Notes: a model not told the origin generated them from the sequence alone. A DNA stretch of 64,000 nt from Candidatus Dormiibacterota bacterium (GCA_963823765.1 CAWGML010000002.1:1404709-1468708), one strand, 5' to 3'; shown: positions 1 through 64,000, counted from the stretch's first letter. Program-made: numbers and translations.

Positions 1-1
1 G

Positions 2-2204
2 ACTGCACTGGCCACCGTCCTGCTCGTCGCCGCGACCTCCGCCACGGTGTACGCCGCGCCGCAGGCCGCAGCGTCCACTGCCGCCGTGGCATCGCACTTC
101 GTCCTCGACGGGATCCACCTGAGCGTCGCAGGTGACGCGGTGCCGGCGGGCACGCCGTTCTCCGTGGCGTCCGCCGGCACCGCCGGCCCCTCCGCGTCGG
201 CGACGACCCACAACCCCTACCGCGAGCTCACCATCAACGCGGTGCCGTTCGCGACGAGCGACGGCGCTGAGCCGGTGATCGGAGTGGCACGAGCGGGCGG
301 CACGGCGTCGATGCGCAGCGCCCTCCAGGCGTTTCGCGCAACGCAACACGCGACCCCTCTCGGCAGCTACGCCGCATCGCTGTTCGGTTCCATGGTCGTG
401 GGCGATGCCAGCCTGCTCAGCCTGCGGCTCGAACTCACCTCAGACCGTGCTGACCGTCGTCGTCGAGTGGGTCACCCAGGCGGGCCCGCGAGCCTGGCTG
501 GTGCGTGCGGCAGCCCAGGTCGGCACGACGTCGGTGGCGGCGACCGCGTCCCGCCTTGCGCACCTCGTGGTCGCCGCCGGCGATGTCTCGACAGCCACGA
601 CCCTCGCTGCAGGACCAGCCTCGAGCGGCACCGGCAGTGGCGCCACCCAGGCGGCGCCGGTCGCCGGGAAGCAGGCGAGTGCGCAGGCGGGTGGCCTCAC
701 CTTTCCATCGTGGTGGAACGGCAACTGCGACACCGCCAACTACGCAGCGGGCGCACAGCAGCAGTGGGGCCGACCGGTGGCGGCATACCCGCTGAGCCCA
801 GGCGCGACATGGTTCGGCCTCGAGGCATGTGGTCCGCGCCCCGGCTACGGTGAGGGGCCCGATGTCGGCGCTCGCTTTCCCGGCTCGAGCTGGGGGGTTC
901 TCGAGTGGGAGTGCGTCGAGCTGAGCATGCGGTACATGGATCTCGCCTGGGGAGTGCACCCGTACCCGGCCAACGGCAAGGACGTCGTCTGGAACTATGC
1001 GAGCACACACAACCAGTTCAACCCGTCGGGCCCAGCGCTCGAGGCGATCTCCAACAACGGCAACGGTCCGCTCCCGCAGGCGGGCGACGTCCTCAGCTAC
1101 GGAGCCACCAGCAGCTTCGGACACACCTCCGTGGTGACCGCTGTCAATGTCAACACCTCAGGCAACGGCAGCGTGACGGTGCTCGAGGAGAATGCGTCGG
1201 CGAGTGGCTGGGCCGCCGTGCCTGTCACCTCGTGGGTCCTCGGCGGCTATGACGGCGGCGTGAGCGGCTGGCTGCACAACCCGGGCTTCCAGCCGGTGCC
1301 GTCGAACGCACGCGCCGCGATGCGCGCCACGGACGGCAGCACGCGCACGTTCTTCGGCCTTGACACGTCGTCGCCGGTCTTCGGCAGCAACTGGTCGTAC
1401 GAGGGCGGTGGTGCACTGGGCGCGCCCGCTGTCGTCTCGGTGCCGACTGCCAGCGACCACGGCTCGCCGTTGTACATCGTCACCGGGCTCGACCACAACG
1501 TGTGGATCCGCAGCGACGCCGCAGACTGGCGCTCGCTGTCGCCGTTTGCCGTGTACTGCACGGGGGCGCCCGGTGCGACAGTGGTGGCGCAGACCCCTGG
1601 ATCCTCGGGCACGTACGTGCTGGTGGTGGCCTGCCGAGGCGCCGACGGCGCGCTCTGGTACGCGCAGACCCCGATATCAACCAACCTGGCGACGCTGCCG
1701 TCCGCCCGCGCCTGGTGGGGCCTGGGTGGCGGCATCACCGACGCGCCTGCCGTCGTGGCCGTGGGGCGTTCGGGCAGCCTGCAGAGCGAGCTCACCTTCC
1801 TCGTCAACGGTGTCGACGGCCGGGTGTGGACCAGGACCGAGGCCTCGCAGTGGACCGCAACGTCGCTGGGTTGCGTCAACGACCTCGCCGCGGCCGCCGT
1901 CCTCACGACCTCGTTGGTGAGCACGTTCGCCTGCGAGGGTCCTGACCACGCGGTGTGGATCACAAGCAACACCGGTGCGGGGTGGAGTCCCCCCATGTCG
2001 TTGGGCAACTGGGTCCTGGACAGCCCCGGGATCGTCCTCAGCCCCACCTCGTTCACCGTGGTGGCTGAGGGCAACGACACGGCCATGTGGGAGACGACCA
2101 GCCCAACCGGCAGCCTCGCGTTCGGTGCCTGGACGTCGGACGGCGGATCGCTGAACGCCGGTGTCTCCGCCACAGCGCTGCTCCCGTCGACCGCCAACCC
2201 CTGA
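2..2204 (+). CDS. Secreted CHAP-domain peptidoglycan hydrolase with C-terminal six-repeat Trp-rich (lectin-like propeller) domain; 5'-partial, +1 frameshift at ~432
   Basis: Frame +2 is open from the window edge with a signal-like TALATVLLVAATSA. Removing one A in GAACTC (431-436) joins it to ORF 405..2204. CHAP motifs are ECVELSMRY, ANGKDV, GDVLSY, GHTSVV and EEN. Confidence 0.75.
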
Positions 2205-2276
2205 CCTCGTCGGGGCAGGCCTCAGGTCGAATCAGAGGACCACACCATCGCAGCGTGGTGCCCTAAGGTGACCGGG

Positions 2277-4794
2277 ATGCTGGAACCTCGCTGGCGCGAC
2301 GGCTCGTCCAGCCGCCCCGGCACGAGCGGGCGGTCGGGCGCCGGGACAGCCCGCATCCTGTCTGCGGGCGCGATGGTGGCCATGGTGCTGGCCGCGCAGG
2401 CGACCATCGGGTCGCCAGGAACTTCAGCAGAGGCGGCCGGTCCCGTGTATGACTGGCTCCAGTTCGACGGCACCCAGGCTCAGCAGGGGGACAACACCCT
2501 GGAGAGCGTGATCAGCCCGTCCGACGCCCACGCGCTGACCCTGGCATTCCGCGTCGGCCTTCCCAGCGTCGCAGACGGGGCGCCGGCATACCTGCACGCC
2601 GTCTCGACGCCGACCGGGACTTCGCGACCTGCTGTTCCTGACCACCAAGGACGGTCACATCCTCGCGGTGGACGCGCACACCGGGGCCCAGGTGTGGAGC
2701 CAGCAGCACGGCCCGGGGGGGTGCGGCGTCAACAACGGCACCACGCCGTGCTACACGACGTCATCGCCTGCCGTCGACCCCAACGGTCAGTGGGTGTACA
2801 GCTACGGCTTGGACGGCAGGGTGCACAAGCACGCCGTCGGCACCGGGACCGAGTCCACCACCGGCGGCTGGCCGGAGCTCACCACCACCAAGCCGTTCAA
2901 CGAGAAGGGCTCCTCCGCGCTCAGCATCGCGACCACCGCCGGAGGCACGTACCTGTACGTTGCCAATGGAGGCTACATCGGTGACAACGGCGACTACCAG
3001 GGCCACGTCACCACGATCAACCTGGGTACCGGCGCGCAGAACGTGTTCAACACGCTGTGCAGCAACCAGCCCGTCCACTTCGCGCAAAGGCCGGCGTCGC
3101 CGGACTGCCCCCAGGTCCAGTCAGCGGTCTGGTCCCGGCCGGGTGTCGTCTACGACCCGGGCACCGGGAGGATCTTCCTCAGCACCGGCAACGGCGACTT
3201 CGCCCCGTCGGCGCACGACTGGGGCGACAGCGTCCTCGCGCTCAACCCCGACGGCACGGGGAGCGGCGGAAACCCGCTGGACAACTACACCCCGGGGAAC
3301 TTCGCCAGCCTGCAGAGCAGCGACCTGGACCTGGGCAGCACCGCGCCGACAGTCATCCCGGGGATCGGGAGGTACCCACACCTCGCGGTCCAGGGAGGCA
3401 AGGACGGCATCCTGCGCGTGCTGGATCTTGCCAGCCTGAGCCAGCAGGGAGGCGTCGGCCACAACGGCGGTGACGTCAGCCACATCAACCTTCCCCAGGG
3501 CGGCGAACTGCTGTCTCAGCCGGCTGCCTGGGTCGACCCGAACGGGCACGCCTGGGTGTTCGTGGGCAACGACCGTGGGATCGCCGGCATCCAGGTGGGT
3601 CTCGCGGGGGGCAACACCCCCGCCCTGTTCGCCAAGTGGCAGCATGGCGGCGGCGCCACGAGCGGCATCACGTCGCCCCTGGTGGCCAACGGCGTGCTCT
3701 TCTGGGCCAGCCAGGCGGGGATCACCGCGTACGACGCGGCCACCGGGACCCAGCTCTGGCAGGACCCCACCATTGGTGGCTTTCATTGGGAGAGCCCGGT
3801 CGTGGCCAACGGCGCCATGTACATCACCGACGAGAGCGGCCATCTCAGTGCGTACGTCCCGCACGCCGGCTCCGGGATCCCGACACGCGCAGCCGGGCGG
3901 GCGACCGACGGCACCGGCTGGATGACGACCGGGAACGACGCCGCGCCGCCCGTGTTCGGCGGCACGTGGTCCAGCCTGAACACGGGCGCGATCATCGGGT
4001 CGGCGGCGGCGGTCTCCGTGCCTGGGTCCGCTGGCGGTGTCCCCTACTACGTGGCCACGGGGTCGGACCACAACGTGTATGTGCGCAGCGAGAGCGTCTC
4101 CTGGCGGTCGTTGTCACCACCCGGGACGAACTGCACGAGCAGCCCGGCGGCAACGTCGGCATATGAACGTGCCTCCGGACAGACCCTCCTCGTCGTAGCC
4201 TGCCGTGGCGCTGATGGGGCGCTGTGGTACGTGTCGGGGGCGGTTTCCGCGAACCCTTCGGTCCTGCCATCAGCCAGCGGCTGGAAGTCACTCGGCGGTG
4301 GCATGACCACTGACGGCCCGGCGATCGCCGCGATACCGCCGTTCACCTCCGTGAACAACGACCTGACGTTCCTTGTCAACGGGCTCGACGGGCAGGTGTG
4401 GGCGCGGACGCTGTCCGCCTCGTGGTGGCAGACCCCGTGGGGATGCACGGGCCACCTCGGGGCTGCAGCCGTGTCGAGCAGCATCTTCCAGGTGTTCGCC
4501 TTCGCCTGCCAGGGGAATGACGGGGCCGTCTGGATGGCGACCGACCGGGGCGGGTCCTGGAACCTCTTCTCCCTCGGCGGGACAGTCCTGGACGGCCCCG
4601 GCATCGCCCTCGGCCCGGATTCGATCACCGTGGTTGCCGAGGGTCGAACCGACCATCAGGTCTACCAGGACACCAGCCTCACCATCAACCCCACCAGCAA
4701 CGTGCCCTTCAACGGCTGGGCGCCGGCGGCGGGAAACGTGAGCAATGGTGCTACTGCTGCGGCTCTGCTGACACAGGCCGACAGCACCCCCTGA
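2277..4794 (+). CDS. Secreted PQQ-type beta-propeller protein with the same C-terminal six-repeat domain; +1 frameshift at ~2622
   Basis: ORF 2268..2984 (signal peptide, DWLQF) joins ORF 2668..4794 on removing one T in GACTTC (2618-2623). PQQ-like Trp-docking motifs AVDAHTGAQVW and AYDAATGTQLW, plus SSPAV and SPVVANG. The ATG at 2277 follows TAAGGT by 7 nt. Confidence 0.7.
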
Positions 4795-7700
4795 TCAGTT
4801 GGCCCGAGGCGGCGTGCGGGCCACGATGTACACGCCGGATGCCGCGGGACGCAGCTCGTCGTGACTCACCAGGGCGTCCAGTTGCTTGAGCTCGTCGACG
4901 ATCTTCGTCAACCTCTGTGAGGGCACCTTGCCGGGGAGGTTGACGCTCTTCAGCAACCAGTCGACGGTGAATGACAGCTCGCCGAACCAGTCCGCCTCGA
5001 GGATCTCACACGATTTGAAGAGCTCTTCGACGCCCCACGGGGTCATGTTGAAGAAGTGGTACGGCACGGCGTGGAGCGGCTGCATGAACGCCACCTCGGT
5101 GAGGATCAACCCGCCGGGCTCGGTGACCCGGATCAGCTCGTTGGCAGCGTCGAACGGGTTGGCGATGTGCTCGAACACGGCCTGGCTGAACACGAACGTG
5201 AAGCTGTCATCAGCGAACGGGAGGCTGTGGATGTCGCCGTACGCGTCGGCCAGCTCGAACTTCAGGTACTCGAAGTTGAGGTGACGCGGGTTGGTGCGCC
5301 GTCGATCACCGCCGCCGACCTCGAGGATCAGCGCGTCCGACGGAAGTGCGGCCAGGTGTCGCTCGATCACATCGCTGTAGGGGTTGCCGCGGTTGATCGC
5401 CGCGGGTTCCGCGAAACCCTCCGGTGTGCCTGTCGGGCCCAGCAACACCAACTCCTCGACGAGGACCTGCGCGCCCGCCGACGCGGGCGAGCCGACGCCG
5501 CGGGGACGGACGGCCAGGGTGTGCTCTGCAAAGGGCAGGTCCTCTGCAGCGGCAACACCGATCACCGCAGATCCCTCGGCTTGGAAGAGGTCGATGCTCG
5601 ACGTCAGTCGATCGTCCACGAAGATGTCCACGACACCGGACGACGGGTGCGTGTAGAAGCGCACGATGGCATCGGTGAAACGCCCCTGGAAGCGGATGGA
5701 ATCGGTCAGGGAACCGTCGGAGTACAGTCCGCCGGCGCCGTGGGGGTGCCAGCCCCCGGTCACCACCAGGCTGGGGTCGGCTGCAGGCAGGCGGCGTTCG
5801 CCCGGCGTGGTGATGACACGCAGTGGTTCGGCCGGCCGCCGCCCTCGGTCGTCCGGCCGGAAATCCAGCTTGAAGTTGCTGACCGTGGCGATGACGCCGC
5901 ACCGCTCGCACACAACCTGACCAGACTTGATGCGACCGTCCTCTGTGGCGACCGCGGCAACAATCTCCGGTCGCACGCGGCACGCGGGGCAGACCAGTCG
6001 TTCCAGCACGTCCCCGCCAGTCACGCGAGGTTGCCGGGGGCTGTCGTGCGGCGCCGCCACCGAGGACCCCTCATGGTGGCCGGCCGGGGCTGACGGCGCC
6101 GTCGCCACGGGAACCGCCGGCGACGTCGACGACGAGGGGGTTGACGCGGTGCCGCTGACATCCCTGCCGGCGAGCAGCGCGTACTCGTGGCTGATCCCCT
6201 CGACCATCCGTGTGACGCTGTAGCGTTCCTCGAACAGGAGGCGGGAGCGACGACCATATTGCGCACGCAGCTCAGCGGATTCGAGCAGCCGCGCCACCGC
6301 GGCCTGGAGCGCGCCGGCGTCCCCGGGCGGGATCAGGTAACCGTTGCCCGCATCCTCGACGATATCCGTCATGCCCCCGACACGGCAGGCCACGACCGGC
6401 TTCCCGAAGCGCATCGCTTCGAGCAGGATCAACCCGAACGACTCGTATCGCGACGGAGCCACGAAGACGTCGCACGCGGCGTACTCGGCGAGCAGCTCGT
6501 CGTCATCAAGCACGCCGGTGAAGCGGACCCGGTCCCGCAGCTGCCTGCCGATCTCCGACTGCTCGAACGCCTGCCGCGGGGTGCGACCGTCGGTTCCGGG
6601 GTGAGTGTCCTTCCCCACGATCACGAAGCACGCTGCGGGGAAGCTCGCGGCCAGCGACGGGACGGCTTCCAGGAGGGTGTCGATCCCCTTTCGTGGTTCG
6701 AGCCGCCCAACGAACAACACGGTCAGCTCGTCGTCCTTCCTGGTGACCTCCGGAGCGGCCGTGTCCGGTAAGGCGTGGCCCACATAGCCGATGCGCCCCG
6801 GGTCCAATGACAGCCCATAGCGCTCCTCGATCTCGGTGACGATCGCCGGGCCACAGGCCAGCAGGAGGTCGGCCCTGGTGTAGCAGAACCGTTCGACCTG
6901 CTCCAGCTGGGCGAGTGTCGTGCTCGGCGCGGCGAGCACGGGGTCGACGGCACGCGTGGATTTGAGAGGCGTGTACAGGCCGAGCACGGTCTTGAATCCG
7001 CCGGCGAGCAGGACGGCGATCCCCTCCGAGTCCCAGTTCGGTGCCTGGACGACGTCCACCGGGCGCTGACCGTTGATCCTGCGCAGCTCGTCGAGGAGGG
7101 TCGCCGAGTAATCCCAGATCTCCTGAGGCACAGGGATGTCCGCGGGCGTGGTGTGGGGGCGCACGAGCAGGCGATGGACCCACACACCGTCCTCGAGGTC
7201 CACCCGATCGTGGCCGGACCCGCGGGTCAGCACATGCACCACGTGGCCGGCGGCGGCGAGGCCTGAGGCGAGCGTGTGCACGACTCGGGCGATTCCGTTC
7301 AGCTGCTGCGGCGGCCATTCCTGGCTGAAGAGACACACGGTGAGGCGCTGCTCGGCCGGTCGGAGCAGCGGAAACCGCAGCAACGGCTCCGGCGACGCGA
7401 AGAAGTCCGGTGAGCGGTTACCGCGACCCCCGGCCAGGTGGGCCCGCAATCCGTCGTCGAACGCGCGAGGGACGTCGGCCTCGAAACGGCGCGCGTCGAC
7501 CGCGTCCAGAGTGCCCTGCTCCACATGCCAGCGGAGGTCGCCTCTCTGGGTGTCGACAACGTCGGTGAGCCGGCGGCAGACCTCGGCGAACGAGCTGTGG
7601 CCGAGGCCGTGCTTGAGCGCAAAGTAGCAGGTGTTCTTGAGCACAGCGTAGCGGTCGCGCAGCGCGCGATCCGACGTACGGATGTCGCTCGACAGGAACT

Positions 7701-8346
7701 TGTGGTACACGTAACCGTCATCGAGGGCACGGATCACCAGCCCCCTGTTCACCAGGCGCAGGCAGGCGTCGGTCTCCTCCAGGTAGTACTCGAACTCCTC
7801 GTCGAAGCCGCCGATCTCCACCAGGCGCGCGCGCAGGAACGAGGAGTTGGTGCCGATCGTGTACAGGAACTCCTCAGTGGTGGGGCTGTTGTGCGTCCAG
7901 GTCGGGTTGGGTCCATCGTTGTCGACGCGCGCCACCCCGAAGCGGTTGGCGAGGCTGTACCGAGCCTGGAGCTTGGCCCCCGTGTGGTCGTACACGGGGC
8001 CGCCGACCGCTGCCACCTCCGGTGTGTGGTACCCCTCCACGATCCTGTCGAGCCAGGCAGGATCGGGGTACGCGTCATCGTCGATGAATGCGACGATCTC
8101 GCCCGCGGCCCGTGCGACGGCGATGTTCCGTGACATCGCGAGGTTCGGCTCCGGGCACTTGGCTGTCTTCACCGTGCCCGCGTAATCGGCTAGCACGGTG
8201 TCGGTGTGGTCGGTTGACGGCCCGTCGACCACGACCACCTCGAAGTTCGGATAGTCGAGCTGGCGCAGCGATGCCAGGGTTCTCCTCAGGCTCTCCGCCC
8301 GGTTGTAGGTGTTGACGACGACCGACACGGTGGGGGCCCGGCTCAT
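4795..8346 (-). CDS. Multidomain glycosyltransferase: GT2 + GT4 + CxxC/CxxC Zn ribbon + beta-sandwich + class I SAM methyltransferase
   Basis: VVVNTYNR and AFIDDD (GT2); FVGRLEPRKG and PSRYESFGLILLEAM (GT4); CPAC and CERC; LILEVGGG and LPFADDSF (methyltransferase). The ATG overlaps the upstream stop. Confidence 0.85.
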   Translation of the reverse strand: MSRAPTVSVVVNTYNRAESLRRTLASLRQLDYPNFEVVVVDGPSTDHTDTVLADYAGTVKTAKCPEPNLAMSRNIAVARAAGEIVAFIDDDAYPDPAWLDRIVEGYHTPEVAAVGGPVYDHTGAKLQARYSLANRFGVARVDNDGPNPTWTHNSPTTEEFLYTIGTNSSFLRARLVEIGGFDEEFEYYLEETDACLRLVNRGLVIRALDDGYVYHKFLSSDIRTSDRALRDRYAVLKNTCYFALKHGLGHSSFAEVCRRLTDVVDTQRGDLRWHVEQGTLDAVDARRFEADVPRAFDDGLRAHLAGGRGNRSPDFFASPEPLLRFPLLRPAEQRLTVCLFSQEWPPQQLNGIARVVHTLASGLAAAGHVVHVLTRGSGHDRVDLEDGVWVHRLLVRPHTTPADIPVPQEIWDYSATLLDELRRINGQRPVDVVQAPNWDSEGIAVLLAGGFKTVLGLYTPLKSTRAVDPVLAAPSTTLAQLEQVERFCYTRADLLLACGPAIVTEIEERYGLSLDPGRIGYVGHALPDTAAPEVTRKDDELTVLFVGRLEPRKGIDTLLEAVPSLAASFPAACFVIVGKDTHPGTDGRTPRQAFEQSEIGRQLRDRVRFTGVLDDDELLAEYAACDVFVAPSRYESFGLILLEAMRFGKPVVACRVGGMTDIVEDAGNGYLIPPGDAGALQAAVARLLESAELRAQYGRRSRLLFEERYSVTRMVEGISHEYALLAGRDVSGTASTPSSSTSPAVPVATAPSAPAGHHEGSSVAAPHDSPRQPRVTGGDVLERLVCPACRVRPEIVAAVATEDGRIKSGQVVCERCGVIATVSNFKLDFRPDDRGRRPAEPLRVITTPGERRLPAADPSLVVTGGWHPHGAGGLYSDGSLTDSIRFQGRFTDAIVRFYTHPSSGVVDIFVDDRLTSSIDLFQAEGSAVIGVAAAEDLPFAEHTLAVRPRGVGSPASAGAQVLVEELVLLGPTGTPEGFAEPAAINRGNPYSDVIERHLAALPSDALILEVGGGDRRRTNPRHLNFEYLKFELADAYGDIHSLPFADDSFTFVFSQAVFEHIANPFDAANELIRVTEPGGLILTEVAFMQPLHAVPYHFFNMTPWGVEELFKSCEILEADWFGELSFTVDWLLKSVNLPGKVPSQRLTKIVDELKQLDALVSHDELRPAASGVYIVARTPPRAN

Positions 8347-9581
8347 GCCCCCGCTCCGATCGCCCACCCCAGCGAGTCCTGCTCGAGCGCCTCGACGAGC
8401 AGTTCGCCGTGCGTGCTGCCGGCAGCGGCCTCAGCCAGCATGTCGAGGAAGCCACGTCTGTAGGCCTGCGGTGAGTACTGCTCCACATGGGCCGCCACGG
8501 CCTCTCGCCACCGGTCCTCGGACAGACGACGCTCCCCGACGGGTAGCCACAGCGTCTCCCCCGACTCCCGCGCGGTCTGGACGGTGGTCACGTAACTCCT
8601 GATGGCCTCCGCCAGTGCCGACACGTCACCGGTGGGGACGAGCGTGGCCAACCCGCCCACGATGTTGGGAAGGTTGCCCGCGTCGTAGGCGATCACGTAG
8701 CAGCCTGCCGCCATCGATTCGATCACCGGCAGGCAGAAACCCTCGTGGTATGAAGGGATCACCAACGCATCGCTCGCCGCGTACAGGTCCGCGAGCTGCT
8801 CGTCGCTCGGCGAGAGCACCAGCTCGACGACGCCGCCGAGACCCTCGCGGGCGATGGCATCCTCGACAAGCTCGATGCACCCCGGCGACGAGAAGGCGCG
8901 GTGACCAGCCAGGGTGACCGTGAAACCGGCCGTGCCCGACCGGGCAACGGTGGCCACGGCGTCGACAAGGTCGATGACCCCCTTGGCGCGGACGAAGCGA
9001 CCGACAAAGAGCAGCCGCACCCTCTCCGAGCGCGGGGAGCGCGGCTTGGGCCTGATGGCCGGTGGCAGGTGAAGGACCGTCAGGTTCTCCCTCGGTATCC
9101 CGAGGGCGAGCAGGTCATCGCGGTTGAACTCACTGACGCAGGCAACCCGGTGGGCCCAGAAGAGGTTGTTCTTCTGCACCAGCGACGCCTCGAGCGTGGG
9201 ACGCAGCTCGGGCTCGGCCAGCGCGGGCGGGGTGACGTTGTGATAGGCGGCGAGCACCGGCTTGCCACGCAGAAGAATGATCGCATTGAAGAGCTCGTAG
9301 CGGATGCCGAACTCGAAGAAATGAAGGTCCGCCTCATGAAACTCACGGTGAGTGGCGAGCTGGTGGACGGTGGCGGCGCGCCGGATGCAGTCGCGGTTGT
9401 AATCGGTCGCCTGAGTGAACACCGTCACCCGCACCGGCACGCCCGCACCCGCGAGCTCCGTCAGGATGTCCAGCTTGAGGCGAAGGCTGTCCGATATCGC
9501 GTCAGCGTGCAGGAAGACGCCGGAGTAGAGCGCGACGTGAAACGTCGGCGACCGGACGACGCCCGCCGGCGGCGGGTGCAC
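8343..9581 (-). CDS. GT4 family glycosyltransferase
   Basis: YHNVTP, LLFVGRFVRAKG and PSYHEGFCLPVIESM. Start is placed at the GTG just after the upstream stop. Confidence 0.85.
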   Translation of the reverse strand: MHPPPAGVVRSPTFHVALYSGVFLHADAISDSLRLKLDILTELAGAGVPVRVTVFTQATDYNRDCIRRAATVHQLATHREFHEADLHFFEFGIRYELFNAIILLRGKPVLAAYHNVTPPALAEPELRPTLEASLVQKNNLFWAHRVACVSEFNRDDLLALGIPRENLTVLHLPPAIRPKPRSPRSERVRLLFVGRFVRAKGVIDLVDAVATVARSGTAGFTVTLAGHRAFSSPGCIELVEDAIAREGLGGVVELVLSPSDEQLADLYAASDALVIPSYHEGFCLPVIESMAAGCYVIAYDAGNLPNIVGGLATLVPTGDVSALAEAIRSYVTTVQTARESGETLWLPVGERRLSEDRWREAVAAHVEQYSPQAYRRGFLDMLAEAAAGSTHGELLVEALEQDSLGWAIGAGA

Positions 9582-9582
9582 G

Positions 9583-10437
9583 CTACCTCGTCGCCTCCGC
9601 GGCCTCGGGTCGACACGCGACGATCTCCATCTCGAAACAGGCGCCGTTGCGCCGGCCCACCTCGGTGCTGCGCACGTCCCGGAAGCCGGCCTCCTCGAGC
9701 AACGAGCCGAGCGAGTTGACAGTGAACATGTTGAAATGGAAATCGCCGTCGTATTCCTGCCCGCCATAGGTGACCAGGCGCAGGTCGTCGAACCCATATC
9801 TCCCGGCCGCGTACTCCTGGATCATCGTCTCCGCGTCGGGTACCACCGCGACGAACGCGGCGCCTGGGCGAAGCAGCGAGTACCAGTACGGCAGCAGTGC
9901 GCGCCGCAGCTGCTCGACGGGGAAGTGCTCCAGGAGGTGTGCGGAGAAGATCTCGTCGACCTCGCCCTCGCCGAACGGAAGACGTCCCACGTCGGCGACG
10001 ACGTCCACACCGGGAAGTGGCCGGCCGTCGACGTTGATGTATCCGTCGCGCGCGAGGTGGCCGGCGCCCAGGTTGAGTTGGATCGGCCCGGCCTCGACCT
10101 TGGCGGTGTTCACGACACGAGGTTCCTGCTCATAGCTGGCGCCTTCGCCCCTGGCGCCATGGCGCATCTCGAAGAGCATCTCGGTGCGGACGAACTCGAG
10201 CCGTGACTCCACCTGCCCGATGCGATCGTCGAGACGCTCCTCCGAACGCCGCGCCTGGCGCGCCACCGAGTTCTGCGTGGCGATGGCGTTGAGCAGGGTT
10301 GGCACGTACGCCTTGATGGCCTCGACGTCGGCGGCGATCGGACCCGCCCGCCGCTCGAAGCGTGCGTCCACGTACCGGATGAAGGGCCGGACGAATGGGT
10401 GGAGGACCTTCTTGACGAGGTTCTTCAGGGACTGCAC
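9583..10437 (-). CDS. SAM-dependent methyltransferase-domain protein with N-terminal helical/coiled-coil region
   Basis: LNLGAG, YINVD, LPF, AHLLEHF and LLRPGA motifs. Confidence 0.75.
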   Translation of the reverse strand: MQSLKNLVKKVLHPFVRPFIRYVDARFERRAGPIAADVEAIKAYVPTLLNAIATQNSVARQARRSEERLDDRIGQVESRLEFVRTEMLFEMRHGARGEGASYEQEPRVVNTAKVEAGPIQLNLGAGHLARDGYINVDGRPLPGVDVVADVGRLPFGEGEVDEIFSAHLLEHFPVEQLRRALLPYWYSLLRPGAAFVAVVPDAETMIQEYAAGRYGFDDLRLVTYGGQEYDGDFHFNMFTVNSLGSLLEEAGFRDVRSTEVGRRNGACFEMEIVACRPEAAEATR

Positions 10438-10444
10438 CGGAGCC

Positions 10445-11783
10445 TCATTGCGGACTGGTGGTCGCGTCTGCTGGGCGGCGGATCATCGTAGGCCAGACGT
10501 TGGTTCCCCTGTCGTCGATCCGCACCGCCAGCCGGGTGGCCACCTGTGCCTCGCCCGTGGCGTGGACCAGGAATTGTGCCGTCCACCTGAGCTCCTCGAG
10601 GTCGAATGAGAGAACGATGTGGTTCCACGAGTTCGGGCGACAGGTCGCGTCCGCGAACCTCACGGCGCACGATCACAGGATCCGCGCCTCCGGCGGCGGC
10701 CACCTCGAGGTTGGCGACCACCGCGTCGGTTGCAGCGGGCCCAGCGCCACGGCGAAGTGCGAACTCGACGTCGTAGTGGCCCGGTGCCAGCGGCATGTAG
10801 GGCCCGGCCATCAGCACGCCGCTGGTCCCCACCGGGGCTGTGGCGACGCGAACGCCGTCCTCCACGCGCACGACGCCAACGTCGGAATGGAGCCGGTTGG
10901 CGCGCTCCGGCCACGCGGACGAGAAGATGTCCGCGTGCCGCCGGCGCACGGCGTCGATGTCGGCCACTCGATCAGCGCGCCTGGCTTCGAGCCACCACAC
11001 GAAGCTATGGTCGGGATAACGCGCGGCCACCTGGACTCGGCGCAGGAGCTCCGTCGGGGACGCGCCGGCCTCATACGGGTCCAGCGGCAGGATGGCGCAC
11101 GAGTCGGGGTCGCGAGTCAGCCACACTCCACGGAGATCGACGACGTCGAAGCCGGCCAACTCCACCAGCTCGCCGGCTTCGGATGGCGTGAACTCGATGG
11201 TGTGTTCATTCATGCTCCAGCACAGCAGGCGTGCGATCTCGCGGTGCGGCGAGTTGATGACCAGGTGACCGCCGGGGTGGACCACACGCGCGCATTCGGC
11301 GAGGAAACCGACGACGTCGTCACCGAAGAGGTGCTCGATGTTCTGGCCCGAGAATAGGAGATCGACCGAGCCATCGGCGACCTGCGGCATGTGGGCAACA
11401 CTGGTGTCGATCCATTCCACTCCCGCGGGCAGGTCGTCAGGACGCGGCACGTAGCGTTCCACCCCGATGTGCCGAGCCACAGGCCCGTAGTGCTCGTCCA
11501 ACCAGTCGAAGTACCAGCGACCAGAGCATCCTGCGCTCAGCAGGACGCGGGCCCCCTTGGGCATCCGCGACAGCTCGACGGTCCGCTGGGCGTGGAGCAG
11601 GTCATGAAAGTTGTGAAAGAGCGGCGTCGGCGGCAGGGTCGCCGTCGGGATGCGGTCCGTGAGGTCACGGATGGGCGCGCTCAACCCCGCCACCACCCGC
11701 GCGCTGATCCCGTCGAGCAGGCGGCGCACCGGGTATCGGACAGCGGCGCGAAGCTGAGCGCCGGCGGGGCGCGCCTCAGGCAT
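10445..11783 (-). CDS. Class I SAM methyltransferase with C-terminal beta-sandwich; +1 frameshift at ~10632
   Basis: LLSAGCSG, SVDLLFSGQNIEH and RVVHPGG; C-terminal GPYMPLAPGHY. Joins ORF 10445..10663 after removing one base in GAGTTC (10629-10634). Confidence 0.7.
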
Positions 11784-12618
11784 CGGTGGCGCGCAGCCGG
11801 CCCACCGGCAGCTCAGCGCCGGCGGGTGCCGCGCCGGCGGTGGCGACGCGCCTCGAGTTGCGCCCGCGCAGCGACGCGAACCGCCGGCCACCGCGCTTGC
11901 GACCTACGGCCAGGACAGAGGTGCCGAACGGAAGGCTCACTCTCTCCACGATGCGAGCTTCGATCCGAAGGAACGAGGTGAAGAGCCAGTTGATGGCGCG
12001 CGGCAGGATGACGTACGAGCTGCCGGGGGTACGCCGGGACGACAGCCCGGTGAGCAGACGGAATGCAACCACCAGCGGGAACGAGAAGGTGATGACATAG
12101 GAGCGGCGGATCACGTCGAAGCCCGCGTCGTTCAGCCTTCGGTGCACCTGTGACGCTGTGTAGCGGCGGAAGTGATGCAGGCTTTCGTCGTGCTCGCTCC
12201 ACAGCCACTGGTACGCGGGCACGGTGAGCAGGGCTATCCCCCCGGGCTTGAGCACGCGGTTCCACTCGTCGAGCGTGGCGACCTCGTCCTTGATGTGCTC
12301 CAGCACGTCCGTGGCGACCACGATGTCGAACGAGCCATCCTCGAAGGGCAATCGGGAGCCCTCCACGTGCACGAGCCGCTCATAGCCCCGCCTGCGGCAG
12401 TAGTCGATGGCCACATGTGCGACATCGGCGTTGGTCACCTCGCCGTACTGTTCGAGGATGGTTATCATGCCCCCCGTCCCGCAGCCGATGTTGAGGATGC
12501 GCGGTTGGTCGGGCAGTGGCAGGGCGTGCAGTTGGTGGCCGATGATGCTTCTGCGGCCGACGTGCCACCAGTAGGTGTCCTCGACCTCGGCCATGCGATG
12601 GAATTCGACTTCGTTCAC
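11776..12618 (-). CDS. Class I SAM-dependent methyltransferase
   Basis: EDTYWWH, ILNIGCGTG, DVLEH, TVPAYQWLWSEHDESLHHFRRY. The GTG overlaps the upstream TGA. Confidence 0.85.
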   Translation of the reverse strand: MNEVEFHRMAEVEDTYWWHVGRRSIIGHQLHALPLPDQPRILNIGCGTGGMITILEQYGEVTNADVAHVAIDYCRRRGYERLVHVEGSRLPFEDGSFDIVVATDVLEHIKDEVATLDEWNRVLKPGGIALLTVPAYQWLWSEHDESLHHFRRYTASQVHRRLNDAGFDVIRRSYVITFSFPLVVAFRLLTGLSSRRTPGSSYVILPRAINWLFTSFLRIEARIVERVSLPFGTSVLAVGRKRGGRRFASLRGRNSRRVATAGAAPAGAELPVGRLRATDA

Positions 12619-13838
12619 GGTACCAGCGGGGCGGTCTGCCACGTGATGATGCCGACGAACACAACGGTCGCGAGCGCGCCCTGGAGCATGGCGAGGCTGC
12701 CGGCCATGCTGCTCTCGAACCTCTTGGGCACGTGGGCGGCGATCGCGGCGAACAGCGGGAAGGCGACCAGGCTGTACCGCGGGACGCTGACGGGCCAGTA
12801 GGGGCTGAGCGCGATCAGCGCGCTCCCGGCAGCGTAGATCAACCACTCGAGCGGGACCGTTCGGTGCTGCACCGCCAGCCGCGCCAGGAGGACGGCGCCC
12901 ACGAGAACGAACACCAGCGCGCCCGCGGCGACCACGTCGCCTGCGCTCGACCACGTCGATGGCTGGCTCACGAGATGCCAGAGCGACTTGAATGGCGTGG
13001 TGAACCAGACGAAACCACCGCCCCAGAGCTTCTCCGCTTTGAGGAATGCGAGCGGAGAACCCGTGCGTGCCAGCTGGTACCCACTCCATGCGAGGAAGCC
13101 GAGCGGTGCCAGGACGACAGCAGTGAGCGGACGCCACTCCCGACGGGAGATCGCAAAGCGCAGCCCGACCACGACACACGCCAGCACCAGGACAACCCCG
13201 CTCACACGGGTGATGCACGCGATGCTGGCGGCGATCCCGGCAAGCTCCCAGCGCCGCGCCCCGAGGAAGTAGATGCACAGTGCCGCGAACGTCAGGAACA
13301 TCCCCTCGGCATAGACCATGCTCAGGCTGAATGCGGCGGGGAAGAAACAGACCAGGACGACGGTGAAGCGGGCGACCTCACTGCCGAGCACCTGGCGAAC
13401 CGCGAGCCACACCGCGATCGCTGCGGTGGCACCGAAGATGAAAGCCGTCAGGATGCCGGCGTGCTCGTAGGACAGCCCGGTCACGCTGGCCACACCCTTG
13501 ACCACTGCGGGCAGCCCGGGGAAGAAAGCCCACCGATCTCCTCCGGCCGCCTCCCTGGCGACGTTCGACGGGTACCCGGATCGCGCGATCATCAGGTACC
13601 ACGACCCATCCCAGCCTGACAGCGCCTGTCCGATGGTCAATCGGCGCTGGTACCACGTCGCCACCAGCGCACTTCCCAGCACGGCCACGCGCGACAGCAG
13701 GTACACCAAGACCGGGGTCGCAATCGCCGGCATGCGCCAGGCAACGCGGGCGTGGTTCCGTTCAGGTGCCGCTGCCACCTGATGCTCTGCTTCGGCGACA
13801 GCCACAGCGGGGCGCGGCACGGTGGAGAGCTCGCTCAT
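12615..13838 (-). CDS. PIG-V-like (GT-C) mannosyltransferase family membrane protein
   Basis: WDGSWYLMIARSGY, AFFPGLP and SMVYAEG motifs, a C-terminal PRY, and multiple TM segments. Confidence 0.8.
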   Translation of the reverse strand: MSELSTVPRPAVAVAEAEHQVAAAPERNHARVAWRMPAIATPVLVYLLSRVAVLGSALVATWYQRRLTIGQALSGWDGSWYLMIARSGYPSNVAREAAGGDRWAFFPGLPAVVKGVASVTGLSYEHAGILTAFIFGATAAIAVWLAVRQVLGSEVARFTVVLVCFFPAAFSLSMVYAEGMFLTFAALCIYFLGARRWELAGIAASIACITRVSGVVLVLACVVVGLRFAISRREWRPLTAVVLAPLGFLAWSGYQLARTGSPLAFLKAEKLWGGGFVWFTTPFKSLWHLVSQPSTWSSAGDVVAAGALVFVLVGAVLLARLAVQHRTVPLEWLIYAAGSALIALSPYWPVSVPRYSLVAFPLFAAIAAHVPKRFESSMAGSLAMLQGALATVVFVGIITWQTAPLVP

Positions 13839-15322
13839 CAATCCTGCTGCAGTGGTGGGCGCACGGAGAATGCGTCCGCGGTCATCGTCTGGGGCGTCGT
13901 TGCGGACAGCCGTGGGCGCCGCCGTGTCACCAGAGTCGCGGCGACCTCGACAGCGACGATCAACGTGAGCACGGTTCCGCCGGCGACGATGGGATAGATG
14001 TAGCGATAGACCGCCGAGGGAAGCGCGAACACCATGACGCCCAAGTAGACTAACAGGGCAAGCGCGAGCAGGGCATTGACGCGATCCGCAGCTGACCGCC
14101 GACGACCGAACCAGGCGAGTGAGACGGTGAGAAGTATCGCGTACGCCCACGGCAACTCCAGCTGCACGGTGTCGGTGAACTCGGACACGTAGCTCATCGC
14201 CGCGTCGTGCGCGCTCGGGTTCGCCAAAGCCCAGGCATCGCCCGGCGGGGGTGGGCCGACCTCGTGCGGGTAGAAGGCCGGCGCGTCGATCGCAAGCAGG
14301 TGCAACGCGAATCTCAGCCGTGCGTGAAGATACGCGCCAGGGTGACGCTCGATGGCCTGGAGCCACGCGTGCTGCAGCGACGCGTAGCGTGCTCCCTGCA
14401 GCGGGAAGCCGACGATCAGTGGCGTCGTGCTGAACTCGATCGGATCGGCCGTGGTCGTGCTCGACCGCTGTCTGAGCGGCAGCAACGTTTGCGCGGGGTA
14501 CACGTCGGCCGGAAACAGCACCACAGCTTCGGCGCGCGACATGGCCGCCAGGTCGTAGATGTACGTGCCCTGCGCAGGGGAGGCCTGGCCGGTGTGGAGC
14601 ACCCCGCTGTCGAGGCCAGTGATGAGCGCGGCGACAACTCCTGTTGACACGACGGCACCGACGGTGCCGAGGAGGCCCAACCTCCACCGAGGCAATCGCC
14701 GTCCGCCCACGGCCGTGAGGCACACCCCCATCAGGATGAGGAAGCTCACCGGGACCGCCGTGAGGCGCGTGCACGCCACCAGGAACGCGGCCGCCACGGC
14801 GAGCGCCAGGTACACCACCCGGCCGCGACCGACCACGCTGGTGGCCCGGGCGAGACATCCGAAGCCGAAGATGGCCAGGGCGGCGAACCACGCGTCGACC
14901 CCCACCTGGACGTCCCATGCGAGGACGGGGGGGAAGACCATGCAGGCTGCCGCCCCGGCGATCGCCCACGGCCGTGACAGGCGGGTGCGCAGCAGCAGGT
15001 AAGCGCCGGTCAGCAGCGTGAGCAGGCTCCCGGCGAGGACCCAGCCCGGGCTGCGCAGGCCCATGAGGATCGCGATCCGCCAGATGGCCACCAGCACGGG
15101 GGCGTGCCAGCCGTCTATCTGGCCGGTGGCTGCCTGGTTGTATTCGTCGGTGGTGTCCGGATCGACGTTGCCCGGCCAGAAAACCAGGCAGACCACGACG
15201 GTGGCGAAGACGAGCGCCGCCGCGGCGAACAGGCTGGGAAGCGAGGCTCGCCAGGCCCGCGGTGGGCGAGCATGCGCTGCCGCTGGCACCCGTTCCTGAG
15301 GAGCCGCTTCGGTCGGGGCCAT
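13838..15322 (-). CDS. Polytopic membrane protein, probable GT-C glycosyltransferase
   Basis: N-terminal TM followed by the loop PG..DPDT..EY.QA.TG.IDGWH.P; about 10 TM segments; large external loop; C-terminal YRY. Confidence 0.55.
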   Translation of the reverse strand: MAPTEAAPQERVPAAAHARPPRAWRASLPSLFAAAALVFATVVVCLVFWPGNVDPDTTDEYNQAATGQIDGWHAPVLVAIWRIAILMGLRSPGWVLAGSLLTLLTGAYLLLRTRLSRPWAIAGAAACMVFPPVLAWDVQVGVDAWFAALAIFGFGCLARATSVVGRGRVVYLALAVAAAFLVACTRLTAVPVSFLILMGVCLTAVGGRRLPRWRLGLLGTVGAVVSTGVVAALITGLDSGVLHTGQASPAQGTYIYDLAAMSRAEAVVLFPADVYPAQTLLPLRQRSSTTTADPIEFSTTPLIVGFPLQGARYASLQHAWLQAIERHPGAYLHARLRFALHLLAIDAPAFYPHEVGPPPPGDAWALANPSAHDAAMSYVSEFTDTVQLELPWAYAILLTVSLAWFGRRRSAADRVNALLALALLVYLGVMVFALPSAVYRYIYPIVAGGTVLTLIVAVEVAATLVTRRRPRLSATTPQTMTADAFSVRPPLQQD

Positions 15323-15356
15323 CGCCCGATTCTAGGGGCGATAGCGCAGAGCGGCG

Positions 15357-17586
15357 TTAGGGGTTGGCGGAACTCCGAGAGCAGCGCAGCGGCTCCCGCA
15401 CCGGTGGTGACGTATCCACCGGCCGGCGTCCAGGGACCCGAGTTGGTCTCCTGCCAGAGGCCATGGTCAGCTCCCTCGACCACCACCGTCCAGTTCCCGG
15501 GAGCGACCGCCAGGCCCGGCCCGCCGATGACGCGTCCGCCGAGGGAGAAGGTGTTCCAGCCTGCGCCGCTGGACGTGGCCAGCCACACCGCCTGGTCAGT
15601 TCCCTGGCAGCCGAAGCCGGTCCACTGCCGCGTGTCTCCCATCGCCGCCGCCGCTGGCTGCCCGACACATGCCCACGGCATCTGGACCCAGGTCGGCGAG
15701 GCGAGGGTGCGGCTCCAGACGCGGCCGTCGAGATCGTTGACGAAGAAGGTCAGCTCGGTGTCGACGTTGTTGAACGGCGCCACAGCGGCGATCGCCGGCG
15801 CGTCGGTGAAATCCTCCCCCAGCGAGGTGAACCCCGGGAGGGAGGGCAGGCTGAGCGGGTCCGAGGCCGCCGGTCCTTTGGCGTACCAGAGCGCACCGTC
15901 AGCACCGCGGCATCCCACGACCAGCAGATACGTGCCCGGTGTCCCGGGGGTCTGGGCGACGGTGGTCGCTCCAGGGCCGCTCGTGCAGTAGACCGGTGAG
16001 GGTGTCAGCGGTTGCCAGGTCTTCGATTCACTGCTCACCCAGAGGTTGTGATCACTTCCTGTGGCGATGTAGAACGGTGTCGCCGGCGCCGATGACCGGG
16101 GTATGCCGGCGACCGCGGGCGTGCCGATGATCGACAGCCCCAGGCCGTGCCAGCTCTTCGCGAAGACGGGACGCGCCGCGGAGGTTCCACTCATCCCCCA
16201 CGCCGTGCCATCAGCGCCCGCGACAGCCACGCGCGCGTCTCCGCCGAGGGCCCCGACGGCGTGCTGCACGTTGAGCTTGGCGGCGACCTCGTCCCACAGT
16301 GCTCCCGCGTCGTATCCCAGGGCCCAGATGCCGACCCCGCGCAAGTGGAGGCTGTTGACCAGGTCGTACTTGGCTCCGAGTGACTGGGCGTTGTCGTAGA
16401 ACAGTTCGCGCCAGGAGTTGTGGTTGCCCCCGCAGGGGTCACCGCTGGCGGGGCTCCACCACGTCGCCCAGGGCTCCTGGTATGTCGTGTCGTAGTGCTG
16501 TGCGAGCTGCGGAGCGCAGCCGAGGTCGGCCACGACGCTGGCGTACGTGTCTGCCTGGGCCGACCCGTTGGCGCACCCGCCGTTGACGCCGGCGCCCTCG
16601 GCGGGCTGGGTGACGCACCACTTGTAGCCGTAGTAGGGGACGCCGAGGATCACCTGCTGGGCGGGCACCAGGCGCAGGAACTCGTTCATCGTCGTTGTGT
16701 CGCTGTACCGGTTGCCGTTCAGCGGAGCCACAGGTCCGGCGTTGGATGAGCCGGGGTAGGTGATGTCGTATGCCATCACGTCGAAGGCGTCGACATACGG
16801 GCTGAGGTGGGAGATGTCGAACATCGTTCCCCCCTCCGCGGCGCTCGCATACGTGTCGACAGTCAGGTAGGAGCTGGCCGGCACCCGGCTGCGGAGCGCG
16901 GCCCCCAGCTGGGCGACGAACGTGGTGAAATCGGACGGGTTCACCGTGGGCGTCGAACCCTCGAAGTCCACGTTGACGCCGTCGCCGCCGCGGCTGGCCA
17001 GCTGACCGACGACGTTGTTGATCGCGTTCTGGCGATTGGCCGCGGAGCCGACGAGCGCTTCGATCGACGCCGAGCTGAACACCTTGATGGTGAGCACAGC
17101 GCGGTCGCCTGCCCAATGCGCGGTGTTGATCAGCTGGGTGGTCTCGCCGCTCCACCACCCGGAGTAGCCGGCGTCATTGATGACGGTGCCGTTGGCAGCG
17201 AGGTTGATGCCGAAGTAGGCGACCGTGGTCAGGCGTTGGAACTGGATGTCCGTCCGCCAGGCGCCGCTGGTCACCTCGCCGTACTGGGCGAAGCCGAGCA
17301 CCTCCGTGGTGCCAACGTTGGCAGCGCCTGCCCGCGCGGCCCCGCGGAGGGCGCCCGCCTGGCGCGCGGGCAGCGGTACGCGCGGATGCAGGAGTGGGCC
17401 GGCGGGCGCCCCTCGTGGGATGGACTGGTTGGGAGGGCCGGTGGTGTCGTCGAACGCCTGGTGGGCACTCGGCCCGGGCTGCACCGGGGGGACTGACGCC
17501 GCGGCGTCGACGTGCGGGATCGCGCCCCCACCGCCCGCGAGGATCGCGACGGCCGGCAGCACCAAGGCCAAGGCTCGGCTCTTCAT
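15357..17586 (-). CDS. Secreted GH18 glycoside hydrolase with the shared C-terminal six-repeat domain; +1 frameshift at ~15371
   Basis: Signal peptide; DGVNVDFE, VMAYD, LGVPYYG and GVGIWALG. Removing one base in GAACTC (15370-15375) gives the end ...LLSESANP-TAA, matching the paralog end LLPSTANP. Confidence 0.85.
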
Positions 17587-17696
17587 CTCCGAGCCATGGT
17601 GCCCGGGTTGGAGCGAGCCGGTCTTGATGTCATGGGTGCGTCATCGGATCGCAACCGGCGTCCATGCCCGAGCCCGCGCGGTCCGGGGGCCGACAG

Positions 17697-18659
17697 CTAG
17701 GCCTGCGGGGTCGCGGACCCGGTACCGCCCCCGCTCCCATAGCCACCGGGCGGCTGCGAGGCACCGAGCGTCGACCAGGCCACCGCGCCGGACGGCGCGG
17801 CGACCGAGGGCGCCTTCCCCCAGGCGCTGAAGGTGTCCGTGCTGCTGCTGCCGCTCCCGCCGCTGCCCGTAAGGGTGGAGACGTACGAGATGGGCAGATG
17901 GGAGCCGGCTGCGATGTCGAGGTGGGCGGTGCCGGTCACTCCCAGCTGGGGGGGCGCCGTCCCCGAGATGCGCACCGTGCCGGCGGAGAGCGTCCTGCTC
18001 GAGACCGGGACCAACCCTGCCTCGCCCACCTGGTCGGTGACCGTGATCCCCGGGGCGACCACGCCGTAGGGGCCGTCGCCGCTCGAGACGGAGATCCACC
18101 TGCCGGCCAGGCCCGGAGCGGTTGCAGCCGGCACCCCCAGCTGGTCCTGCAACGCGGGCCCGTTGCCCTGGAAGTAGACGATGCCGCTCACCAGCACCAG
18201 GGAGAATCGCTCCGGGCCGTAGGTCGAGTCCATGGTGATGTCCTGGGTGCCGCCGTAGCGCCCGGCGTCGCCAACGATCGTCTGGTTGCCGATGCCGCCG
18301 CGCGAGACGCCGACATAGTGGAACCCGGCGGACGCGCTCGCCGCGGCGACGGCCTGCTCGTAGAGCGCCCTCGCCTGGGCCACCGCGGTGCTCGCCGGGC
18401 TCGGACCGATGGACTCCGTCGTCGGCGGGGCAGGCGCACTGCTCCGCGTCAGGAAACCGATGGGCACGCCCACCCCGACCCCGGCGATGAGCGCGCCCGC
18501 GGCCGCGGTCATGGCCAGCAGACGGCGGCTGCGCCGCGTGGCCGGCGTCGTGGCCGGGGAGGGAGGCGGGGGCGGTGGTGCGTACCCGGCGCCGGCCGGA
18601 GCGCCGGGTCCCTGCGCCCCGGGTGCAGGGTCGAAATGGTCGGAGCGAAGCTCGGTCAT
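17697..18659 (-). CDS. Membrane-anchored extracytoplasmic protein, possibly LppX/LolA-like fold
   Basis: Pro-rich N-terminus, RR followed by a single TM, then a beta-rich domain (GIVYFQG, GRWISV). Confidence 0.45.
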   Translation of the reverse strand: MTELRSDHFDPAPGAQGPGAPAGAGYAPPPPPPSPATTPATRRSRRLLAMTAAAGALIAGVGVGVPIGFLTRSSAPAPPTTESIGPSPASTAVAQARALYEQAVAAASASAGFHYVGVSRGGIGNQTIVGDAGRYGGTQDITMDSTYGPERFSLVLVSGIVYFQGNGPALQDQLGVPAATAPGLAGRWISVSSGDGPYGVVAPGITVTDQVGEAGLVPVSSRTLSAGTVRISGTAPPQLGVTGTAHLDIAAGSHLPISYVSTLTGSGGSGSSSTDTFSAWGKAPSVAAPSGAVAWSTLGASQPPGGYGSGGGTGSATPQA

Positions 18660-18706
18660 GGGCTCACTATCCTGCCGGGTCGATCCTTACCGTTCGCTTT
18701 CAACCC

Positions 18707-19660
18707 TCAGGGGGGCGGCACGGCGCCCGCGGCTGGCTCAGCCTGCGCCTGTGGGTGCCAGCGCATGTCCCGCGGCCGTGACACACCTGCCTCCACCAGG
18801 TGGTCACGCAGCCCGTCGAGTATGCGGACGGCGGCACAGGGATCCGCGAAGGTTGCGGTCCCCACCTGGATGGCGTCCGCGCCCGCCACCAGGAAATCGA
18901 TCGCGTCCCCGGTGTCGCTGATGCCACCGATGCCGATGACGGGAATCCTCACCACCTGTCGCACGGCGGCCACGGCGGCGAGCGCGAGGGGCTTGATGGC
19001 GGGCCCGCTGAGGCCACCCGTGCCGGCGCGGGGCAGCACAGGGCGACGCAGATGGCGATGGATCTTCATCCCCACGAAGGTGTTGACCGCAGACACGGCG
19101 TCGGCGCCGGCTGACTCGACCGCGGCGGCCACGGCGGCGATGTCGGTGACGTTGGGGCTCAGCTTCACGACCACGCATCGCCCGGTTACCTGGCGGACGG
19201 CGTCGGTGACCCGAGCCGCCGCCTGCGGGTCACGGCCGAGGTCAAGCCCGTGCGCGATGTTGGGGCACGAGATGTTGAGCTCGTAGCCGTCGATGCCCGG
19301 CGCGCGGTCGAGGATGCGCACGCATTCCACGTACTCCTCCACCGTGGCGCCGGCAACGTTGGCCACCACCGCGCATCGCCACCGCGCGAAGTGGGGCGCG
19401 TACTGGCGCGCCACGTGCTCGACACCGGGGTTCTGGAGGCCGATGCTGTTGAGCATCCCCCCCGTGGTCTCGGCAACACGCGGAGGCGCATTGCCTGCGC
19501 GCGCAAGCCTGGTGATGCCCTTGGTGTACAGAGCGCCGATCCGCTCGAGGTCGATGAGCTCGGCAAGCTCGAACCCGAAGCCGGCGGTCCCGCTCGCCAG
19601 CCCGACGGGGTTGGTGAGTCGCAAACCACGACCGAGGTCGACGCTGAGGTCCACGCTCAC
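18707..19660 (-). CDS. pyrD: Dihydroorotate dehydrogenase family 1B catalytic subunit
   Basis: NPVGLASGT, GNAPPR, NSIGLQNPG, ELNISCPN and GGLSGPAIKP; adjacent to pyrK. Confidence 0.95.
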   Translation of the reverse strand: MSVDLSVDLGRGLRLTNPVGLASGTAGFGFELAELIDLERIGALYTKGITRLARAGNAPPRVAETTGGMLNSIGLQNPGVEHVARQYAPHFARWRCAVVANVAGATVEEYVECVRILDRAPGIDGYELNISCPNIAHGLDLGRDPQAAARVTDAVRQVTGRCVVVKLSPNVTDIAAVAAAVESAGADAVSAVNTFVGMKIHRHLRRPVLPRAGTGGLSGPAIKPLALAAVAAVRQVVRIPVIGIGGISDTGDAIDFLVAGADAIQVGTATFADPCAAVRILDGLRDHLVEAGVSRPRDMRWHPQAQAEPAAGAVPPP

Positions 19661-20503
19661 GCGACATGCGCCGGGGGCAGCCGCATCAGCTCGTCCCAAT
19701 CCACCGAATCAATCGGCATCACGGGCCCGTCGCTGCAGCACAGCGCCCACCGCGGCTGTCCACCCCCGGCGTGCACGGGGAGCGCGCAGCCGAGGCACGT
19801 CCCGAAGCCGCATCCCATGGGAGCTTCCAGCGACACCTCGACGGTGTGCGGTCGGTCCGGGACACTGTCGAGCGTGTGCCACAGCGCCGCGAGCATGGGG
19901 TTCGGCCCGCACGCGTACACGGCGGTGGCAGCGTCGAGTGCATCGGCGAGCCCGGCTGTCACCAGCCCCCTGGTGCCGCGGCTGCCGTCCACCGTCAGCT
20001 CCATGACCGTCACGTCGGTGTCACCGCGCGCGAAGCGCTCGGGCGGGTAGAGCAGGCCCGCGCTCGCTGCGCCGCTCACCACGGTGACCTCCTGGCCCGT
20101 CCGTCGGAGGGCACGCACCAGCAGAGGAAACGGGGCGCACCCCAGGCCACCGGAGACGCACACCGACCGGGTCGCACCGGTCCGGACCGTGAACCCCGCT
20201 CCGAGCGGGCCCAGAACATTCAGCGAATCGGCCGGGCCGCAAGCCGGCAAGGAGGCGCGTGCCAACACCAACCGGGGCGAGCACGAACGCGGCGACATCA
20301 TCGTCCGTCCAGGCGACGCTGAACGGCCGCCGCAGCAGCGGGCTGAAGCCGTCGCCGCAGCGCAGCTGCGCGAACTGGCCGGGCTGTGCGGTGGCAGCCA
20401 GGTGGGGAAGGCGCGCACTGATCTCCACCATGCCTCCCCCGAGCACGTCGACGGAGACGACCTCGCCGCACTCGTCGCGCACCTCGCGCAGCGAGCTGTT
20501 CAT
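19657..20503 (-). CDS. pyrK: Dihydroorotate dehydrogenase electron transfer subunit; +1 frameshift at ~20230
   Basis: N-half PGQF and LRRPFS (ORF 20021..20503); C-half GPLG, GGLG, YACGP and MGCGFGTCLGC...LCC (ORF 19657..20418). Confidence 0.9.
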
Positions 20504-23500
20504 GACATCGCCCCGACAGCACCCTCGCGGTACGCGCGCACCGGACCGATGGCGAATCTCACCCCGGCCTGCTGCCTGATCATCGCGTCGACCAGCGCGG
20601 CGGCGGTGTCGAGAGAGGTGCAGCAGGGGATCCGCCGCTGCTCGGCGGCGAGCCGGATTCGATACCCGTCCTTGACGGTGCGTCCCGCGGCGGCAACGGA
20701 GGCGGCGCCGCCCTCGTGGTAGTCGAGCTCGTCCGTGGCCAGGTGGGACACCGTGTTGATGACCAGCTGCACCTTGCCTTCCTCGATGACGTCGATGACG
20801 TTGGGCCGCCCGTGTCCCAGCTTGCCCACCGCGACCGCGCTGATCCCGGCCTCCGCCAGCATGTTCACGGTGCCGCCCGTCGCGTAGAGGGTGAAACCAA
20901 GCGCGCTCAGCTGGGCCAGGATGGGCAGGGCCTCAGCCTTGTCGGGGTCGGCGATGCTGCACAGCGTGCCACCCGACGTCGGCACCGCACCCAGCGCGGC
21001 GACAAAGGCCTTCTCCAGGGCGGCGCCGAGGTCCACGTCGATGCCCATGACCTCACCCGTCGACTTCATCTCGGGTCCGAGGACCGTGTCGACGTCGGTC
21101 AGCTTGACCGTCGAGAACACCGGCGCCTTGACCGCGACCAGCGGGCGCGGTGGGACCAGGCCGGTGCGCCACCCCATCGCCTCCAGGCTCTCTCCGCACA
21201 TCACCCGCACCGCAAGCTCCACCATCGGGACCCCGCTGACCTTGCTGAGGAACGGCACCGTGCGCGACGCCCGGGGGTTGACCTCGATGACGTGGGCACG
21301 GCCGCGGTACACCACGAACTGGATGTTGCAAAGCCCGCGCACGCGGAGCGCGAGCGCGATTCGCACGGTGTCGGCGACGATCTGGTCGCGCGCCGCCGGT
21401 TCCAGGCGTGGCGCCGGGTAGGCGGCCATCGAGTCCCCGCTGTGCACCCCGGCGCGCTCGATGTGCTCCATCAGGCCGGGCACGATCACTGTGTTGCCGT
21501 CGCAGATGGCGTCGACGTCGACCTCGGTACCGAACAGGTACTTGTCGACGAGGACCGTGCCCCGCCGTTCCGAGCCGTCCTCCGGCAGCACCGCCATCGC
21601 CGCGAGCAGGTACCGCTCCAGCGCATCGCGGCTGTGCACCACCTCCATGGCGCGGCCGCCGAGCACGTAGGACGGTCGCACCAGGACCGGGTAGCCGATC
21701 GCCTCGCCGATCGCGATCGCTTCCGCGAGGTCTGTCGTCGCGGCGCCGGGCGGCTGGGAGATCTCCAGTGATCTCATCAGCGCCTCGAAGGAGCGGCGGT
21801 CCTCGGCGGCGTCGATTGTGTCGACATCGCTGCCCAGGATCGTCACCCCGGCGGCGTGGAGGGGGCGGGCGAGGTTCACCGCGGTCTGGCCGCCGAACTG
21901 CGCGACGACGCCGCGCGGACGCTCGGCAGCGATGACGGACAGAGCCAACTCGGTGTCGAGCGGCTCGAAGTACAAGCGGTCGCTGCAATCGAAGTCGGTG
22001 CTCACCGTCTCGGGGTTGCTGTTGATCATCACCGCCTGCAGGCCGGCGTCACGGAGCGCCTGGGCCGCCTGCACGCTGCAGTAGTCGAACTCGATCCCCT
22101 GGCCGATCCTGATCGGCCCGCTGCCCAGCACGACCACACAGTCACCGGCTCCCGTGGCGACCTGGCCCTCGTCCTCCATCTCGTAGGTGGAGTAGTAGTA
22201 CGGCGTCTGCGCCTCGAACTCGGCCGCGCACGTGTCGACGCACTTGTAGACCGGCTGCAGCCCCAGCGCTGTCCGCCGGGCGCGCACGGTGACCGGCTCC
22301 TCGCCGCGCAGCTCAGCGATGCGCGCGTCGCCGATGCCGAGGTGCTTGGCTTCCGCGAGCAGCGCGGCTGACGGTGCGCTCCAACGGATGCGCTCCTCGC
22401 AATCGACGATGGTGTGCATCCGCTGCACGAACCACGGCGCGATGGTGGACCGCCGCGACACCTCAGCAACCCCGGCTCCGCCCCGAAGCGCCTCCATCAC
22501 GGCGAATGCCCGGCGATCGTTGGCACTCTCCACGAGAACGCGATCGCGGAGCGCGGCAGAGTCTGGACGACGTTGCTCGAGGGAGCGGATCGCCTTGTTG
22601 AACGCCGCTTCGAAGCTCCGCTCGATGGCCATCACCTCGCCGGTCGACTTCATCTGCGTGCCCAGGCGCCGGTCCGCATCCGGGAACTTGTCGAAGGGCC
22701 AGCGCGGGATCTTGACCACGCAGTAATCGAGGGCGGGCTCGAAGGCCGCGCAGGTGCGACCGGTGACCGCGTTGGGGATCTCGTCGAGACGGCGTCCCGC
22801 CGCGATCTTGGCCGCCACCCGGGCGATCGGGTATCCCGTCGCCTTCGACGCCAGGGCCGAGCTGCGCGACACGCGCGGGTTCACCTCGATGACGAAGTAC
22901 TCGTGGCTGTTCGGGTGCATGGCGAACTGCACGTTGCAACCGCCCTCGATGTCGAGGGCGGAGATGATCCGCAGCGCTGCGCTGCGCAGCTGCTGGTGCT
23001 CGCGGTCGGTCAGCGTCTGCGCCGGCGCGACCACGATCGAGTCGCCGGTGTGCACCCCCATCGGGTCGATGTTCTCCATGTTGCAGACGGTGATGCAGGT
23101 CCCGGAAGCGTCCCGCATCACCTCGTACTCCAGCTCGCGCCACCCCGCCAGCGAGCGTTCGATGAGCACCTGGCTGATCGGTGAGGCGGCCAGGCCGGCG
23201 CCGACACGCTCGGTGAGCGTCTCATCCGTCTCGCAGAAGCCGCCTCCGGTTCCACCGAGCGTGAACGCCGGACGGACCACCAGCGGCAGTCCCACCTCGG
23301 CGGCAAAGGCCCGCGCCTCAGCGAGAGACGACACGGTGCGAGAGATCGGCACCGGCTCGCCGATGCGGTCGAGCAGGTCCTTGAAGAGCCCCCGGTCCTC
23401 GGCGGTGCGGATCGACTGCAGCGATGTCCCGAGCACGCGCAGCCCGTATCGCTCGATGATGCCCGAGTCGGCAAGCTCCACGGCAAGGTTGAGAGCGGTC

Positions 23501-24996
23501 TGTCCACCGAGTGTCGCCAGCAACCCATCCGGGCGCTCGGCGGCGATGATCCGCTCCAGCACACCAACGGTCAGCGGCTCGACATACACCGCATCGGCGA
23601 CGTCGTCGTCGGTCATGATCGTCGCGGGATTGCTGTTGACCAGCACCACGCGGATCCCTTCCTCACGCAGAGCCCGGCAAGCCTGCGTCCCCGCATAGTC
23701 GAACTCCGCAGCCTGCCCGATGACAACAGGCCCGGAGCCGATGACAAGAACGCACCTCGGCGCATCAGGAGCCACTGGCGCCGAAGCCTGTGTGAGCAAG
23801 CCGAGGCTGCGCCCGTCGCCCTCGCCGGTCCTCTCTGGGACTCCGGCCCGGCACATGCGCAGGAATTCATCGAACACGCCGGCGCGGTCCTGGGGGCCGG
23901 GCGCGCCTTCCGGGTGGTACTGCACGCTGAACGCGGGCAGGTCGCGATGACGGAGGCCCTCGACGCTCTGGTCGTTGAGGTTGCGCTCGCTGACGTACCA
24001 GCCGCTGTCGGAGGGGATGCTGTCGGCGTCCACCTGGAACTCGTGGTTGTGGGAGGTCACGAAGACGGTGCCGCGCTCCCGGTCGCCGACGGGGTGGTTG
24101 CCGCCGTGGTGACCGAACGGAAGTCGCGAGGTGGTGGCGCCGATGGCGCGCCCCAGCACCTGGTGGCCGAGACAGATCCCCAGCAGCGGGATGCGCCTGT
24201 CCAGCAGGGCACGGGCGAGAGCCACGGGGCCGTCGAGCCGCACCGGGTCGCCGGGGCCGTTGGAGAGGAGGACACCGTCGGGCCGCTGGGCGAGCACGTC
24301 CTCGATGCCGGCGTCGTGACGGACGACCACGACCTGGGCACCACGACTGCGCAGCGCGCGCAGCTGGTTGTACTTCACACCCATGTCGACGACGACGACG
24401 CGCACGTCCTCGAACAGGTCGCGGGTCCCGGCGCGATCGACAACGCGTTCCAGGGAGGGGTCGAGACGTTCGGTCCACTCGATGACCGGCTGTTCGTGCG
24501 CCACCGCGGCCACGAGGTCCTGGTCGGTGACCGTTGGCGCGCGACGCGCAGCCTCAACCTGCTCTTCAGGAGTCATCGTCGCCGAGGGCGCGATGACTCC
24601 GCGCAGCGTGCCGTGGTCGCGCAGGTGGCGGGTGAGCGCGCGGGTGTCAACGCCGCGCAGCCCGGGGACGTTCCAGCGGCGCAGCTCCTCGTCGAGGGTG
24701 CGTTCGGCGCGCGCATGACCGGCGTCGAAAGAGAGCTCGCGGACCACGAGCGCGCGGCAGTGCACGCGGTACAACTCGGCGGTGTCGTCGCGACAGCCGT
24801 AGTTGCCCATCAGCGGGTGGGTCATCACCACCACCTGGCCGGCGTAGGAGGGATCGCTGATCACCTCCTGGTACCCGGCCATGCACGTGTTGAACACCAC
24901 CTCGCCGTCGCTCGCGGGCACGTCGGCACCGAACAGCCATCCCTCGAACACCGCCCCCGATTCCAGGGCGAGGCGCCCGGCCACCGCTTCAGGCAC
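20500..24996 (-). CDS. carAB: Carbamoyl-phosphate synthase, small and large subunits fused in one ORF
   Basis: CarA motifs GEVVFNT, SNGPGDP, GICLGHQ and QYHPE are in frame with CarB motifs GSGPVVIGQAAEFDY, EVNPRVSRSS, GSGPIRIGQGIEFDY and an MGS-like C-terminus. Confidence 0.93.
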   Translation of the reverse strand: MPEAVAGRLALESGAVFEGWLFGADVPASDGEVVFNTCMAGYQEVISDPSYAGQVVVMTHPLMGNYGCRDDTAELYRVHCRALVVRELSFDAGHARAERTLDEELRRWNVPGLRGVDTRALTRHLRDHGTLRGVIAPSATMTPEEQVEAARRAPTVTDQDLVAAVAHEQPVIEWTERLDPSLERVVDRAGTRDLFEDVRVVVVDMGVKYNQLRALRSRGAQVVVVRHDAGIEDVLAQRPDGVLLSNGPGDPVRLDGPVALARALLDRRIPLLGICLGHQVLGRAIGATTSRLPFGHHGGNHPVGDRERGTVFVTSHNHEFQVDADSIPSDSGWYVSERNLNDQSVEGLRHRDLPAFSVQYHPEGAPGPQDRAGVFDEFLRMCRAGVPERTGEGDGRSLGLLTQASAPVAPDAPRCVLVIGSGPVVIGQAAEFDYAGTQACRALREEGIRVVLVNSNPATIMTDDDVADAVYVEPLTVGVLERIIAAERPDGLLATLGGQTALNLAVELADSGIIERYGLRVLGTSLQSIRTAEDRGLFKDLLDRIGEPVPISRTVSSLAEARAFAAEVGLPLVVRPAFTLGGTGGGFCETDETLTERVGAGLAASPISQVLIERSLAGWRELEYEVMRDASGTCITVCNMENIDPMGVHTGDSIVVAPAQTLTDREHQQLRSAALRIISALDIEGGCNVQFAMHPNSHEYFVIEVNPRVSRSSALASKATGYPIARVAAKIAAGRRLDEIPNAVTGRTCAAFEPALDYCVVKIPRWPFDKFPDADRRLGTQMKSTGEVMAIERSFEAAFNKAIRSLEQRRPDSAALRDRVLVESANDRRAFAVMEALRGGAGVAEVSRRSTIAPWFVQRMHTIVDCEERIRWSAPSAALLAEAKHLGIGDARIAELRGEEPVTVRARRTALGLQPVYKCVDTCAAEFEAQTPYYYSTYEMEDEGQVATGAGDCVVVLGSGPIRIGQGIEFDYCSVQAAQALRDAGLQAVMINSNPETVSTDFDCSDRLYFEPLDTELALSVIAAERPRGVVAQFGGQTAVNLARPLHAAGVTILGSDVDTIDAAEDRRSFEALMRSLEISQPPGAATTDLAEAIAIGEAIGYPVLVRPSYVLGGRAMEVVHSRDALERYLLAAMAVLPEDGSERRGTVLVDKYLFGTEVDVDAICDGNTVIVPGLMEHIERAGVHSGDSMAAYPAPRLEPAARDQIVADTVRIALALRVRGLCNIQFVVYRGRAHVIEVNPRASRTVPFLSKVSGVPMVELAVRVMCGESLEAMGWRTGLVPPRPLVAVKAPVFSTVKLTDVDTVLGPEMKSTGEVMGIDVDLGAALEKAFVAALGAVPTSGGTLCSIADPDKAEALPILAQLSALGFTLYATGGTVNMLAEAGISAVAVGKLGHGRPNVIDVIEEGKVQLVINTVSHLATDELDYHEGGAASVAAAGRTVKDGYRIRLAAEQRRIPCCTSLDTAAALVDAMIRQQAGVRFAIGPVRAYREGAVGAMS

Positions 24997-26338
24997 CGGC
25001 CGTCTCCACCAGCTGCGCCGGCCAGGGCAGAAGGCTCTCGTCGTGGTGGACGATGACGCCATCGTTGATGGTGAGCATCACCCGACCGCGCAGCCGGGTG
25101 CCCCAGAGCGGGGTGTTGTGCGACAGGGAGTATCCCCTGCTCTCACCGACCGTCCACTCGGCGGCCGGGTCGAACAGCACACATGTCGCCGCCTCGCCGA
25201 CTCGAAGGTGCGGCTCTCGACCCGGCGCGCTTGCGCCGAGGACGCGGTGCGGGCCGGTGGTCAGCCGTTCGAGCAGCACCGGGATCCAGTCGCCGTGCAT
25301 CCCTCCAAGCGTGAGACACGTGGCCAGCGCCGTCTCGAGGCCGGTCATGCCCGGTGCTGCCGCGGCGACGGGGCCGCGCTTGTGGTTCATCCGATGAGGC
25401 GCGTGGTCCGTCGCCACCGCATCGATGACGCCATCGCGCAACCCCTGGATGAGCGCATCACGGTCATGCTCGCTGCGCAGCGGCGGGTTGACCTTGAGGA
25501 GCGCAGGCGGTTCCGGCGGTTCCGCGACCGGGAGCCACATCCCGAGGTGGTGGGGTGTCACCTCGGCTGTGACGGCGAGGCCGTCGGAGCGGGCCCGGCG
25601 AACCAGCTCGACGGACCTCGCTGTTGAGAGGTGCTGGAGGTGGAGCCGGCCGCGACCGGCCGTGGTCAGGGCGGCGAGGGCGGCGCGCACAGCCGACGTC
25701 TCGGCCTCCTCAGGGCGATCGCCCGCGCGCGTGAGAGGGCCGCCCGTCGAGTTGTGGGCGGCGATGATGGTTTCGTCCTCGGGATGCACGAAGACGGGGC
25801 GGGACATCTCCGCGGCAGCTCGCAGCAGTTCGGTGAGCAGCGCTTGGGACGCGGCATTGCGTCCGTCGTCGCTGAACGCCGCGGCGCCGGCCGCGGCGCA
25901 GCCGCGCACATCGACGATCTCGTGGCCATCCAGCGCGCGGGTGGCTGCGGCGGTGACCAACACCTCCACCGACGCGGTGTCCGCCCGCGCGCGGGCCTCG
26001 ACGACCCGCGCAGGCGTGTCGATGGGTGGGTCGGTGTTGGCCATGGCGACGATGCGGGTGAAGCCGCCGGCTGCCGCGGCGCGCGCGCCGGTAAGCACGC
26101 ACTCGGCAGCCTCATCGCCGGGTTCGCGCAGGTGGACGTGGAGATCGGTGAAGCCGGGGGCGAGGATGCAGGGTGACTGTCCCGCGGCGGGTGTCAGGTC
26201 GATGACCGGCACGGTGCCCTCGTCGATCCGGCGATACATGGCGATGATCCGTCCCTCACTGAGCCAGACGTCCTGGTCGGTCAGGTCGAGGCCGGTGGCG
26301 GGGTCGATGACCCGAACCCCGCGCAGGATGCAGTTCAC
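24989..26338 (-). CDS. pyrC: Dihydroorotase
   Basis: DLHVHLREPG, AEVTPHH, KVNPPLR and TDHAPH. Confidence 0.93.
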   Translation of the reverse strand: MNCILRGVRVIDPATGLDLTDQDVWLSEGRIIAMYRRIDEGTVPVIDLTPAAGQSPCILAPGFTDLHVHLREPGDEAAECVLTGARAAAAGGFTRIVAMANTDPPIDTPARVVEARARADTASVEVLVTAAATRALDGHEIVDVRGCAAAGAAAFSDDGRNAASQALLTELLRAAAEMSRPVFVHPEDETIIAAHNSTGGPLTRAGDRPEEAETSAVRAALAALTTAGRGRLHLQHLSTARSVELVRRARSDGLAVTAEVTPHHLGMWLPVAEPPEPPALLKVNPPLRSEHDRDALIQGLRDGVIDAVATDHAPHRMNHKRGPVAAAAPGMTGLETALATCLTLGGMHGDWIPVLLERLTTGPHRVLGASAPGREPHLRVGEAATCVLFDPAAEWTVGESRGYSLSHNTPLWGTRLRGRVMLTINDGVIVHHDESLLPWPAQLVETAGA

Positions 26339-26907
26339 CTGCCGTCCTCCCCGAGCATCCAGACGCCGTCGACGCCGTCAACCTCGCGCAGGCGCACAGC
26401 CACGCGCTCACTGGGCGCGCTGGGGACGTTCTTGCCGACGTAGGTCGCACGCATCGGGAGCTCGCGGTGTCCGCGGTCGACGAGGACCAACATCTCGACT
26501 GTGGCCGGGCGTCCCTCATCGATGAGCGCGTCGAGAGCCGCACGCGCCGTGCGCCCGGTGAAGAGCACGTCGTCGACCAGGACGACGACTCGCCCGTCGA
26601 TGGGAGGCGCCTCCCCCCCGTCGACGGCCGTGAGCGCACCCGGCCGCGGGCGGGCCGGACGGGGCCGGTCGTCGCGGTAGTCCCGGAGCTCGAGTGCCGC
26701 CAGGGCGGGCGGCAGTTGGCCGAGCGCGACCAGCGCACGCGCGACGCGAGCGGCAAGGGGAACCCCGCGTGTCCGGATGCCGGTGAGCACGATCGGCTCG
26801 GTGTGCCGTTCGGCGATCTCATGGGCAAGCCTGATCACAGCGCGCGCGATGGCCATCTCGTCGAGCAGGCAAGGCCTGCCCTCCAGCGACTGCGGGGCTC
26901 CGTTCAT
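26335..26907 (-). CDS. pyrR: Pyrimidine operon regulator / uracil phosphoribosyltransferase
   Basis: AHEIAE, GIRTRG, YRDD, VDDVLFTGRT and DRGHRELP. Confidence 0.93.
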   Translation of the reverse strand: MNGAPQSLEGRPCLLDEMAIARAVIRLAHEIAERHTEPIVLTGIRTRGVPLAARVARALVALGQLPPALAALELRDYRDDRPRPARPRPGALTAVDGGEAPPIDGRVVVLVDDVLFTGRTARAALDALIDEGRPATVEMLVLVDRGHRELPMRATYVGKNVPSAPSERVAVRLREVDGVDGVWMLGEDGR

Positions 26908-27824
26908 GCGAGCAGGAGCTCCAGCAGAGCCATGCGCAGCGCCACGCCGTTGGCGGCCTGGCGGAAGTAGGCAGCCCGGGGGTCAGCGTCCACGTCGCGG
27001 TCGATCTCGTCCACGCGCGGCAGCGGGTGCATGACCACCGCCGTGGCCGGGAGGCGCGCCATGGTGGCCGCGTCGATGCGGATGGCTCCCCGCGCACCCT
27101 CGAACTCAGCGGGGTCCGTGAAGCGCTCCTTCTGCACCCGCGTCTGGTACACGACGTCGGCGGTGGCGATCACGTCGTCGAGGCGCGCGCTCAACTGGTA
27201 GGGGACGTCGCGTGCGTCGAGGAGCGCGCGGATGTCCGCGCCGACCTGCACCACTTCCGGGGCGACGAAGCTGATGCGCACACCCGGGTAGAGCGCCAGC
27301 AGACGCGCCAGGGAACGGGCGGTCCGGCCGAAGCGCAGGTCGCCGCAGATGGCCACGTGCAGGCCCTCGATGCATCCCAGCTCTCGTTCGATGGTGAACA
27401 GGTCGAGGAGCGACTGCGTCGGGTGTTCGCCGGGGCCGTCACCGGCGTTGATGATCGGCACTGTGGCGACGGCCGCCGCCTGGGCCGCGGCACCCTCACG
27501 GTCGTGGCGGAGGACGATGACGTCCGCGTACGCGCACACCATGCGGATGGTGTCCTCGAGGGTCTCGCCCTTCATCGCGCTGGAGAACACGTGCGCCGCC
27601 TCGGTGCCGAGGACCGAGCCGCCCAGGCGCAGCATCGCGGACTCGAAGCTGAGCCGGGTGCGGGTGCTCGGCTCGTAGAACAGGGTCGCCATGATGCGGC
27701 CCGAGAGGCTGTGCCCCCGGGTGCCCTCCAAGGCCGTGGCTCGGGCGAACAACGCGTCGAGCAGCGGACGATCGAACTGAGCCGCGCTGACCACGTGGTC
27801 GAGCGTCCCGGTTCGAACCGCCAT
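26904..27824 (-). CDS. pyrB: Aspartate carbamoyltransferase catalytic subunit
   Basis: FYEPSTRTRLSF, KGETLEDT, INAGDG.GEHPTQ and MHPLPR; SD GGAGGG precedes the ATG at 27824. Confidence 0.96.
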   Translation of the reverse strand: MAVRTGTLDHVVSAAQFDRPLLDALFARATALEGTRGHSLSGRIMATLFYEPSTRTRLSFESAMLRLGGSVLGTEAAHVFSSAMKGETLEDTIRMVCAYADVIVLRHDREGAAAQAAAVATVPIINAGDGPGEHPTQSLLDLFTIERELGCIEGLHVAICGDLRFGRTARSLARLLALYPGVRISFVAPEVVQVGADIRALLDARDVPYQLSARLDDVIATADVVYQTRVQKERFTDPAEFEGARGAIRIDAATMARLPATAVVMHPLPRVDEIDRDVDADPRAAYFRQAANGVALRMALLELLLA

Positions 27825-27926
27825 GCCAACCCTCCGGGACCGCAGCCCGCGCGGAAGGCGCGCCGTCAGCGACGGCGATGCGCATCCCTTGCCGGCCTCG
27901 CGGGACCTGCTTGAAGTGGATTCGTC
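27825..27926 (-). promoter_or_regulatory. pyr leader RNA with PyrR-binding hairpin and a potential SD-sequestering helix
   Basis: Minus strand CUUCAAGCAGGUCCCGCGAGGCCGGCAAGGGA (27885-27916) resembles the PyrR-site consensus ARUCC-GNGAGGYU. A candidate -10 TACAGT lies at 27933-27938. Confidence 0.8.
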
Positions 27927-27991
27927 CACGGCACTGTAGCGCAGCGGCGACGGCGACCGTGCCCGGCGGAGGGCTGCGTTAGGCTCAGCGC

Positions 27992-28210
27992 ATGGACGTC
28001 AGCGCTCTGGGACGGGTGCTCCTCGTGGTCGGGATCACCGTCGCCGCGGTCGGCGCGTTCCTGGCGCTGGGTGGCCGCCTGCCGTTCGGCCGCCTGCCAG
28101 GAGACATCTCGGTCCAGGGTCAGAACAGCGGGTTCTTCTTCCCGATCGTCAGTTGCATCGTGTTGAGCGTCGCGCTGACGGTGATCCTCAACATCGTCAT
28201 CCGGCGCTGA
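27992..28210 (+). CDS. DUF2905-family small membrane protein
   Basis: GRLPGDI...FFFPIVSCI between two TM segments. Confidence 0.85.
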   Translation: MDVSALGRVLLVVGITVAAVGAFLALGGRLPFGRLPGDISVQGQNSGFFFPIVSCIVLSVALTVILNIVIRR

Positions 28211-28223
28211 GGCCCCGGGGAGG

Positions 28224-28254
28224 GCGGCCCGCCGGGCATGAGCCGGCGGGCCGC
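28224..28254. terminator. GC-rich hairpin between convergent genes
   Basis: Perfect 12-bp inverted repeat GCGGCCCGCCGG / CCGGCGGGCCGC with a 7-nt loop; no U tract. Confidence 0.55.
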
Positions 28255-28261
28255 GTCCTCA

Positions 28262-28678
28262 TCAGGAGTTGAGGAACTCGTCGGCCTTGTTGGGGTCGTA
28301 GTCGAGGAGCCAGGCCTCCACGAGCTTCCCGTCGCGGAAATGGCAGACGTGGGCGTACGGCGAGTCGAGCGACTTGCCCTTGCGCGTGCCGCTGGCCCTG
28401 CCGAGCGCCACCGCGTGGTCGTCGCTGCCGAGCACGTCGTGCAGCTCGACCTTGAAGGTGCCGTCGGTGAGCTCGAACTGCTTGACGAAGCTGGCGATCA
28501 CGGCGTCGGCACCACGGTGATCCCCGGAGGTCGGGTTGTTTCCCGGGCTGTGCCAGATGATGTCCGGGTCGAAGATCTCGTTACGCAGCAGGTCGAGGTT
28601 GCCAGTCTGGAACGCCTCGTACCCCTTGCGCAGCACCTCGATGTTCGCCGTCGCCTTGTCGGTCGCGGTATCCGGCAT
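28262..28678 (-). CDS. SnoaL/NTF2-like protein
   Basis: NIEVLRKGYEAFQTGNLD, DIIWHSPG and HFRDGKLVE; SD GGAGG upstream. Confidence 0.85.
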   Translation of the reverse strand: MPDTATDKATANIEVLRKGYEAFQTGNLDLLRNEIFDPDIIWHSPGNNPTSGDHRGADAVIASFVKQFELTDGTFKVELHDVLGSDDHAVALGRASGTRKGKSLDSPYAHVCHFRDGKLVEAWLLDYDPNKADEFLNS

Positions 28679-28769
28679 GTGCCGTTCCTCCGGTCGTGTG
28701 CGCCTTCCCACCAGGCGCGGAGCGTCAGCATAGCTCCGCTCCATGAGCCCCGTTATTACCGCGCAGGTA

Positions 28770-30392
<1,623 letters not shown>

Positions 30393-30396
<4 letters not shown>

Positions 30397-31334
30397 TGGC
30401 CCCCGCTGGTCTGCGCGTTGAGGATGCGGTCGGCGATGGCGTACGGGTCGACGCCGCGCATGTCGCCGCTCAGCTCCGAACCCATTGTGCCCTCTTCGAG
30501 CTCTCGTCGCGCTCGTTCGGCGGCACGCTCGACGACGATGGCCTCGATCTCGGCCTGCAGCCGGTCGCGGCGGCGCCGCTCGAGCTCGCCGTTCTCCGCG
30601 ATGGTCGTGTGGTGGCGCTCGACAGCGTCGAGCAGCTCGTCGATGCCCGCCCCGGTGGTGGCGCTCGTCTGCACCACCGGCGGCTTCCAGTCGCTCATGC
30701 CCTTGGTCTGACGCACCATGTCGCGCAGCTCGCGCGCCACCCTGTCCGCACCGGGAACGTCGGCCTTGTTGACCACGAAGATGTCAGCGATCTCGAGGAT
30801 GCCCGCCTTGAGGATCTGCACGCTGTCCCCGGCCACAGGGGTGGTCACGACCACCGTCGTGTCGACCGTCTGCATCACCTCGAGCTCACTCTGCCCCACC
30901 CCCACAGTCTCCAACAGGCAGCGATCACGACCGCTGGCATCGATCAGCCGGATCGCCTCACGGGCGGCGCTGGCCAGGCCACCGAGGTGGCCGCGGGCGG
31001 CCATGCTGCGGATGTACACGCCGTCGTCGCCGGTGTGCCGTTGCATCCGCACGCGGTCGCCGAGGATGGCTCCTCCGGTGAACGGGCTGGAGGGGTCGAC
31101 GGCGATGACCCCCACCCGGTGTCCGGCTCTGCGCCAGCGCTCGATGAGCTGGTCGCAGACAGTGCTCTTGCCGCTGCCGGGGGGTCCCGTGACACCAACG
31201 ACATGGGCGGCGCCTGCCCGCCCACGGACTGCCCGGATCACCTCCTCAGCGGCAGGGTCGCGGTCCTCGACCAGCCGGATCGCCCGGGCCAGGGCGCGCA
31301 CGTCGCCGGCGAGCAGCCGGGTGGCGATGTCCAT
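30393..31334 (-). CDS. meaB: MeaB/ArgK GTPase chaperone of B12 mutases
   Basis: [36 protein letters not shown] and NKAD. Confidence 0.93.
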
Positions 31335-31414
31335 GCGCGGCGAGTGTAGCCGCGAGGTCCCCGACGGCCGATGCAGACGGCCGGCCTGCGCCGGCGTTCT
31401 CGTACCATCGTGCG

Positions 31415-32479
31415 GTGAGCGTTCCCGAGGCGCCGTCGCGCCTGCGGCGGCAACGCAGGTCACGGCCACGGCGCAGGCTCCGCATGCTGGCGGTCGCCGG
31501 CGTGCTGCTCGGCTTCGTTGTGAGTGGCGCCGCGGGCGCCGCGCTCTACTTCTCGCCTGCGATCGCGGCGGCATTCCAGGACTTCGGCCACAAGATCCCC
31601 CCGGCCGGGTCGACCGCCAGCCCCACGCCCGCCGCCTCCTCGGGCTCCCCGAGCGCGGCCGCGACCAGCGCACCGGCAGCGGTGGGCGGGAGTGGGCGCG
31701 CCTTCACGGTGCTGCTGCTCGGCTCGGACAACGACGCCAAGTTCAGCAGCGACGCGGTGCTCACCCAGTCGATGATCCTCGCCAGGGTGGACCCCGTGAC
31801 GCGCCACGTCACCATGCTCTCGATCCCGCGCGACCTCTACGTGCCGCTGTCCACCGGCGGCTCCGACAAGATCGACAAGGCGTACCTGCACGGCGGGGTC
31901 GATGCCGCGATCGCCACCGTGGAGCGCGATTTCAACGTCCACGTCGACCACTACGCGTGGATCGGCCTGCTCGGCCTGGTGCAGCTCATCGACAAGGTGG
32001 GTGGCGTCGACGTGGTGGCCGGCAACCCGGTGCTCGACGACTTCTATCCGAAGGACCTCGGCGGCAACAGCCCCTACCTCACCGAGCGGGTGGCGGTGCT
32101 CCCCGGCCCGCAGCACATGAGCGGCATGGAAGCGCTCCAGTACGTGCGCTCGCGGCACGACGACCTCCGCAGTGACTTCGGCCGCTCCGTACGGCAGCAG
32201 CAGGTCCTGCTCGCGTTGCGTGCCAAGGCCAAGTTGCTCGGCATCGCCGACATCCCGGACATCGCCGGCGCCATGAGTGGCCAGTTCACGACCGACATGT
32301 CAGTGAGCCAGGTCGGAGACCTCCTCCCGATAGCCGGCAACGTGTCGCTCGGCAACGTGCAGCAGGTGGTGCTGCTGCCGCCCTACACCGGGTCCCAGAC
32401 CATCGGAGCGCAGGACGTGGTGGTGCCCAATTGGGGCCTGATCCTCCCGCTCGTGCACAAGTATTTCCCGAGCACGTGA
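31415..32479 (+). CDS. LCP (LytR-CpsA-Psr) family glycopolymer transferase
   Basis: TM followed by VLLLGSD, LSIPRD, YVRSRH and DFGRSVRQQ. Confidence 0.9.
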   Translation: MSVPEAPSRLRRQRRSRPRRRLRMLAVAGVLLGFVVSGAAGAALYFSPAIAAAFQDFGHKIPPAGSTASPTPAASSGSPSAAATSAPAAVGGSGRAFTVLLLGSDNDAKFSSDAVLTQSMILARVDPVTRHVTMLSIPRDLYVPLSTGGSDKIDKAYLHGGVDAAIATVERDFNVHVDHYAWIGLLGLVQLIDKVGGVDVVAGNPVLDDFYPKDLGGNSPYLTERVAVLPGPQHMSGMEALQYVRSRHDDLRSDFGRSVRQQQVLLALRAKAKLLGIADIPDIAGAMSGQFTTDMSVSQVGDLLPIAGNVSLGNVQQVVLLPPYTGSQTIGAQDVVVPNWGLILPLVHKYFPST

Positions 32480-33510
32480 GGCGGCTGCGGGTCGGCGTCG
32501 TCCTCATGGTGCTGTGGGTGGCCTTCGGGTTCGGTGTCAATCGTTTCCTCGACGCCCGCAAGTCCGTGCTGATCACCCATCCCGCGGCGGTCGCCCCCAC
32601 CGAGGAGACTCCGGCGTTCAGCCTCCCGGGCACCATCTACGTGGCCCAGGCGGGACACCTGTACCGCTTCCATGCCGGGCGTTTCGTCGACATGCGGCTG
32701 CCCGCGGCGGACGGCTCGTGGATGCAGCCGTCCGTGGCCTCCGCAGGCACCCTCCTCGTGGTGGCTCGTGCCAGTGAGTTCAGCGACATCTACCTGGTCG
32801 ATGCCGCCACCGGCGCGGTCCTCAAGAAGCTGACGTCGAACGCCACCCGCACACCGCACGTCGAGCTCAACGCGTGGTCCTTCTGGCCGCACCTCGCAGC
32901 CGATGGGACGACGGTGACCTTCAGCTACGACGGCCCCAAGACCGGGCTCACGTACGAGGTGCACCTGGCGGTCTGGTCGGGACCGATCGCCGGCAAGCTG
33001 GAGTCGAGGCAATGGACCAACCCCGAGCTCTACACCGGCGGCGACGTGTCACCGATGCCCCTCCCCGGTGGAGGGGTCGTGTACGCCAAGTACTTCCTGG
33101 ACGAGAAGGCGCAGATCGTCTCACGCGTCGCCACGGTCGCCAGGCCGGGCGCCGATCCCGTGTACCTCACCGCCGCCGCCGACGACTGCGGGGAGCCGGC
33201 GGTCAGCCCCGACGGCACCCGGCTCGCGGTCATCTGCACCTCCGACACGCAGACGGCAAAGCTGGAGGTCCTCCCGCTGACGAAGGGCGCGGCCGGCACC
33301 CCTCGGGTGTTGGTCAACGCATGTCTGTGCGCCTCTCCCGCGTGGTCCCCTGACGGCACCGGCCTGCTCTACCTCGCGCCCGCCGACCCCACCGGTCACT
33401 TCCAGCTCTGGTGGCTGAACCATGCTGACACGTCCACCCCGGCGCCGGCCAAGCAGGTGACCGCCCACCTGGACTTCGACGCCACCTCCGCGCCCGCGTG
33501 GGCACCGTGA
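32476..33510 (+). CDS. Membrane-anchored TolB-like (PD40) beta-propeller protein
   Basis: N-terminal TM; PAVSPDG, PAWSPDG and terminal PAWAP; GTGA overlap with the LCP gene. Confidence 0.7.
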   Translation: MRRLRVGVVLMVLWVAFGFGVNRFLDARKSVLITHPAAVAPTEETPAFSLPGTIYVAQAGHLYRFHAGRFVDMRLPAADGSWMQPSVASAGTLLVVARASEFSDIYLVDAATGAVLKKLTSNATRTPHVELNAWSFWPHLAADGTTVTFSYDGPKTGLTYEVHLAVWSGPIAGKLESRQWTNPELYTGGDVSPMPLPGGGVVYAKYFLDEKAQIVSRVATVARPGADPVYLTAAADDCGEPAVSPDGTRLAVICTSDTQTAKLEVLPLTKGAAGTPRVLVNACLCASPAWSPDGTGLLYLAPADPTGHFQLWWLNHADTSTPAPAKQVTAHLDFDATSAPAWAP

Positions 33511-33529
33511 CGGCGGCAGCCTCGGGGCC

Positions 33530-34561
33530 TCAGAAGAAGAGCCCGGCCAGCTCGTAGAGCTCGGCGGGAACGCGCCGCTGCTCGGCCACGACATCGCTGA
33601 TCGCGGCGATCTCGACCGCGCCACCGCGCACCACCGGCATCATCCCCCAGCGTCGCTCCGCCACCAGCGCGTACGCCGCGACCCCCACCCGGGTGGCCCA
33701 GACCCGGTCGTACGCCGTCGGAGAGCCGCCACGCTGGGTGTGGCCGAGGACAGTGGTGCGGGTCTCGTGGCCCGTGCGGGCCTCGATCATCAGCGCAAGG
33801 CTCTCGCCAACTCCGCGCTTGCTCAGCTGCGCGTGTCCGAAGGCGTCAAGAGCGGCGGTGGCGTCGGTGCTCGTCACCCCATCCATCTGCACACCCTCGG
33901 CGACCACGATGATGGAGAAGTCGCTTCCCTGCGCGCGGCGGCGATCGAGGTGCGCCACCACCTCGTCCAGGGTGAGCGGGAACTCCGGGATGATGATCAG
34001 GTCGGCACCACCGGCAAGGCCTCCGATCACCGCCACCCAGCCGGTGTCGCGGCCCATCACCTCGACCACCATGACGCGGTGATGTGACGCGGCGGTGCTG
34101 TGCAGGCGGTCGAGCGCCTCGGTGACGATGCTCACCGCGCTGTCGAAGCCGATGCAGTAGTCCGTGGCGCTGAGGTCGTTGTCCATCGTCTTGGGGACGC
34201 CGACGACGGGTGCCCCCTGTTGAGCCAGCCAGGCGGCGACGCTCAGCGTGTCGTCGCCGCCGATGGCGACGAGCGCATCGAGGCGGGCGGCACGCAGGTT
34301 GCGCAGGCATTCATCGAGACCGCCCTCGCGCTTCATGGGGTTGACCCGCGAGCTGCCCAGGATCGTCCCGCCCAGCTGCAGGATCCCCGAGAAATCCGAG
34401 CGACCCATCTCGACGTGATCACCCTCCCCGGTGAGCCCGGCCCAGCCGTTGCGCACGCCCACGACCGTGTCCCCCGCGGCCAGGGCGGACCGCGCCACCG
34501 CGCGGATCGCGGCGTTCAGGCCGGCGGCATCGCCGCCCCCGGTGAGGATCCCGAGACGCAC
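33530..34561 (-). CDS. pfkA: Phosphofructokinase, short type with PPi-dependent signature
   Basis: GILTGGGD, GGTILGSSR, GGDDT, PKTMDND, EVMGR and LGHTQRGG. Confidence 0.9.
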   Translation of the reverse strand: MRLGILTGGGDAAGLNAAIRAVARSALAAGDTVVGVRNGWAGLTGEGDHVEMGRSDFSGILQLGGTILGSSRVNPMKREGGLDECLRNLRAARLDALVAIGGDDTLSVAAWLAQQGAPVVGVPKTMDNDLSATDYCIGFDSAVSIVTEALDRLHSTAASHHRVMVVEVMGRDTGWVAVIGGLAGGADLIIIPEFPLTLDEVVAHLDRRRAQGSDFSIIVVAEGVQMDGVTSTDATAALDAFGHAQLSKRGVGESLALMIEARTGHETRTTVLGHTQRGGSPTAYDRVWATRVGVAAYALVAERRWGMMPVVRGGAVEIAAISDVVAEQRRVPAELYELAGLFF

Positions 34562-34573
34562 CTCAGTGGCCTG

Positions 34574-36052
34574 TCAGCTGCCCACGCCAGGCTGGCCGAG
34601 GAAGGCGTTCTCCTCGTCCTGGCCGAGGATGACCACCACGCCACCGCTGCCAGGGGTCGGCGCGGCGGTGGCGGCAGCCGCCGTCCCGGTGGCTGCGGGC
34701 ACGGGGGTCGGTGGTGTGGTGACGGTCACTCCAAAGAATCTGGCGTACCACGCGGCCGCGGCGGCGTCCTTGCCGCCGCTCTCATCGATGACCCGGGTGG
34801 TCACCGAGCGGCGCACCACCCCCCCGTCCGAGACCGGCAGGGAGAGGAACTTGAACAGCTGCGTCCAGCGCGCGGAGGCATTGAGGCCGCGGCCGCTGGC
34901 ATCCTCGATGGTGACCGGCGCGCGCTGGGCGAGCACAGCAGGGTCGACGAAGATGTTCTGCACGTAGTGCGCGATCTCCCGGTACGTCCGGTCATGCGCG
35001 TAGATGTACGCGGCGCCGCAGTTGGCCGGGTACCCACACTCGTACAGGAAGTTGGTGTCGTCGAAGCTGACGTGGAGGATGGACTTGGTGTCGACGTCCT
35101 TCAGAAGGGAGTAGAGCGCCTCGAGGTCGTTGACGTGGAGGTCGGTGACGATGTTGTCGCCGAGGCTGTTGAGAAGATCGGGCAGGTTGCCGAGCCCACC
35201 GAGGCTCACCACCTTCTGCTTGAGCGCGGCGACGACCAGTTGCTGGCGGCGACTGCGCGCGAAGTCGGTGCCCTCGTTGTTGTCCGTGGAGTGCCGTGAC
35301 CGTGAGAACTCCAGGGCCTGGGTGCCGTTCATGTGCTGCGGGCCGGCGTTGAAATGCACTGTGGTGAACCGGCAGTTCTCGTGGGGACCGCTGCTGCACT
35401 CGCCGGCGGGGTACTGGTAGTCCGTGAAGCTGTCGGGAACCACCACGTCGACACCCCCCACGGCATCCACCGACGACTTGAATGCTTGGAAGTCGACGCC
35501 CACCCAGTGGTCGATGTGGATGCCGAGAAGGTGCGCCATGGTGGCGTTGGCCACCGAGGCCCCGGCTGTCGGGTCGCCGGCCGGGACCGAGCCCTCGCCG
35601 GCCATCCCGTCCGCGTACGCCTGGTTGATGCGCTGCGAGGTCGTCTTGCCGGGGCCCAGCTCGATGGGGACGAACCAGTCTCGCGGGACGCTGATCTCGG
35701 CCACCGCGGGTGGGCCGCTCAGCTTCGGCTGGACGGAGATGATCATGATCGAGTCGGTCAGGAACGCCCCGTCGTGCCCGGGTCCTCCATACCCGTACAC
35801 CGCGAAGTTGATCCGGTGCAGGTCGACAGTGGCCTTGTTGATGGCGGAGCCGCCCTTGCCACCGATCAGGTCCCCGATGACCCCCAGCGGGTTCTGCCGC
35901 GTGATGTGGGCCAGTCCGAGGATGGTGCGGACGCCGAAGACGCCGGCCACCAAGACCACGGTGGCGGCGACCAACGCGATCACCCGCCTGGTGCTGAGCC
36001 AGCGAGGCGCCAGGTTGTAGCTGGAGCGGCGGCGCCGCGTCGAAGATGCCAT
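34574..36052 (-). CDS. LCP family protein with C-terminal LytR_C-like domain
   Basis: TM; LTDSIM, SVPRD, RINQAY, FSRSRH and DFARSRRQQ; C-terminal VVVILGQD. Confidence 0.88.
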   Translation of the reverse strand: MASSTRRRRSSYNLAPRWLSTRRVIALVAATVVLVAGVFGVRTILGLAHITRQNPLGVIGDLIGGKGGSAINKATVDLHRINFAVYGYGGPGHDGAFLTDSIMIISVQPKLSGPPAVAEISVPRDWFVPIELGPGKTTSQRINQAYADGMAGEGSVPAGDPTAGASVANATMAHLLGIHIDHWVGVDFQAFKSSVDAVGGVDVVVPDSFTDYQYPAGECSSGPHENCRFTTVHFNAGPQHMNGTQALEFSRSRHSTDNNEGTDFARSRRQQLVVAALKQKVVSLGGLGNLPDLLNSLGDNIVTDLHVNDLEALYSLLKDVDTKSILHVSFDDTNFLYECGYPANCGAAYIYAHDRTYREIAHYVQNIFVDPAVLAQRAPVTIEDASGRGLNASARWTQLFKFLSLPVSDGGVVRRSVTTRVIDESGGKDAAAAAWYARFFGVTVTTPPTPVPAATGTAAAATAAPTPGSGGVVVILGQDEENAFLGQPGVGS

Positions 36053-36246
36053 ATGTCCTTGTGTCCAGAGATGTCTGCGGCGCAGCCGTGTTGCATCGCT
36101 TCGCACGCCGGGGTGCGACCGGGCTCCCTAGTGAAACGTGAACTGGGACGTGGGGTAACGCCGGACCCTGGCTAGGGTAACGCACCGCACCGCGCCGCGC
36201 CTGGGCCGCGCCGGCGCGCGTGGTGCGGCGAACGTCTGTGCGCGGG

Positions 36247-37413
36247 TCAGTCGCGCAGCAGCGAGCGGGCGATGACCAGGCGCTGGATCTGGTTGGTTCC
36301 CTCGTAGATCTGGGTGATCTTCGCGTCGCGCATCATCCGCTCGACGGGGTACTCGCTGACGTACCCATAGCCCCCGAGCACCTGGACCGCGTCCGTGGTC
36401 ACCTTCATCGCCGCGTCGCTCGCCAGCAGCTTGGCCAGCGCCGCGAAGTGGGTGACCTGCGGCGAATGGTCGTCGATCAACTGCGAGGCGTGGTACACGA
36501 CGGCACGCGCCGCCGCAGTCTGCGCCTCCATGTCGGCGATCATGAACTGGATCGCCTGGAACTCCGCGATCGCCTTGCCGAACTGCTTTCGCTCTCTCGC
36601 GTAGCCCACCGCGTAATCGAGAGCGCCCTGGGCGATCCCCAGCGCCTGCGCCGCGACGCCCGGTCGGGATCGGTCGAGGACCCGCATCGCCAGCCCGAAG
36701 CCGCTGCCCTCCTCCCCGAGGAGGTTGGTTGCGGGGACCAGCACCTCGTCAAAGTGCAGCTCGGCGGTGTTGCTGCCGCGGATGCCGAGCTTGCCGTGGA
36801 TCGCGGTTGCGGTGAAGCCCTCGAGCTCGCGGGCGTTGTCGAGGACGAAGGCGCTGACCCCGCGCGATCCGGCCTTGGGGTCCGTCTTGGCGAAGACGAC
36901 GATGGTGTCGGCGACGCCCCCATCGGTGATCCAGATCTTGCTGCCCGTGATCACGTAGTCGTCGCCCTGCCTGGTCGCGCAAGTCTCCATGCCGGCGGGG
37001 TCGCTCCCGGCGGCAGGCTCGGAGAGCGCGTAGGCGGCCAGCTTCTTCCCGCTGGCGAGGTCGGGCAGGAAGCGGCGCTTCTGCTCGTCGCTGCCGCCCA
37101 GCATGATCGGGTACGCCCCGAGCGCTTGCACGGCGAGGATCAGCGCGCTCGTCGCGCACGCCTTGGCAATCTCCTCGATGGCCAGGTTGAGGGTCAGCGC
37201 GCTTCCTGACAAGCCACCGTACTCGGGTGGAAAGGGCAGCGCGAAGAGGTCGTGGGCGCGGAACATCTCGACGACGTCCCAGGGGAACTCGCCGGTGGCA
37301 TCGATCTCGCGGGCGCGCGGCGCAATCCGATCGCGGGCGAGCTCGCGGACGCTCTGCTGGATGAGCTGCTGCTCCTCGTTGAGGCGAACGTCCACGCCGT
37401 GCGTGCTCCCCAT
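36247..37413 (-). CDS. Acyl-CoA dehydrogenase (short/branched-chain type)
   Basis: YALSEP, GSKIWIT, RKQFG, VQVLGGYGY and IYEGTNQIQR. Start is uncertain (37395-37419). Confidence 0.92.
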   Translation of the reverse strand: MGSTHGVDVRLNEEQQLIQQSVRELARDRIAPRAREIDATGEFPWDVVEMFRAHDLFALPFPPEYGGLSGSALTLNLAIEEIAKACATSALILAVQALGAYPIMLGGSDEQKRRFLPDLASGKKLAAYALSEPAAGSDPAGMETCATRQGDDYVITGSKIWITDGGVADTIVVFAKTDPKAGSRGVSAFVLDNARELEGFTATAIHGKLGIRGSNTAELHFDEVLVPATNLLGEEGSGFGLAMRVLDRSRPGVAAQALGIAQGALDYAVGYARERKQFGKAIAEFQAIQFMIADMEAQTAAARAVVYHASQLIDDHSPQVTHFAALAKLLASDAAMKVTTDAVQVLGGYGYVSEYPVERMMRDAKITQIYEGTNQIQRLVIARSLLRD

Positions 37414-37490
37414 GACCATCGGCGGCCTTGCCGTCTGCGCTCGGGGATTATGCGCGGCGCAGCCGCGAGCCGGGTCGGCGCTGCGGATGC

Positions 37491-38603
37491 CTACGCCTCG
37501 AGCAGGTGCCGGGCGATGACCATGCGCTGCACCTGGTTGGTGCCCTCGTAGATCTGGCTTGCCTTGGAATCGCGCAGCCTGATCGCGGCAGGATGGTCGC
37601 CGTGCCCGGACTCCGGCGCGCACAGCTCCACCGCCGCTGCTGCCGCCGCCACGCAGGTGTCGGTGGCGTACAGCTTGGCGATCGACGCGTCGCGCGTCAT
37701 CGGTTGGCGCAGGTCGGCAAGTCGTGCCGCGTGGGCAGTGAGCAGGCGTGCGGCGGTCGTGCGCGCCTGGATGTCGGCGAGCAGCGTCTCGTCGACGTCG
37801 CCTCCGTGGCAGCGCGCGCTCGCGACCATGTCGTCGATGCAACCCTGGGCCAGCCCCACAGCCTGTGCGCTGATACCGACGCGGCCGCTGTCCAGCGCCG
37901 CCATCGCGATGCGGAAGCCCATGCCCTCGTCACCGAGACGGTCCTCCACGCCGACACGGACACCATCGAGCACCAGCTCGCCGGTCCACGACCCGGCAAG
38001 GCCCATCTTGTGCAGCGGGGCGCCCGTCCGCACACCGGGTGTGCCGGCACGGACGATGAACGCGCTGATGCCCCGCGGTCCCGCTGCGGTCCTGGCCATG
38101 ACCACGTAAACGCCCGCGGCGCCGCAGTTGGTGATGAACGCCTTGCTGCCGGTGAGCCTGTACCCGTCCCCGTCGTGCTCGGCGCGCGTCACGAGCCCGG
38201 CCGCGTCACTCCCGCTGCCCGGCTCGGTAAGGGCGAACGCGGCGGTGTCCCGCCCCGAGGCGATGCCGGGAAGGTGGCGTCGCAGTTGAGCTTCCTCACC
38301 GAACAGCAGCAGCGGCTCGCTGCCCACGCTGAGGTGCACGTCGAGGATCACAGCGCTGCTCGCACAGACCCGCGCCACCGCCTCCACGAATCGTGCGAAG
38401 TCGACGTGGCTGGCGCCGGCCCCGCCGTATGAGACGGGCAGGAGCAAGCCGGCCAGGCCGCGCTCGCCGGCAGCGCGCACCAGCGCATCGGGGCTCAGCC
38501 CCTCGCCGCGCGCCATCGCCGCCGCATTGGGCCGGATCACCTCCTCGACGAACCCGCCGGTGAGATCTGCGAGAGAGGCTGCGACCGGTGTCTCAGCCGA
38601 CAC
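37491..38603 (-). CDS. Acyl-CoA dehydrogenase, divergent C-terminal FAD-contact motifs
   Basis: FALTEPGSGSD, GSKAFITN and IYEGTNQ are present; RxQFG and QxxGGxG are absent. Confidence 0.85.
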   Translation of the reverse strand: MSAETPVAASLADLTGGFVEEVIRPNAAAMARGEGLSPDALVRAAGERGLAGLLLPVSYGGAGASHVDFARFVEAVARVCASSAVILDVHLSVGSEPLLLFGEEAQLRRHLPGIASGRDTAAFALTEPGSGSDAAGLVTRAEHDGDGYRLTGSKAFITNCGAAGVYVVMARTAAGPRGISAFIVRAGTPGVRTGAPLHKMGLAGSWTGELVLDGVRVGVEDRLGDEGMGFRIAMAALDSGRVGISAQAVGLAQGCIDDMVASARCHGGDVDETLLADIQARTTAARLLTAHAARLADLRQPMTRDASIAKLYATDTCVAAAAAAVELCAPESGHGDHPAAIRLRDSKASQIYEGTNQVQRMVIARHLLEA

Positions 38604-39765
38604 GGACCAGCGTCGCTTCACCCTGGGCCATGCCACTGCATATCCCGGCCGCCCCGTAGCCGCCTCCGCGTCGGCGCAGCTCGTACAGCAAGGTCATGAG
38701 GATGCGCGCTCCGCTGGCGCCGATCGGGTGGCCAACCGCGATCGCCCCGCCGTTGACGTTGACCCGGTCAGGATCCACCTCGAGCATGCGCGTGCTGGTG
38801 ATGGCCACCGCCGCGAATGCCTCGTTGATCTCGATGACGTCGAGACGGCCGGCATCGACCTCGCCCCCGGTGCGGGCCATCGCCTTTTCGACAGCCATGG
38901 CCGGAACTGTGGCGAGGTAGGGATGGTCAGCCGCCGACTCCGCGTAGGTGAGCCACCGTCCGAGGACCGCGAGCCCTGCCGCTCGCGCACGCTCCGCGGA
39001 CATCAGGAGGATCGCGCTGGCGCCATCGTTGATGCCGGGGGCGTTGCCCGCTGTGACCGTGCTGCCTTCACCGAAGGCACCGCGGAGCGAAGCGAGCTTC
39101 TCCAGCGTGGAATCCGGCCGCGGCTGCTCATCACGCTCCACGGAGACGCTGCCCACGGTCAGCGGCACGATCTCGTCGGCGAAACGCCCGTCGGCCAGGG
39201 CGGCGGCGTAGCGCTGCTGCGAGCACAGAGCCCATGCGTCCTGCTCCTCGCGGCTCACCCCGAGCTCGGCGGCGACCTCACTCCCGTGCACGCCCATGAG
39301 GACACCATCCGCCGGACAGCACAGGCCGTCGCGGTACACGCTGTCGACTGCCACGCGGTCGCCGAGCCGGGCCCCGAAGCGCTGATCCTCCAGGAGGTAC
39401 GGGGCCCGCGACATGCTCTCCATGCCTCCGGCGACGACGACCTCCGCCTCGCCGGACCCGATCAGCAGTGCGCCGAGGTTGACCGCCTTGAGAGCGCTGG
39501 CGCACACCTTGTTGACCGTGAACGACGAGACCGTGGCCGGGAGCCCCGCTTTGAGCCCCGCTTGGCGCGACGGCACCTGGCCCTGTCCGCCGCCGAGCAC
39601 GTTGCCCATGATCAACTGGTCCACCTCGGCTGCGTCGGTGCCGGTTCGCTCGAGCACCTCTCTGATCACCCGGGCACCCAGGTCGGTCGCCGCAACCGTG
39701 GCCAGCCCGCCACCGAGCTTGCCGAACGGCGTCCGCGCCGCTGCGACGATGACGACATCCCTCAT
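38593..39765 (-). CDS. Acetyl-CoA acyltransferase (thiolase)
   Basis: NKVCAS, GGMESMS, NEAFA, GHPIGASG and ICSG. Confidence 0.95.
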   Translation of the reverse strand: MRDVVIVAAARTPFGKLGGGLATVAATDLGARVIREVLERTGTDAAEVDQLIMGNVLGGGQGQVPSRQAGLKAGLPATVSSFTVNKVCASALKAVNLGALLIGSGEAEVVVAGGMESMSRAPYLLEDQRFGARLGDRVAVDSVYRDGLCCPADGVLMGVHGSEVAAELGVSREEQDAWALCSQQRYAAALADGRFADEIVPLTVGSVSVERDEQPRPDSTLEKLASLRGAFGEGSTVTAGNAPGINDGASAILLMSAERARAAGLAVLGRWLTYAESAADHPYLATVPAMAVEKAMARTGGEVDAGRLDVIEINEAFAAVAITSTRMLEVDPDRVNVNGGAIAVGHPIGASGARILMTLLYELRRRGGGYGAAGICSGMAQGEATLVRVG

Positions 39766-39803
39766 GCGAACCGATGCTACGCCGGGCGTCTCATCCGGGG
39801 TTC

Positions 39804-40964
39804 TCAGTCCGGCAACAGGTCCTCGAGCAGGTGGCGGGCGATGAGGATGCGCTGGACCTCACTGGTGCCCTCGCCGATCTCGTTCACCTTGACGTCGCGG
39901 TAGTACCGTGCCACCGGCGATTCCTCCATGAAGCCGTAGCCGCCGTGGATCTGGACCGCTTGGTTGGCGCACGCCGTGGCCACCTCCGATGCGTGCAGCT
40001 TGGCCATCGAAGCGTAGGGCGCCGCACTCTGGCCGGCATCGACAGCCGAGGCGGCGCGCCACGTCATGAGGCGCGACAGCTCGATCTGGGTGGCCATGTC
40101 GGCGAGCTTGAACTGCGTCGCCTGGAAGCGCGCGATCGGCTGACCGAACTGGCGCCGCTGGACGCTGTACGAGAGTGAGGCGTCGAGGCATGCCTGGGCG
40201 AGCCCGACGGACAGCGCCGCTATCGCCACCCGTCCGCCCTCGAGTATCTGCAGGAACTGGCGATAACCGCCGCCCTCGGTGCCGATCAGGTTGTGCTGCG
40301 GCACGTGGCAGTCCGCGAAGATCAGCTCCCGCGTGTCACTCGCGTGCCAGCCGAGCTTGCGGTACTTGGGCGCCTGCGTGTACCCCGGTGTGCCCTGCTC
40401 CACCGCGATGGCGCTGATCTGCGGCTCCCCGTCGGCGGTGCCTGTCACCGCCGTGATGGTCACCCCCGCGCTGATGTCGGTGCCCGCGTTGGTGATGAAC
40501 GTCTTGCCGCCGTCGATGACCCACTCGCCGTCGCTGCGTACGGCGCGCGTCTTGGTGCCGCCCGCGTCCGAGCCGGCCTCGGGCTCCGTGAGCCCGAAGG
40601 CCCACAGCTTGGTGCCGGCGAGCAGGTCCGGAAGCCAGCGCTCCTGCTGCTCTGGCGTCCCGAAGCTCACGATCGGGCTGATGCCGAGCGACACGGCGGC
40701 CTCGAGGGTGATGGCCACGGCGGCATCGGCCCGGGCGATCTCCTCGAGCGCCAGGCAGTAGCTGAGGAAGTCACCCCCGGCCCCGCCCACGTCCTGCGGG
40801 AAGGGAAGGGCGAAGAGTCCCAGCTCGGCCATTCCCGCGACGAGGTCGTACGGGAACTCGCCGAACTCGTCGTAGCCGGCGGCACGCGGCGCGATCTCGT
40901 CGCGGGCGAAAGCGCGAACTGTGTTGCGGATCTGCCGCTGCTCGTCGGTGAGCTCGAAGTTCAC
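39804..40964 (-). CDS. Acyl-CoA dehydrogenase
   Basis: FGLTEPEAGSD, KTFITN, RRQFG, QIHGGYG and IGEGTSE. Confidence 0.93.
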   Translation of the reverse strand: MNFELTDEQRQIRNTVRAFARDEIAPRAAGYDEFGEFPYDLVAGMAELGLFALPFPQDVGGAGGDFLSYCLALEEIARADAAVAITLEAAVSLGISPIVSFGTPEQQERWLPDLLAGTKLWAFGLTEPEAGSDAGGTKTRAVRSDGEWVIDGGKTFITNAGTDISAGVTITAVTGTADGEPQISAIAVEQGTPGYTQAPKYRKLGWHASDTRELIFADCHVPQHNLIGTEGGGYRQFLQILEGGRVAIAALSVGLAQACLDASLSYSVQRRQFGQPIARFQATQFKLADMATQIELSRLMTWRAASAVDAGQSAAPYASMAKLHASEVATACANQAVQIHGGYGFMEESPVARYYRDVKVNEIGEGTSEVQRILIARHLLEDLLPD

Positions 40965-41034
40965 GCGCCCAACGGTAGCGCGGTGACCATGAACCGCGCG
41001 GGCAGCTTTGCAGCGCTGTCGAGGCCCGCGTTCC

Positions 41035-41919
41035 TCACCCGGTGCGAGCGCCGAGCAACTCCCCGGCCAGGCGAACCACGTCCTCGATGGTGTCGGCGAT
41101 CGCCGCGCCCGCGCCGGTCAGAGCCTCGATCTTGCTCTGCGCCGTCCCGGTGTTGCCGCTGATGATCGCCCCCGCGTGGCCCATGCGCTTGCCCGGCGGA
41201 GCCGTGCGTCCGCTGATGAACGCCACCACCGGCTTGTCGAAGGCCGACGCGCGGATGTACTCCGCCGCCTTCTCCTCGTCACTTCCGCCGATCTCGCCGA
41301 TCAACACCACGGCCAGCGTCTGGGGGTCGGTGGCGAACAGTGCGAGCACGTCGGTGAAGGTCATGCCGAGGATCGGGTCACCGCCGATGCCCACGGAGGT
41401 GGTCTGTCCCATGCCCGCCTGGCCGAGGCCCTGGATCACCTCGTAGGTGAGGGTGCCGCTGCGTCCGACGATCCCGATCGGCCCGGGCGCGTTGATGTGG
41501 TTGGGGATGATGCCGACCTTGCACTGTCCCGGTGTCACCAGCCCCGGGCAGTTGGGGCCCAGCAAGCGCGTGCCCGTCCGCTCCACGAACGCGCGAGCTC
41601 GGACCATGTCGTGGATCGGGATTCCCTCGGTGATGCATACCGCCACGGGCACCGCCGCCGCCGCTGCCTCCATGATGGCGTCGGCGGCGAAGGGGGGAGG
41701 CACGAAGATGCCGCTGACGTTGGCACCGGTGGCGGCGACGGCGTCGGCAACAGTGTCGAAGATGGGCACGCCCTTGGCGTCCTGGCCGCCCTTGCCCGGC
41801 GACACGCCCGCGACGACGTTGGTGCCGAAGGCGCGCATCTGCTCGGTGTGGAACCCGCCTTCCCGGCCGGTGATGCCCTGGACCAGCACGCGGCTGGTGC
41901 TGTCGACGAGGATGCTCAT
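41035..41919 (-). CDS. sucD: Succinyl-CoA synthetase alpha subunit
   Basis: [20 protein letters not shown] and KRMGHAGA. Confidence 0.96.
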
Positions 41920-43100
41920 GAGCCGCCGCCTGTGAGCGAGACGATCTTCTCCGCTGCCTCGGTGGCGCTGACAGCCGGGGTGATTCCCGCCTCCTCGAGG
42001 AGTGCGCGCCCCTCCTCCTCTCGCGTGCCGGTCATGCGCACCACCAACGGCTTGGTGATCTTCAGCTCGTCACGGGCTGCGATCACGCCGCGGGCGACCT
42101 CATCACCGCGGGTGATACCGCCGAAGATGTTGATGAAGACCCCGCGCACCTTGGGATCGAGCAGCACCATCTCCAGCGAGTTGCGCACCTTCTCTGCGCT
42201 GGCGCCTCCGCCGACATCGAGGAAGTCGGCGGGCTCTCCACCGTGCTGCTTGACGAGGTCGAGGGTGTTCATGACGAGCCCGGCGCCGTTGCCGATGACG
42301 CCGACATCGCCGTCGAGGTGGACGTAGGTGAGCCCGCGACGCTGCGCCTCCACCTCGAATGGGTCATCGCCGGTGCGCCCATCCTCGCCGGTGGCGTCCT
42401 TGGCGAGCTCGTCAGCGAGGTCGCGATGGCGGTAGTGGGCGTTCTCGTCGACCTCGAGCTTGCCGTCGGCGGCGATAAGGGCGCCCGCAGGGGTGAGCAC
42501 CAGGGGGTTGATCTCGCACGTCAGCGCGTCGAGCGCGGTGGCGACGCCATACAGCTTCTGGGTGAGGTCGACCAGCTGGGCGGCGAGCTTGGCGGCACCC
42601 TCCTGCAGCTGTCCCGCGTGGCGTAGCGCGGCGAACACCATCTGCCGGATCTCGTACGGCTGCGGGCCCGCGAACGGGTCGGGCCACAGCGTGGAGATCT
42701 TCTCGGGCAACTCCTCGGCGACGTGCTCGATCTCCATGCCGCCCGCGGCTGAGAAGATGACCGCGAGGCGACGCCGATCGCGGTCCAGGGTGAGGCCGAG
42801 GTAGAACTCCGCCCCGATCTCCAGCCCCGTCTCGCACCAGACGCTGCGCACCGGGTACCCACGGATGTCCATGCCCAGGATCCGCGCCGCCTCGCGCTCG
42901 GCCTGCTCGGGTGTGTCGACGACCGCGATGCCACCCGCCTTGCCGCGTCCGCCGATGGGCACCTGCGCCTTCACCGCGATGCGACCGAGCTCACGTGCCG
43001 CCGCAGCCGCCTCGCCCGGGGTGCGTGCCAGCCGTCCGTCGGGGATGGCGATTCCCGCTGCGGCGAATTGCTGCTTGGCCTGGTACTCGAGCAGCTTCAC
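41916..43100 (-). CDS. sucC: Succinyl-CoA synthetase beta subunit
   Basis: [30 protein letters not shown] and NIFGGI. Confidence 0.96.
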
Positions 43101-43182
43101 AGTGGGGGACCTCGTGCGGTGTGATGAGGCGGGTCAGTCTACCGTGTGCGCTCCGCAGCCCCGGCGCTGCCTGCCGCGCTGC

Positions 43183-44142
43183 TCAGGCAGGCGCCGCTCG
43201 ACCAGTGATGCGGTCAATCCGGTCGAGGTCAGCCGCCGTCGGCGTCCACCGTCCCGCGCGCGCGTTGGCCGCCACCTGCTCGGGCGTGGTGGCTCCCGCG
43301 ATGACCGACACGACCTGGGGTTGCGCCACCAGCGCGCCGATGGCGACATCGAGCAGGTGCACGCCTCGTTCGCGTGCGAACTCATCGAGCGCCTCGACCA
43401 CGTCGAAGTTGGTGTCGGTCATCAGGTCGCGGGCGCGACCGCTGTCCATGCCCAGGCGCGTCCCGGCGGGTGGTTGCTCTCCGCGACGGTACTTGCCTGT
43501 CAGAAGGCCGCTGGTCAGGGGGAAGTAGGGCAGGATGCCCATGTCCAGCCGTGCGGCGACCGGGGTGACTGATTCCTCGACGTCGCGGCGCTTCAGCAGG
43601 CTGTACTCGTTCTGCGCGGTGACGTAGGTGGCCCAACCGTGCTCGCCGGCGATCCGGTGAGCCTCCTCGATCTGCGCGCCGTCGTAGTTCGAGCAGCCGA
43701 TGGCCAGAACCTTGCCGGCGCGGACCAGCTCGTCCAACGCCCCCAACGTCTCCTCCTGCGGCGTGGCGCTGTCGAAGAAATGGTGTTGGTAGAGGTCGAT
43801 GTGGTCGGTGGCGAGCCGGCGCAGGCTGTCCTCCACAGCTTGCATGACCCAGCGCGCCGAGCCACCGCTGCGATCCGGCGAGCCCATGGAGCCGCCGAAC
43901 TTGGTGGCAATGACCGCCTGGTCGCGGCGGTTGCGCAGCGCGCGGCCGAGGATCTCCTCGCTGCGGCCGGCACTGTAGATGTCCGCGGTGTCGAAGAAGC
44001 CGACGCCCTCGTCGAGCGCCGCCAGGATCACGCGCTCGCTGCGAGCGGGGTCGGTGCGGCCACCGAAGTTGTTGCAGCCGATCCCCACGATGGGTACTCC
44101 AATGCCGGATCGTCCCAGCGCGCGCCGTGGCAAGTCAGCCAT
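43183..44142 (-). CDS. Aldo/keto reductase
   Basis: GCNNFG, FDTADIY, IATKFG and YFPLTSGLLTGKY; SD AGGAGAGG. Confidence 0.93.
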   Translation of the reverse strand: MADLPRRALGRSGIGVPIVGIGCNNFGGRTDPARSERVILAALDEGVGFFDTADIYSAGRSEEILGRALRNRRDQAVIATKFGGSMGSPDRSGGSARWVMQAVEDSLRRLATDHIDLYQHHFFDSATPQEETLGALDELVRAGKVLAIGCSNYDGAQIEEAHRIAGEHGWATYVTAQNEYSLLKRRDVEESVTPVAARLDMGILPYFPLTSGLLTGKYRRGEQPPAGTRLGMDSGRARDLMTDTNFDVVEALDEFARERGVHLLDVAIGALVAQPQVVSVIAGATTPEQVAANARAGRWTPTAADLDRIDRITGRAAPA

Positions 44143-44240
44143 CGACCTCTCCTCGTCTTCTTGAGCTCACGCCCAGAAGCATGGCGGCCCTCGCCACGGT
44201 CGTGATCGCATGGTCATCGACCCGCTGCTACCCTCGCGCC

Positions 44241-45425
44241 ATGCCCGACACAGCGGCCCCTGAGGAGCCCGCCGGCATCAGGGGGACCCCGGTCGTGGTC
44301 GAGCGCCCGGTCGTCGCCGTGCGCACCCTCGTGGTGGCCGCGCTGATCGTCATCGCCACGCTGGGCCTCGCCGTGCTGCTGAGCCGGGTCTTCGACCTGC
44401 TGCTCATCCTGCTCGTGGCCATCGTCTTCGCCGAGGGCATGCGCCCCATCGTCAACCGGCTCGCAGAGCGGCGTCTGCCGCGCCCGCTGGCGATCGCGGC
44501 CGTGTACCTGGGCTTCATCGCCGTGCTGGCTCTCTTGATCACGCTGCTGGTGCAGCCCATCGTCGACGAGGCCACGAGCCTCGCCCACAACCTTCCCAGC
44601 TACCAGAAGAGCATCGAGTCGACGGTCGCCTCATGGCAGCACGCGCTCAACCTCGGAGGCAGTGGCAGCCCCAACATCGGCAACACGCTGGCGGGCAGCC
44701 TTGACACAGCCAAGAACGTGCTCCTGACCATCGGCGGGTACATCGTCGGCGTCATCGTCAACCTGGTCCTGATCCTGGTCATCGGCTTCCTCTGGCTGGT
44801 CACGTCGGACCGGCTCAGGCGATTCGTGGTCGACCTGCTGCCCCCGCCTCACCAGGCGCTCGCCGGCGACGTCTTCGGCGAGATGGGGCAGCGGATGGGG
44901 GGGTTCTTGCGCGCCACTGCCATCAACATGGTTGTTGTCGGTGTTCTGACCGGGGTCGCCTGCACGGCGCTGGGGCTGCCGAGCCCTGTGCTGTTGGGGA
45001 TCTTCGCGGGACTGACCGCAGCGATCCCGCTGGTGGGCCCGTTCCTCGGCATCGTGCCACCCCTGCTCCTGGGGCTGACGCTGGGACCGGGGCGCGCGGT
45101 GCTGGTGGTCGTGGTGCTGCTCATCGTGCAGCTGCTCGACGCCAACCTGGTGGTCCCACAGGTGATGAACCGGGTGGTGTCGCTCCCCGCGCTCGCGGTG
45201 GTCGTCGCGTTGCTGATCGGCGGCGCGCTGGAAGGGCTGATCGGCGCGCTGCTCGCCGTGCCGGTGGCATCCGCTCTGCAGGTGGTGCTGCTCCGGGTGA
45301 TCGTGCCGTACATCCACACCACCCAGGGACGCCACGACGAGGCGTACGCCCGCGCGTACACGCCGCTGGCCACCAACCAGCGCGCCGGACCAACAGAGGG
45401 TGGACGCCGCCGCAATCCCCGGTAA
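44241..45425 (+). CDS. AI-2E (PerM/UPF0118) family transporter
   Basis: Polytopic membrane protein with IPLVGP, QLLDANLVVP and GALLAVP. Confidence 0.88.
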   Translation: MPDTAAPEEPAGIRGTPVVVERPVVAVRTLVVAALIVIATLGLAVLLSRVFDLLLILLVAIVFAEGMRPIVNRLAERRLPRPLAIAAVYLGFIAVLALLITLLVQPIVDEATSLAHNLPSYQKSIESTVASWQHALNLGGSGSPNIGNTLAGSLDTAKNVLLTIGGYIVGVIVNLVLILVIGFLWLVTSDRLRRFVVDLLPPPHQALAGDVFGEMGQRMGGFLRATAINMVVVGVLTGVACTALGLPSPVLLGIFAGLTAAIPLVGPFLGIVPPLLLGLTLGPGRAVLVVVVLLIVQLLDANLVVPQVMNRVVSLPALAVVVALLIGGALEGLIGALLAVPVASALQVVLLRVIVPYIHTTQGRHDEAYARAYTPLATNQRAGPTEGGRRRNPR

Positions 45426-45452
45426 GGCGGTGGGAACGAAGGTCCCCCTCGC

Positions 45453-47108
45453 CTAGAGCGGGATGTTGCCGTGCTTGCGGGGCGGCAGCGTGACCTGCTT
45501 GTCCATGGTCATCTGCAGCGCCTTGATGAGAGCGGCGCGTGTCTGCTTGGGCTCGATGACATCGTCGATGTAGCCGCGCTCGGCTGCGTAGTACGGGTTG
45601 GCGAACTGCTCTCGGTACTCGGTGATCAGCTCAGCGCTGCGCGCCGCCGGGTCGTCGGAGGCGCTGATCTCACGTTTGAAGATGACGTTGACCGCGCCCT
45701 GCGGTCCCATCACGGCGATCTCGGCCGTGGGCCACGCCACGTTGTAGTCGGCGCGGATGTGCTTGCTGCACATGACGTCGTACGCGCCGCCATACGCCTT
45801 GCGTGTGATCACGGTCAGCTTGGGCACCGTCGCCTCGCAATATGCGTAGAGCAGCTTGGCGCCGTGGCGGATGATGCCGCCGTACTCCTGGTCGGTTCCG
45901 GGAAGGAAACCGGGCACATCCACGAAGGTCACCAGGGGCACGTTGAATGCGTCGCAGAAGCGGACGAATCGCGCGGCCTTGATGGATGCCTCGATGTCGA
46001 GCGCGCCGGCCAGGACACGAGGCTGGTTGCCGACTACGCCCACCGAGTGGCCGTCGAGCCGGCCGAAGCCGCAGATTATGTTCTGCGCGTGGTATGGCAT
46101 GACCTCGAGGAACTCGCCGTCATCCACCACCCGCGTCACCACCGCGCGCATGTCATAGGGCTGGTTGGGGTTGTCGGGGACGATCGACTGCAGCTCGGGA
46201 TCGGCGCGAAGCGGGTCGTCGAGCGTCGGGCGGTACGGCGGCGGCTCGTGGTTGTTGGCCGGCAGGTAGCCCAGCAGCATGCGCATCTGCGCGAACGCCT
46301 CGTCCTCGGTGTCCGCGTTGAAGTGAGCCACACCGCTGCGCTGGTTGTGCACGTCGGAGCCCCCGAGGTCCTCGAACGTCACGCGCTCCCCGGTGGTGAC
46401 CTTGATGACGTCCGGGCCGGTGATGAACATGTAGCCGACCTTGCGCACCATGAAGATGAAGTCGGTCATCGCGGGTGAGTACACGGCGCCACCCGTGCAG
46501 GGGCCGACGATCAGCGAGAGCTGAGGGATGACCCCGCTGGCCTCGACGTTGCGGTAGAAGATCTCGGCGTAGCCCGCGAGCGAGACGACGCCCTCCTGGA
46601 TCCGCGCGCCTCCGGAGTCGTTGATGCCCACGCACGGCGAGCCGGTCCTCACCGCCAGGTCCATGATCTTGGTCACCTTCTCGGCGAACACCTCGCCAAG
46701 CGACCCGCCGAAGACCGAGGCGTCGTGGCTGAAGACGAAGACCTGGCGGCCGTCGACTGTGCCCCAACCGGTGACGACGCCGTCGCCACGCACGCGGCGC
46801 TCCTCCATCCCGAAGTTGCTGTTGCGGTGCACCGCAAAGACGTCCATCTCAGTGAAGGAACCGGCGTCCAGGAAGCGCTCCACCCGTTCGCGGGCGGTCA
46901 GCTTTCCTTTGGGATGCTGGGTGCGCTCGGCGGCGCCGCCGCGATGGACGGCGTCGTACCGCCGCTTGCGCAGGAGGTTGATCGAGCGCTCGGTCGCCGA
47001 GCCCGGGACGACCGCGCTGCCGTTGGAGGAAACAGCCGAGGCGTCAGGCGACTCCGCGGCGTCGCCCGCCCCCTCTGGTGGCACACCCTTGTGGATCGTC
47101 CTCGGCAT
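45453..47108 (-). CDS. pccB: Acyl-CoA (propionyl-CoA) carboxylase carboxyltransferase subunit
   Basis: GKLTARER, DSGGARIQEG, VDVPGFLPG, RKAYGGAY and terminal KHGNIPL. Confidence 0.88.
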   Translation of the reverse strand: MPRTIHKGVPPEGAGDAAESPDASAVSSNGSAVVPGSATERSINLLRKRRYDAVHRGGAAERTQHPKGKLTARERVERFLDAGSFTEMDVFAVHRNSNFGMEERRVRGDGVVTGWGTVDGRQVFVFSHDASVFGGSLGEVFAEKVTKIMDLAVRTGSPCVGINDSGGARIQEGVVSLAGYAEIFYRNVEASGVIPQLSLIVGPCTGGAVYSPAMTDFIFMVRKVGYMFITGPDVIKVTTGERVTFEDLGGSDVHNQRSGVAHFNADTEDEAFAQMRMLLGYLPANNHEPPPYRPTLDDPLRADPELQSIVPDNPNQPYDMRAVVTRVVDDGEFLEVMPYHAQNIICGFGRLDGHSVGVVGNQPRVLAGALDIEASIKAARFVRFCDAFNVPLVTFVDVPGFLPGTDQEYGGIIRHGAKLLYAYCEATVPKLTVITRKAYGGAYDVMCSKHIRADYNVAWPTAEIAVMGPQGAVNVIFKREISASDDPAARSAELITEYREQFANPYYAAERGYIDDVIEPKQTRAALIKALQMTMDKQVTLPPRKHGNIPL

Positions 47109-47155
47109 GCGCGCAGGATAGTCGTGGTGGCGGGAGGGCGGGGTACGATGCTGGC

Positions 47156-48721
47156 GTGGATGCCCTGCTGAACGCACGGCGCGAGATGCGGTGCATCTTC
47201 ACGCGCTCCGATCCCGAGATCCAACGGGCGCGCTGGATGACGGCGTTCTCACTGGGCCTGGCCAACGTGGCGGGCGCGGCGATCACCTTCGCCATCGGGG
47301 TGCTGGCGTTCCCGAGCGGGGTGGTGACCAGCCGCGGGCTCGCCATCCTCGGCTTCGCCACCGCCGGCTACCTGCTGCTCACCCTCGTCCTCGGCTCTGT
47401 GCTGGCGCTCCGCATCGCAGCCAGCGCAGAGGAGGTGCTCACCTCGCCGGAGCCGGTGCCCCCGGCCAAGCTGCAGGAGGTGGTGCGCAACCAGTGGCGC
47501 CACACGCGGTACTGCGCGGTCTTCTGGGTGGGGGCGGCGGCGATGGTGGGCTTTCTCCTCGCGGGTGTCCTCGGGGTCGCGCCTCTCCTGGTCTTCCGCG
47601 GCGTGCTGACCGTCCTGCTCGGCGGCCTGACCACCTGCGCCATCGCGTTCCTCCTCCTCGAGCGCGGCATGCGCCCGGTGGTGACCCGCCTGCGTGAGGT
47701 TCTCCCGGAGGTGACCGCGTGCGCTCCGAGCGTGCGCAGCCGCCTCCTGCTGGCCTGGGCACTCGGGTCGGGGATCCCGCTGGCGGGCATCGCGCTGACC
47801 CTGGTCGAGCAGCAGGGCACCGACCACACCCGTCTGTTCATCCTCCTCGGCCTGCTGACGGGCTCGGGGATCCTGGTGGGCGCCTACACGAGCATCCTCG
47901 CGGCCGGCTCGGTGGCCGACCCGTTGCGCGCGCTGCACCGCACCATGGAGCGAGTCGCGGACGGCGACCTGTCCGCGACAGTCCCCATCGCGGACAGCGG
48001 TGAGATCGGCGACCTGCAGCTGCGCTTCAACCACATGACGGCGGGGCTGCGCGAGCGCGAGCACCTGCGCGACCTCTTCGGGCGTCACGTCGGCGCCGAC
48101 GTGGCGCGCTACGCGATCGACAACACCAACCTGGGCGGTGAGACACGGGACGTGTCGGTGCTCTTCATCGACATGGTGGGTTCGACGTCGCTCGCCGAGA
48201 AGCTCGCCCCGGAGCGGGTGGTGGCGATGCTCAACGACCTCTTCACGGCGGTCGTCGCCGCGGTCGAGGCCCATGGAGGTTGGGCGAACAAGTTCGAGGG
48301 CGATGCGGCGCTGTGCATCTTCGGGGCGCCGGTGCCGCAGCCCGACCACGCGGAGCACGCGCTGCGCGCGGCTCGCCGGTTGAGCGCAGAGTTGCAGCAG
48401 CTGCGCCGCCGCCATCCCGACCTCGAGGCGGGCATCGCGGTGGCCAGCGGCACGGTCGTGGCGGGCAACATCGGCAGCGCGCAGCGCTACGAGTACACCG
48501 TGATCGGTGACCCCGTCAACGTCGCCGCACGGTTGTGTGCCCTGGCCAAGCGGACCCCCGGCCACGTGCTGGTTGACGCGGCGAGCGTGGCAGCGGCCGG
48601 CGCGGAGGAGAAGGCCAGGTGGGAGTCGCGGGGTGAGGTCGAGCTCCGCGGTCGGGAGCGCACTGCGACGGTCTACGCGCCGGTCGACACGTCGAGGGCG
48701 ACGGTCTCCTCCTCCCGCTGA
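47156..48721 (+). CDS. Class III adenylate cyclase with about 6 TM segments and a HAMP domain
   Basis: HAMP (PL..L..ME..DEI-like..FNHM); FIDMVGST, NKFEGDA and EYTVIGDPVNVAARL. Confidence 0.9.
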   Translation: MDALLNARREMRCIFTRSDPEIQRARWMTAFSLGLANVAGAAITFAIGVLAFPSGVVTSRGLAILGFATAGYLLLTLVLGSVLALRIAASAEEVLTSPEPVPPAKLQEVVRNQWRHTRYCAVFWVGAAAMVGFLLAGVLGVAPLLVFRGVLTVLLGGLTTCAIAFLLLERGMRPVVTRLREVLPEVTACAPSVRSRLLLAWALGSGIPLAGIALTLVEQQGTDHTRLFILLGLLTGSGILVGAYTSILAAGSVADPLRALHRTMERVADGDLSATVPIADSGEIGDLQLRFNHMTAGLREREHLRDLFGRHVGADVARYAIDNTNLGGETRDVSVLFIDMVGSTSLAEKLAPERVVAMLNDLFTAVVAAVEAHGGWANKFEGDAALCIFGAPVPQPDHAEHALRAARRLSAELQQLRRRHPDLEAGIAVASGTVVAGNIGSAQRYEYTVIGDPVNVAARLCALAKRTPGHVLVDAASVAAAGAEEKARWESRGEVELRGRERTATVYAPVDTSRATVSSSR

Positions 48722-48739
48722 TCCCCGCTGGGGCGGGGA

Positions 48740-50314
<1,575 letters not shown>

Positions 50315-50318
<4 letters not shown>

Positions 50319-50740
50319 TCGCCGGGCTCGACCGCGTCGGGATCGGCTTGGCAGAGCTCGGTGAGCACCCCGACGGCCGCTGAGGGGTGGAGGAACGCGA
50401 CCAGACGGCCGGCCGCTCCCCGCCGCGGGCAGCTGTCCAACGCGCGCAGGCCCAGGCCCGTGTACTCGTCGAGAGCCTCCTGGACGTCGTCGACGCCATA
50501 GGCGACGTGGTGGAGCCCGCCTCCACGACGCTCCAGGAAGCCCGCGATCTTGGAGCCCGGACCGGTGGAGCCGAGCAGCTCGACACGCGATTCGCCGACC
50601 TCGAACATCACCGCCTCGATGCCATCGGACTCGACCACCTGCCGGTGGCTCGGGGGACGGCCGAGGAGGCGCGCGTAGACCTCGACTGCGGCCTCGACGT
50701 CGGGGACCGCGATCCCCACGTGGTCGATCCTGGTCAGCAT
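50315..50740 (-). CDS. mce: Methylmalonyl-CoA epimerase
   Basis: [24 protein letters not shown] and GVLTELCQ. Confidence 0.9.
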
Positions 50741-50840
50741 GCGGCCGAGTATGGAACGGTGGTGCGGCACAGCGCTCACCGAGCCGTTGCAGGGAGGCGA
50801 CGAGCGGTGGCCGGTTCGATGCTACCTTCGGCGCGTCCCC

Positions 50841-52088
50841 ATGCCCCGGCCGCGCCCTCCTACCGCCGTCGTCGCCACCGCAGCCGTCATCCTCCTCGCG
50901 GCGTATGTGGCGCTGTGGGCCGGCGTCACCCCTGCCAACATCGGCACCTCGGACTTCACCGCCACGTACGTGGGCGCGACCCTGCTGCGCGAGGGCCACG
51001 GCGCCGCGATGTACGACCAGGCGCTGCAGGCACCACTCCACGCCGCCCTGATCGCTCCGCTGCGGCGGGGCAACCTCCCCTTCGTCAACCCGCCGACGGC
51101 TGCCGTCCTGGTGGCGCCGCTGACCCTTCTGCCGCTGACGGCCGCCTACCGGCTGTGGCAGGCGGCCCAGCTGCTGATGCTCGTCGCCGCGGTGGCTCTC
51201 GCCCTGCGAGCGGCGCCGTGGCCGGCACGGCTGCGCCGAAGCGGGGTGCGGGGCGCGGCCGCCTTGACGGCGCTGGCCGGGCCGGGGACCCTCAGCCTCG
51301 GCCTCCTCGCCCAGTGGGACGGGTTCAGCGCCCTGGGCCTGGCGGCGGCCTACGCGCTGTGGCGCAGAGACCGCGGGTTCGCAGGCGGAGCCGTGCTCGC
51401 GGCCAGCGCCGCGATCGCCAAGCCCCACCTCGAGATCGGCCTCGCGGCGCTCCTGCTCGGGTGGCGGGAGCGCCGGGTGCTCGCCGGCGCGGCCGTGGGG
51501 CTCGCGACGGTGCTGCTCGTGTCACTGGCGGCGGTCGGTCCGGGCGGGCTCGGCGGCTTCGTCGGGGCGGTGGTCGACGATTCACACCGCTGGCCGCTGG
51601 CCTCGCTGCTCGGCTTCACGGGCCTGACCGGCTCGTGGCTGGGGAACGGGGCAGCCGCCCAGCTGCTCGCCGCCGTCTGCAGCCTCGCGGCGGTGGGCGG
51701 CTGCGTCGTGCTCGGCCGCCGTCTCGCTCGCGACCGCACACTGCTCGAACCCTGCCTGGCGGCAGCCATCCTTCTCTCCCTGGTCGCCTCGCCGCACCTG
51801 CTGAGCCACGACCTCGTGCTGCTGGCGCCGGCCCTGGTGTGGCTGCTGGCCTGCGCGTCAGTCCACGACGGAGGCGCCTCGTGGCCCGGGCGCCATGGCC
51901 GCGTCGTGCTCGCGGGCTGGGTGCTTGTGTCCCTGGCGACCGCCGTCGACCTCGGGGCCGACGCGCCGGCCCCGCCGGGTCGCCTGGTGCCCTGGGCACT
52001 GGTGGCGCTGGCCGGCTTCTTGGCGTGGCAGCGTCAGCCGCGACCGGTGGTGGCCGCGGCCGGGGTCAGGCCTCGTCCGGCCAGTTGA
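50841..52088 (+). CDS. GT87 (DUF2029) family membrane glycosyltransferase
   Basis: DFTATY...GAAMY, FVNPP, AKPH and SPHLLSHD; polytopic. Confidence 0.8.
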
Positions 52089-52488
52089 CCGGGACCCGGG
52101 TGGTGCATTCCGTGAGCTCCTGGCTGGCCTTGGTGTAGCGCACCAGCGTCGGGAAGTCACCGCGGAGCTTGAGCTGGCCGAGCATGATCCCCTTGGTGGC
52201 GTCCATCTCGCCCTTCGCGACCTTCTTCCAGCGTGAGTACGCGCCGGTGATCACGTACTGGGCAGCGTCCGCCTCCTCCTTGGAACAGATGCGGACCTCG
52301 CGAGCCTCACCGTGCCAGAGGTCGAGGAAGATGCCCATGTCCTCGGGCACGTTCTTGTCGGGCTCGGCCAGGACGACGAGCCCGACCGTGCCCTCCCAGT
52401 TGGCCGCGGCCTGCTTGTACACGGGGGACTTGTTGATCTCTGCCTTGAAGGCCTCCGCCCACTCCGGGCTGTACGCTTCGTATGCCAC
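52066..52488 (-). CDS. SCP2 lipid/sterol carrier domain protein
   Basis: SPEWAEAF, DLWHG and IMLGQLKLRGD; SD GGAGG. Confidence 0.85.
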   Translation of the reverse strand: MAYEAYSPEWAEAFKAEINKSPVYKQAAANWEGTVGLVVLAEPDKNVPEDMGIFLDLWHGEAREVRICSKEEADAAQYVITGAYSRWKKVAKGEMDATKGIMLGQLKLRGDFPTLVRYTKASQELTECTTRVPVNWPDEA

Positions 52489-52565
52489 GTCTCTCCTCCA
52501 GGATCGTTGAGCGGTCGCTGATTATGGGGTAGCGGCTGGCTGGGACCGCTGACGGCGGGGCACGC

Positions 52566-55118
52566 CTACGCGCTCGCGGTCGGCCCGCCCGGGGTGTCGA
52601 TGGAGGGCACCTCATCCGGGACGCCCGGCCCCGTGGTGTCGGGCACGGCGGGCTGGTCCGGCACCTCTGCCGGCGCTTCCTCGGGAACGGCCGGTGGCGC
52701 CTGCTCGGGTGGGGTTTCCGGGGTCTGCGCGGGCTCCGGGGCAGGCACCTCGGGAGTCGTCGGCGGAGTCTCCTCCGGGACCTCGGGGGGCGTCTGCTCC
52801 GGCGCTGGCGTCGGTGCGACCTCAGGTGCATCCTGGCCGGCCACGGCCGGCGCGGTGGCACCCTCTGTCGAGCTCTGCGACTGCGCTGCCGTCTCCGCGG
52901 CGGCGCGGACCGCGGCCACAGCCTCCTCGCCCGTGGCGCCTGCCAGCGAGCGGGCCACGTAGACGGCGACGTCGTCCACCGCCATCCGTTCACCGAGCTG
53001 TTTGCCGGCGATGCCCTCGTCGAACATCGAGAGGCAGAACGGGCAGGCGGTGGCCACCTTGGTCGCCTCGGTGGCGACGGCCTGCTCGACGCGCTTGTGG
53101 TTGACGCGCGGCTGGTCCTCCTCCATCCACATGCGCCCACCGCCGGCGCCACAGCACATCCCCTCGTTGCGGTTGCGCGCCATCTCCACGACCTTGAGAC
53201 CGGGGATCTGTTCGAGGATGTCGCGCGGCGGCGCAAAGATGTCGTTCCAGCGGCCCAGGTAGCAGGAGTCGTGGTAGGTGATCGTCTCCTCCTGCCGCTT
53301 GGCCTGGTCCAGGGTGACGCGCCCCTCGGCGAGCAGCCGCTCGATCATCTGCGTGTGGTGGACCACCTCGTAGTCACCACCGAAGTCCTTGTACTCGTTG
53401 GCGAATGTGTTGAAGCAGTGCGGGCAGGACGCGATGATCTTGCGCACTCTGTACTTGGCCAGCACCTCGACGTTCTCCTTGGCGCGCTCCTGGAAGAGGT
53501 ACTCGTTGCCGATGCGTCGTGCCGGGTCGCCGTTGCACTTCTCCTCGGTGCCGAGGATGGCGAAGTCGACCCCGCCCGCCTGGAGGATCTTCACCAGCGC
53601 GGTGGCGATGGTCTTGGCACGGTCGTCGAACGACGCGGCGCATCCCACCCAGTAGAGGTACTCGGCGTCCGGCTTGTCGGCAGCGAAGCTCACGCCGAGG
53701 TCCTTGGCCCAGTCGGCGCGGGTCTGGTGGGAGAGACCGTAGGGGTTGAAGACGTTCTCGATGCCGCGCAGGGCGGTCTCTGCCTGCTTGGGCATGCGCG
53801 ACTCGTCGAGGACGAGGTGGCGGCGCATCTCGATGATCTTGGGCACGTGCTCGATGAGCACCGGGCACTGGTCCATGCAGGCACCGCAGGTGGTGCAGGC
53901 CCACAACGTGTCGTCGGCGATCGTGCCCCCGAACAGGGGCCGCTCGCCGCCGTTGGCCTCGACCGCCGCGGCGACGCCGTCAGGCGTGATCCACGACGGC
54001 TGGAAGCTCCCGGGCAGGTCGTGCAGCGCGCCCGGATGGTGATCGCCGGTGGCCCACATGACAGCGCCGTCCGGCGCCGGGGTGCCGTCCGGGTTCGCGC
54101 CCTGGGCGACGTGGGCGTCGTGGGTGGTGGCGGCGTAGCCGCCGGCCACGTTCTCGTAGAGGTGATCGCGGAGGTCCGTGATCAGCGTCTTCGGCGAGAG
54201 CACCTTGCCCGTGTTGTACGCGGGGCAGTGCGTCTGACAGCGCCCGCACTCGGTGCACGTGTAGAGGTCGAGCATGTCCTTCCAGCTGAAGTGCTCGAGC
54301 GTGACCGGCCCGAAGTGCTGGTCGGACTCGTCCTCGGCGTTCATCACGGCCTCGATGTCGAGCAGCGGCAGGCGGCCCTTCGGCTTGGTGGACTTGAAGA
54401 ACACGTTGGGAGCCGCGCTGACGATGTGGAGGTGCTTGCTGTACCCGAGGTAGACGAGGAAGCTGAACACCAGCACGAGGTGGGCCCAGAAGAACAAGCC
54501 GTGCAGCCCGACCAGCACGTTGCTGTGGGCGCCGAGCGGTGTGAAGAGGCGTGACACCGCGCTGGCGAATGGGCGATCCGCGGCCATCGCCTGGGGCGGG
54601 TTGCCCTCCGCGATGAGGGTGGCGTAGTTCAGCGTCATGAAGATGAGCAGGGTGCCGATCCAGCAGAGGATCAGCACCGCGTCAGCGCGGTGGCTGCCGC
54701 GGAAACGTGTCGGGTTGACGACCAGCCGGTTGATGAGCGCCAGCGCGACTCCGGCGAGCACCGCCACGCAGAAGATGTCCTGCGCGAAGGCGATGACGAA
54801 TGCCGCGGGCACGTCGTTGAACCGGAAGCCCTGCCAGAGGGCTTCGATGATCGCCTGTGCGATGGCGGTGAGCAGCACCAGGAAGCCCCAGAAGATGAGC
54901 GCGTGCAGGACCCCGGCGTACGGCCAGCGCAGCAGGCGGCCCTGGCCGATCACGTACACGAAGAACGCCTTGACCCTCTCGCCCACCCTGTCGAAGCGGG
55001 GATCGGGGCGCCGGCTGCGCAGCATCGCCCTGATCAACAAACGCCAGCGCAGCCCGGTCGCGATGGCGGCCCCACCCGCCAGCGCGACCAACGCGATGGG
55101 GCTGATGATCGCGGTCAC
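52566..55118 (-). CDS. fadF: FadF-like membrane-bound Fe-S oxidoreductase (HdrD-like, CCG domains) with Pro/Glu-rich tail
   Basis: N-terminal TM domain; CTECGRC...CP and CTTCGAC...CP; CPHC, YHDSC, CCGAGGG and TACPFC. Confidence 0.8.
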   Translation of the reverse strand: MTAIISPIALVALAGGAAIATGLRWRLLIRAMLRSRRPDPRFDRVGERVKAFFVYVIGQGRLLRWPYAGVLHALIFWGFLVLLTAIAQAIIEALWQGFRFNDVPAAFVIAFAQDIFCVAVLAGVALALINRLVVNPTRFRGSHRADAVLILCWIGTLLIFMTLNYATLIAEGNPPQAMAADRPFASAVSRLFTPLGAHSNVLVGLHGLFFWAHLVLVFSFLVYLGYSKHLHIVSAAPNVFFKSTKPKGRLPLLDIEAVMNAEDESDQHFGPVTLEHFSWKDMLDLYTCTECGRCQTHCPAYNTGKVLSPKTLITDLRDHLYENVAGGYAATTHDAHVAQGANPDGTPAPDGAVMWATGDHHPGALHDLPGSFQPSWITPDGVAAAVEANGGERPLFGGTIADDTLWACTTCGACMDQCPVLIEHVPKIIEMRRHLVLDESRMPKQAETALRGIENVFNPYGLSHQTRADWAKDLGVSFAADKPDAEYLYWVGCAASFDDRAKTIATALVKILQAGGVDFAILGTEEKCNGDPARRIGNEYLFQERAKENVEVLAKYRVRKIIASCPHCFNTFANEYKDFGGDYEVVHHTQMIERLLAEGRVTLDQAKRQEETITYHDSCYLGRWNDIFAPPRDILEQIPGLKVVEMARNRNEGMCCGAGGGRMWMEEDQPRVNHKRVEQAVATEATKVATACPFCLSMFDEGIAGKQLGERMAVDDVAVYVARSLAGATGEEAVAAVRAAAETAAQSQSSTEGATAPAVAGQDAPEVAPTPAPEQTPPEVPEETPPTTPEVPAPEPAQTPETPPEQAPPAVPEEAPAEVPDQPAVPDTTGPGVPDEVPSIDTPGGPTASA

Positions 55119-55122
55119 GCGC

Positions 55123-55899
55123 TTACCGGCCCGTCCACGACGGCGGGCGCTTCTCGAGGAAGGCTGTGATGCCCTCCGTAGCGTCTGCGCTTGTGAAGAG
55201 GCCCACGAACTCGCGCCGCTCCGCCTCGAGCCCCTCGGCCAGCGGGCGATCGAGCCCCTCGGCTACCGCCCTCTTGGTGGCCGCCAGCGCCAGGGGAGCT
55301 TGGGCCGCGTAGCGGCTGGCGATCTCGCGGGCGGTGCTCAGCAGCGCGTCGGGCTCGACCACGCGCGACACCAGGCCGAGCTCGAGCGCGCGGGCCGCGT
55401 CGACAGGGTCGCCGGTGAGCAGCAGCTCCATGGCGGCCGTCCGACCGATCAGACGGGGCAGCCGCTGCGTGCCGCCCCACCCGGGGATGATGCCCAGCTT
55501 GATCTCGGGTTGTCCGAAGCGGGCATTCGACGCCGCGATGCGGACATCGCAGGCCAGGGTCAGCTCGCAGCCCCCACCGAACGCGATGCCGTTGACCGCG
55601 GCGACGATGGGCAGACGTGACCTCTCCATGGCCAGGGTGAACTCCTGCCCGCTGGCGATGTTGTCGCCCCCCGCCGAGCCGAACTCGCTGATGTCGGCGC
55701 CGGCGGCGAAGAACTTGGGGCCGGCACCGGTGAGGATGAGCGCGCGACACGTCTCATCAGCCTCGGCCTCTGTGATCGCCTGCGTGATCCCGGCGATGAC
55801 GGCGCGGCTGATGGCGTTGGCCGGGGGATGATCGATGGTGACGATGACCAGGGCGCCGTCGCGCTCGACCCGCACCACATCGTTCAAGACCGTGGACAC
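55123..55899 (-). CDS. Enoyl-CoA hydratase/isomerase
   Basis: AGADI, AFGGGCEL and GQPEIKLGIIPGWGGTQRL; SD GAGGAGG. Confidence 0.93.
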   Translation of the reverse strand: MSTVLNDVVRVERDGALVIVTIDHPPANAISRAVIAGITQAITEAEADETCRALILTGAGPKFFAAGADISEFGSAGGDNIASGQEFTLAMERSRLPIVAAVNGIAFGGGCELTLACDVRIAASNARFGQPEIKLGIIPGWGGTQRLPRLIGRTAAMELLLTGDPVDAARALELGLVSRVVEPDALLSTAREIASRYAAQAPLALAATKRAVAEGLDRPLAEGLEAERREFVGLFTSADATEGITAFLEKRPPSWTGR

Positions 55900-55984
55900 C
55901 GTCGTACGCCCTCCTCGTCGATGACTCGGGCGCAACGGTAGCGCGCCGGACACAGCCCGCGGGTCGGGCGCCATCATCAGCGCG

Positions 55985-56563
55985 GTGACCAACCTTCCCC
56001 CGCTTCCTCGCCTGCCGCCCGCTTTCGAGCAGGAGTCGCTGACCACTCTCGACGACAGCGCCCTCGATGAGCTGTTGAGCGAGCTGGCCGCTGTCGAACG
56101 GGCGACCGTGACGGCGATGGCACCGCACCAGGCGCAGCTGCGCGAACTGCGCGCCCGCTCGGGCCAGGTCGCCACCGAGCGCCGCCGCCGCGAGCGCGCG
56201 GCCCACATCGCTGCCCGTGCGGCGGTGCGCGAGCTGGCCAAGAGCGGCGAGATGCCCAGCGTCGTCGACGCGCTGGCGACCGCCGAGCTCCTCCCTGACG
56301 ATCGCCCCATCGCCGATATCGCAGCCTTCCTCAGGAGCGGCGGCGAGGTGCGCTTCGGCTACGCGACGCGCCCGGGAACGGTTCCGTTCACCGACGGCCG
56401 CCAGTCGCGCACGGCACGCACCTGGGGGGAGGCGCGTCAGTTGTACGCCGACGGCTGGGAGCCCGGCTCGCCCGGGGTGCCCGGGGTGCGAGTCCACCTC
56501 GTGGGCACGCGCGTGGAGCGCGTCGTCGACGCGGGCGAGGTGGTGGTGCGCGCAGCGGGTTAA
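55985..56563 (+). CDS. Hypothetical protein (coiled-coil N-half)
   Basis: Fills the gap between flanking genes; GC3-rich codons; protein-like composition. Confidence 0.65.
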   Translation: MTNLPPLPRLPPAFEQESLTTLDDSALDELLSELAAVERATVTAMAPHQAQLRELRARSGQVATERRRRERAAHIAARAAVRELAKSGEMPSVVDALATAELLPDDRPIADIAAFLRSGGEVRFGYATRPGTVPFTDGRQSRTARTWGEARQLYADGWEPGSPGVPGVRVHLVGTRVERVVDAGEVVVRAAG

Positions 56564-56576
56564 GTCCTGACGTCCC

Positions 56577-57308
56577 TCAGAGGGGGATGTGCAGGCTGCG
56601 CACCGCCAGCGCGAAGAGCGGCGCCACCACCAGGGCCGGGAGCATGTCGGGCACGCGCAGGCGGCGCAGCTCGAGGAGACCGATGCCGATGGCGACGAGC
56701 ATGAAACCGCCGGCGCCGAGCGCTGCCGTGGTGAGCACGGGGTCGAGCACACCGCGGGTGAGGTAGGCGACGGCCGTGAGGGACCCCTGGACCACGAGGA
56801 CGGTGACCGCGCTGAGAAGCACCCCCGCTCCCAGGCTGGCCCCGAACGCCAGGGCCGCCACACCGTCGAGAGCGGACTTGATGCCGAGCAGCAGGATGTC
56901 ACCGCGCGCTCCGTCCTCGAACGAACCGAGGATGGTGAGTGGACCAACGCAGAAGAGAAGGCTGGTCGTGACCAGTGCCGTGGCCATCCGTCCGTCGGCT
57001 GACCGTCCCCCGACACGCGCCTCCACCGCGGTGCCGAAGCGCTGGAGGCGACCGTCCAGGTCGAGCGCGCTCCCGATCGCGGTGCCGGCGACCAGGGCGA
57101 GAAGGATGACGGCGAGGTCGGGTGGCGCGACACCGCTGAACGAGGAGCTCAGGGCGGTGTGGACCCCGTAGACGACGGTGAACAGACCGAGCACGGTGAC
57201 CAGGCTCTCGCGCACACGAGCCGGGATGCGGTGGCCGGCGGTGATGCCGATGCCCCCGCCGGTGAGCACGGTGGCCGTGTTCAGCAGCGTGCCGATACCG
57301 GGGATCAG
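56577..57308 (-). CDS. DUF554 family membrane protein (probable CTG start)
   Basis: SLLFCVGPLTILGS and KSALDG motifs. The family-type GTLLN lies upstream of the first GTG (57269). Confidence 0.85.
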   Translation of the reverse strand: MIPGIGTLLNTATVLTGGGIGITAGHRIPARVRESLVTVLGLFTVVYGVHTALSSSFSGVAPPDLAVILLALVAGTAIGSALDLDGRLQRFGTAVEARVGGRSADGRMATALVTTSLLFCVGPLTILGSFEDGARGDILLLGIKSALDGVAALAFGASLGAGVLLSAVTVLVVQGSLTAVAYLTRGVLDPVLTTAALGAGGFMLVAIGIGLLELRRLRVPDMLPALVVAPLFALAVRSLHIPL

Positions 57309-57330
57309 CGACCCTTCTCCGCGACGCTGG

Positions 57331-57660
57331 TCAGAGCTTCTCGCACCGATCGAGCGGGAGCACGAACACTGTCGCGCCGCCGATCTCGACGTCCAGCGGC
57401 GGGGCCATCACAGGGGTGAGCGCACCGCTCAGAGGCAGAGCCTGCGCGTGCATCTCGACGCGCCGCTTGGCCCGGCGCCGGAGGATGTCGAGCACCTCCT
57501 CGACCTGGGCGTCCTCGACACCGGTCATCAAGGTGCAGTTGTCATTGTCGAGAAAGCCGCCCTGGGTGGCGAAGCGCGTGCAGACGAACCCGGCAGCGGT
57601 GAGCGAGTCGGCGCAGGACTCGACGTCCTGGGACTGCACGACAGCGAAGATCAGCTTCAC
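57331..57660 (-). CDS. darA: PII-like cyclic-di-AMP receptor (DarA/PstA/YaaQ)
   Basis: MKLIFAVVQ..D, TQGGFL..NCT and EIGGATVFV; follows tmk. Confidence 0.88.
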   Translation of the reverse strand: MKLIFAVVQSQDVESCADSLTAAGFVCTRFATQGGFLDNDNCTLMTGVEDAQVEEVLDILRRRAKRRVEMHAQALPLSGALTPVMAPPLDVEIGGATVFVLPLDRCEKL

Positions 57661-58322
57661 CGGAGCACCGCCGGGCGCGGCCCGGTGGGCACGCTGCGCA
57701 ACCGCTCCTGCACGAGCCGCATCACGTCCTGCGACACCGCGACCGCAGGGCGGCCGGCGTCGACGCGTGCGATCCGCTGCGGTTGCTCGGCGGCCAGCCT
57801 GTCGAAGGTGGCGTGGACGCGCGCGTGGAAGTCATCAGGCGCGCCTTCGATGCGATCGAGCGGCAGCTGCTCTGCGTGTTGGCGGTGTGCGGCGACGCTG
57901 TGGTCGAGGTCGAGGTAGACGGTGAGGTCCGGCCAGATGTCATCGCAGCAGTCGCGGTGCAGCCGCAGGAGCGCCTGCTCGTCGAGGCCACGCCCACCTC
58001 CCTGGTAGGCGAGCGTGGAGTCCGTGAAACGGTCGGCGATCACAACGGTGCCGTGCTCCAGAGCGGGGAGGATGACCTCGGCGAGCAGCTGCACCCGCCC
58101 GGCGTTGAAGAGAAGGGCCTCGGTCCACGGCTGGAGGGAGGCGGCGAGCTGGTGCTGCAGGATCGCCCCTGTGACCATCTCGCCCAGTGGCGTGTCGTTG
58201 GGGCGCACCGTGATGACCTCGTATCCGTCGGCCCGCAGCGCGGCTCCGAGCGCCGCCACCTGGGTGCTCTTACCGGCCCCGTCGAGACCCTCGAACGAGA
58301 TGAAGAATCCGGAACGTGCCAC
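57657..58322 (-). CDS. tmk: Thymidylate kinase
   Basis: FEGLDGAGKST, DRFTDSTLAYQG and PDLTVYLD. Confidence 0.94.
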   Translation of the reverse strand: MARSGFFISFEGLDGAGKSTQVAALGAALRADGYEVITVRPNDTPLGEMVTGAILQHQLAASLQPWTEALLFNAGRVQLLAEVILPALEHGTVVIADRFTDSTLAYQGGGRGLDEQALLRLHRDCCDDIWPDLTVYLDLDHSVAAHRQHAEQLPLDRIEGAPDDFHARVHATFDRLAAEQPQRIARVDAGRPAVAVSQDVMRLVQERLRSVPTGPRPAVLR

Positions 58323-58328
58323 AGCTCG

Positions 58329-59972
58329 TCACTCCTCGGCGCCGAGTATGACGAGCCGGCGGTTGGGCTCGTTGCCGGTGCTGCGCGCGGTCATGTCGTG
58401 ACGCTCGACCAACTGGTGCTGGAGCCGCCGCACGAACGAGTTCTGCGGCGCGAGCTCAACGTCGGAGGTCGTCTGCCGCGCCCGCTCGACGGCCTCCAGC
58501 GCCTCCTCGAGCGCCGTCTCCGTGGGATCGGCCTCCTCGACGCCGTAGACGCGAGCGAGCGCACCCTTGATCTGCGCCACCGTGTTGCTGCGCAGCACCT
58601 GGATGGGAATCCCGGTCGCTTCCGCTGAGCGCACCGGGGAATCCTTGCGGCGGTAGTAGTTCTTCAGGGTCAGCACCATGTCAGCGTCGTCGACGTTGTG
58701 CTGGATGCGAACCGGCACCTGGAGCTCGCGCACCGACTGCTCGAGGTACGTCCGCGAGACGCCGTACGGGAAGACTGCGAGCGGTTGCAGCGCACGCCCG
58801 CCTGGGTGGGACACGGGTGGGCCGTCCCAGGCGGCGTCGCGCGAGCGCTGCGCCATGTACTCCTCGACGTCGAAGCCACGCCGGCGACGCTCGCGGCTGC
58901 GGCGCCGGCCCCCGGCCGCGAAGGGGCTGGGCTCGAAGGCGGCCGGGGGTGGCGCGCTGGTGTCGATGCGGCTGACGATCTGTCCGTCGTCCCCGCGAAG
59001 GCGAAGCTGCGGCGGCTTCATCCGCCCTCGCAATGCCTCGTCCACCGTCTCGTCGAGCGGCATGTGCACCACGACACGGTCGCGCTCCTGGATCTCGATG
59101 AGCACGTCGAAGGTCGGCGGCGCCTTGCGCTCGAGCACGCTCTTCTGGGTGCCGCGACGGCGCGCCTCCTCATCGCTGAGGGTCACCGTCTGGATGCCGC
59201 CGAGGAGGTCGTTGAGGGTGGGGTTGACGAGCAGGTTGTCGAGGTTCGATCCGTGCGCGGTCCCCACCAGCTGCACGCCGCGCTCGGCGATCGTGCGGGC
59301 CGCCATCGCCTCCAGGGCGGTCCCGATCTCGTCGATGACGATCACCTGAGGCATGTGGTTCTCGACCGCCTCGATCATCACGGCGTGCTGCTCCGGGGGA
59401 GTGCGAACCTGCATACGACGCGAGCGGCCGATGCCCGCGTGCGGGATGTCTCCGTCACCGCCGATCTCGTTGCTGGTGTCGACAATGACAACCCGCTTGC
59501 TGCACTCGTCGCTGAGCACCCGGGCGCACTCGCGCAACATGGTGGTCTTGCCGATGCCGGGGGGGCCGAGCAGGAGGATCGACTGGCCGTTGACCACAAT
59601 GTCCTTGATGATGTCGATGGTGCCGGTGACCGCGCGGCCCACCCTGCAGGTCAGCCCGACGACCGTCCCCGCGCGGTTGCGGATGGCGCTGATGCGATGC
59701 AGGGTTCGCTCGATGCCGGCTCGGTTGTCATCGCCGAAATCGCCGACACGCTCGGTGACGTACTCGAGGTCCTGGTGGGTCACCTGGACGCTGTCGAGGA
59801 TCGTCTCGCCGTCCGTGAACCGCGCCTCCGGCTCGCGACCGAGGTCGAGCACGATCTCGAGGAGATCGCCCCGTTCCTGCGACAGCCGTTGCGCGGCGAT
59901 TGCGACGCGCGGCGGAAGCGCCTCGATGAGGAGGTTGAGCTCCTCCTGCCATGACGAACCGTAGGGCATCAT
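58329..59972 (-). CDS. SpoIIIAA/Ycf45-like AAA ATPase with C-terminal R3H domain
   Basis: [34 protein letters not shown] and GTAHG; R3H motif RRLQH. Confidence 0.88.
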
Positions 59973-59980
59973 CTCAGCGA

Positions 59981-61048
59981 CTATCTCTCTCTCCTCTCTG
60001 GTGGACGCAACACTGTCAGTGATGGCACGGAGACGTGGGAGCTGGCAACCCCGGCGTGAGCGAGCACCTGCTTGGTCTGCTTGGCGACCGCACGGATGCG
60101 CACCTTGATGCCGAGGTCGCGGACCAGCAGCAGCTGCGTGCCGTACACGGCAAAGCCGCGGTGCTGCAGGGATCGGATCAACTCGGAGTTGTAGTGACGG
60201 AGCACGCAGGAAACGGGCTGCGGCGGGAGCTCGGCGAGCACGGCATCGAGAAAGCCCTCGCGGATCGCCGCATCGTGGGCCTCGCACATGATCGACAGCG
60301 TGCTGGGGCGTCCCGCGCCCGCAGGCCTGATCGCAGCCCAGCCGACCAACCCGGGACGCTCGGCGACGAAGTGCCGCACCTCATCGCGGCCGATGCGCGC
60401 GATGCTCCCCTGGGCGAACGACGCCTGCCAGGTCTTCAGCGACGGCGCCTCGAAGCTGGCGATGTGACTGGGGGTGACCCGCCGGTAGAGGAGGTGGATG
60501 GCGGCAGCGTCGTCGCGGCGTGCGGGGCGGATCCCCAGCGGTTCCGCGTCGCTGCGGGTGATCTGCTCGGGGTTGTCGTGGAACAGGATCTGCTCCGTCG
60601 CGAACTGGGTGAAACCCTGCTCGAGGAACACCGCCACCATCGGGTGGTCGAGCGGCAGGCGCACGTGGAAGCGGCGGACCCCCTGCTCGAGGCCGCGGTT
60701 GCACAGGTGCGTGAGCAGGCGCTCGCGGGCGAAGTGGCCCGCCCCGGTGGACGCGGCGCAGAGGTTGACGATCTGCCACACCGACGGTCGCGTCGACGTG
60801 CTCTCAGCCTGGATGAAGCCCACCACGCCTTCGCCGTCATCCTCGGCGACGAAGAGCACACCACCGGTGTCGCTCAGCGGCACCAGGGAGGAGAGCGTCT
60901 TGCTCAGCGCGTACCAGAGACGGAGCAACGTCGCCTGCGGAACCGGGCTGTCCGGGTGTGGCCCCGGATTCTCGTCGGCGGCCAGCGCGTCGCGGTAGAG
61001 CTGCTCGACGCGGGCGAGGTCGCGGAAAGAGGCGGAGCGGACGTTCAC
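59981..61048 (-). CDS. Tandem GNAT-fold protein
   Basis: Two units, each starting VRSA/IRPA...D and ending F.EQGF / LQHRGF; VVGFI and LVGWA strands. Confidence 0.6.
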
Positions 61049-61653
61049 GCGGCGCTCTCCCCGCGGGCCGCCCCGACGTGCTCGAGGAACAGCCGGTGGA
61101 TACGGTCGTCGCCGGTCATCTCGGGGTGGAATGTGAGGCCGATGTGCAGCCCCTGCCGCACCGCGACCGCCTCGTCGCCAAGTCGAGCGAGGACCTCGAC
61201 CCCCGCGCCTGTCTCCTCGATGCGCGGGGCGCGGATGAACACGCCGCGGAATGGGATATCGCCGAGCGGACCGAAGGTCAGGTCGGCCTCGAAGGAATCG
61301 ACCTGGCTACCCCACCCATTGCGCCGCACGGCGACGTCGAGTGTGCCGGTGGCCACTTGGTCGGGACGTCCGTCGACGATCGCGCGGCTGAGCAGGATGA
61401 GCCCTGCGCAGGTGGTCAGCGTGGGGAGCCCGTCGGCCAGCCGTCGCCGCAGCGGACCTTCGAGCTGAAAGCTGCGCAGCAGCTTGCCCATCGTTGTCGA
61501 CTCGCCGCCCGGAATGGCGAGTGCGTCGACCGCTTCCAGCTCAGAAGCCAGCCGGACCGGCACCGCCTCAGCTCCACAGCGCCCGAGGGCGGCCAGGTGT
61601 TCGCGGACGTCGCCCTGGAGGGCAAGGACACCGACGGTGGTGATCGTCGTCAG
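61045..61653 (-). CDS. pdxT: PLP synthase glutaminase subunit (start codon uncertain, CTG)
   Basis: GVLALQGD is in frame upstream of the ORF-track start; [20 protein letters not shown] and FHPE. Confidence 0.92.
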
Positions 61654-61755
61654 CGTTCCCAGCGGACCTGGCCGCCCCGCTCGCCGCGGAGCCCGAACGG
61701 AGTCATCAGCACGGTACGAGTGTACCCCGTCCGCCTGACAACCACCGCCGCCCGG

Positions 61756-62676
61756 CTACCAGCCGCGGGTGGAGAGGAGTTCCTCGCGAGGCATGCCGGC
61801 GACGTCGAGCCCGCGCATGGCGGGTCCCAGGCCGGCGCTGACCTCAGCGATCACCTCCGGCTTGTCGAAGTACGTCGTCGCGGCGACGATCGCCTTGGCA
61901 TAGTTGAGTGGATCCTCGCTCTTGAAGATGCCGCTGCCCACGAAGTTGCCCTCGGCGCCCAGCTGCATCATCAACGCGGCGTCGGCGGGTGTGGCGATGC
62001 CGCCGGCCGAGAAGTTGACGACCGGCAACCTGCCGGTCTCGGCGATCTCGACGACCAGCTCGTACGGTGCCTGCAGCCTCTTCGCCTCGGCCATGAGCTC
62101 GTCGCGGCGCAGGCCCTGGATCCGGCGAATGCCTCCGCGCACGGCGCGCATGTGACGGACGGCTTCGACGACGTTGCCGGTGCCGGCCTCGCCCTTGGTG
62201 CGGATCATCGCAGCGCCCTCACCGATGCGGCGCAGCGCTTCACCGAGGTCGCGCGCTCCGCACACGAACGGGATCGTGAACGCCCACTTGTCGATGTGGT
62301 GCTCCTCGTCTGCCGGGGTGAGCACCTCGGACTCGTCGACATAGTCGATGCCCAGCGCCTCGAGCACCTGCGCCTCCACGAAGTGGCCGATGCGTGCCTT
62401 GGCCATGACCGGGATGGTCACCGACTGCTTGATCTCGGTGACGAGGCTCACCGCGCTCATGCGCGCCACGCCGCCGTCGCGGCGGATGTCGGCGGGGACG
62501 CGCTCCAGTGCCATGACGGCGACCGCGCCGGCCTCCTCGGCGACACGCGCCTGCTCGGCGGTGACCACGTCCATGATGACGCCGCCCTTGAGCATTTCCG
62601 CGAGCCCGCGCTTGACCCGCAGGCCGCCGGTCTGGTGGTGGCCGTTCTTCGTGGCAGCGGCCTCGTTGGCTGTCAT
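61756..62676 (-). CDS. pdxS: PLP synthase lyase subunit
   Basis: [30 protein letters not shown] and [11 protein letters not shown]. Confidence 0.97.
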
Positions 62677-62746
62677 GGTCGGAAACACCTGTCGACTCCG
62701 GTCACAGGGCTCGATTCTACTCGGCTACCGGCTGCGGCCACCTGCT

Positions 62747-64000
62747 TCACGCCGCGCGTTCGCGATCCATCCGGCCGGCGACGGACGTGCCCGGGACGGG
62801 TCGGCCGCCCCGGAGGCGTCCGACCGTTGATCGAAACCAGTCGTTCGCCCAGAGGAGGACCACCGGCGGCCGGATCATCTCTGGAGAGTCCACGGGGAGG
62901 CTGTCGCCGGCGATGGCGAGCATGAGCAGGACCGCCGGGATGTAGTAGTAGTTGAAGTACGCCCACTTGGCCACGAGGAACGAGACTGTGGCGAGCACCG
63001 CGGTGCCGGTGAGCAGCGCCCCGTAGCTGTCCGGACGCCGGCGCAGCACCAGGACGGTGGCGGTCGCGATGACAGCTGCCGACACGGCGAAGGGAAGGAT
63101 GGGCAGGTTGAATGCGTTGAGGTACGAGTTGACGGTCAGTGAGTCGAGCCGTGGCAGCACCGCCAGCTGCACACCGACGACGTTGTAGTAGAACTGCGAG
63201 AAGCCTGTGATGGCTGCGAACGGAAGCACGAAGAGTGCGGCGATGACAGCCGCGACGATCACCTGACGGCGCGCACGGATCGACCAGAAGAAGATGGGGA
63301 CGAGCGCGATGACGGTTGTCGGCTTGGCAGCCAGTGTCAGCACCAGCGCCGCGGTCGCGATGCGGGGGTGCGAGCGGAACGACACGACCCACACAGCGAA
63401 CCCGGCCATGGTGATCACGTCGACCCAGCTGAACAGCACCATCCCTGCGGTCAACGGGAAGGCCATCACCACGCCTGCGCTGCGGTCGAGCGTGCCGGCC
63501 CGCCGCGCCAGGACAAGGACGGCAACCGACGTGACCACGGCGGCGACGACGTGCAGCACCCTTATGTCACCGAGCAGGCGGAACGGCGCCTCGAGCACGG
63601 GAAGGATGGGCCCGTACGGAAAGTGGAGCTGCAGCCACGCGGGCACACCCGGAGCGACGATCTCGGGGCTGGGCACGATCGGCGTGTAGGGATTCTGTCC
63701 GTGCAGCAGCGCCTGCGCCGACGTCTGCTGGAACTGGAAGACGTCGATGTTGGCGAAGCCCCAGGTGACATTGGCCGCGATCCCGATCGCCACCGATGTT
63801 GCTGCCAGCGCGAAGGCCAGCACCCTGGCCGCGACCGCCTTGACGAGCGAATGAACAAGGATCGCCGCGGCGAGCAGCCCGAACGTCCCGATGAAGACGT
63901 GCTGGGGAAGCTTGTTGGTGTAGAGGATCGTGACCGCGCCGAGCGCGATGAGCAGACCGATCCCCGCGAAGCGTGGCAGGGGCGGTCCCCAGGGCTTCGA
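62747..64000 (-). CDS. GT87-like (GT-C) membrane glycosyltransferase, 5'-partial
   Basis: Frame open to the window edge; IDVFQ...ALLHGQNPY, FPYGP, AKP and FNYY; polytopic. Confidence 0.65.
   Translation of the reverse strand, partial: SKPWGPPLPRFAGIGLLIALGAVTILYTNKLPQHVFIGTFGLLAAAILVHSLVKAVAARVLAFALAATSVAIGIAANVTWGFANIDVFQFQQTSAQALLHGQNPYTPIVPSPEIVAPGVPAWLQLHFPYGPILPVLEAPFRLLGDIRVLHVVAAVVTSVAVLVLARRAGTLDRSAGVVMAFPLTAGMVLFSWVDVITMAGFAVWVVSFRSHPRIATAALVLTLAAKPTTVIALVPIFFWSIRARRQVIVAAVIAALFVLPFAAITGFSQFYYNVVGVQLAVLPRLDSLTVNSYLNAFNLPILPFAVSAAVIATATVLVLRRRPDSYGALLTGTAVLATVSFLVAKWAYFNYYYIPAVLLMLAIAGDSLPVDSPEMIRPPVVLLWANDWFRSTVGRLRGGRPVPGTSVAGRMDRERAA

Follow-up and report, generated by a model that had tools for sequence, protein, structure and literature searches.

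Several described systems share features with the locus examined in this study. SLH domains are paired with a pyruvylated secondary wall polymer and a linked csaB gene, and choline-binding, GW, CWB2, LysM and SH3b modules are comparable; in systems of this type one binding module is common to many secreted wall enzymes or surface proteins of a cell, and the genes that make or modify the polymer lie nearby. In ABC-transporter-dependent polysaccharides, methyl caps are read by Wzt_C, as with WbdD and Wzt of E. coli O8/O9a, and Geobacillus WsaE is a methyltransferase-rhamnosyltransferase. Propellers that bind O-methylated glycans are known among the innate-immunity lectins of eukaryotes, namely tectonin 2 of Laccaria bicolor and the tachylectins. 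Closer to the proteins described below are the Photorhabdus lectins PLL, PLL2-5 and PHL (Pfam DUF346 repeat), which are free, soluble, seven-bladed propellers with a host or foreign target. According to excerpts of the published work, L-fucose and O-methylated sugars occupy the same site of these lectins (PMC5584973, PMC6943638, PMC12203525), and on a 634-glycan array the main ligands of the PLL lectins were alpha-L-fucosides and one O-methylated disaccharide, which competed for one site (PMC12203525). In PHL, two Trp residues, that of 'ALW' and the one preceding 'SLGG', are described in the cited excerpt as forming the pocket for fucose and O-methyl sugars (PMC5584973). A preprint, in the portion cited, predicts that the Nanosynbacter lyticus pilus adhesin PilX2 is a heptabladed propeller resembling fucose-binding lectins and ties it to the recognition of bacterial wall polysaccharides; unlike the domain described here, PilX2 is a pilus-tip adhesin aimed at another bacterium's wall (bioRxiv 10.64898/2026.10.06.756255).

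The window, meaning the whole 64,000-nucleotide stretch of DNA that was analysed, comes from an uncultured, 70%-GC bacterium whose envelope is probably monoderm; neither Omp85 nor LpxC was found in its genome (completeness 82.6%). A C-terminal domain of about 300 aa (the type-A tail) is shared by CHAP, PQQ-like, GH18 and FG-GAP proteins, with four copies within 18 kb that are 45-49% identical to the first copy in pairwise comparison and have 61 invariant columns in common. The secreted CHAP protein (1..2204, plus strand; Pfam CHAP 8.2e-8; tail 1290-2204) begins with a signal peptide, its gene opening about 37 bases ahead of the window. The reading frame of this gene shifts near 432: the homologue P0004 matches 20-433 in one frame and 432-2201 in a second, at 62-74% identity. 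The CHAP gene is followed by that of a PQQ/BamB-like propeller protein (2268..4794, plus strand; BamB-like match 1.8e-4; tail 3880-4794), whose homologues P0005 and P0059 bear PQQ_2; here the frame of 2268 encodes a signal-peptide-like N-terminus and that of 2539-4794 the body, with a probable frame change near 2600-2632. The secreted GH18 protein (15115..17586, minus strand; GH18 5.8e-26, signal peptide read directly; tail 15382-16254) has an Arg/Pro-rich read-on of about 100 aa past the tail (15115-15380) that overlaps the next gene. The fourth protein, in which the tail follows FG-GAP, ends 47 bases before the window starts, and 10 kb upstream lies a fifth propeller gene, which has PLL repeats of the canonical type and is fused to YkuD. 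Signal peptides were seen on the GH18, FG-GAP and CHAP proteins. Of the five propeller genes, two or three have a broken reading frame in the assembly, which may reflect either gene decay or assembly indel errors. A sequence-only reading of this DNA had described three proteins with a shared domain bracketing an operon; the bracketing and the shared domain are real, and the number of tailed proteins is four.

The type-A tail is a six-bladed beta-propeller homologue of the Photorhabdus PLL/PHL lectins, in agreement with the earlier view that the shared domain is a beta-propeller lectin. All eight matches of its profile to PDB sequences belong to the PLL family (PLL5 2.9e-24, PHL 3.8e-21), and with its AlphaFold2 model (pLDDT 91.3) the best 22 Foldseek matches listed are PLL/PHL structures (6.4e-14 to 4e-11), followed by AAL at 1.8e-6; among the matches are PLL2 complexes with 3-O-methyl-glucose and with an O-methylated disaccharide. 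The tail has approximately 24 strands and six repeats in its 300 aa, corresponding to six blades. Tail and lectins have in common the homologous W-motif repeats, the four-stranded blades and both pocket Trp residues, and they differ in blade number (six versus seven), in context (here the C-terminal part of secreted enzymes with several domains, there a free lectin) and in target, which here is presumed to be self. The Pfam library searched, which does not include PF26607, gave no match to the window's tails, DUF346 included, even at E<=5; related tails in the genome G256 match DUF346 at 1e-6 to 5e-8, and P0011 and P0012 carry the database label PF26607. Pocket positions were mapped through the alignment of the tail profile with PDB sequences and the PHL residue numbers given in the excerpt of PMC5584973. 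Over the four tails, the first pocket Trp is kept at 20 of 24 blade positions (3 Tyr and 1 Phe at the others) and the second at 21 of 24 (2 Phe, 1 Met). However, the Thr that hydrogen-bonds O3/O4 of fucose in the occupied PHL sites, as numbered in the same excerpt, gives way to A, L, V, P or N in the first tail's blades (PMC5584973), and the specificity of PLL/PHL is therefore not transferable to the tail. The tectonins, to which the propeller had previously been likened, were absent among the 50 Foldseek matches listed for tail A, as were the tachylectins, and no sequence relation to either was detected; PLL/PHL, the closest characterised relatives of the tail, offer a nearer analogy and bind O-methylated sugars and L-fucose according to the cited excerpts (PMC6943638, PMC12203525, PMC5584973).

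The operon between the tailed genes consists of seven minus-strand genes (4795-15322) that abut or overlap with zero intergenic gaps. Its first gene (13838..15322, minus strand) encodes a polytopic membrane protein with a large loop and 8 TM-like segments that has no Pfam match; its nearest Atlas clusters, RgtA/B/C/D-like glycosyltransferases, DUF6020 and PMT, are a lead only, and it can be called GT-C-like by feature similarity alone. The second (12615..13841, minus strand), likewise polytopic with 8 TM-like segments, is PMT_2/PIG-V-like, with sub-threshold Pfam matches (PMT_2 3.9e-5; Mannosyl_trans2, i.e. PIG-V, 1.5e-3) and a match to the NCBIfam glycopolymer-formation family NF046093 at 8.6e-9. 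Three methyltransferase genes follow on the same strand: a class I SAM methyltransferase (11776..12620; Methyltransf_11 9.4e-22) whose true start is near 12620 within a longer ORF and whose PDB sequence matches are generic, with a D-glucose O-methyltransferase at 8.4e-8 among 51; a methyltransferase (10425..11891; Methyltransf_11 3.6e-10) with approximately 250 aa of unassigned C-terminal sequence and a single, weak PDB sequence match; and a probable methyltransferase (9583..10437) with a weak Methyltransf_11 match (E 3e-4, 21.8 bits against a cut-off of 21.2). The operon ends with a GT4 glycosyltransferase (8343..9797, minus strand; Glycos_transf_1 3.1e-23) and a 1190-aa fusion identified by Pfam (4795..8367, minus strand) of GT2 (6e-26, aa 15-140), GT4 (6e-42, aa 357-709) and a class I methyltransferase (Methyltransf_11 2.2e-10, aa 1044-1089), of which no orthologue was found in 30 relatives. 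The sequence-only reading had described this operon correctly as seven tightly coupled genes with a GT2, two GT4 and four methyltransferase domains, the weakest of them being the one just above its cut-off; the GT-C type that it gave to the other two proteins is less firm than it had stated, given the sub-threshold or absent Pfam matches above. The methyltransferases are generic class I enzymes, and their substrate is not readable from sequence matches. Upstream of the window lie another methyltransferase and a GT2 resembling polyprenyl-phosphate-hexose synthases (L006:14886-16187), which matches the AglJ-type family TIGR04182 at 6e-47 but with 160 bits, below the 325-bit cut-off; together with the GT-C-like proteins, it would point to extracytoplasmic steps. 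No recognisable exporter or ligase was found in the operon, and by Pfam it contains no Wzm/Wzt with Wzt_C; the wzt of this genome, 14 kb upstream of the island described next, is split into five pieces in three frames, with just 24% identity over its C-terminal part. The operon resembles WbdD/Wzt and WsaE in its fusion of glycosyltransferase and methyltransferase domains and differs in its lack of Wzm/Wzt.

The operon and all five propeller genes lie in a strain-specific cell-envelope island of approximately 29 kb that is missing from the corresponding site in three genomes of the same genus. The right edge is a conserved backbone gene (17697..18659, minus strand) followed by pyrD (18707-19699); its homologues are 55-67% identical and adjoin pyrD in G314, G305 and G307. 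On comparison of the site, an acyltransferase directly adjoins the homologue of the backbone gene and pyrD in G305, G314 and G312, and in the window genome about 28.8 kb separates the two sides. In G119 the space between acyltransferase and pyrD holds a different glycan cassette without tails, and both G119 and G312 carry methyltransferase-bearing glycan cassettes at or near this site in genomes devoid of all three tail types distinguished below. Gmd belongs to the conserved part of the locus, outside the island, and no deoxy-sugar pathway genes were found inside the island itself. Two LytR-CpsA-Psr (LCP) genes (31193..32479, plus strand, PF03816 5.4e-36; 34574..36127, minus strand, PF03816 1.6e-34) had been put forward as genes that could attach the glycan; both sit outside the island, beyond the pyrimidine operon, and the second is 70-83% identical in four of four same-genus genomes searched, which are relatives without the island. 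By sequence comparison, the LCP genes are conserved core genes with no specific link to the island.

Within the genus, the tail type changes while the heads are retained. Tail A was found in none of 18 other same-genus genomes, a second, PLL-like tail (tail B) occurs in 9 of the 18, and a third repeat tail (tail C), common to GH18, CHAP and fn3 proteins, in 3 of the 18; no genome has two types (these counts include three unpublished genomes, G173, G311 and G313). The tail-B model (pLDDT 84.7) again has PLL/PHL as its best Foldseek matches (2.4e-19). The GH18 heads are orthologous, with matches at E<=1e-112 in 8 of the 18 genomes, and between the window GH18 and its G305 counterpart the heads share 49% identity, whereas the tails cannot be aligned. 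Loci with Wzm/Wzt(Wzt_C), methyltransferase and glycosyltransferase genes adjoin the tail-B clusters in all three cases examined and the tail-C clusters in both, and RmlA is also found beside tail-B clusters; Wzt(Wzt_C) beside methyltransferases and tail clusters is a point of resemblance between these relatives and the described ABC-transporter systems. Since the same-genus genomes are kin, the tail-B and tail-C patterns amount to about one event each. The set-wise, mutually exclusive tails on orthologous heads beside glycan loci support the idea of docking well. As with SLH and csaB, a single module is common to many secreted proteins of a cell; the fold and chemistry are unrelated, and here the tail type switches between species of one genus.

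Beyond the genus, the tail family comprises 1207 cluster representatives at E<=1e-3. Among the best 150 representatives, 95 are 420 aa or longer, and the heads of 65 of these were scanned: wall-enzyme heads were seen in 12 (GH25 in five, GH18 in four, CHAP in two and YkuD in one), other propellers in 14, Ig-like domains alone in 8, domains of other kinds in 8 and no recognisable domain in 23. Among tail bearers there are also one RHS-repeat protein and one subtilase, and fusions to M23, GH25 and YkuD were seen. Tail A is patchily distributed, being found in 6 of 300 other genomes in a sample of the phylum and in 11 of 116 in the family. Its nearest relative, in G346 (1e-87), occurs as two tail genes among GT2-GT4, GT2-methyltransferase and GT2 genes, and in G256 tails on GH18, M23 and PQQ proteins adjoin rmlCABD/YfhO and GT87/GT2/WbqC/DUF2142. 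Candidate polymer-making or modifying genes are nearby in the window, in G346, in G256 and at the tail-B and tail-C clusters. Of 14 tail loci examined outside the genus, in contrast, only 4 had glycan genes in the fetched flanks and 10 had none, L007 and L071, which have identical gene order, being counted once; a neighbouring methyltransferase was found at only 1 of the 14. The synteny that the sequence-only reading proposed to test is seen in part: the tailed genes and operon share one segment and the tail-B and tail-C clusters lie beside methyltransferase-bearing glycan loci, but operon orthologues next to a tail were found in no other genome searched, and the pairing of propeller and methyltransferase lapses at most loci outside the genus and in the tail-less G119 and G312 cassettes.

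We propose that the island may join two modules, one for glycan synthesis and modification and the other a set of propeller-tailed secreted proteins. The first would comprise the cytoplasmic GT2-GT4-methyltransferase, the GT4 enzyme, three more methyltransferases and the two GT-C-like membrane proteins, with the putative polyprenyl-phosphate-hexose synthase and the additional methyltransferase as neighbours upstream of the window; the second would comprise the FG-GAP, CHAP, PQQ-like and GH18 proteins, each ending in a predicted six-bladed PLL/PHL-like propeller. This propeller would serve as a multivalent, non-covalent anchor holding the tailed proteins on the cell's own wall glycopolymer, the Trp-lined pockets between its blades would take up a sugar that carries a methyl group, either a 6-deoxyhexose or an O-methyl sugar, and the adjacent genes would build or decorate the anchoring polymer. 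Taken as a whole, this account has in our judgement about an even chance of being correct. Anchoring of proteins to the wall by the tails is likely; synthesis of their ligand by the neighbouring genes is evenly balanced; and recognition of the methyl group itself is a tentative suggestion. Equally tentatively, wall enzymes may bear exchangeable lectin 'address tails' that are replaced set-wise with the wall glycan cassette, the address here being an O-methylated epitope written by the island methyltransferases and read by the Trp pockets; if so, a self-made methyl mark would direct the sorting of proteins at the cell surface.

There are several potential alternatives to a self-made, strain-specific anchor. 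The tail could be a general anchor to an invariant wall component, for example the GlcNAc/MurNAc of peptidoglycan or a common polymer, with the operon glycan unrelated and envelope genes merely clustering in a hypervariable locus. The 10 tail loci without glycan genes nearby fit this idea, the acyltransferase-pyrD site is variable in any case (the G119 cassette sits there without tails), and many tail-bearing heads act on peptidoglycan; however, three exclusive tail types on orthologous GH18 heads in one genus argue for a strain-variable ligand, which peptidoglycan is not obviously, and the PLL relatives are narrowly specific for fucose and O-methyl sugars in the excerpted 634-glycan array (PMC12203525). 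We consider an invariant ligand unlikely. Still less probable, and in our view quite unlikely, is that the tailed proteins are secreted weapons or foraging enzymes directed at foreign glycans, for instance the fucose or O-methyl sugars on walls of fungi or bacteria, the operon being unrelated or altering the surface of the producer. Such a role would match the binding of host and nematode glycans by the Photorhabdus PLL lectins, all characterised relatives binding foreign glycans according to the cited excerpts (PMC6943638, PMC12203525), as well as the GH18, GH25 and CHAP heads, the RHS-repeat and subtilase proteins and a patchy distribution consistent with transfer. Nevertheless, some tails belong to L,D-transpeptidases (YkuD), enzymes that construct the wall of the cell itself, and others to proteins of the FG-GAP, PQQ, NHL and Ig types, which are not lytic; in addition, loci by which the producer exports its own glycans repeatedly have tail genes next to them.

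A further possibility leaves the co-location of tails and glycan genes intact and places recognition elsewhere, on a 6-deoxyhexose (rhamnose, fucose or another deoxy sugar derived from GDP-mannose), with the methyltransferases only capping or decorating the chain. The adjacency of Wzt_C and methyltransferase genes in the relatives fits this reading, as such an arrangement suggests chain-end capping of the kind found in E. coli O8/O9a. Additionally, PLL/PHL complexes with L-fucose and with L-rhamnose in the same pocket are among the Foldseek matches listed, and Gmd lies in the conserved part of the locus, rmlCABD adjoins the G256 tail genes and RmlA is found beside the tail-B clusters. We regard a deoxyhexose ligand as somewhat unlikely, however, given that the island itself holds no deoxy-sugar pathway gene and that its four to five methyltransferase domains exceed the needs of a single cap.

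Three proteins flanking the seven-gene operon (15322 to 4795, minus strand) share a C-terminal domain, or tail, of approximately 300 amino acids: a CHAP protein with a signal peptide (starting approximately 37 bases before the window and ending at 2204), a PQQ/BamB-like propeller protein (to 4794) and a GH18 protein (15115-17586, minus strand). This arrangement, described in the sequence-only reading, was confirmed from the open reading frames (ORFs) and the shared domain, but the count of three covers only the proteins next to the operon. A fourth copy of the tail, on an FG-GAP protein, ends 47 bases before the window, and a fifth, frame-disrupted propeller gene approximately 10 kb further upstream encodes a YkuD L,D-transpeptidase joined to canonical PLL-type repeats. 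Two genes diverge from the FG-GAP-tail gene, one for a polyprenyl-phosphate-hexose-synthase-like GT2 and one for a further methyltransferase.

The tail found in the window's genome (type A) consists of six repeats of approximately 50 amino acids and matched no Pfam or NCBIfam family. When its profile was compared with PDB sequences, all eight matches were chains of the Photorhabdus beta-propeller (PLL/PHL) lectin family (PLL5 at 2.9e-24, PHL at 3.8e-21). The fold of the tail also matches that of the PLL lectins: for its AlphaFold model (pLDDT 91.3), the best 22 listed Foldseek matches were PLL/PHL structures (6.4e-14 to 4e-11), followed by AAL-type fucose lectins (from 1.8e-6). The earlier proposal of a propeller lectin is therefore upheld, but not its likeness to tectonins, as neither tectonins nor tachylectins were among the 50 listed fold matches.

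According to excerpts of three papers (PMC5584973, PMC6943638, PMC12203525), PLL/PHL lectins carry hydrophobic sites between their blades, each with two tryptophans cradling the C6 methyl of fucose; O-methylated saccharides occupy the same sites, and the common ligands on a 634-glycan array, alpha-L-fucosides and a single O-methylated disaccharide, compete with one another. The PHL pocket residues were mapped onto the tails through the profile-to-PDB alignment. The tryptophan equivalents are the Trp of a 'D-x-x-L-W' motif and a Trp three residues before 'L-G-G', and in the four tails of the window's genome these positions hold Trp in 20 and 21 of 24 blades, respectively. The tails lack the Thr that forms a hydrogen bond with fucose. 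Since the Trp pair is kept while the Thr is lost, they share the pocket type of the known lectins, whose specificity cannot, however, be assumed for them.

The most informative result is the switching of tails within the genus, for which 19 mostly fragmented genomes were compared, three of them (G173, G311 and G313) unpublished. A GH18 head orthologous to that of the window was found in eight of the 18 other same-genus genomes (five of 15 without the unpublished genomes), at 52-63% identity, and type A was absent from all 18. Instead, in G305, G307, G315 and others the GH18 protein bears another tail of six repeats (type B); the heads of the window's GH18 protein and its G305 orthologue are 49% identical, while their tails cannot be aligned. 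Type B occurs, in many copies, in nine of the 18 genomes (six of 15 without the unpublished ones). The best Foldseek matches of a type-B tail model (pLDDT 84.7) were again PLL/PHL lectins (2.4e-19). By sequence, a single type-B tail from a published genome did not match PLL, a three-sequence profile retrieved only two serpin chains (E approximately 0.02-0.03), and one sequence from the unpublished G173 matched PLL2 at 1.6e-4; the sequence-level link between type B and PLL was dropped, and it is the fold search that suggests their relationship. The GH18 protein of G303 and G304 has yet another repeat tail (type C), common to CHAP and fn3 proteins and also present in G314 (3 of 18 genomes in total). 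Its repeat (L091:12286-13053 and L092, two fetched loci) reads DGxGGxH...WxGWDIARG with a period of approximately 45 amino acids, and the tail matched no Pfam family. None of the 18 genomes contained two tail types together, and six contained none of the three.

Within the genus, the association of propeller genes with glycan and methyltransferase genes proposed in the sequence-only reading was found at every tail cluster examined. Type-B clusters (G315, G307 and G305; 3/3) adjoin Wzm, Wzt with a Wzt_C domain, methyltransferases, GT2, YfhO and sugar-nucleotide genes, and type-C clusters (G303 and G304; 2/2) adjoin Wzm/Wzt, three methyltransferases, GT4 and a PMT_2-like protein. The association is weaker outside the genus, where the fetched flanks contained glycan genes at four of 14 tail loci and a methyltransferase at only one (L007 and L071, identical in gene order, were counted once). 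The closest type-A tails (1e-87) belong to G346, from another genus of the same family, where two tail genes lie amid a GT2-GT4 fusion, a GT2-methyltransferase fusion and a GT2. In G256, from the same class, tails scoring as DUF346 are found on GH18, M23, C39-like, CAP and PQQ proteins, and their genes adjoin rmlCABD/YfhO and GT87/GT2/formyltransferase/WbqC/DUF2142 genes. Flanks without relevant genes were those in G224, at four of five G373 loci, at three Streptosporangiaceae MAG loci, at one Candidatus Dormibacteria MAG locus, on one metagenome contig and on contig C169 of G256. Conversely, G119 and G312 contain methyltransferase-bearing glycan loci without tails of type A, B or C. The gene-pattern locus search, with narrow patterns, returned eight loci in genomes and three in metagenomes; the wider picture comes from searches of genomes and cluster representatives.

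The operon itself is not shared in this way. The expected synteny of operon and tail in relatives was not observed, as tail genes of other genomes were not flanked by any orthologue of an operon gene, and 30 relatives, 18 of them from the same genus, contained no orthologue of the fused glycosyltransferase (generic GT4 matches at approximately 37% identity were all that appeared). The seven ORFs, all on the minus strand, abut or overlap at their ends. Both proteins previously called GT-C-type are polytopic, but the first (13838-15322; eight TM-like segments) has no Pfam match, its nearest Atlas clusters (RgtA/B/C/D-like glycosyltransferases, DUF6020 and PMT) being a lead only, and the second (12615 to approximately 13841) has sub-threshold matches to PMT_2/PIG-V and to 'cell surface glycopolymer formation'. 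The two show no mutual similarity, which rules out paralogy. They are followed by proteins with strong (11776 to approximately 12620), moderate (10425-11891) and marginal (9583-10437) Pfam matches to methyltransferases, by a GT4 (8343-9797) and by a GT2-GT4-methyltransferase fusion of 1190 amino acids (4795-8367), which bears out the four methyltransferase domains counted earlier.

The genomic site is also variable. In G305, G314 and G312, a PlsC-type acyltransferase gene directly adjoins pyrD and the homologue of the gene at 17697-18659, while in the window's genome approximately 28.8 kb, containing the operon and all five propeller genes, separates the acyltransferase from that gene (C2:1393526 to window position ~17640). 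At the same site, G119 contains a different five-gene cassette without a tail (methyltransferase, GT2-GT4, methyltransferase and two DUF2142 genes), which indicates a variable glycan locus. Upstream of this island lies a conserved part with Gmd, GT4, a GT2_3 protein, Wzm and a fragmented wzt. The two LCP genes, previously suggested to attach the glycan, do not belong to the island: they lie beyond the pyrimidine operon and belong to the core genome, with copies at 70-83% identity in four same-genus genomes without the island. They may therefore serve to attach any polymer and have no specific link to this one.

Type A was also absent from 294 of 300 other sampled genomes of the phylum and from 105 of 116 genomes of the family. 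Among 1.84 billion cluster representatives, the tail family comprised 1207 members at E<=1e-3 and 167 at E<=1e-30, with the domain C-terminal as a rule. Of the best 150 matches, 95 were at least 420 amino acids long, and the heads of 65 of these were scanned: 12 carried wall enzymes (GH25, GH18, CHAP or YkuD), 14 other propellers (NHL, Kelch, PQQ, PD40 or SBBP), eight only Ig-like domains, eight other domains (GH43, subtilase, phosphoesterase in two cases, CAP, DUF2961, RHS and DUF3466) and 23 no recognisable domain. This range of heads is typical of wall-anchoring modules, and the presence of the tail on YkuD fusions speaks for a target in the cell's own wall. Neither Omp85 nor LpxC was found in the window's genome (2.65 Mb in three contigs), consistent with a single-membrane envelope, subject to an estimated completeness of 82.6%.

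The best reading of these patterns is that the tails would be exchangeable lectin anchors, which may fix wall-active proteins and surface proteins as a set to a wall glycopolymer that differs between strains and is specified by the genes adjoining the tail genes. The specific claim of the sequence-only reading, that the propeller reads O-methyl groups written by the operon, gains plausibility from the homology to PLL and from the recurrence of methyltransferases beside three different tail clusters, but is still an argument by analogy. The pocket would equally accommodate a 6-deoxyhexose, comparison with solved structures gave only generic matches from which no methyltransferase substrate could be assigned, and no path by which the operon's product would reach the wall is evident.

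In Firmicutes, the binding of surface enzymes to secondary wall polymers through SLH, choline-binding and GW modules has been studied in detail, and the logic of exchangeable lectin anchors would match that of SLH domains on pyruvylated polymers and similar systems. To our knowledge, hardly anything has been described of such anchoring in uncultured soil lineages of high GC content, and the PLL-type fold has so far been reported only as free lectins, made by an insect pathogen. What is most interesting and new is the set-wise switching of tails within one genus: the anchor would be a free-lectin fold, exchanged between three types together with the glycan locus. If this is confirmed, tail type would allow wall-glycan type to be predicted from sequence, the tails would supply natural lectins for methylated or deoxy sugars, and the system would make it possible to test whether a cell writes and reads a methyl mark on its own sugars. 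In the openly accessible literature searched, no paper described PLL-type propellers as tails or anchors of wall enzymes; the closest precedent found for such a propeller meeting a bacterial wall polysaccharide was a Nanosynbacter pilus adhesin in a 2026 preprint. A search for 'PF26607' gave no match, and the titles and abstract openings of the listed DUF346 matches mentioned no wall-anchoring role.

Frame changes were detected in three of the five propeller genes relative to homologues or the gene's own signal-peptide exon: in the CHAP gene near 432 (against a 74%-identical metagenomic homologue), probably in the PQQ-like gene near 2600-2632, and in the propeller-YkuD gene near 8300 of L006, the stretch upstream of the window. 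Either indels in the assembly or decay of the genes may account for them. Similarly, wzt, encoding a glycan-export ABC ATPase approximately 26 kb upstream of the window (G000:C2:1378733-1379921), aligns with its G305 counterpart in five pieces and three frames, with only 24% identity in the Wzt_C part; the adjoining wzm is intact, and wzt is either decayed or in a badly assembled stretch. Propeller-YkuD or GH25-propeller genes adjoin a Fur-family regulator and metal transport genes (L006:7691-11989; fetched loci L007 and L009), the latter being NicO in the window's genome and ZnuABC in the two MAG records, which may reflect synteny or metal-regulated wall remodelling.

The GH18 ORF extends approximately 100 amino acids beyond its tail as an Arg/Pro-rich stretch (15115-15380, minus strand) overlapping the start of the next gene, unlike the other tails, which end approximately 10 amino acids after a conserved 'AALL'. 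Its catalytic motif (16900-17000), D-G-V-N-V-D-F-E, retains the catalytic Glu and replaces the usual second Asp with Asn, as does the G305 orthologue. Elsewhere in the window (70% G+C), a single uninterrupted frame of 1525 amino acids (20500-25077, minus strand) encodes CarA (small chain and GATase) followed by CarB domains, apparently a carA-carB fusion or two in-frame genes without an intervening stop. A PD40-repeat protein directly follows the first LCP gene (32176-33510, plus strand), and a GT87-family (GT-C) glycosyltransferase lies amid central-metabolism genes (50679-52088, plus strand).
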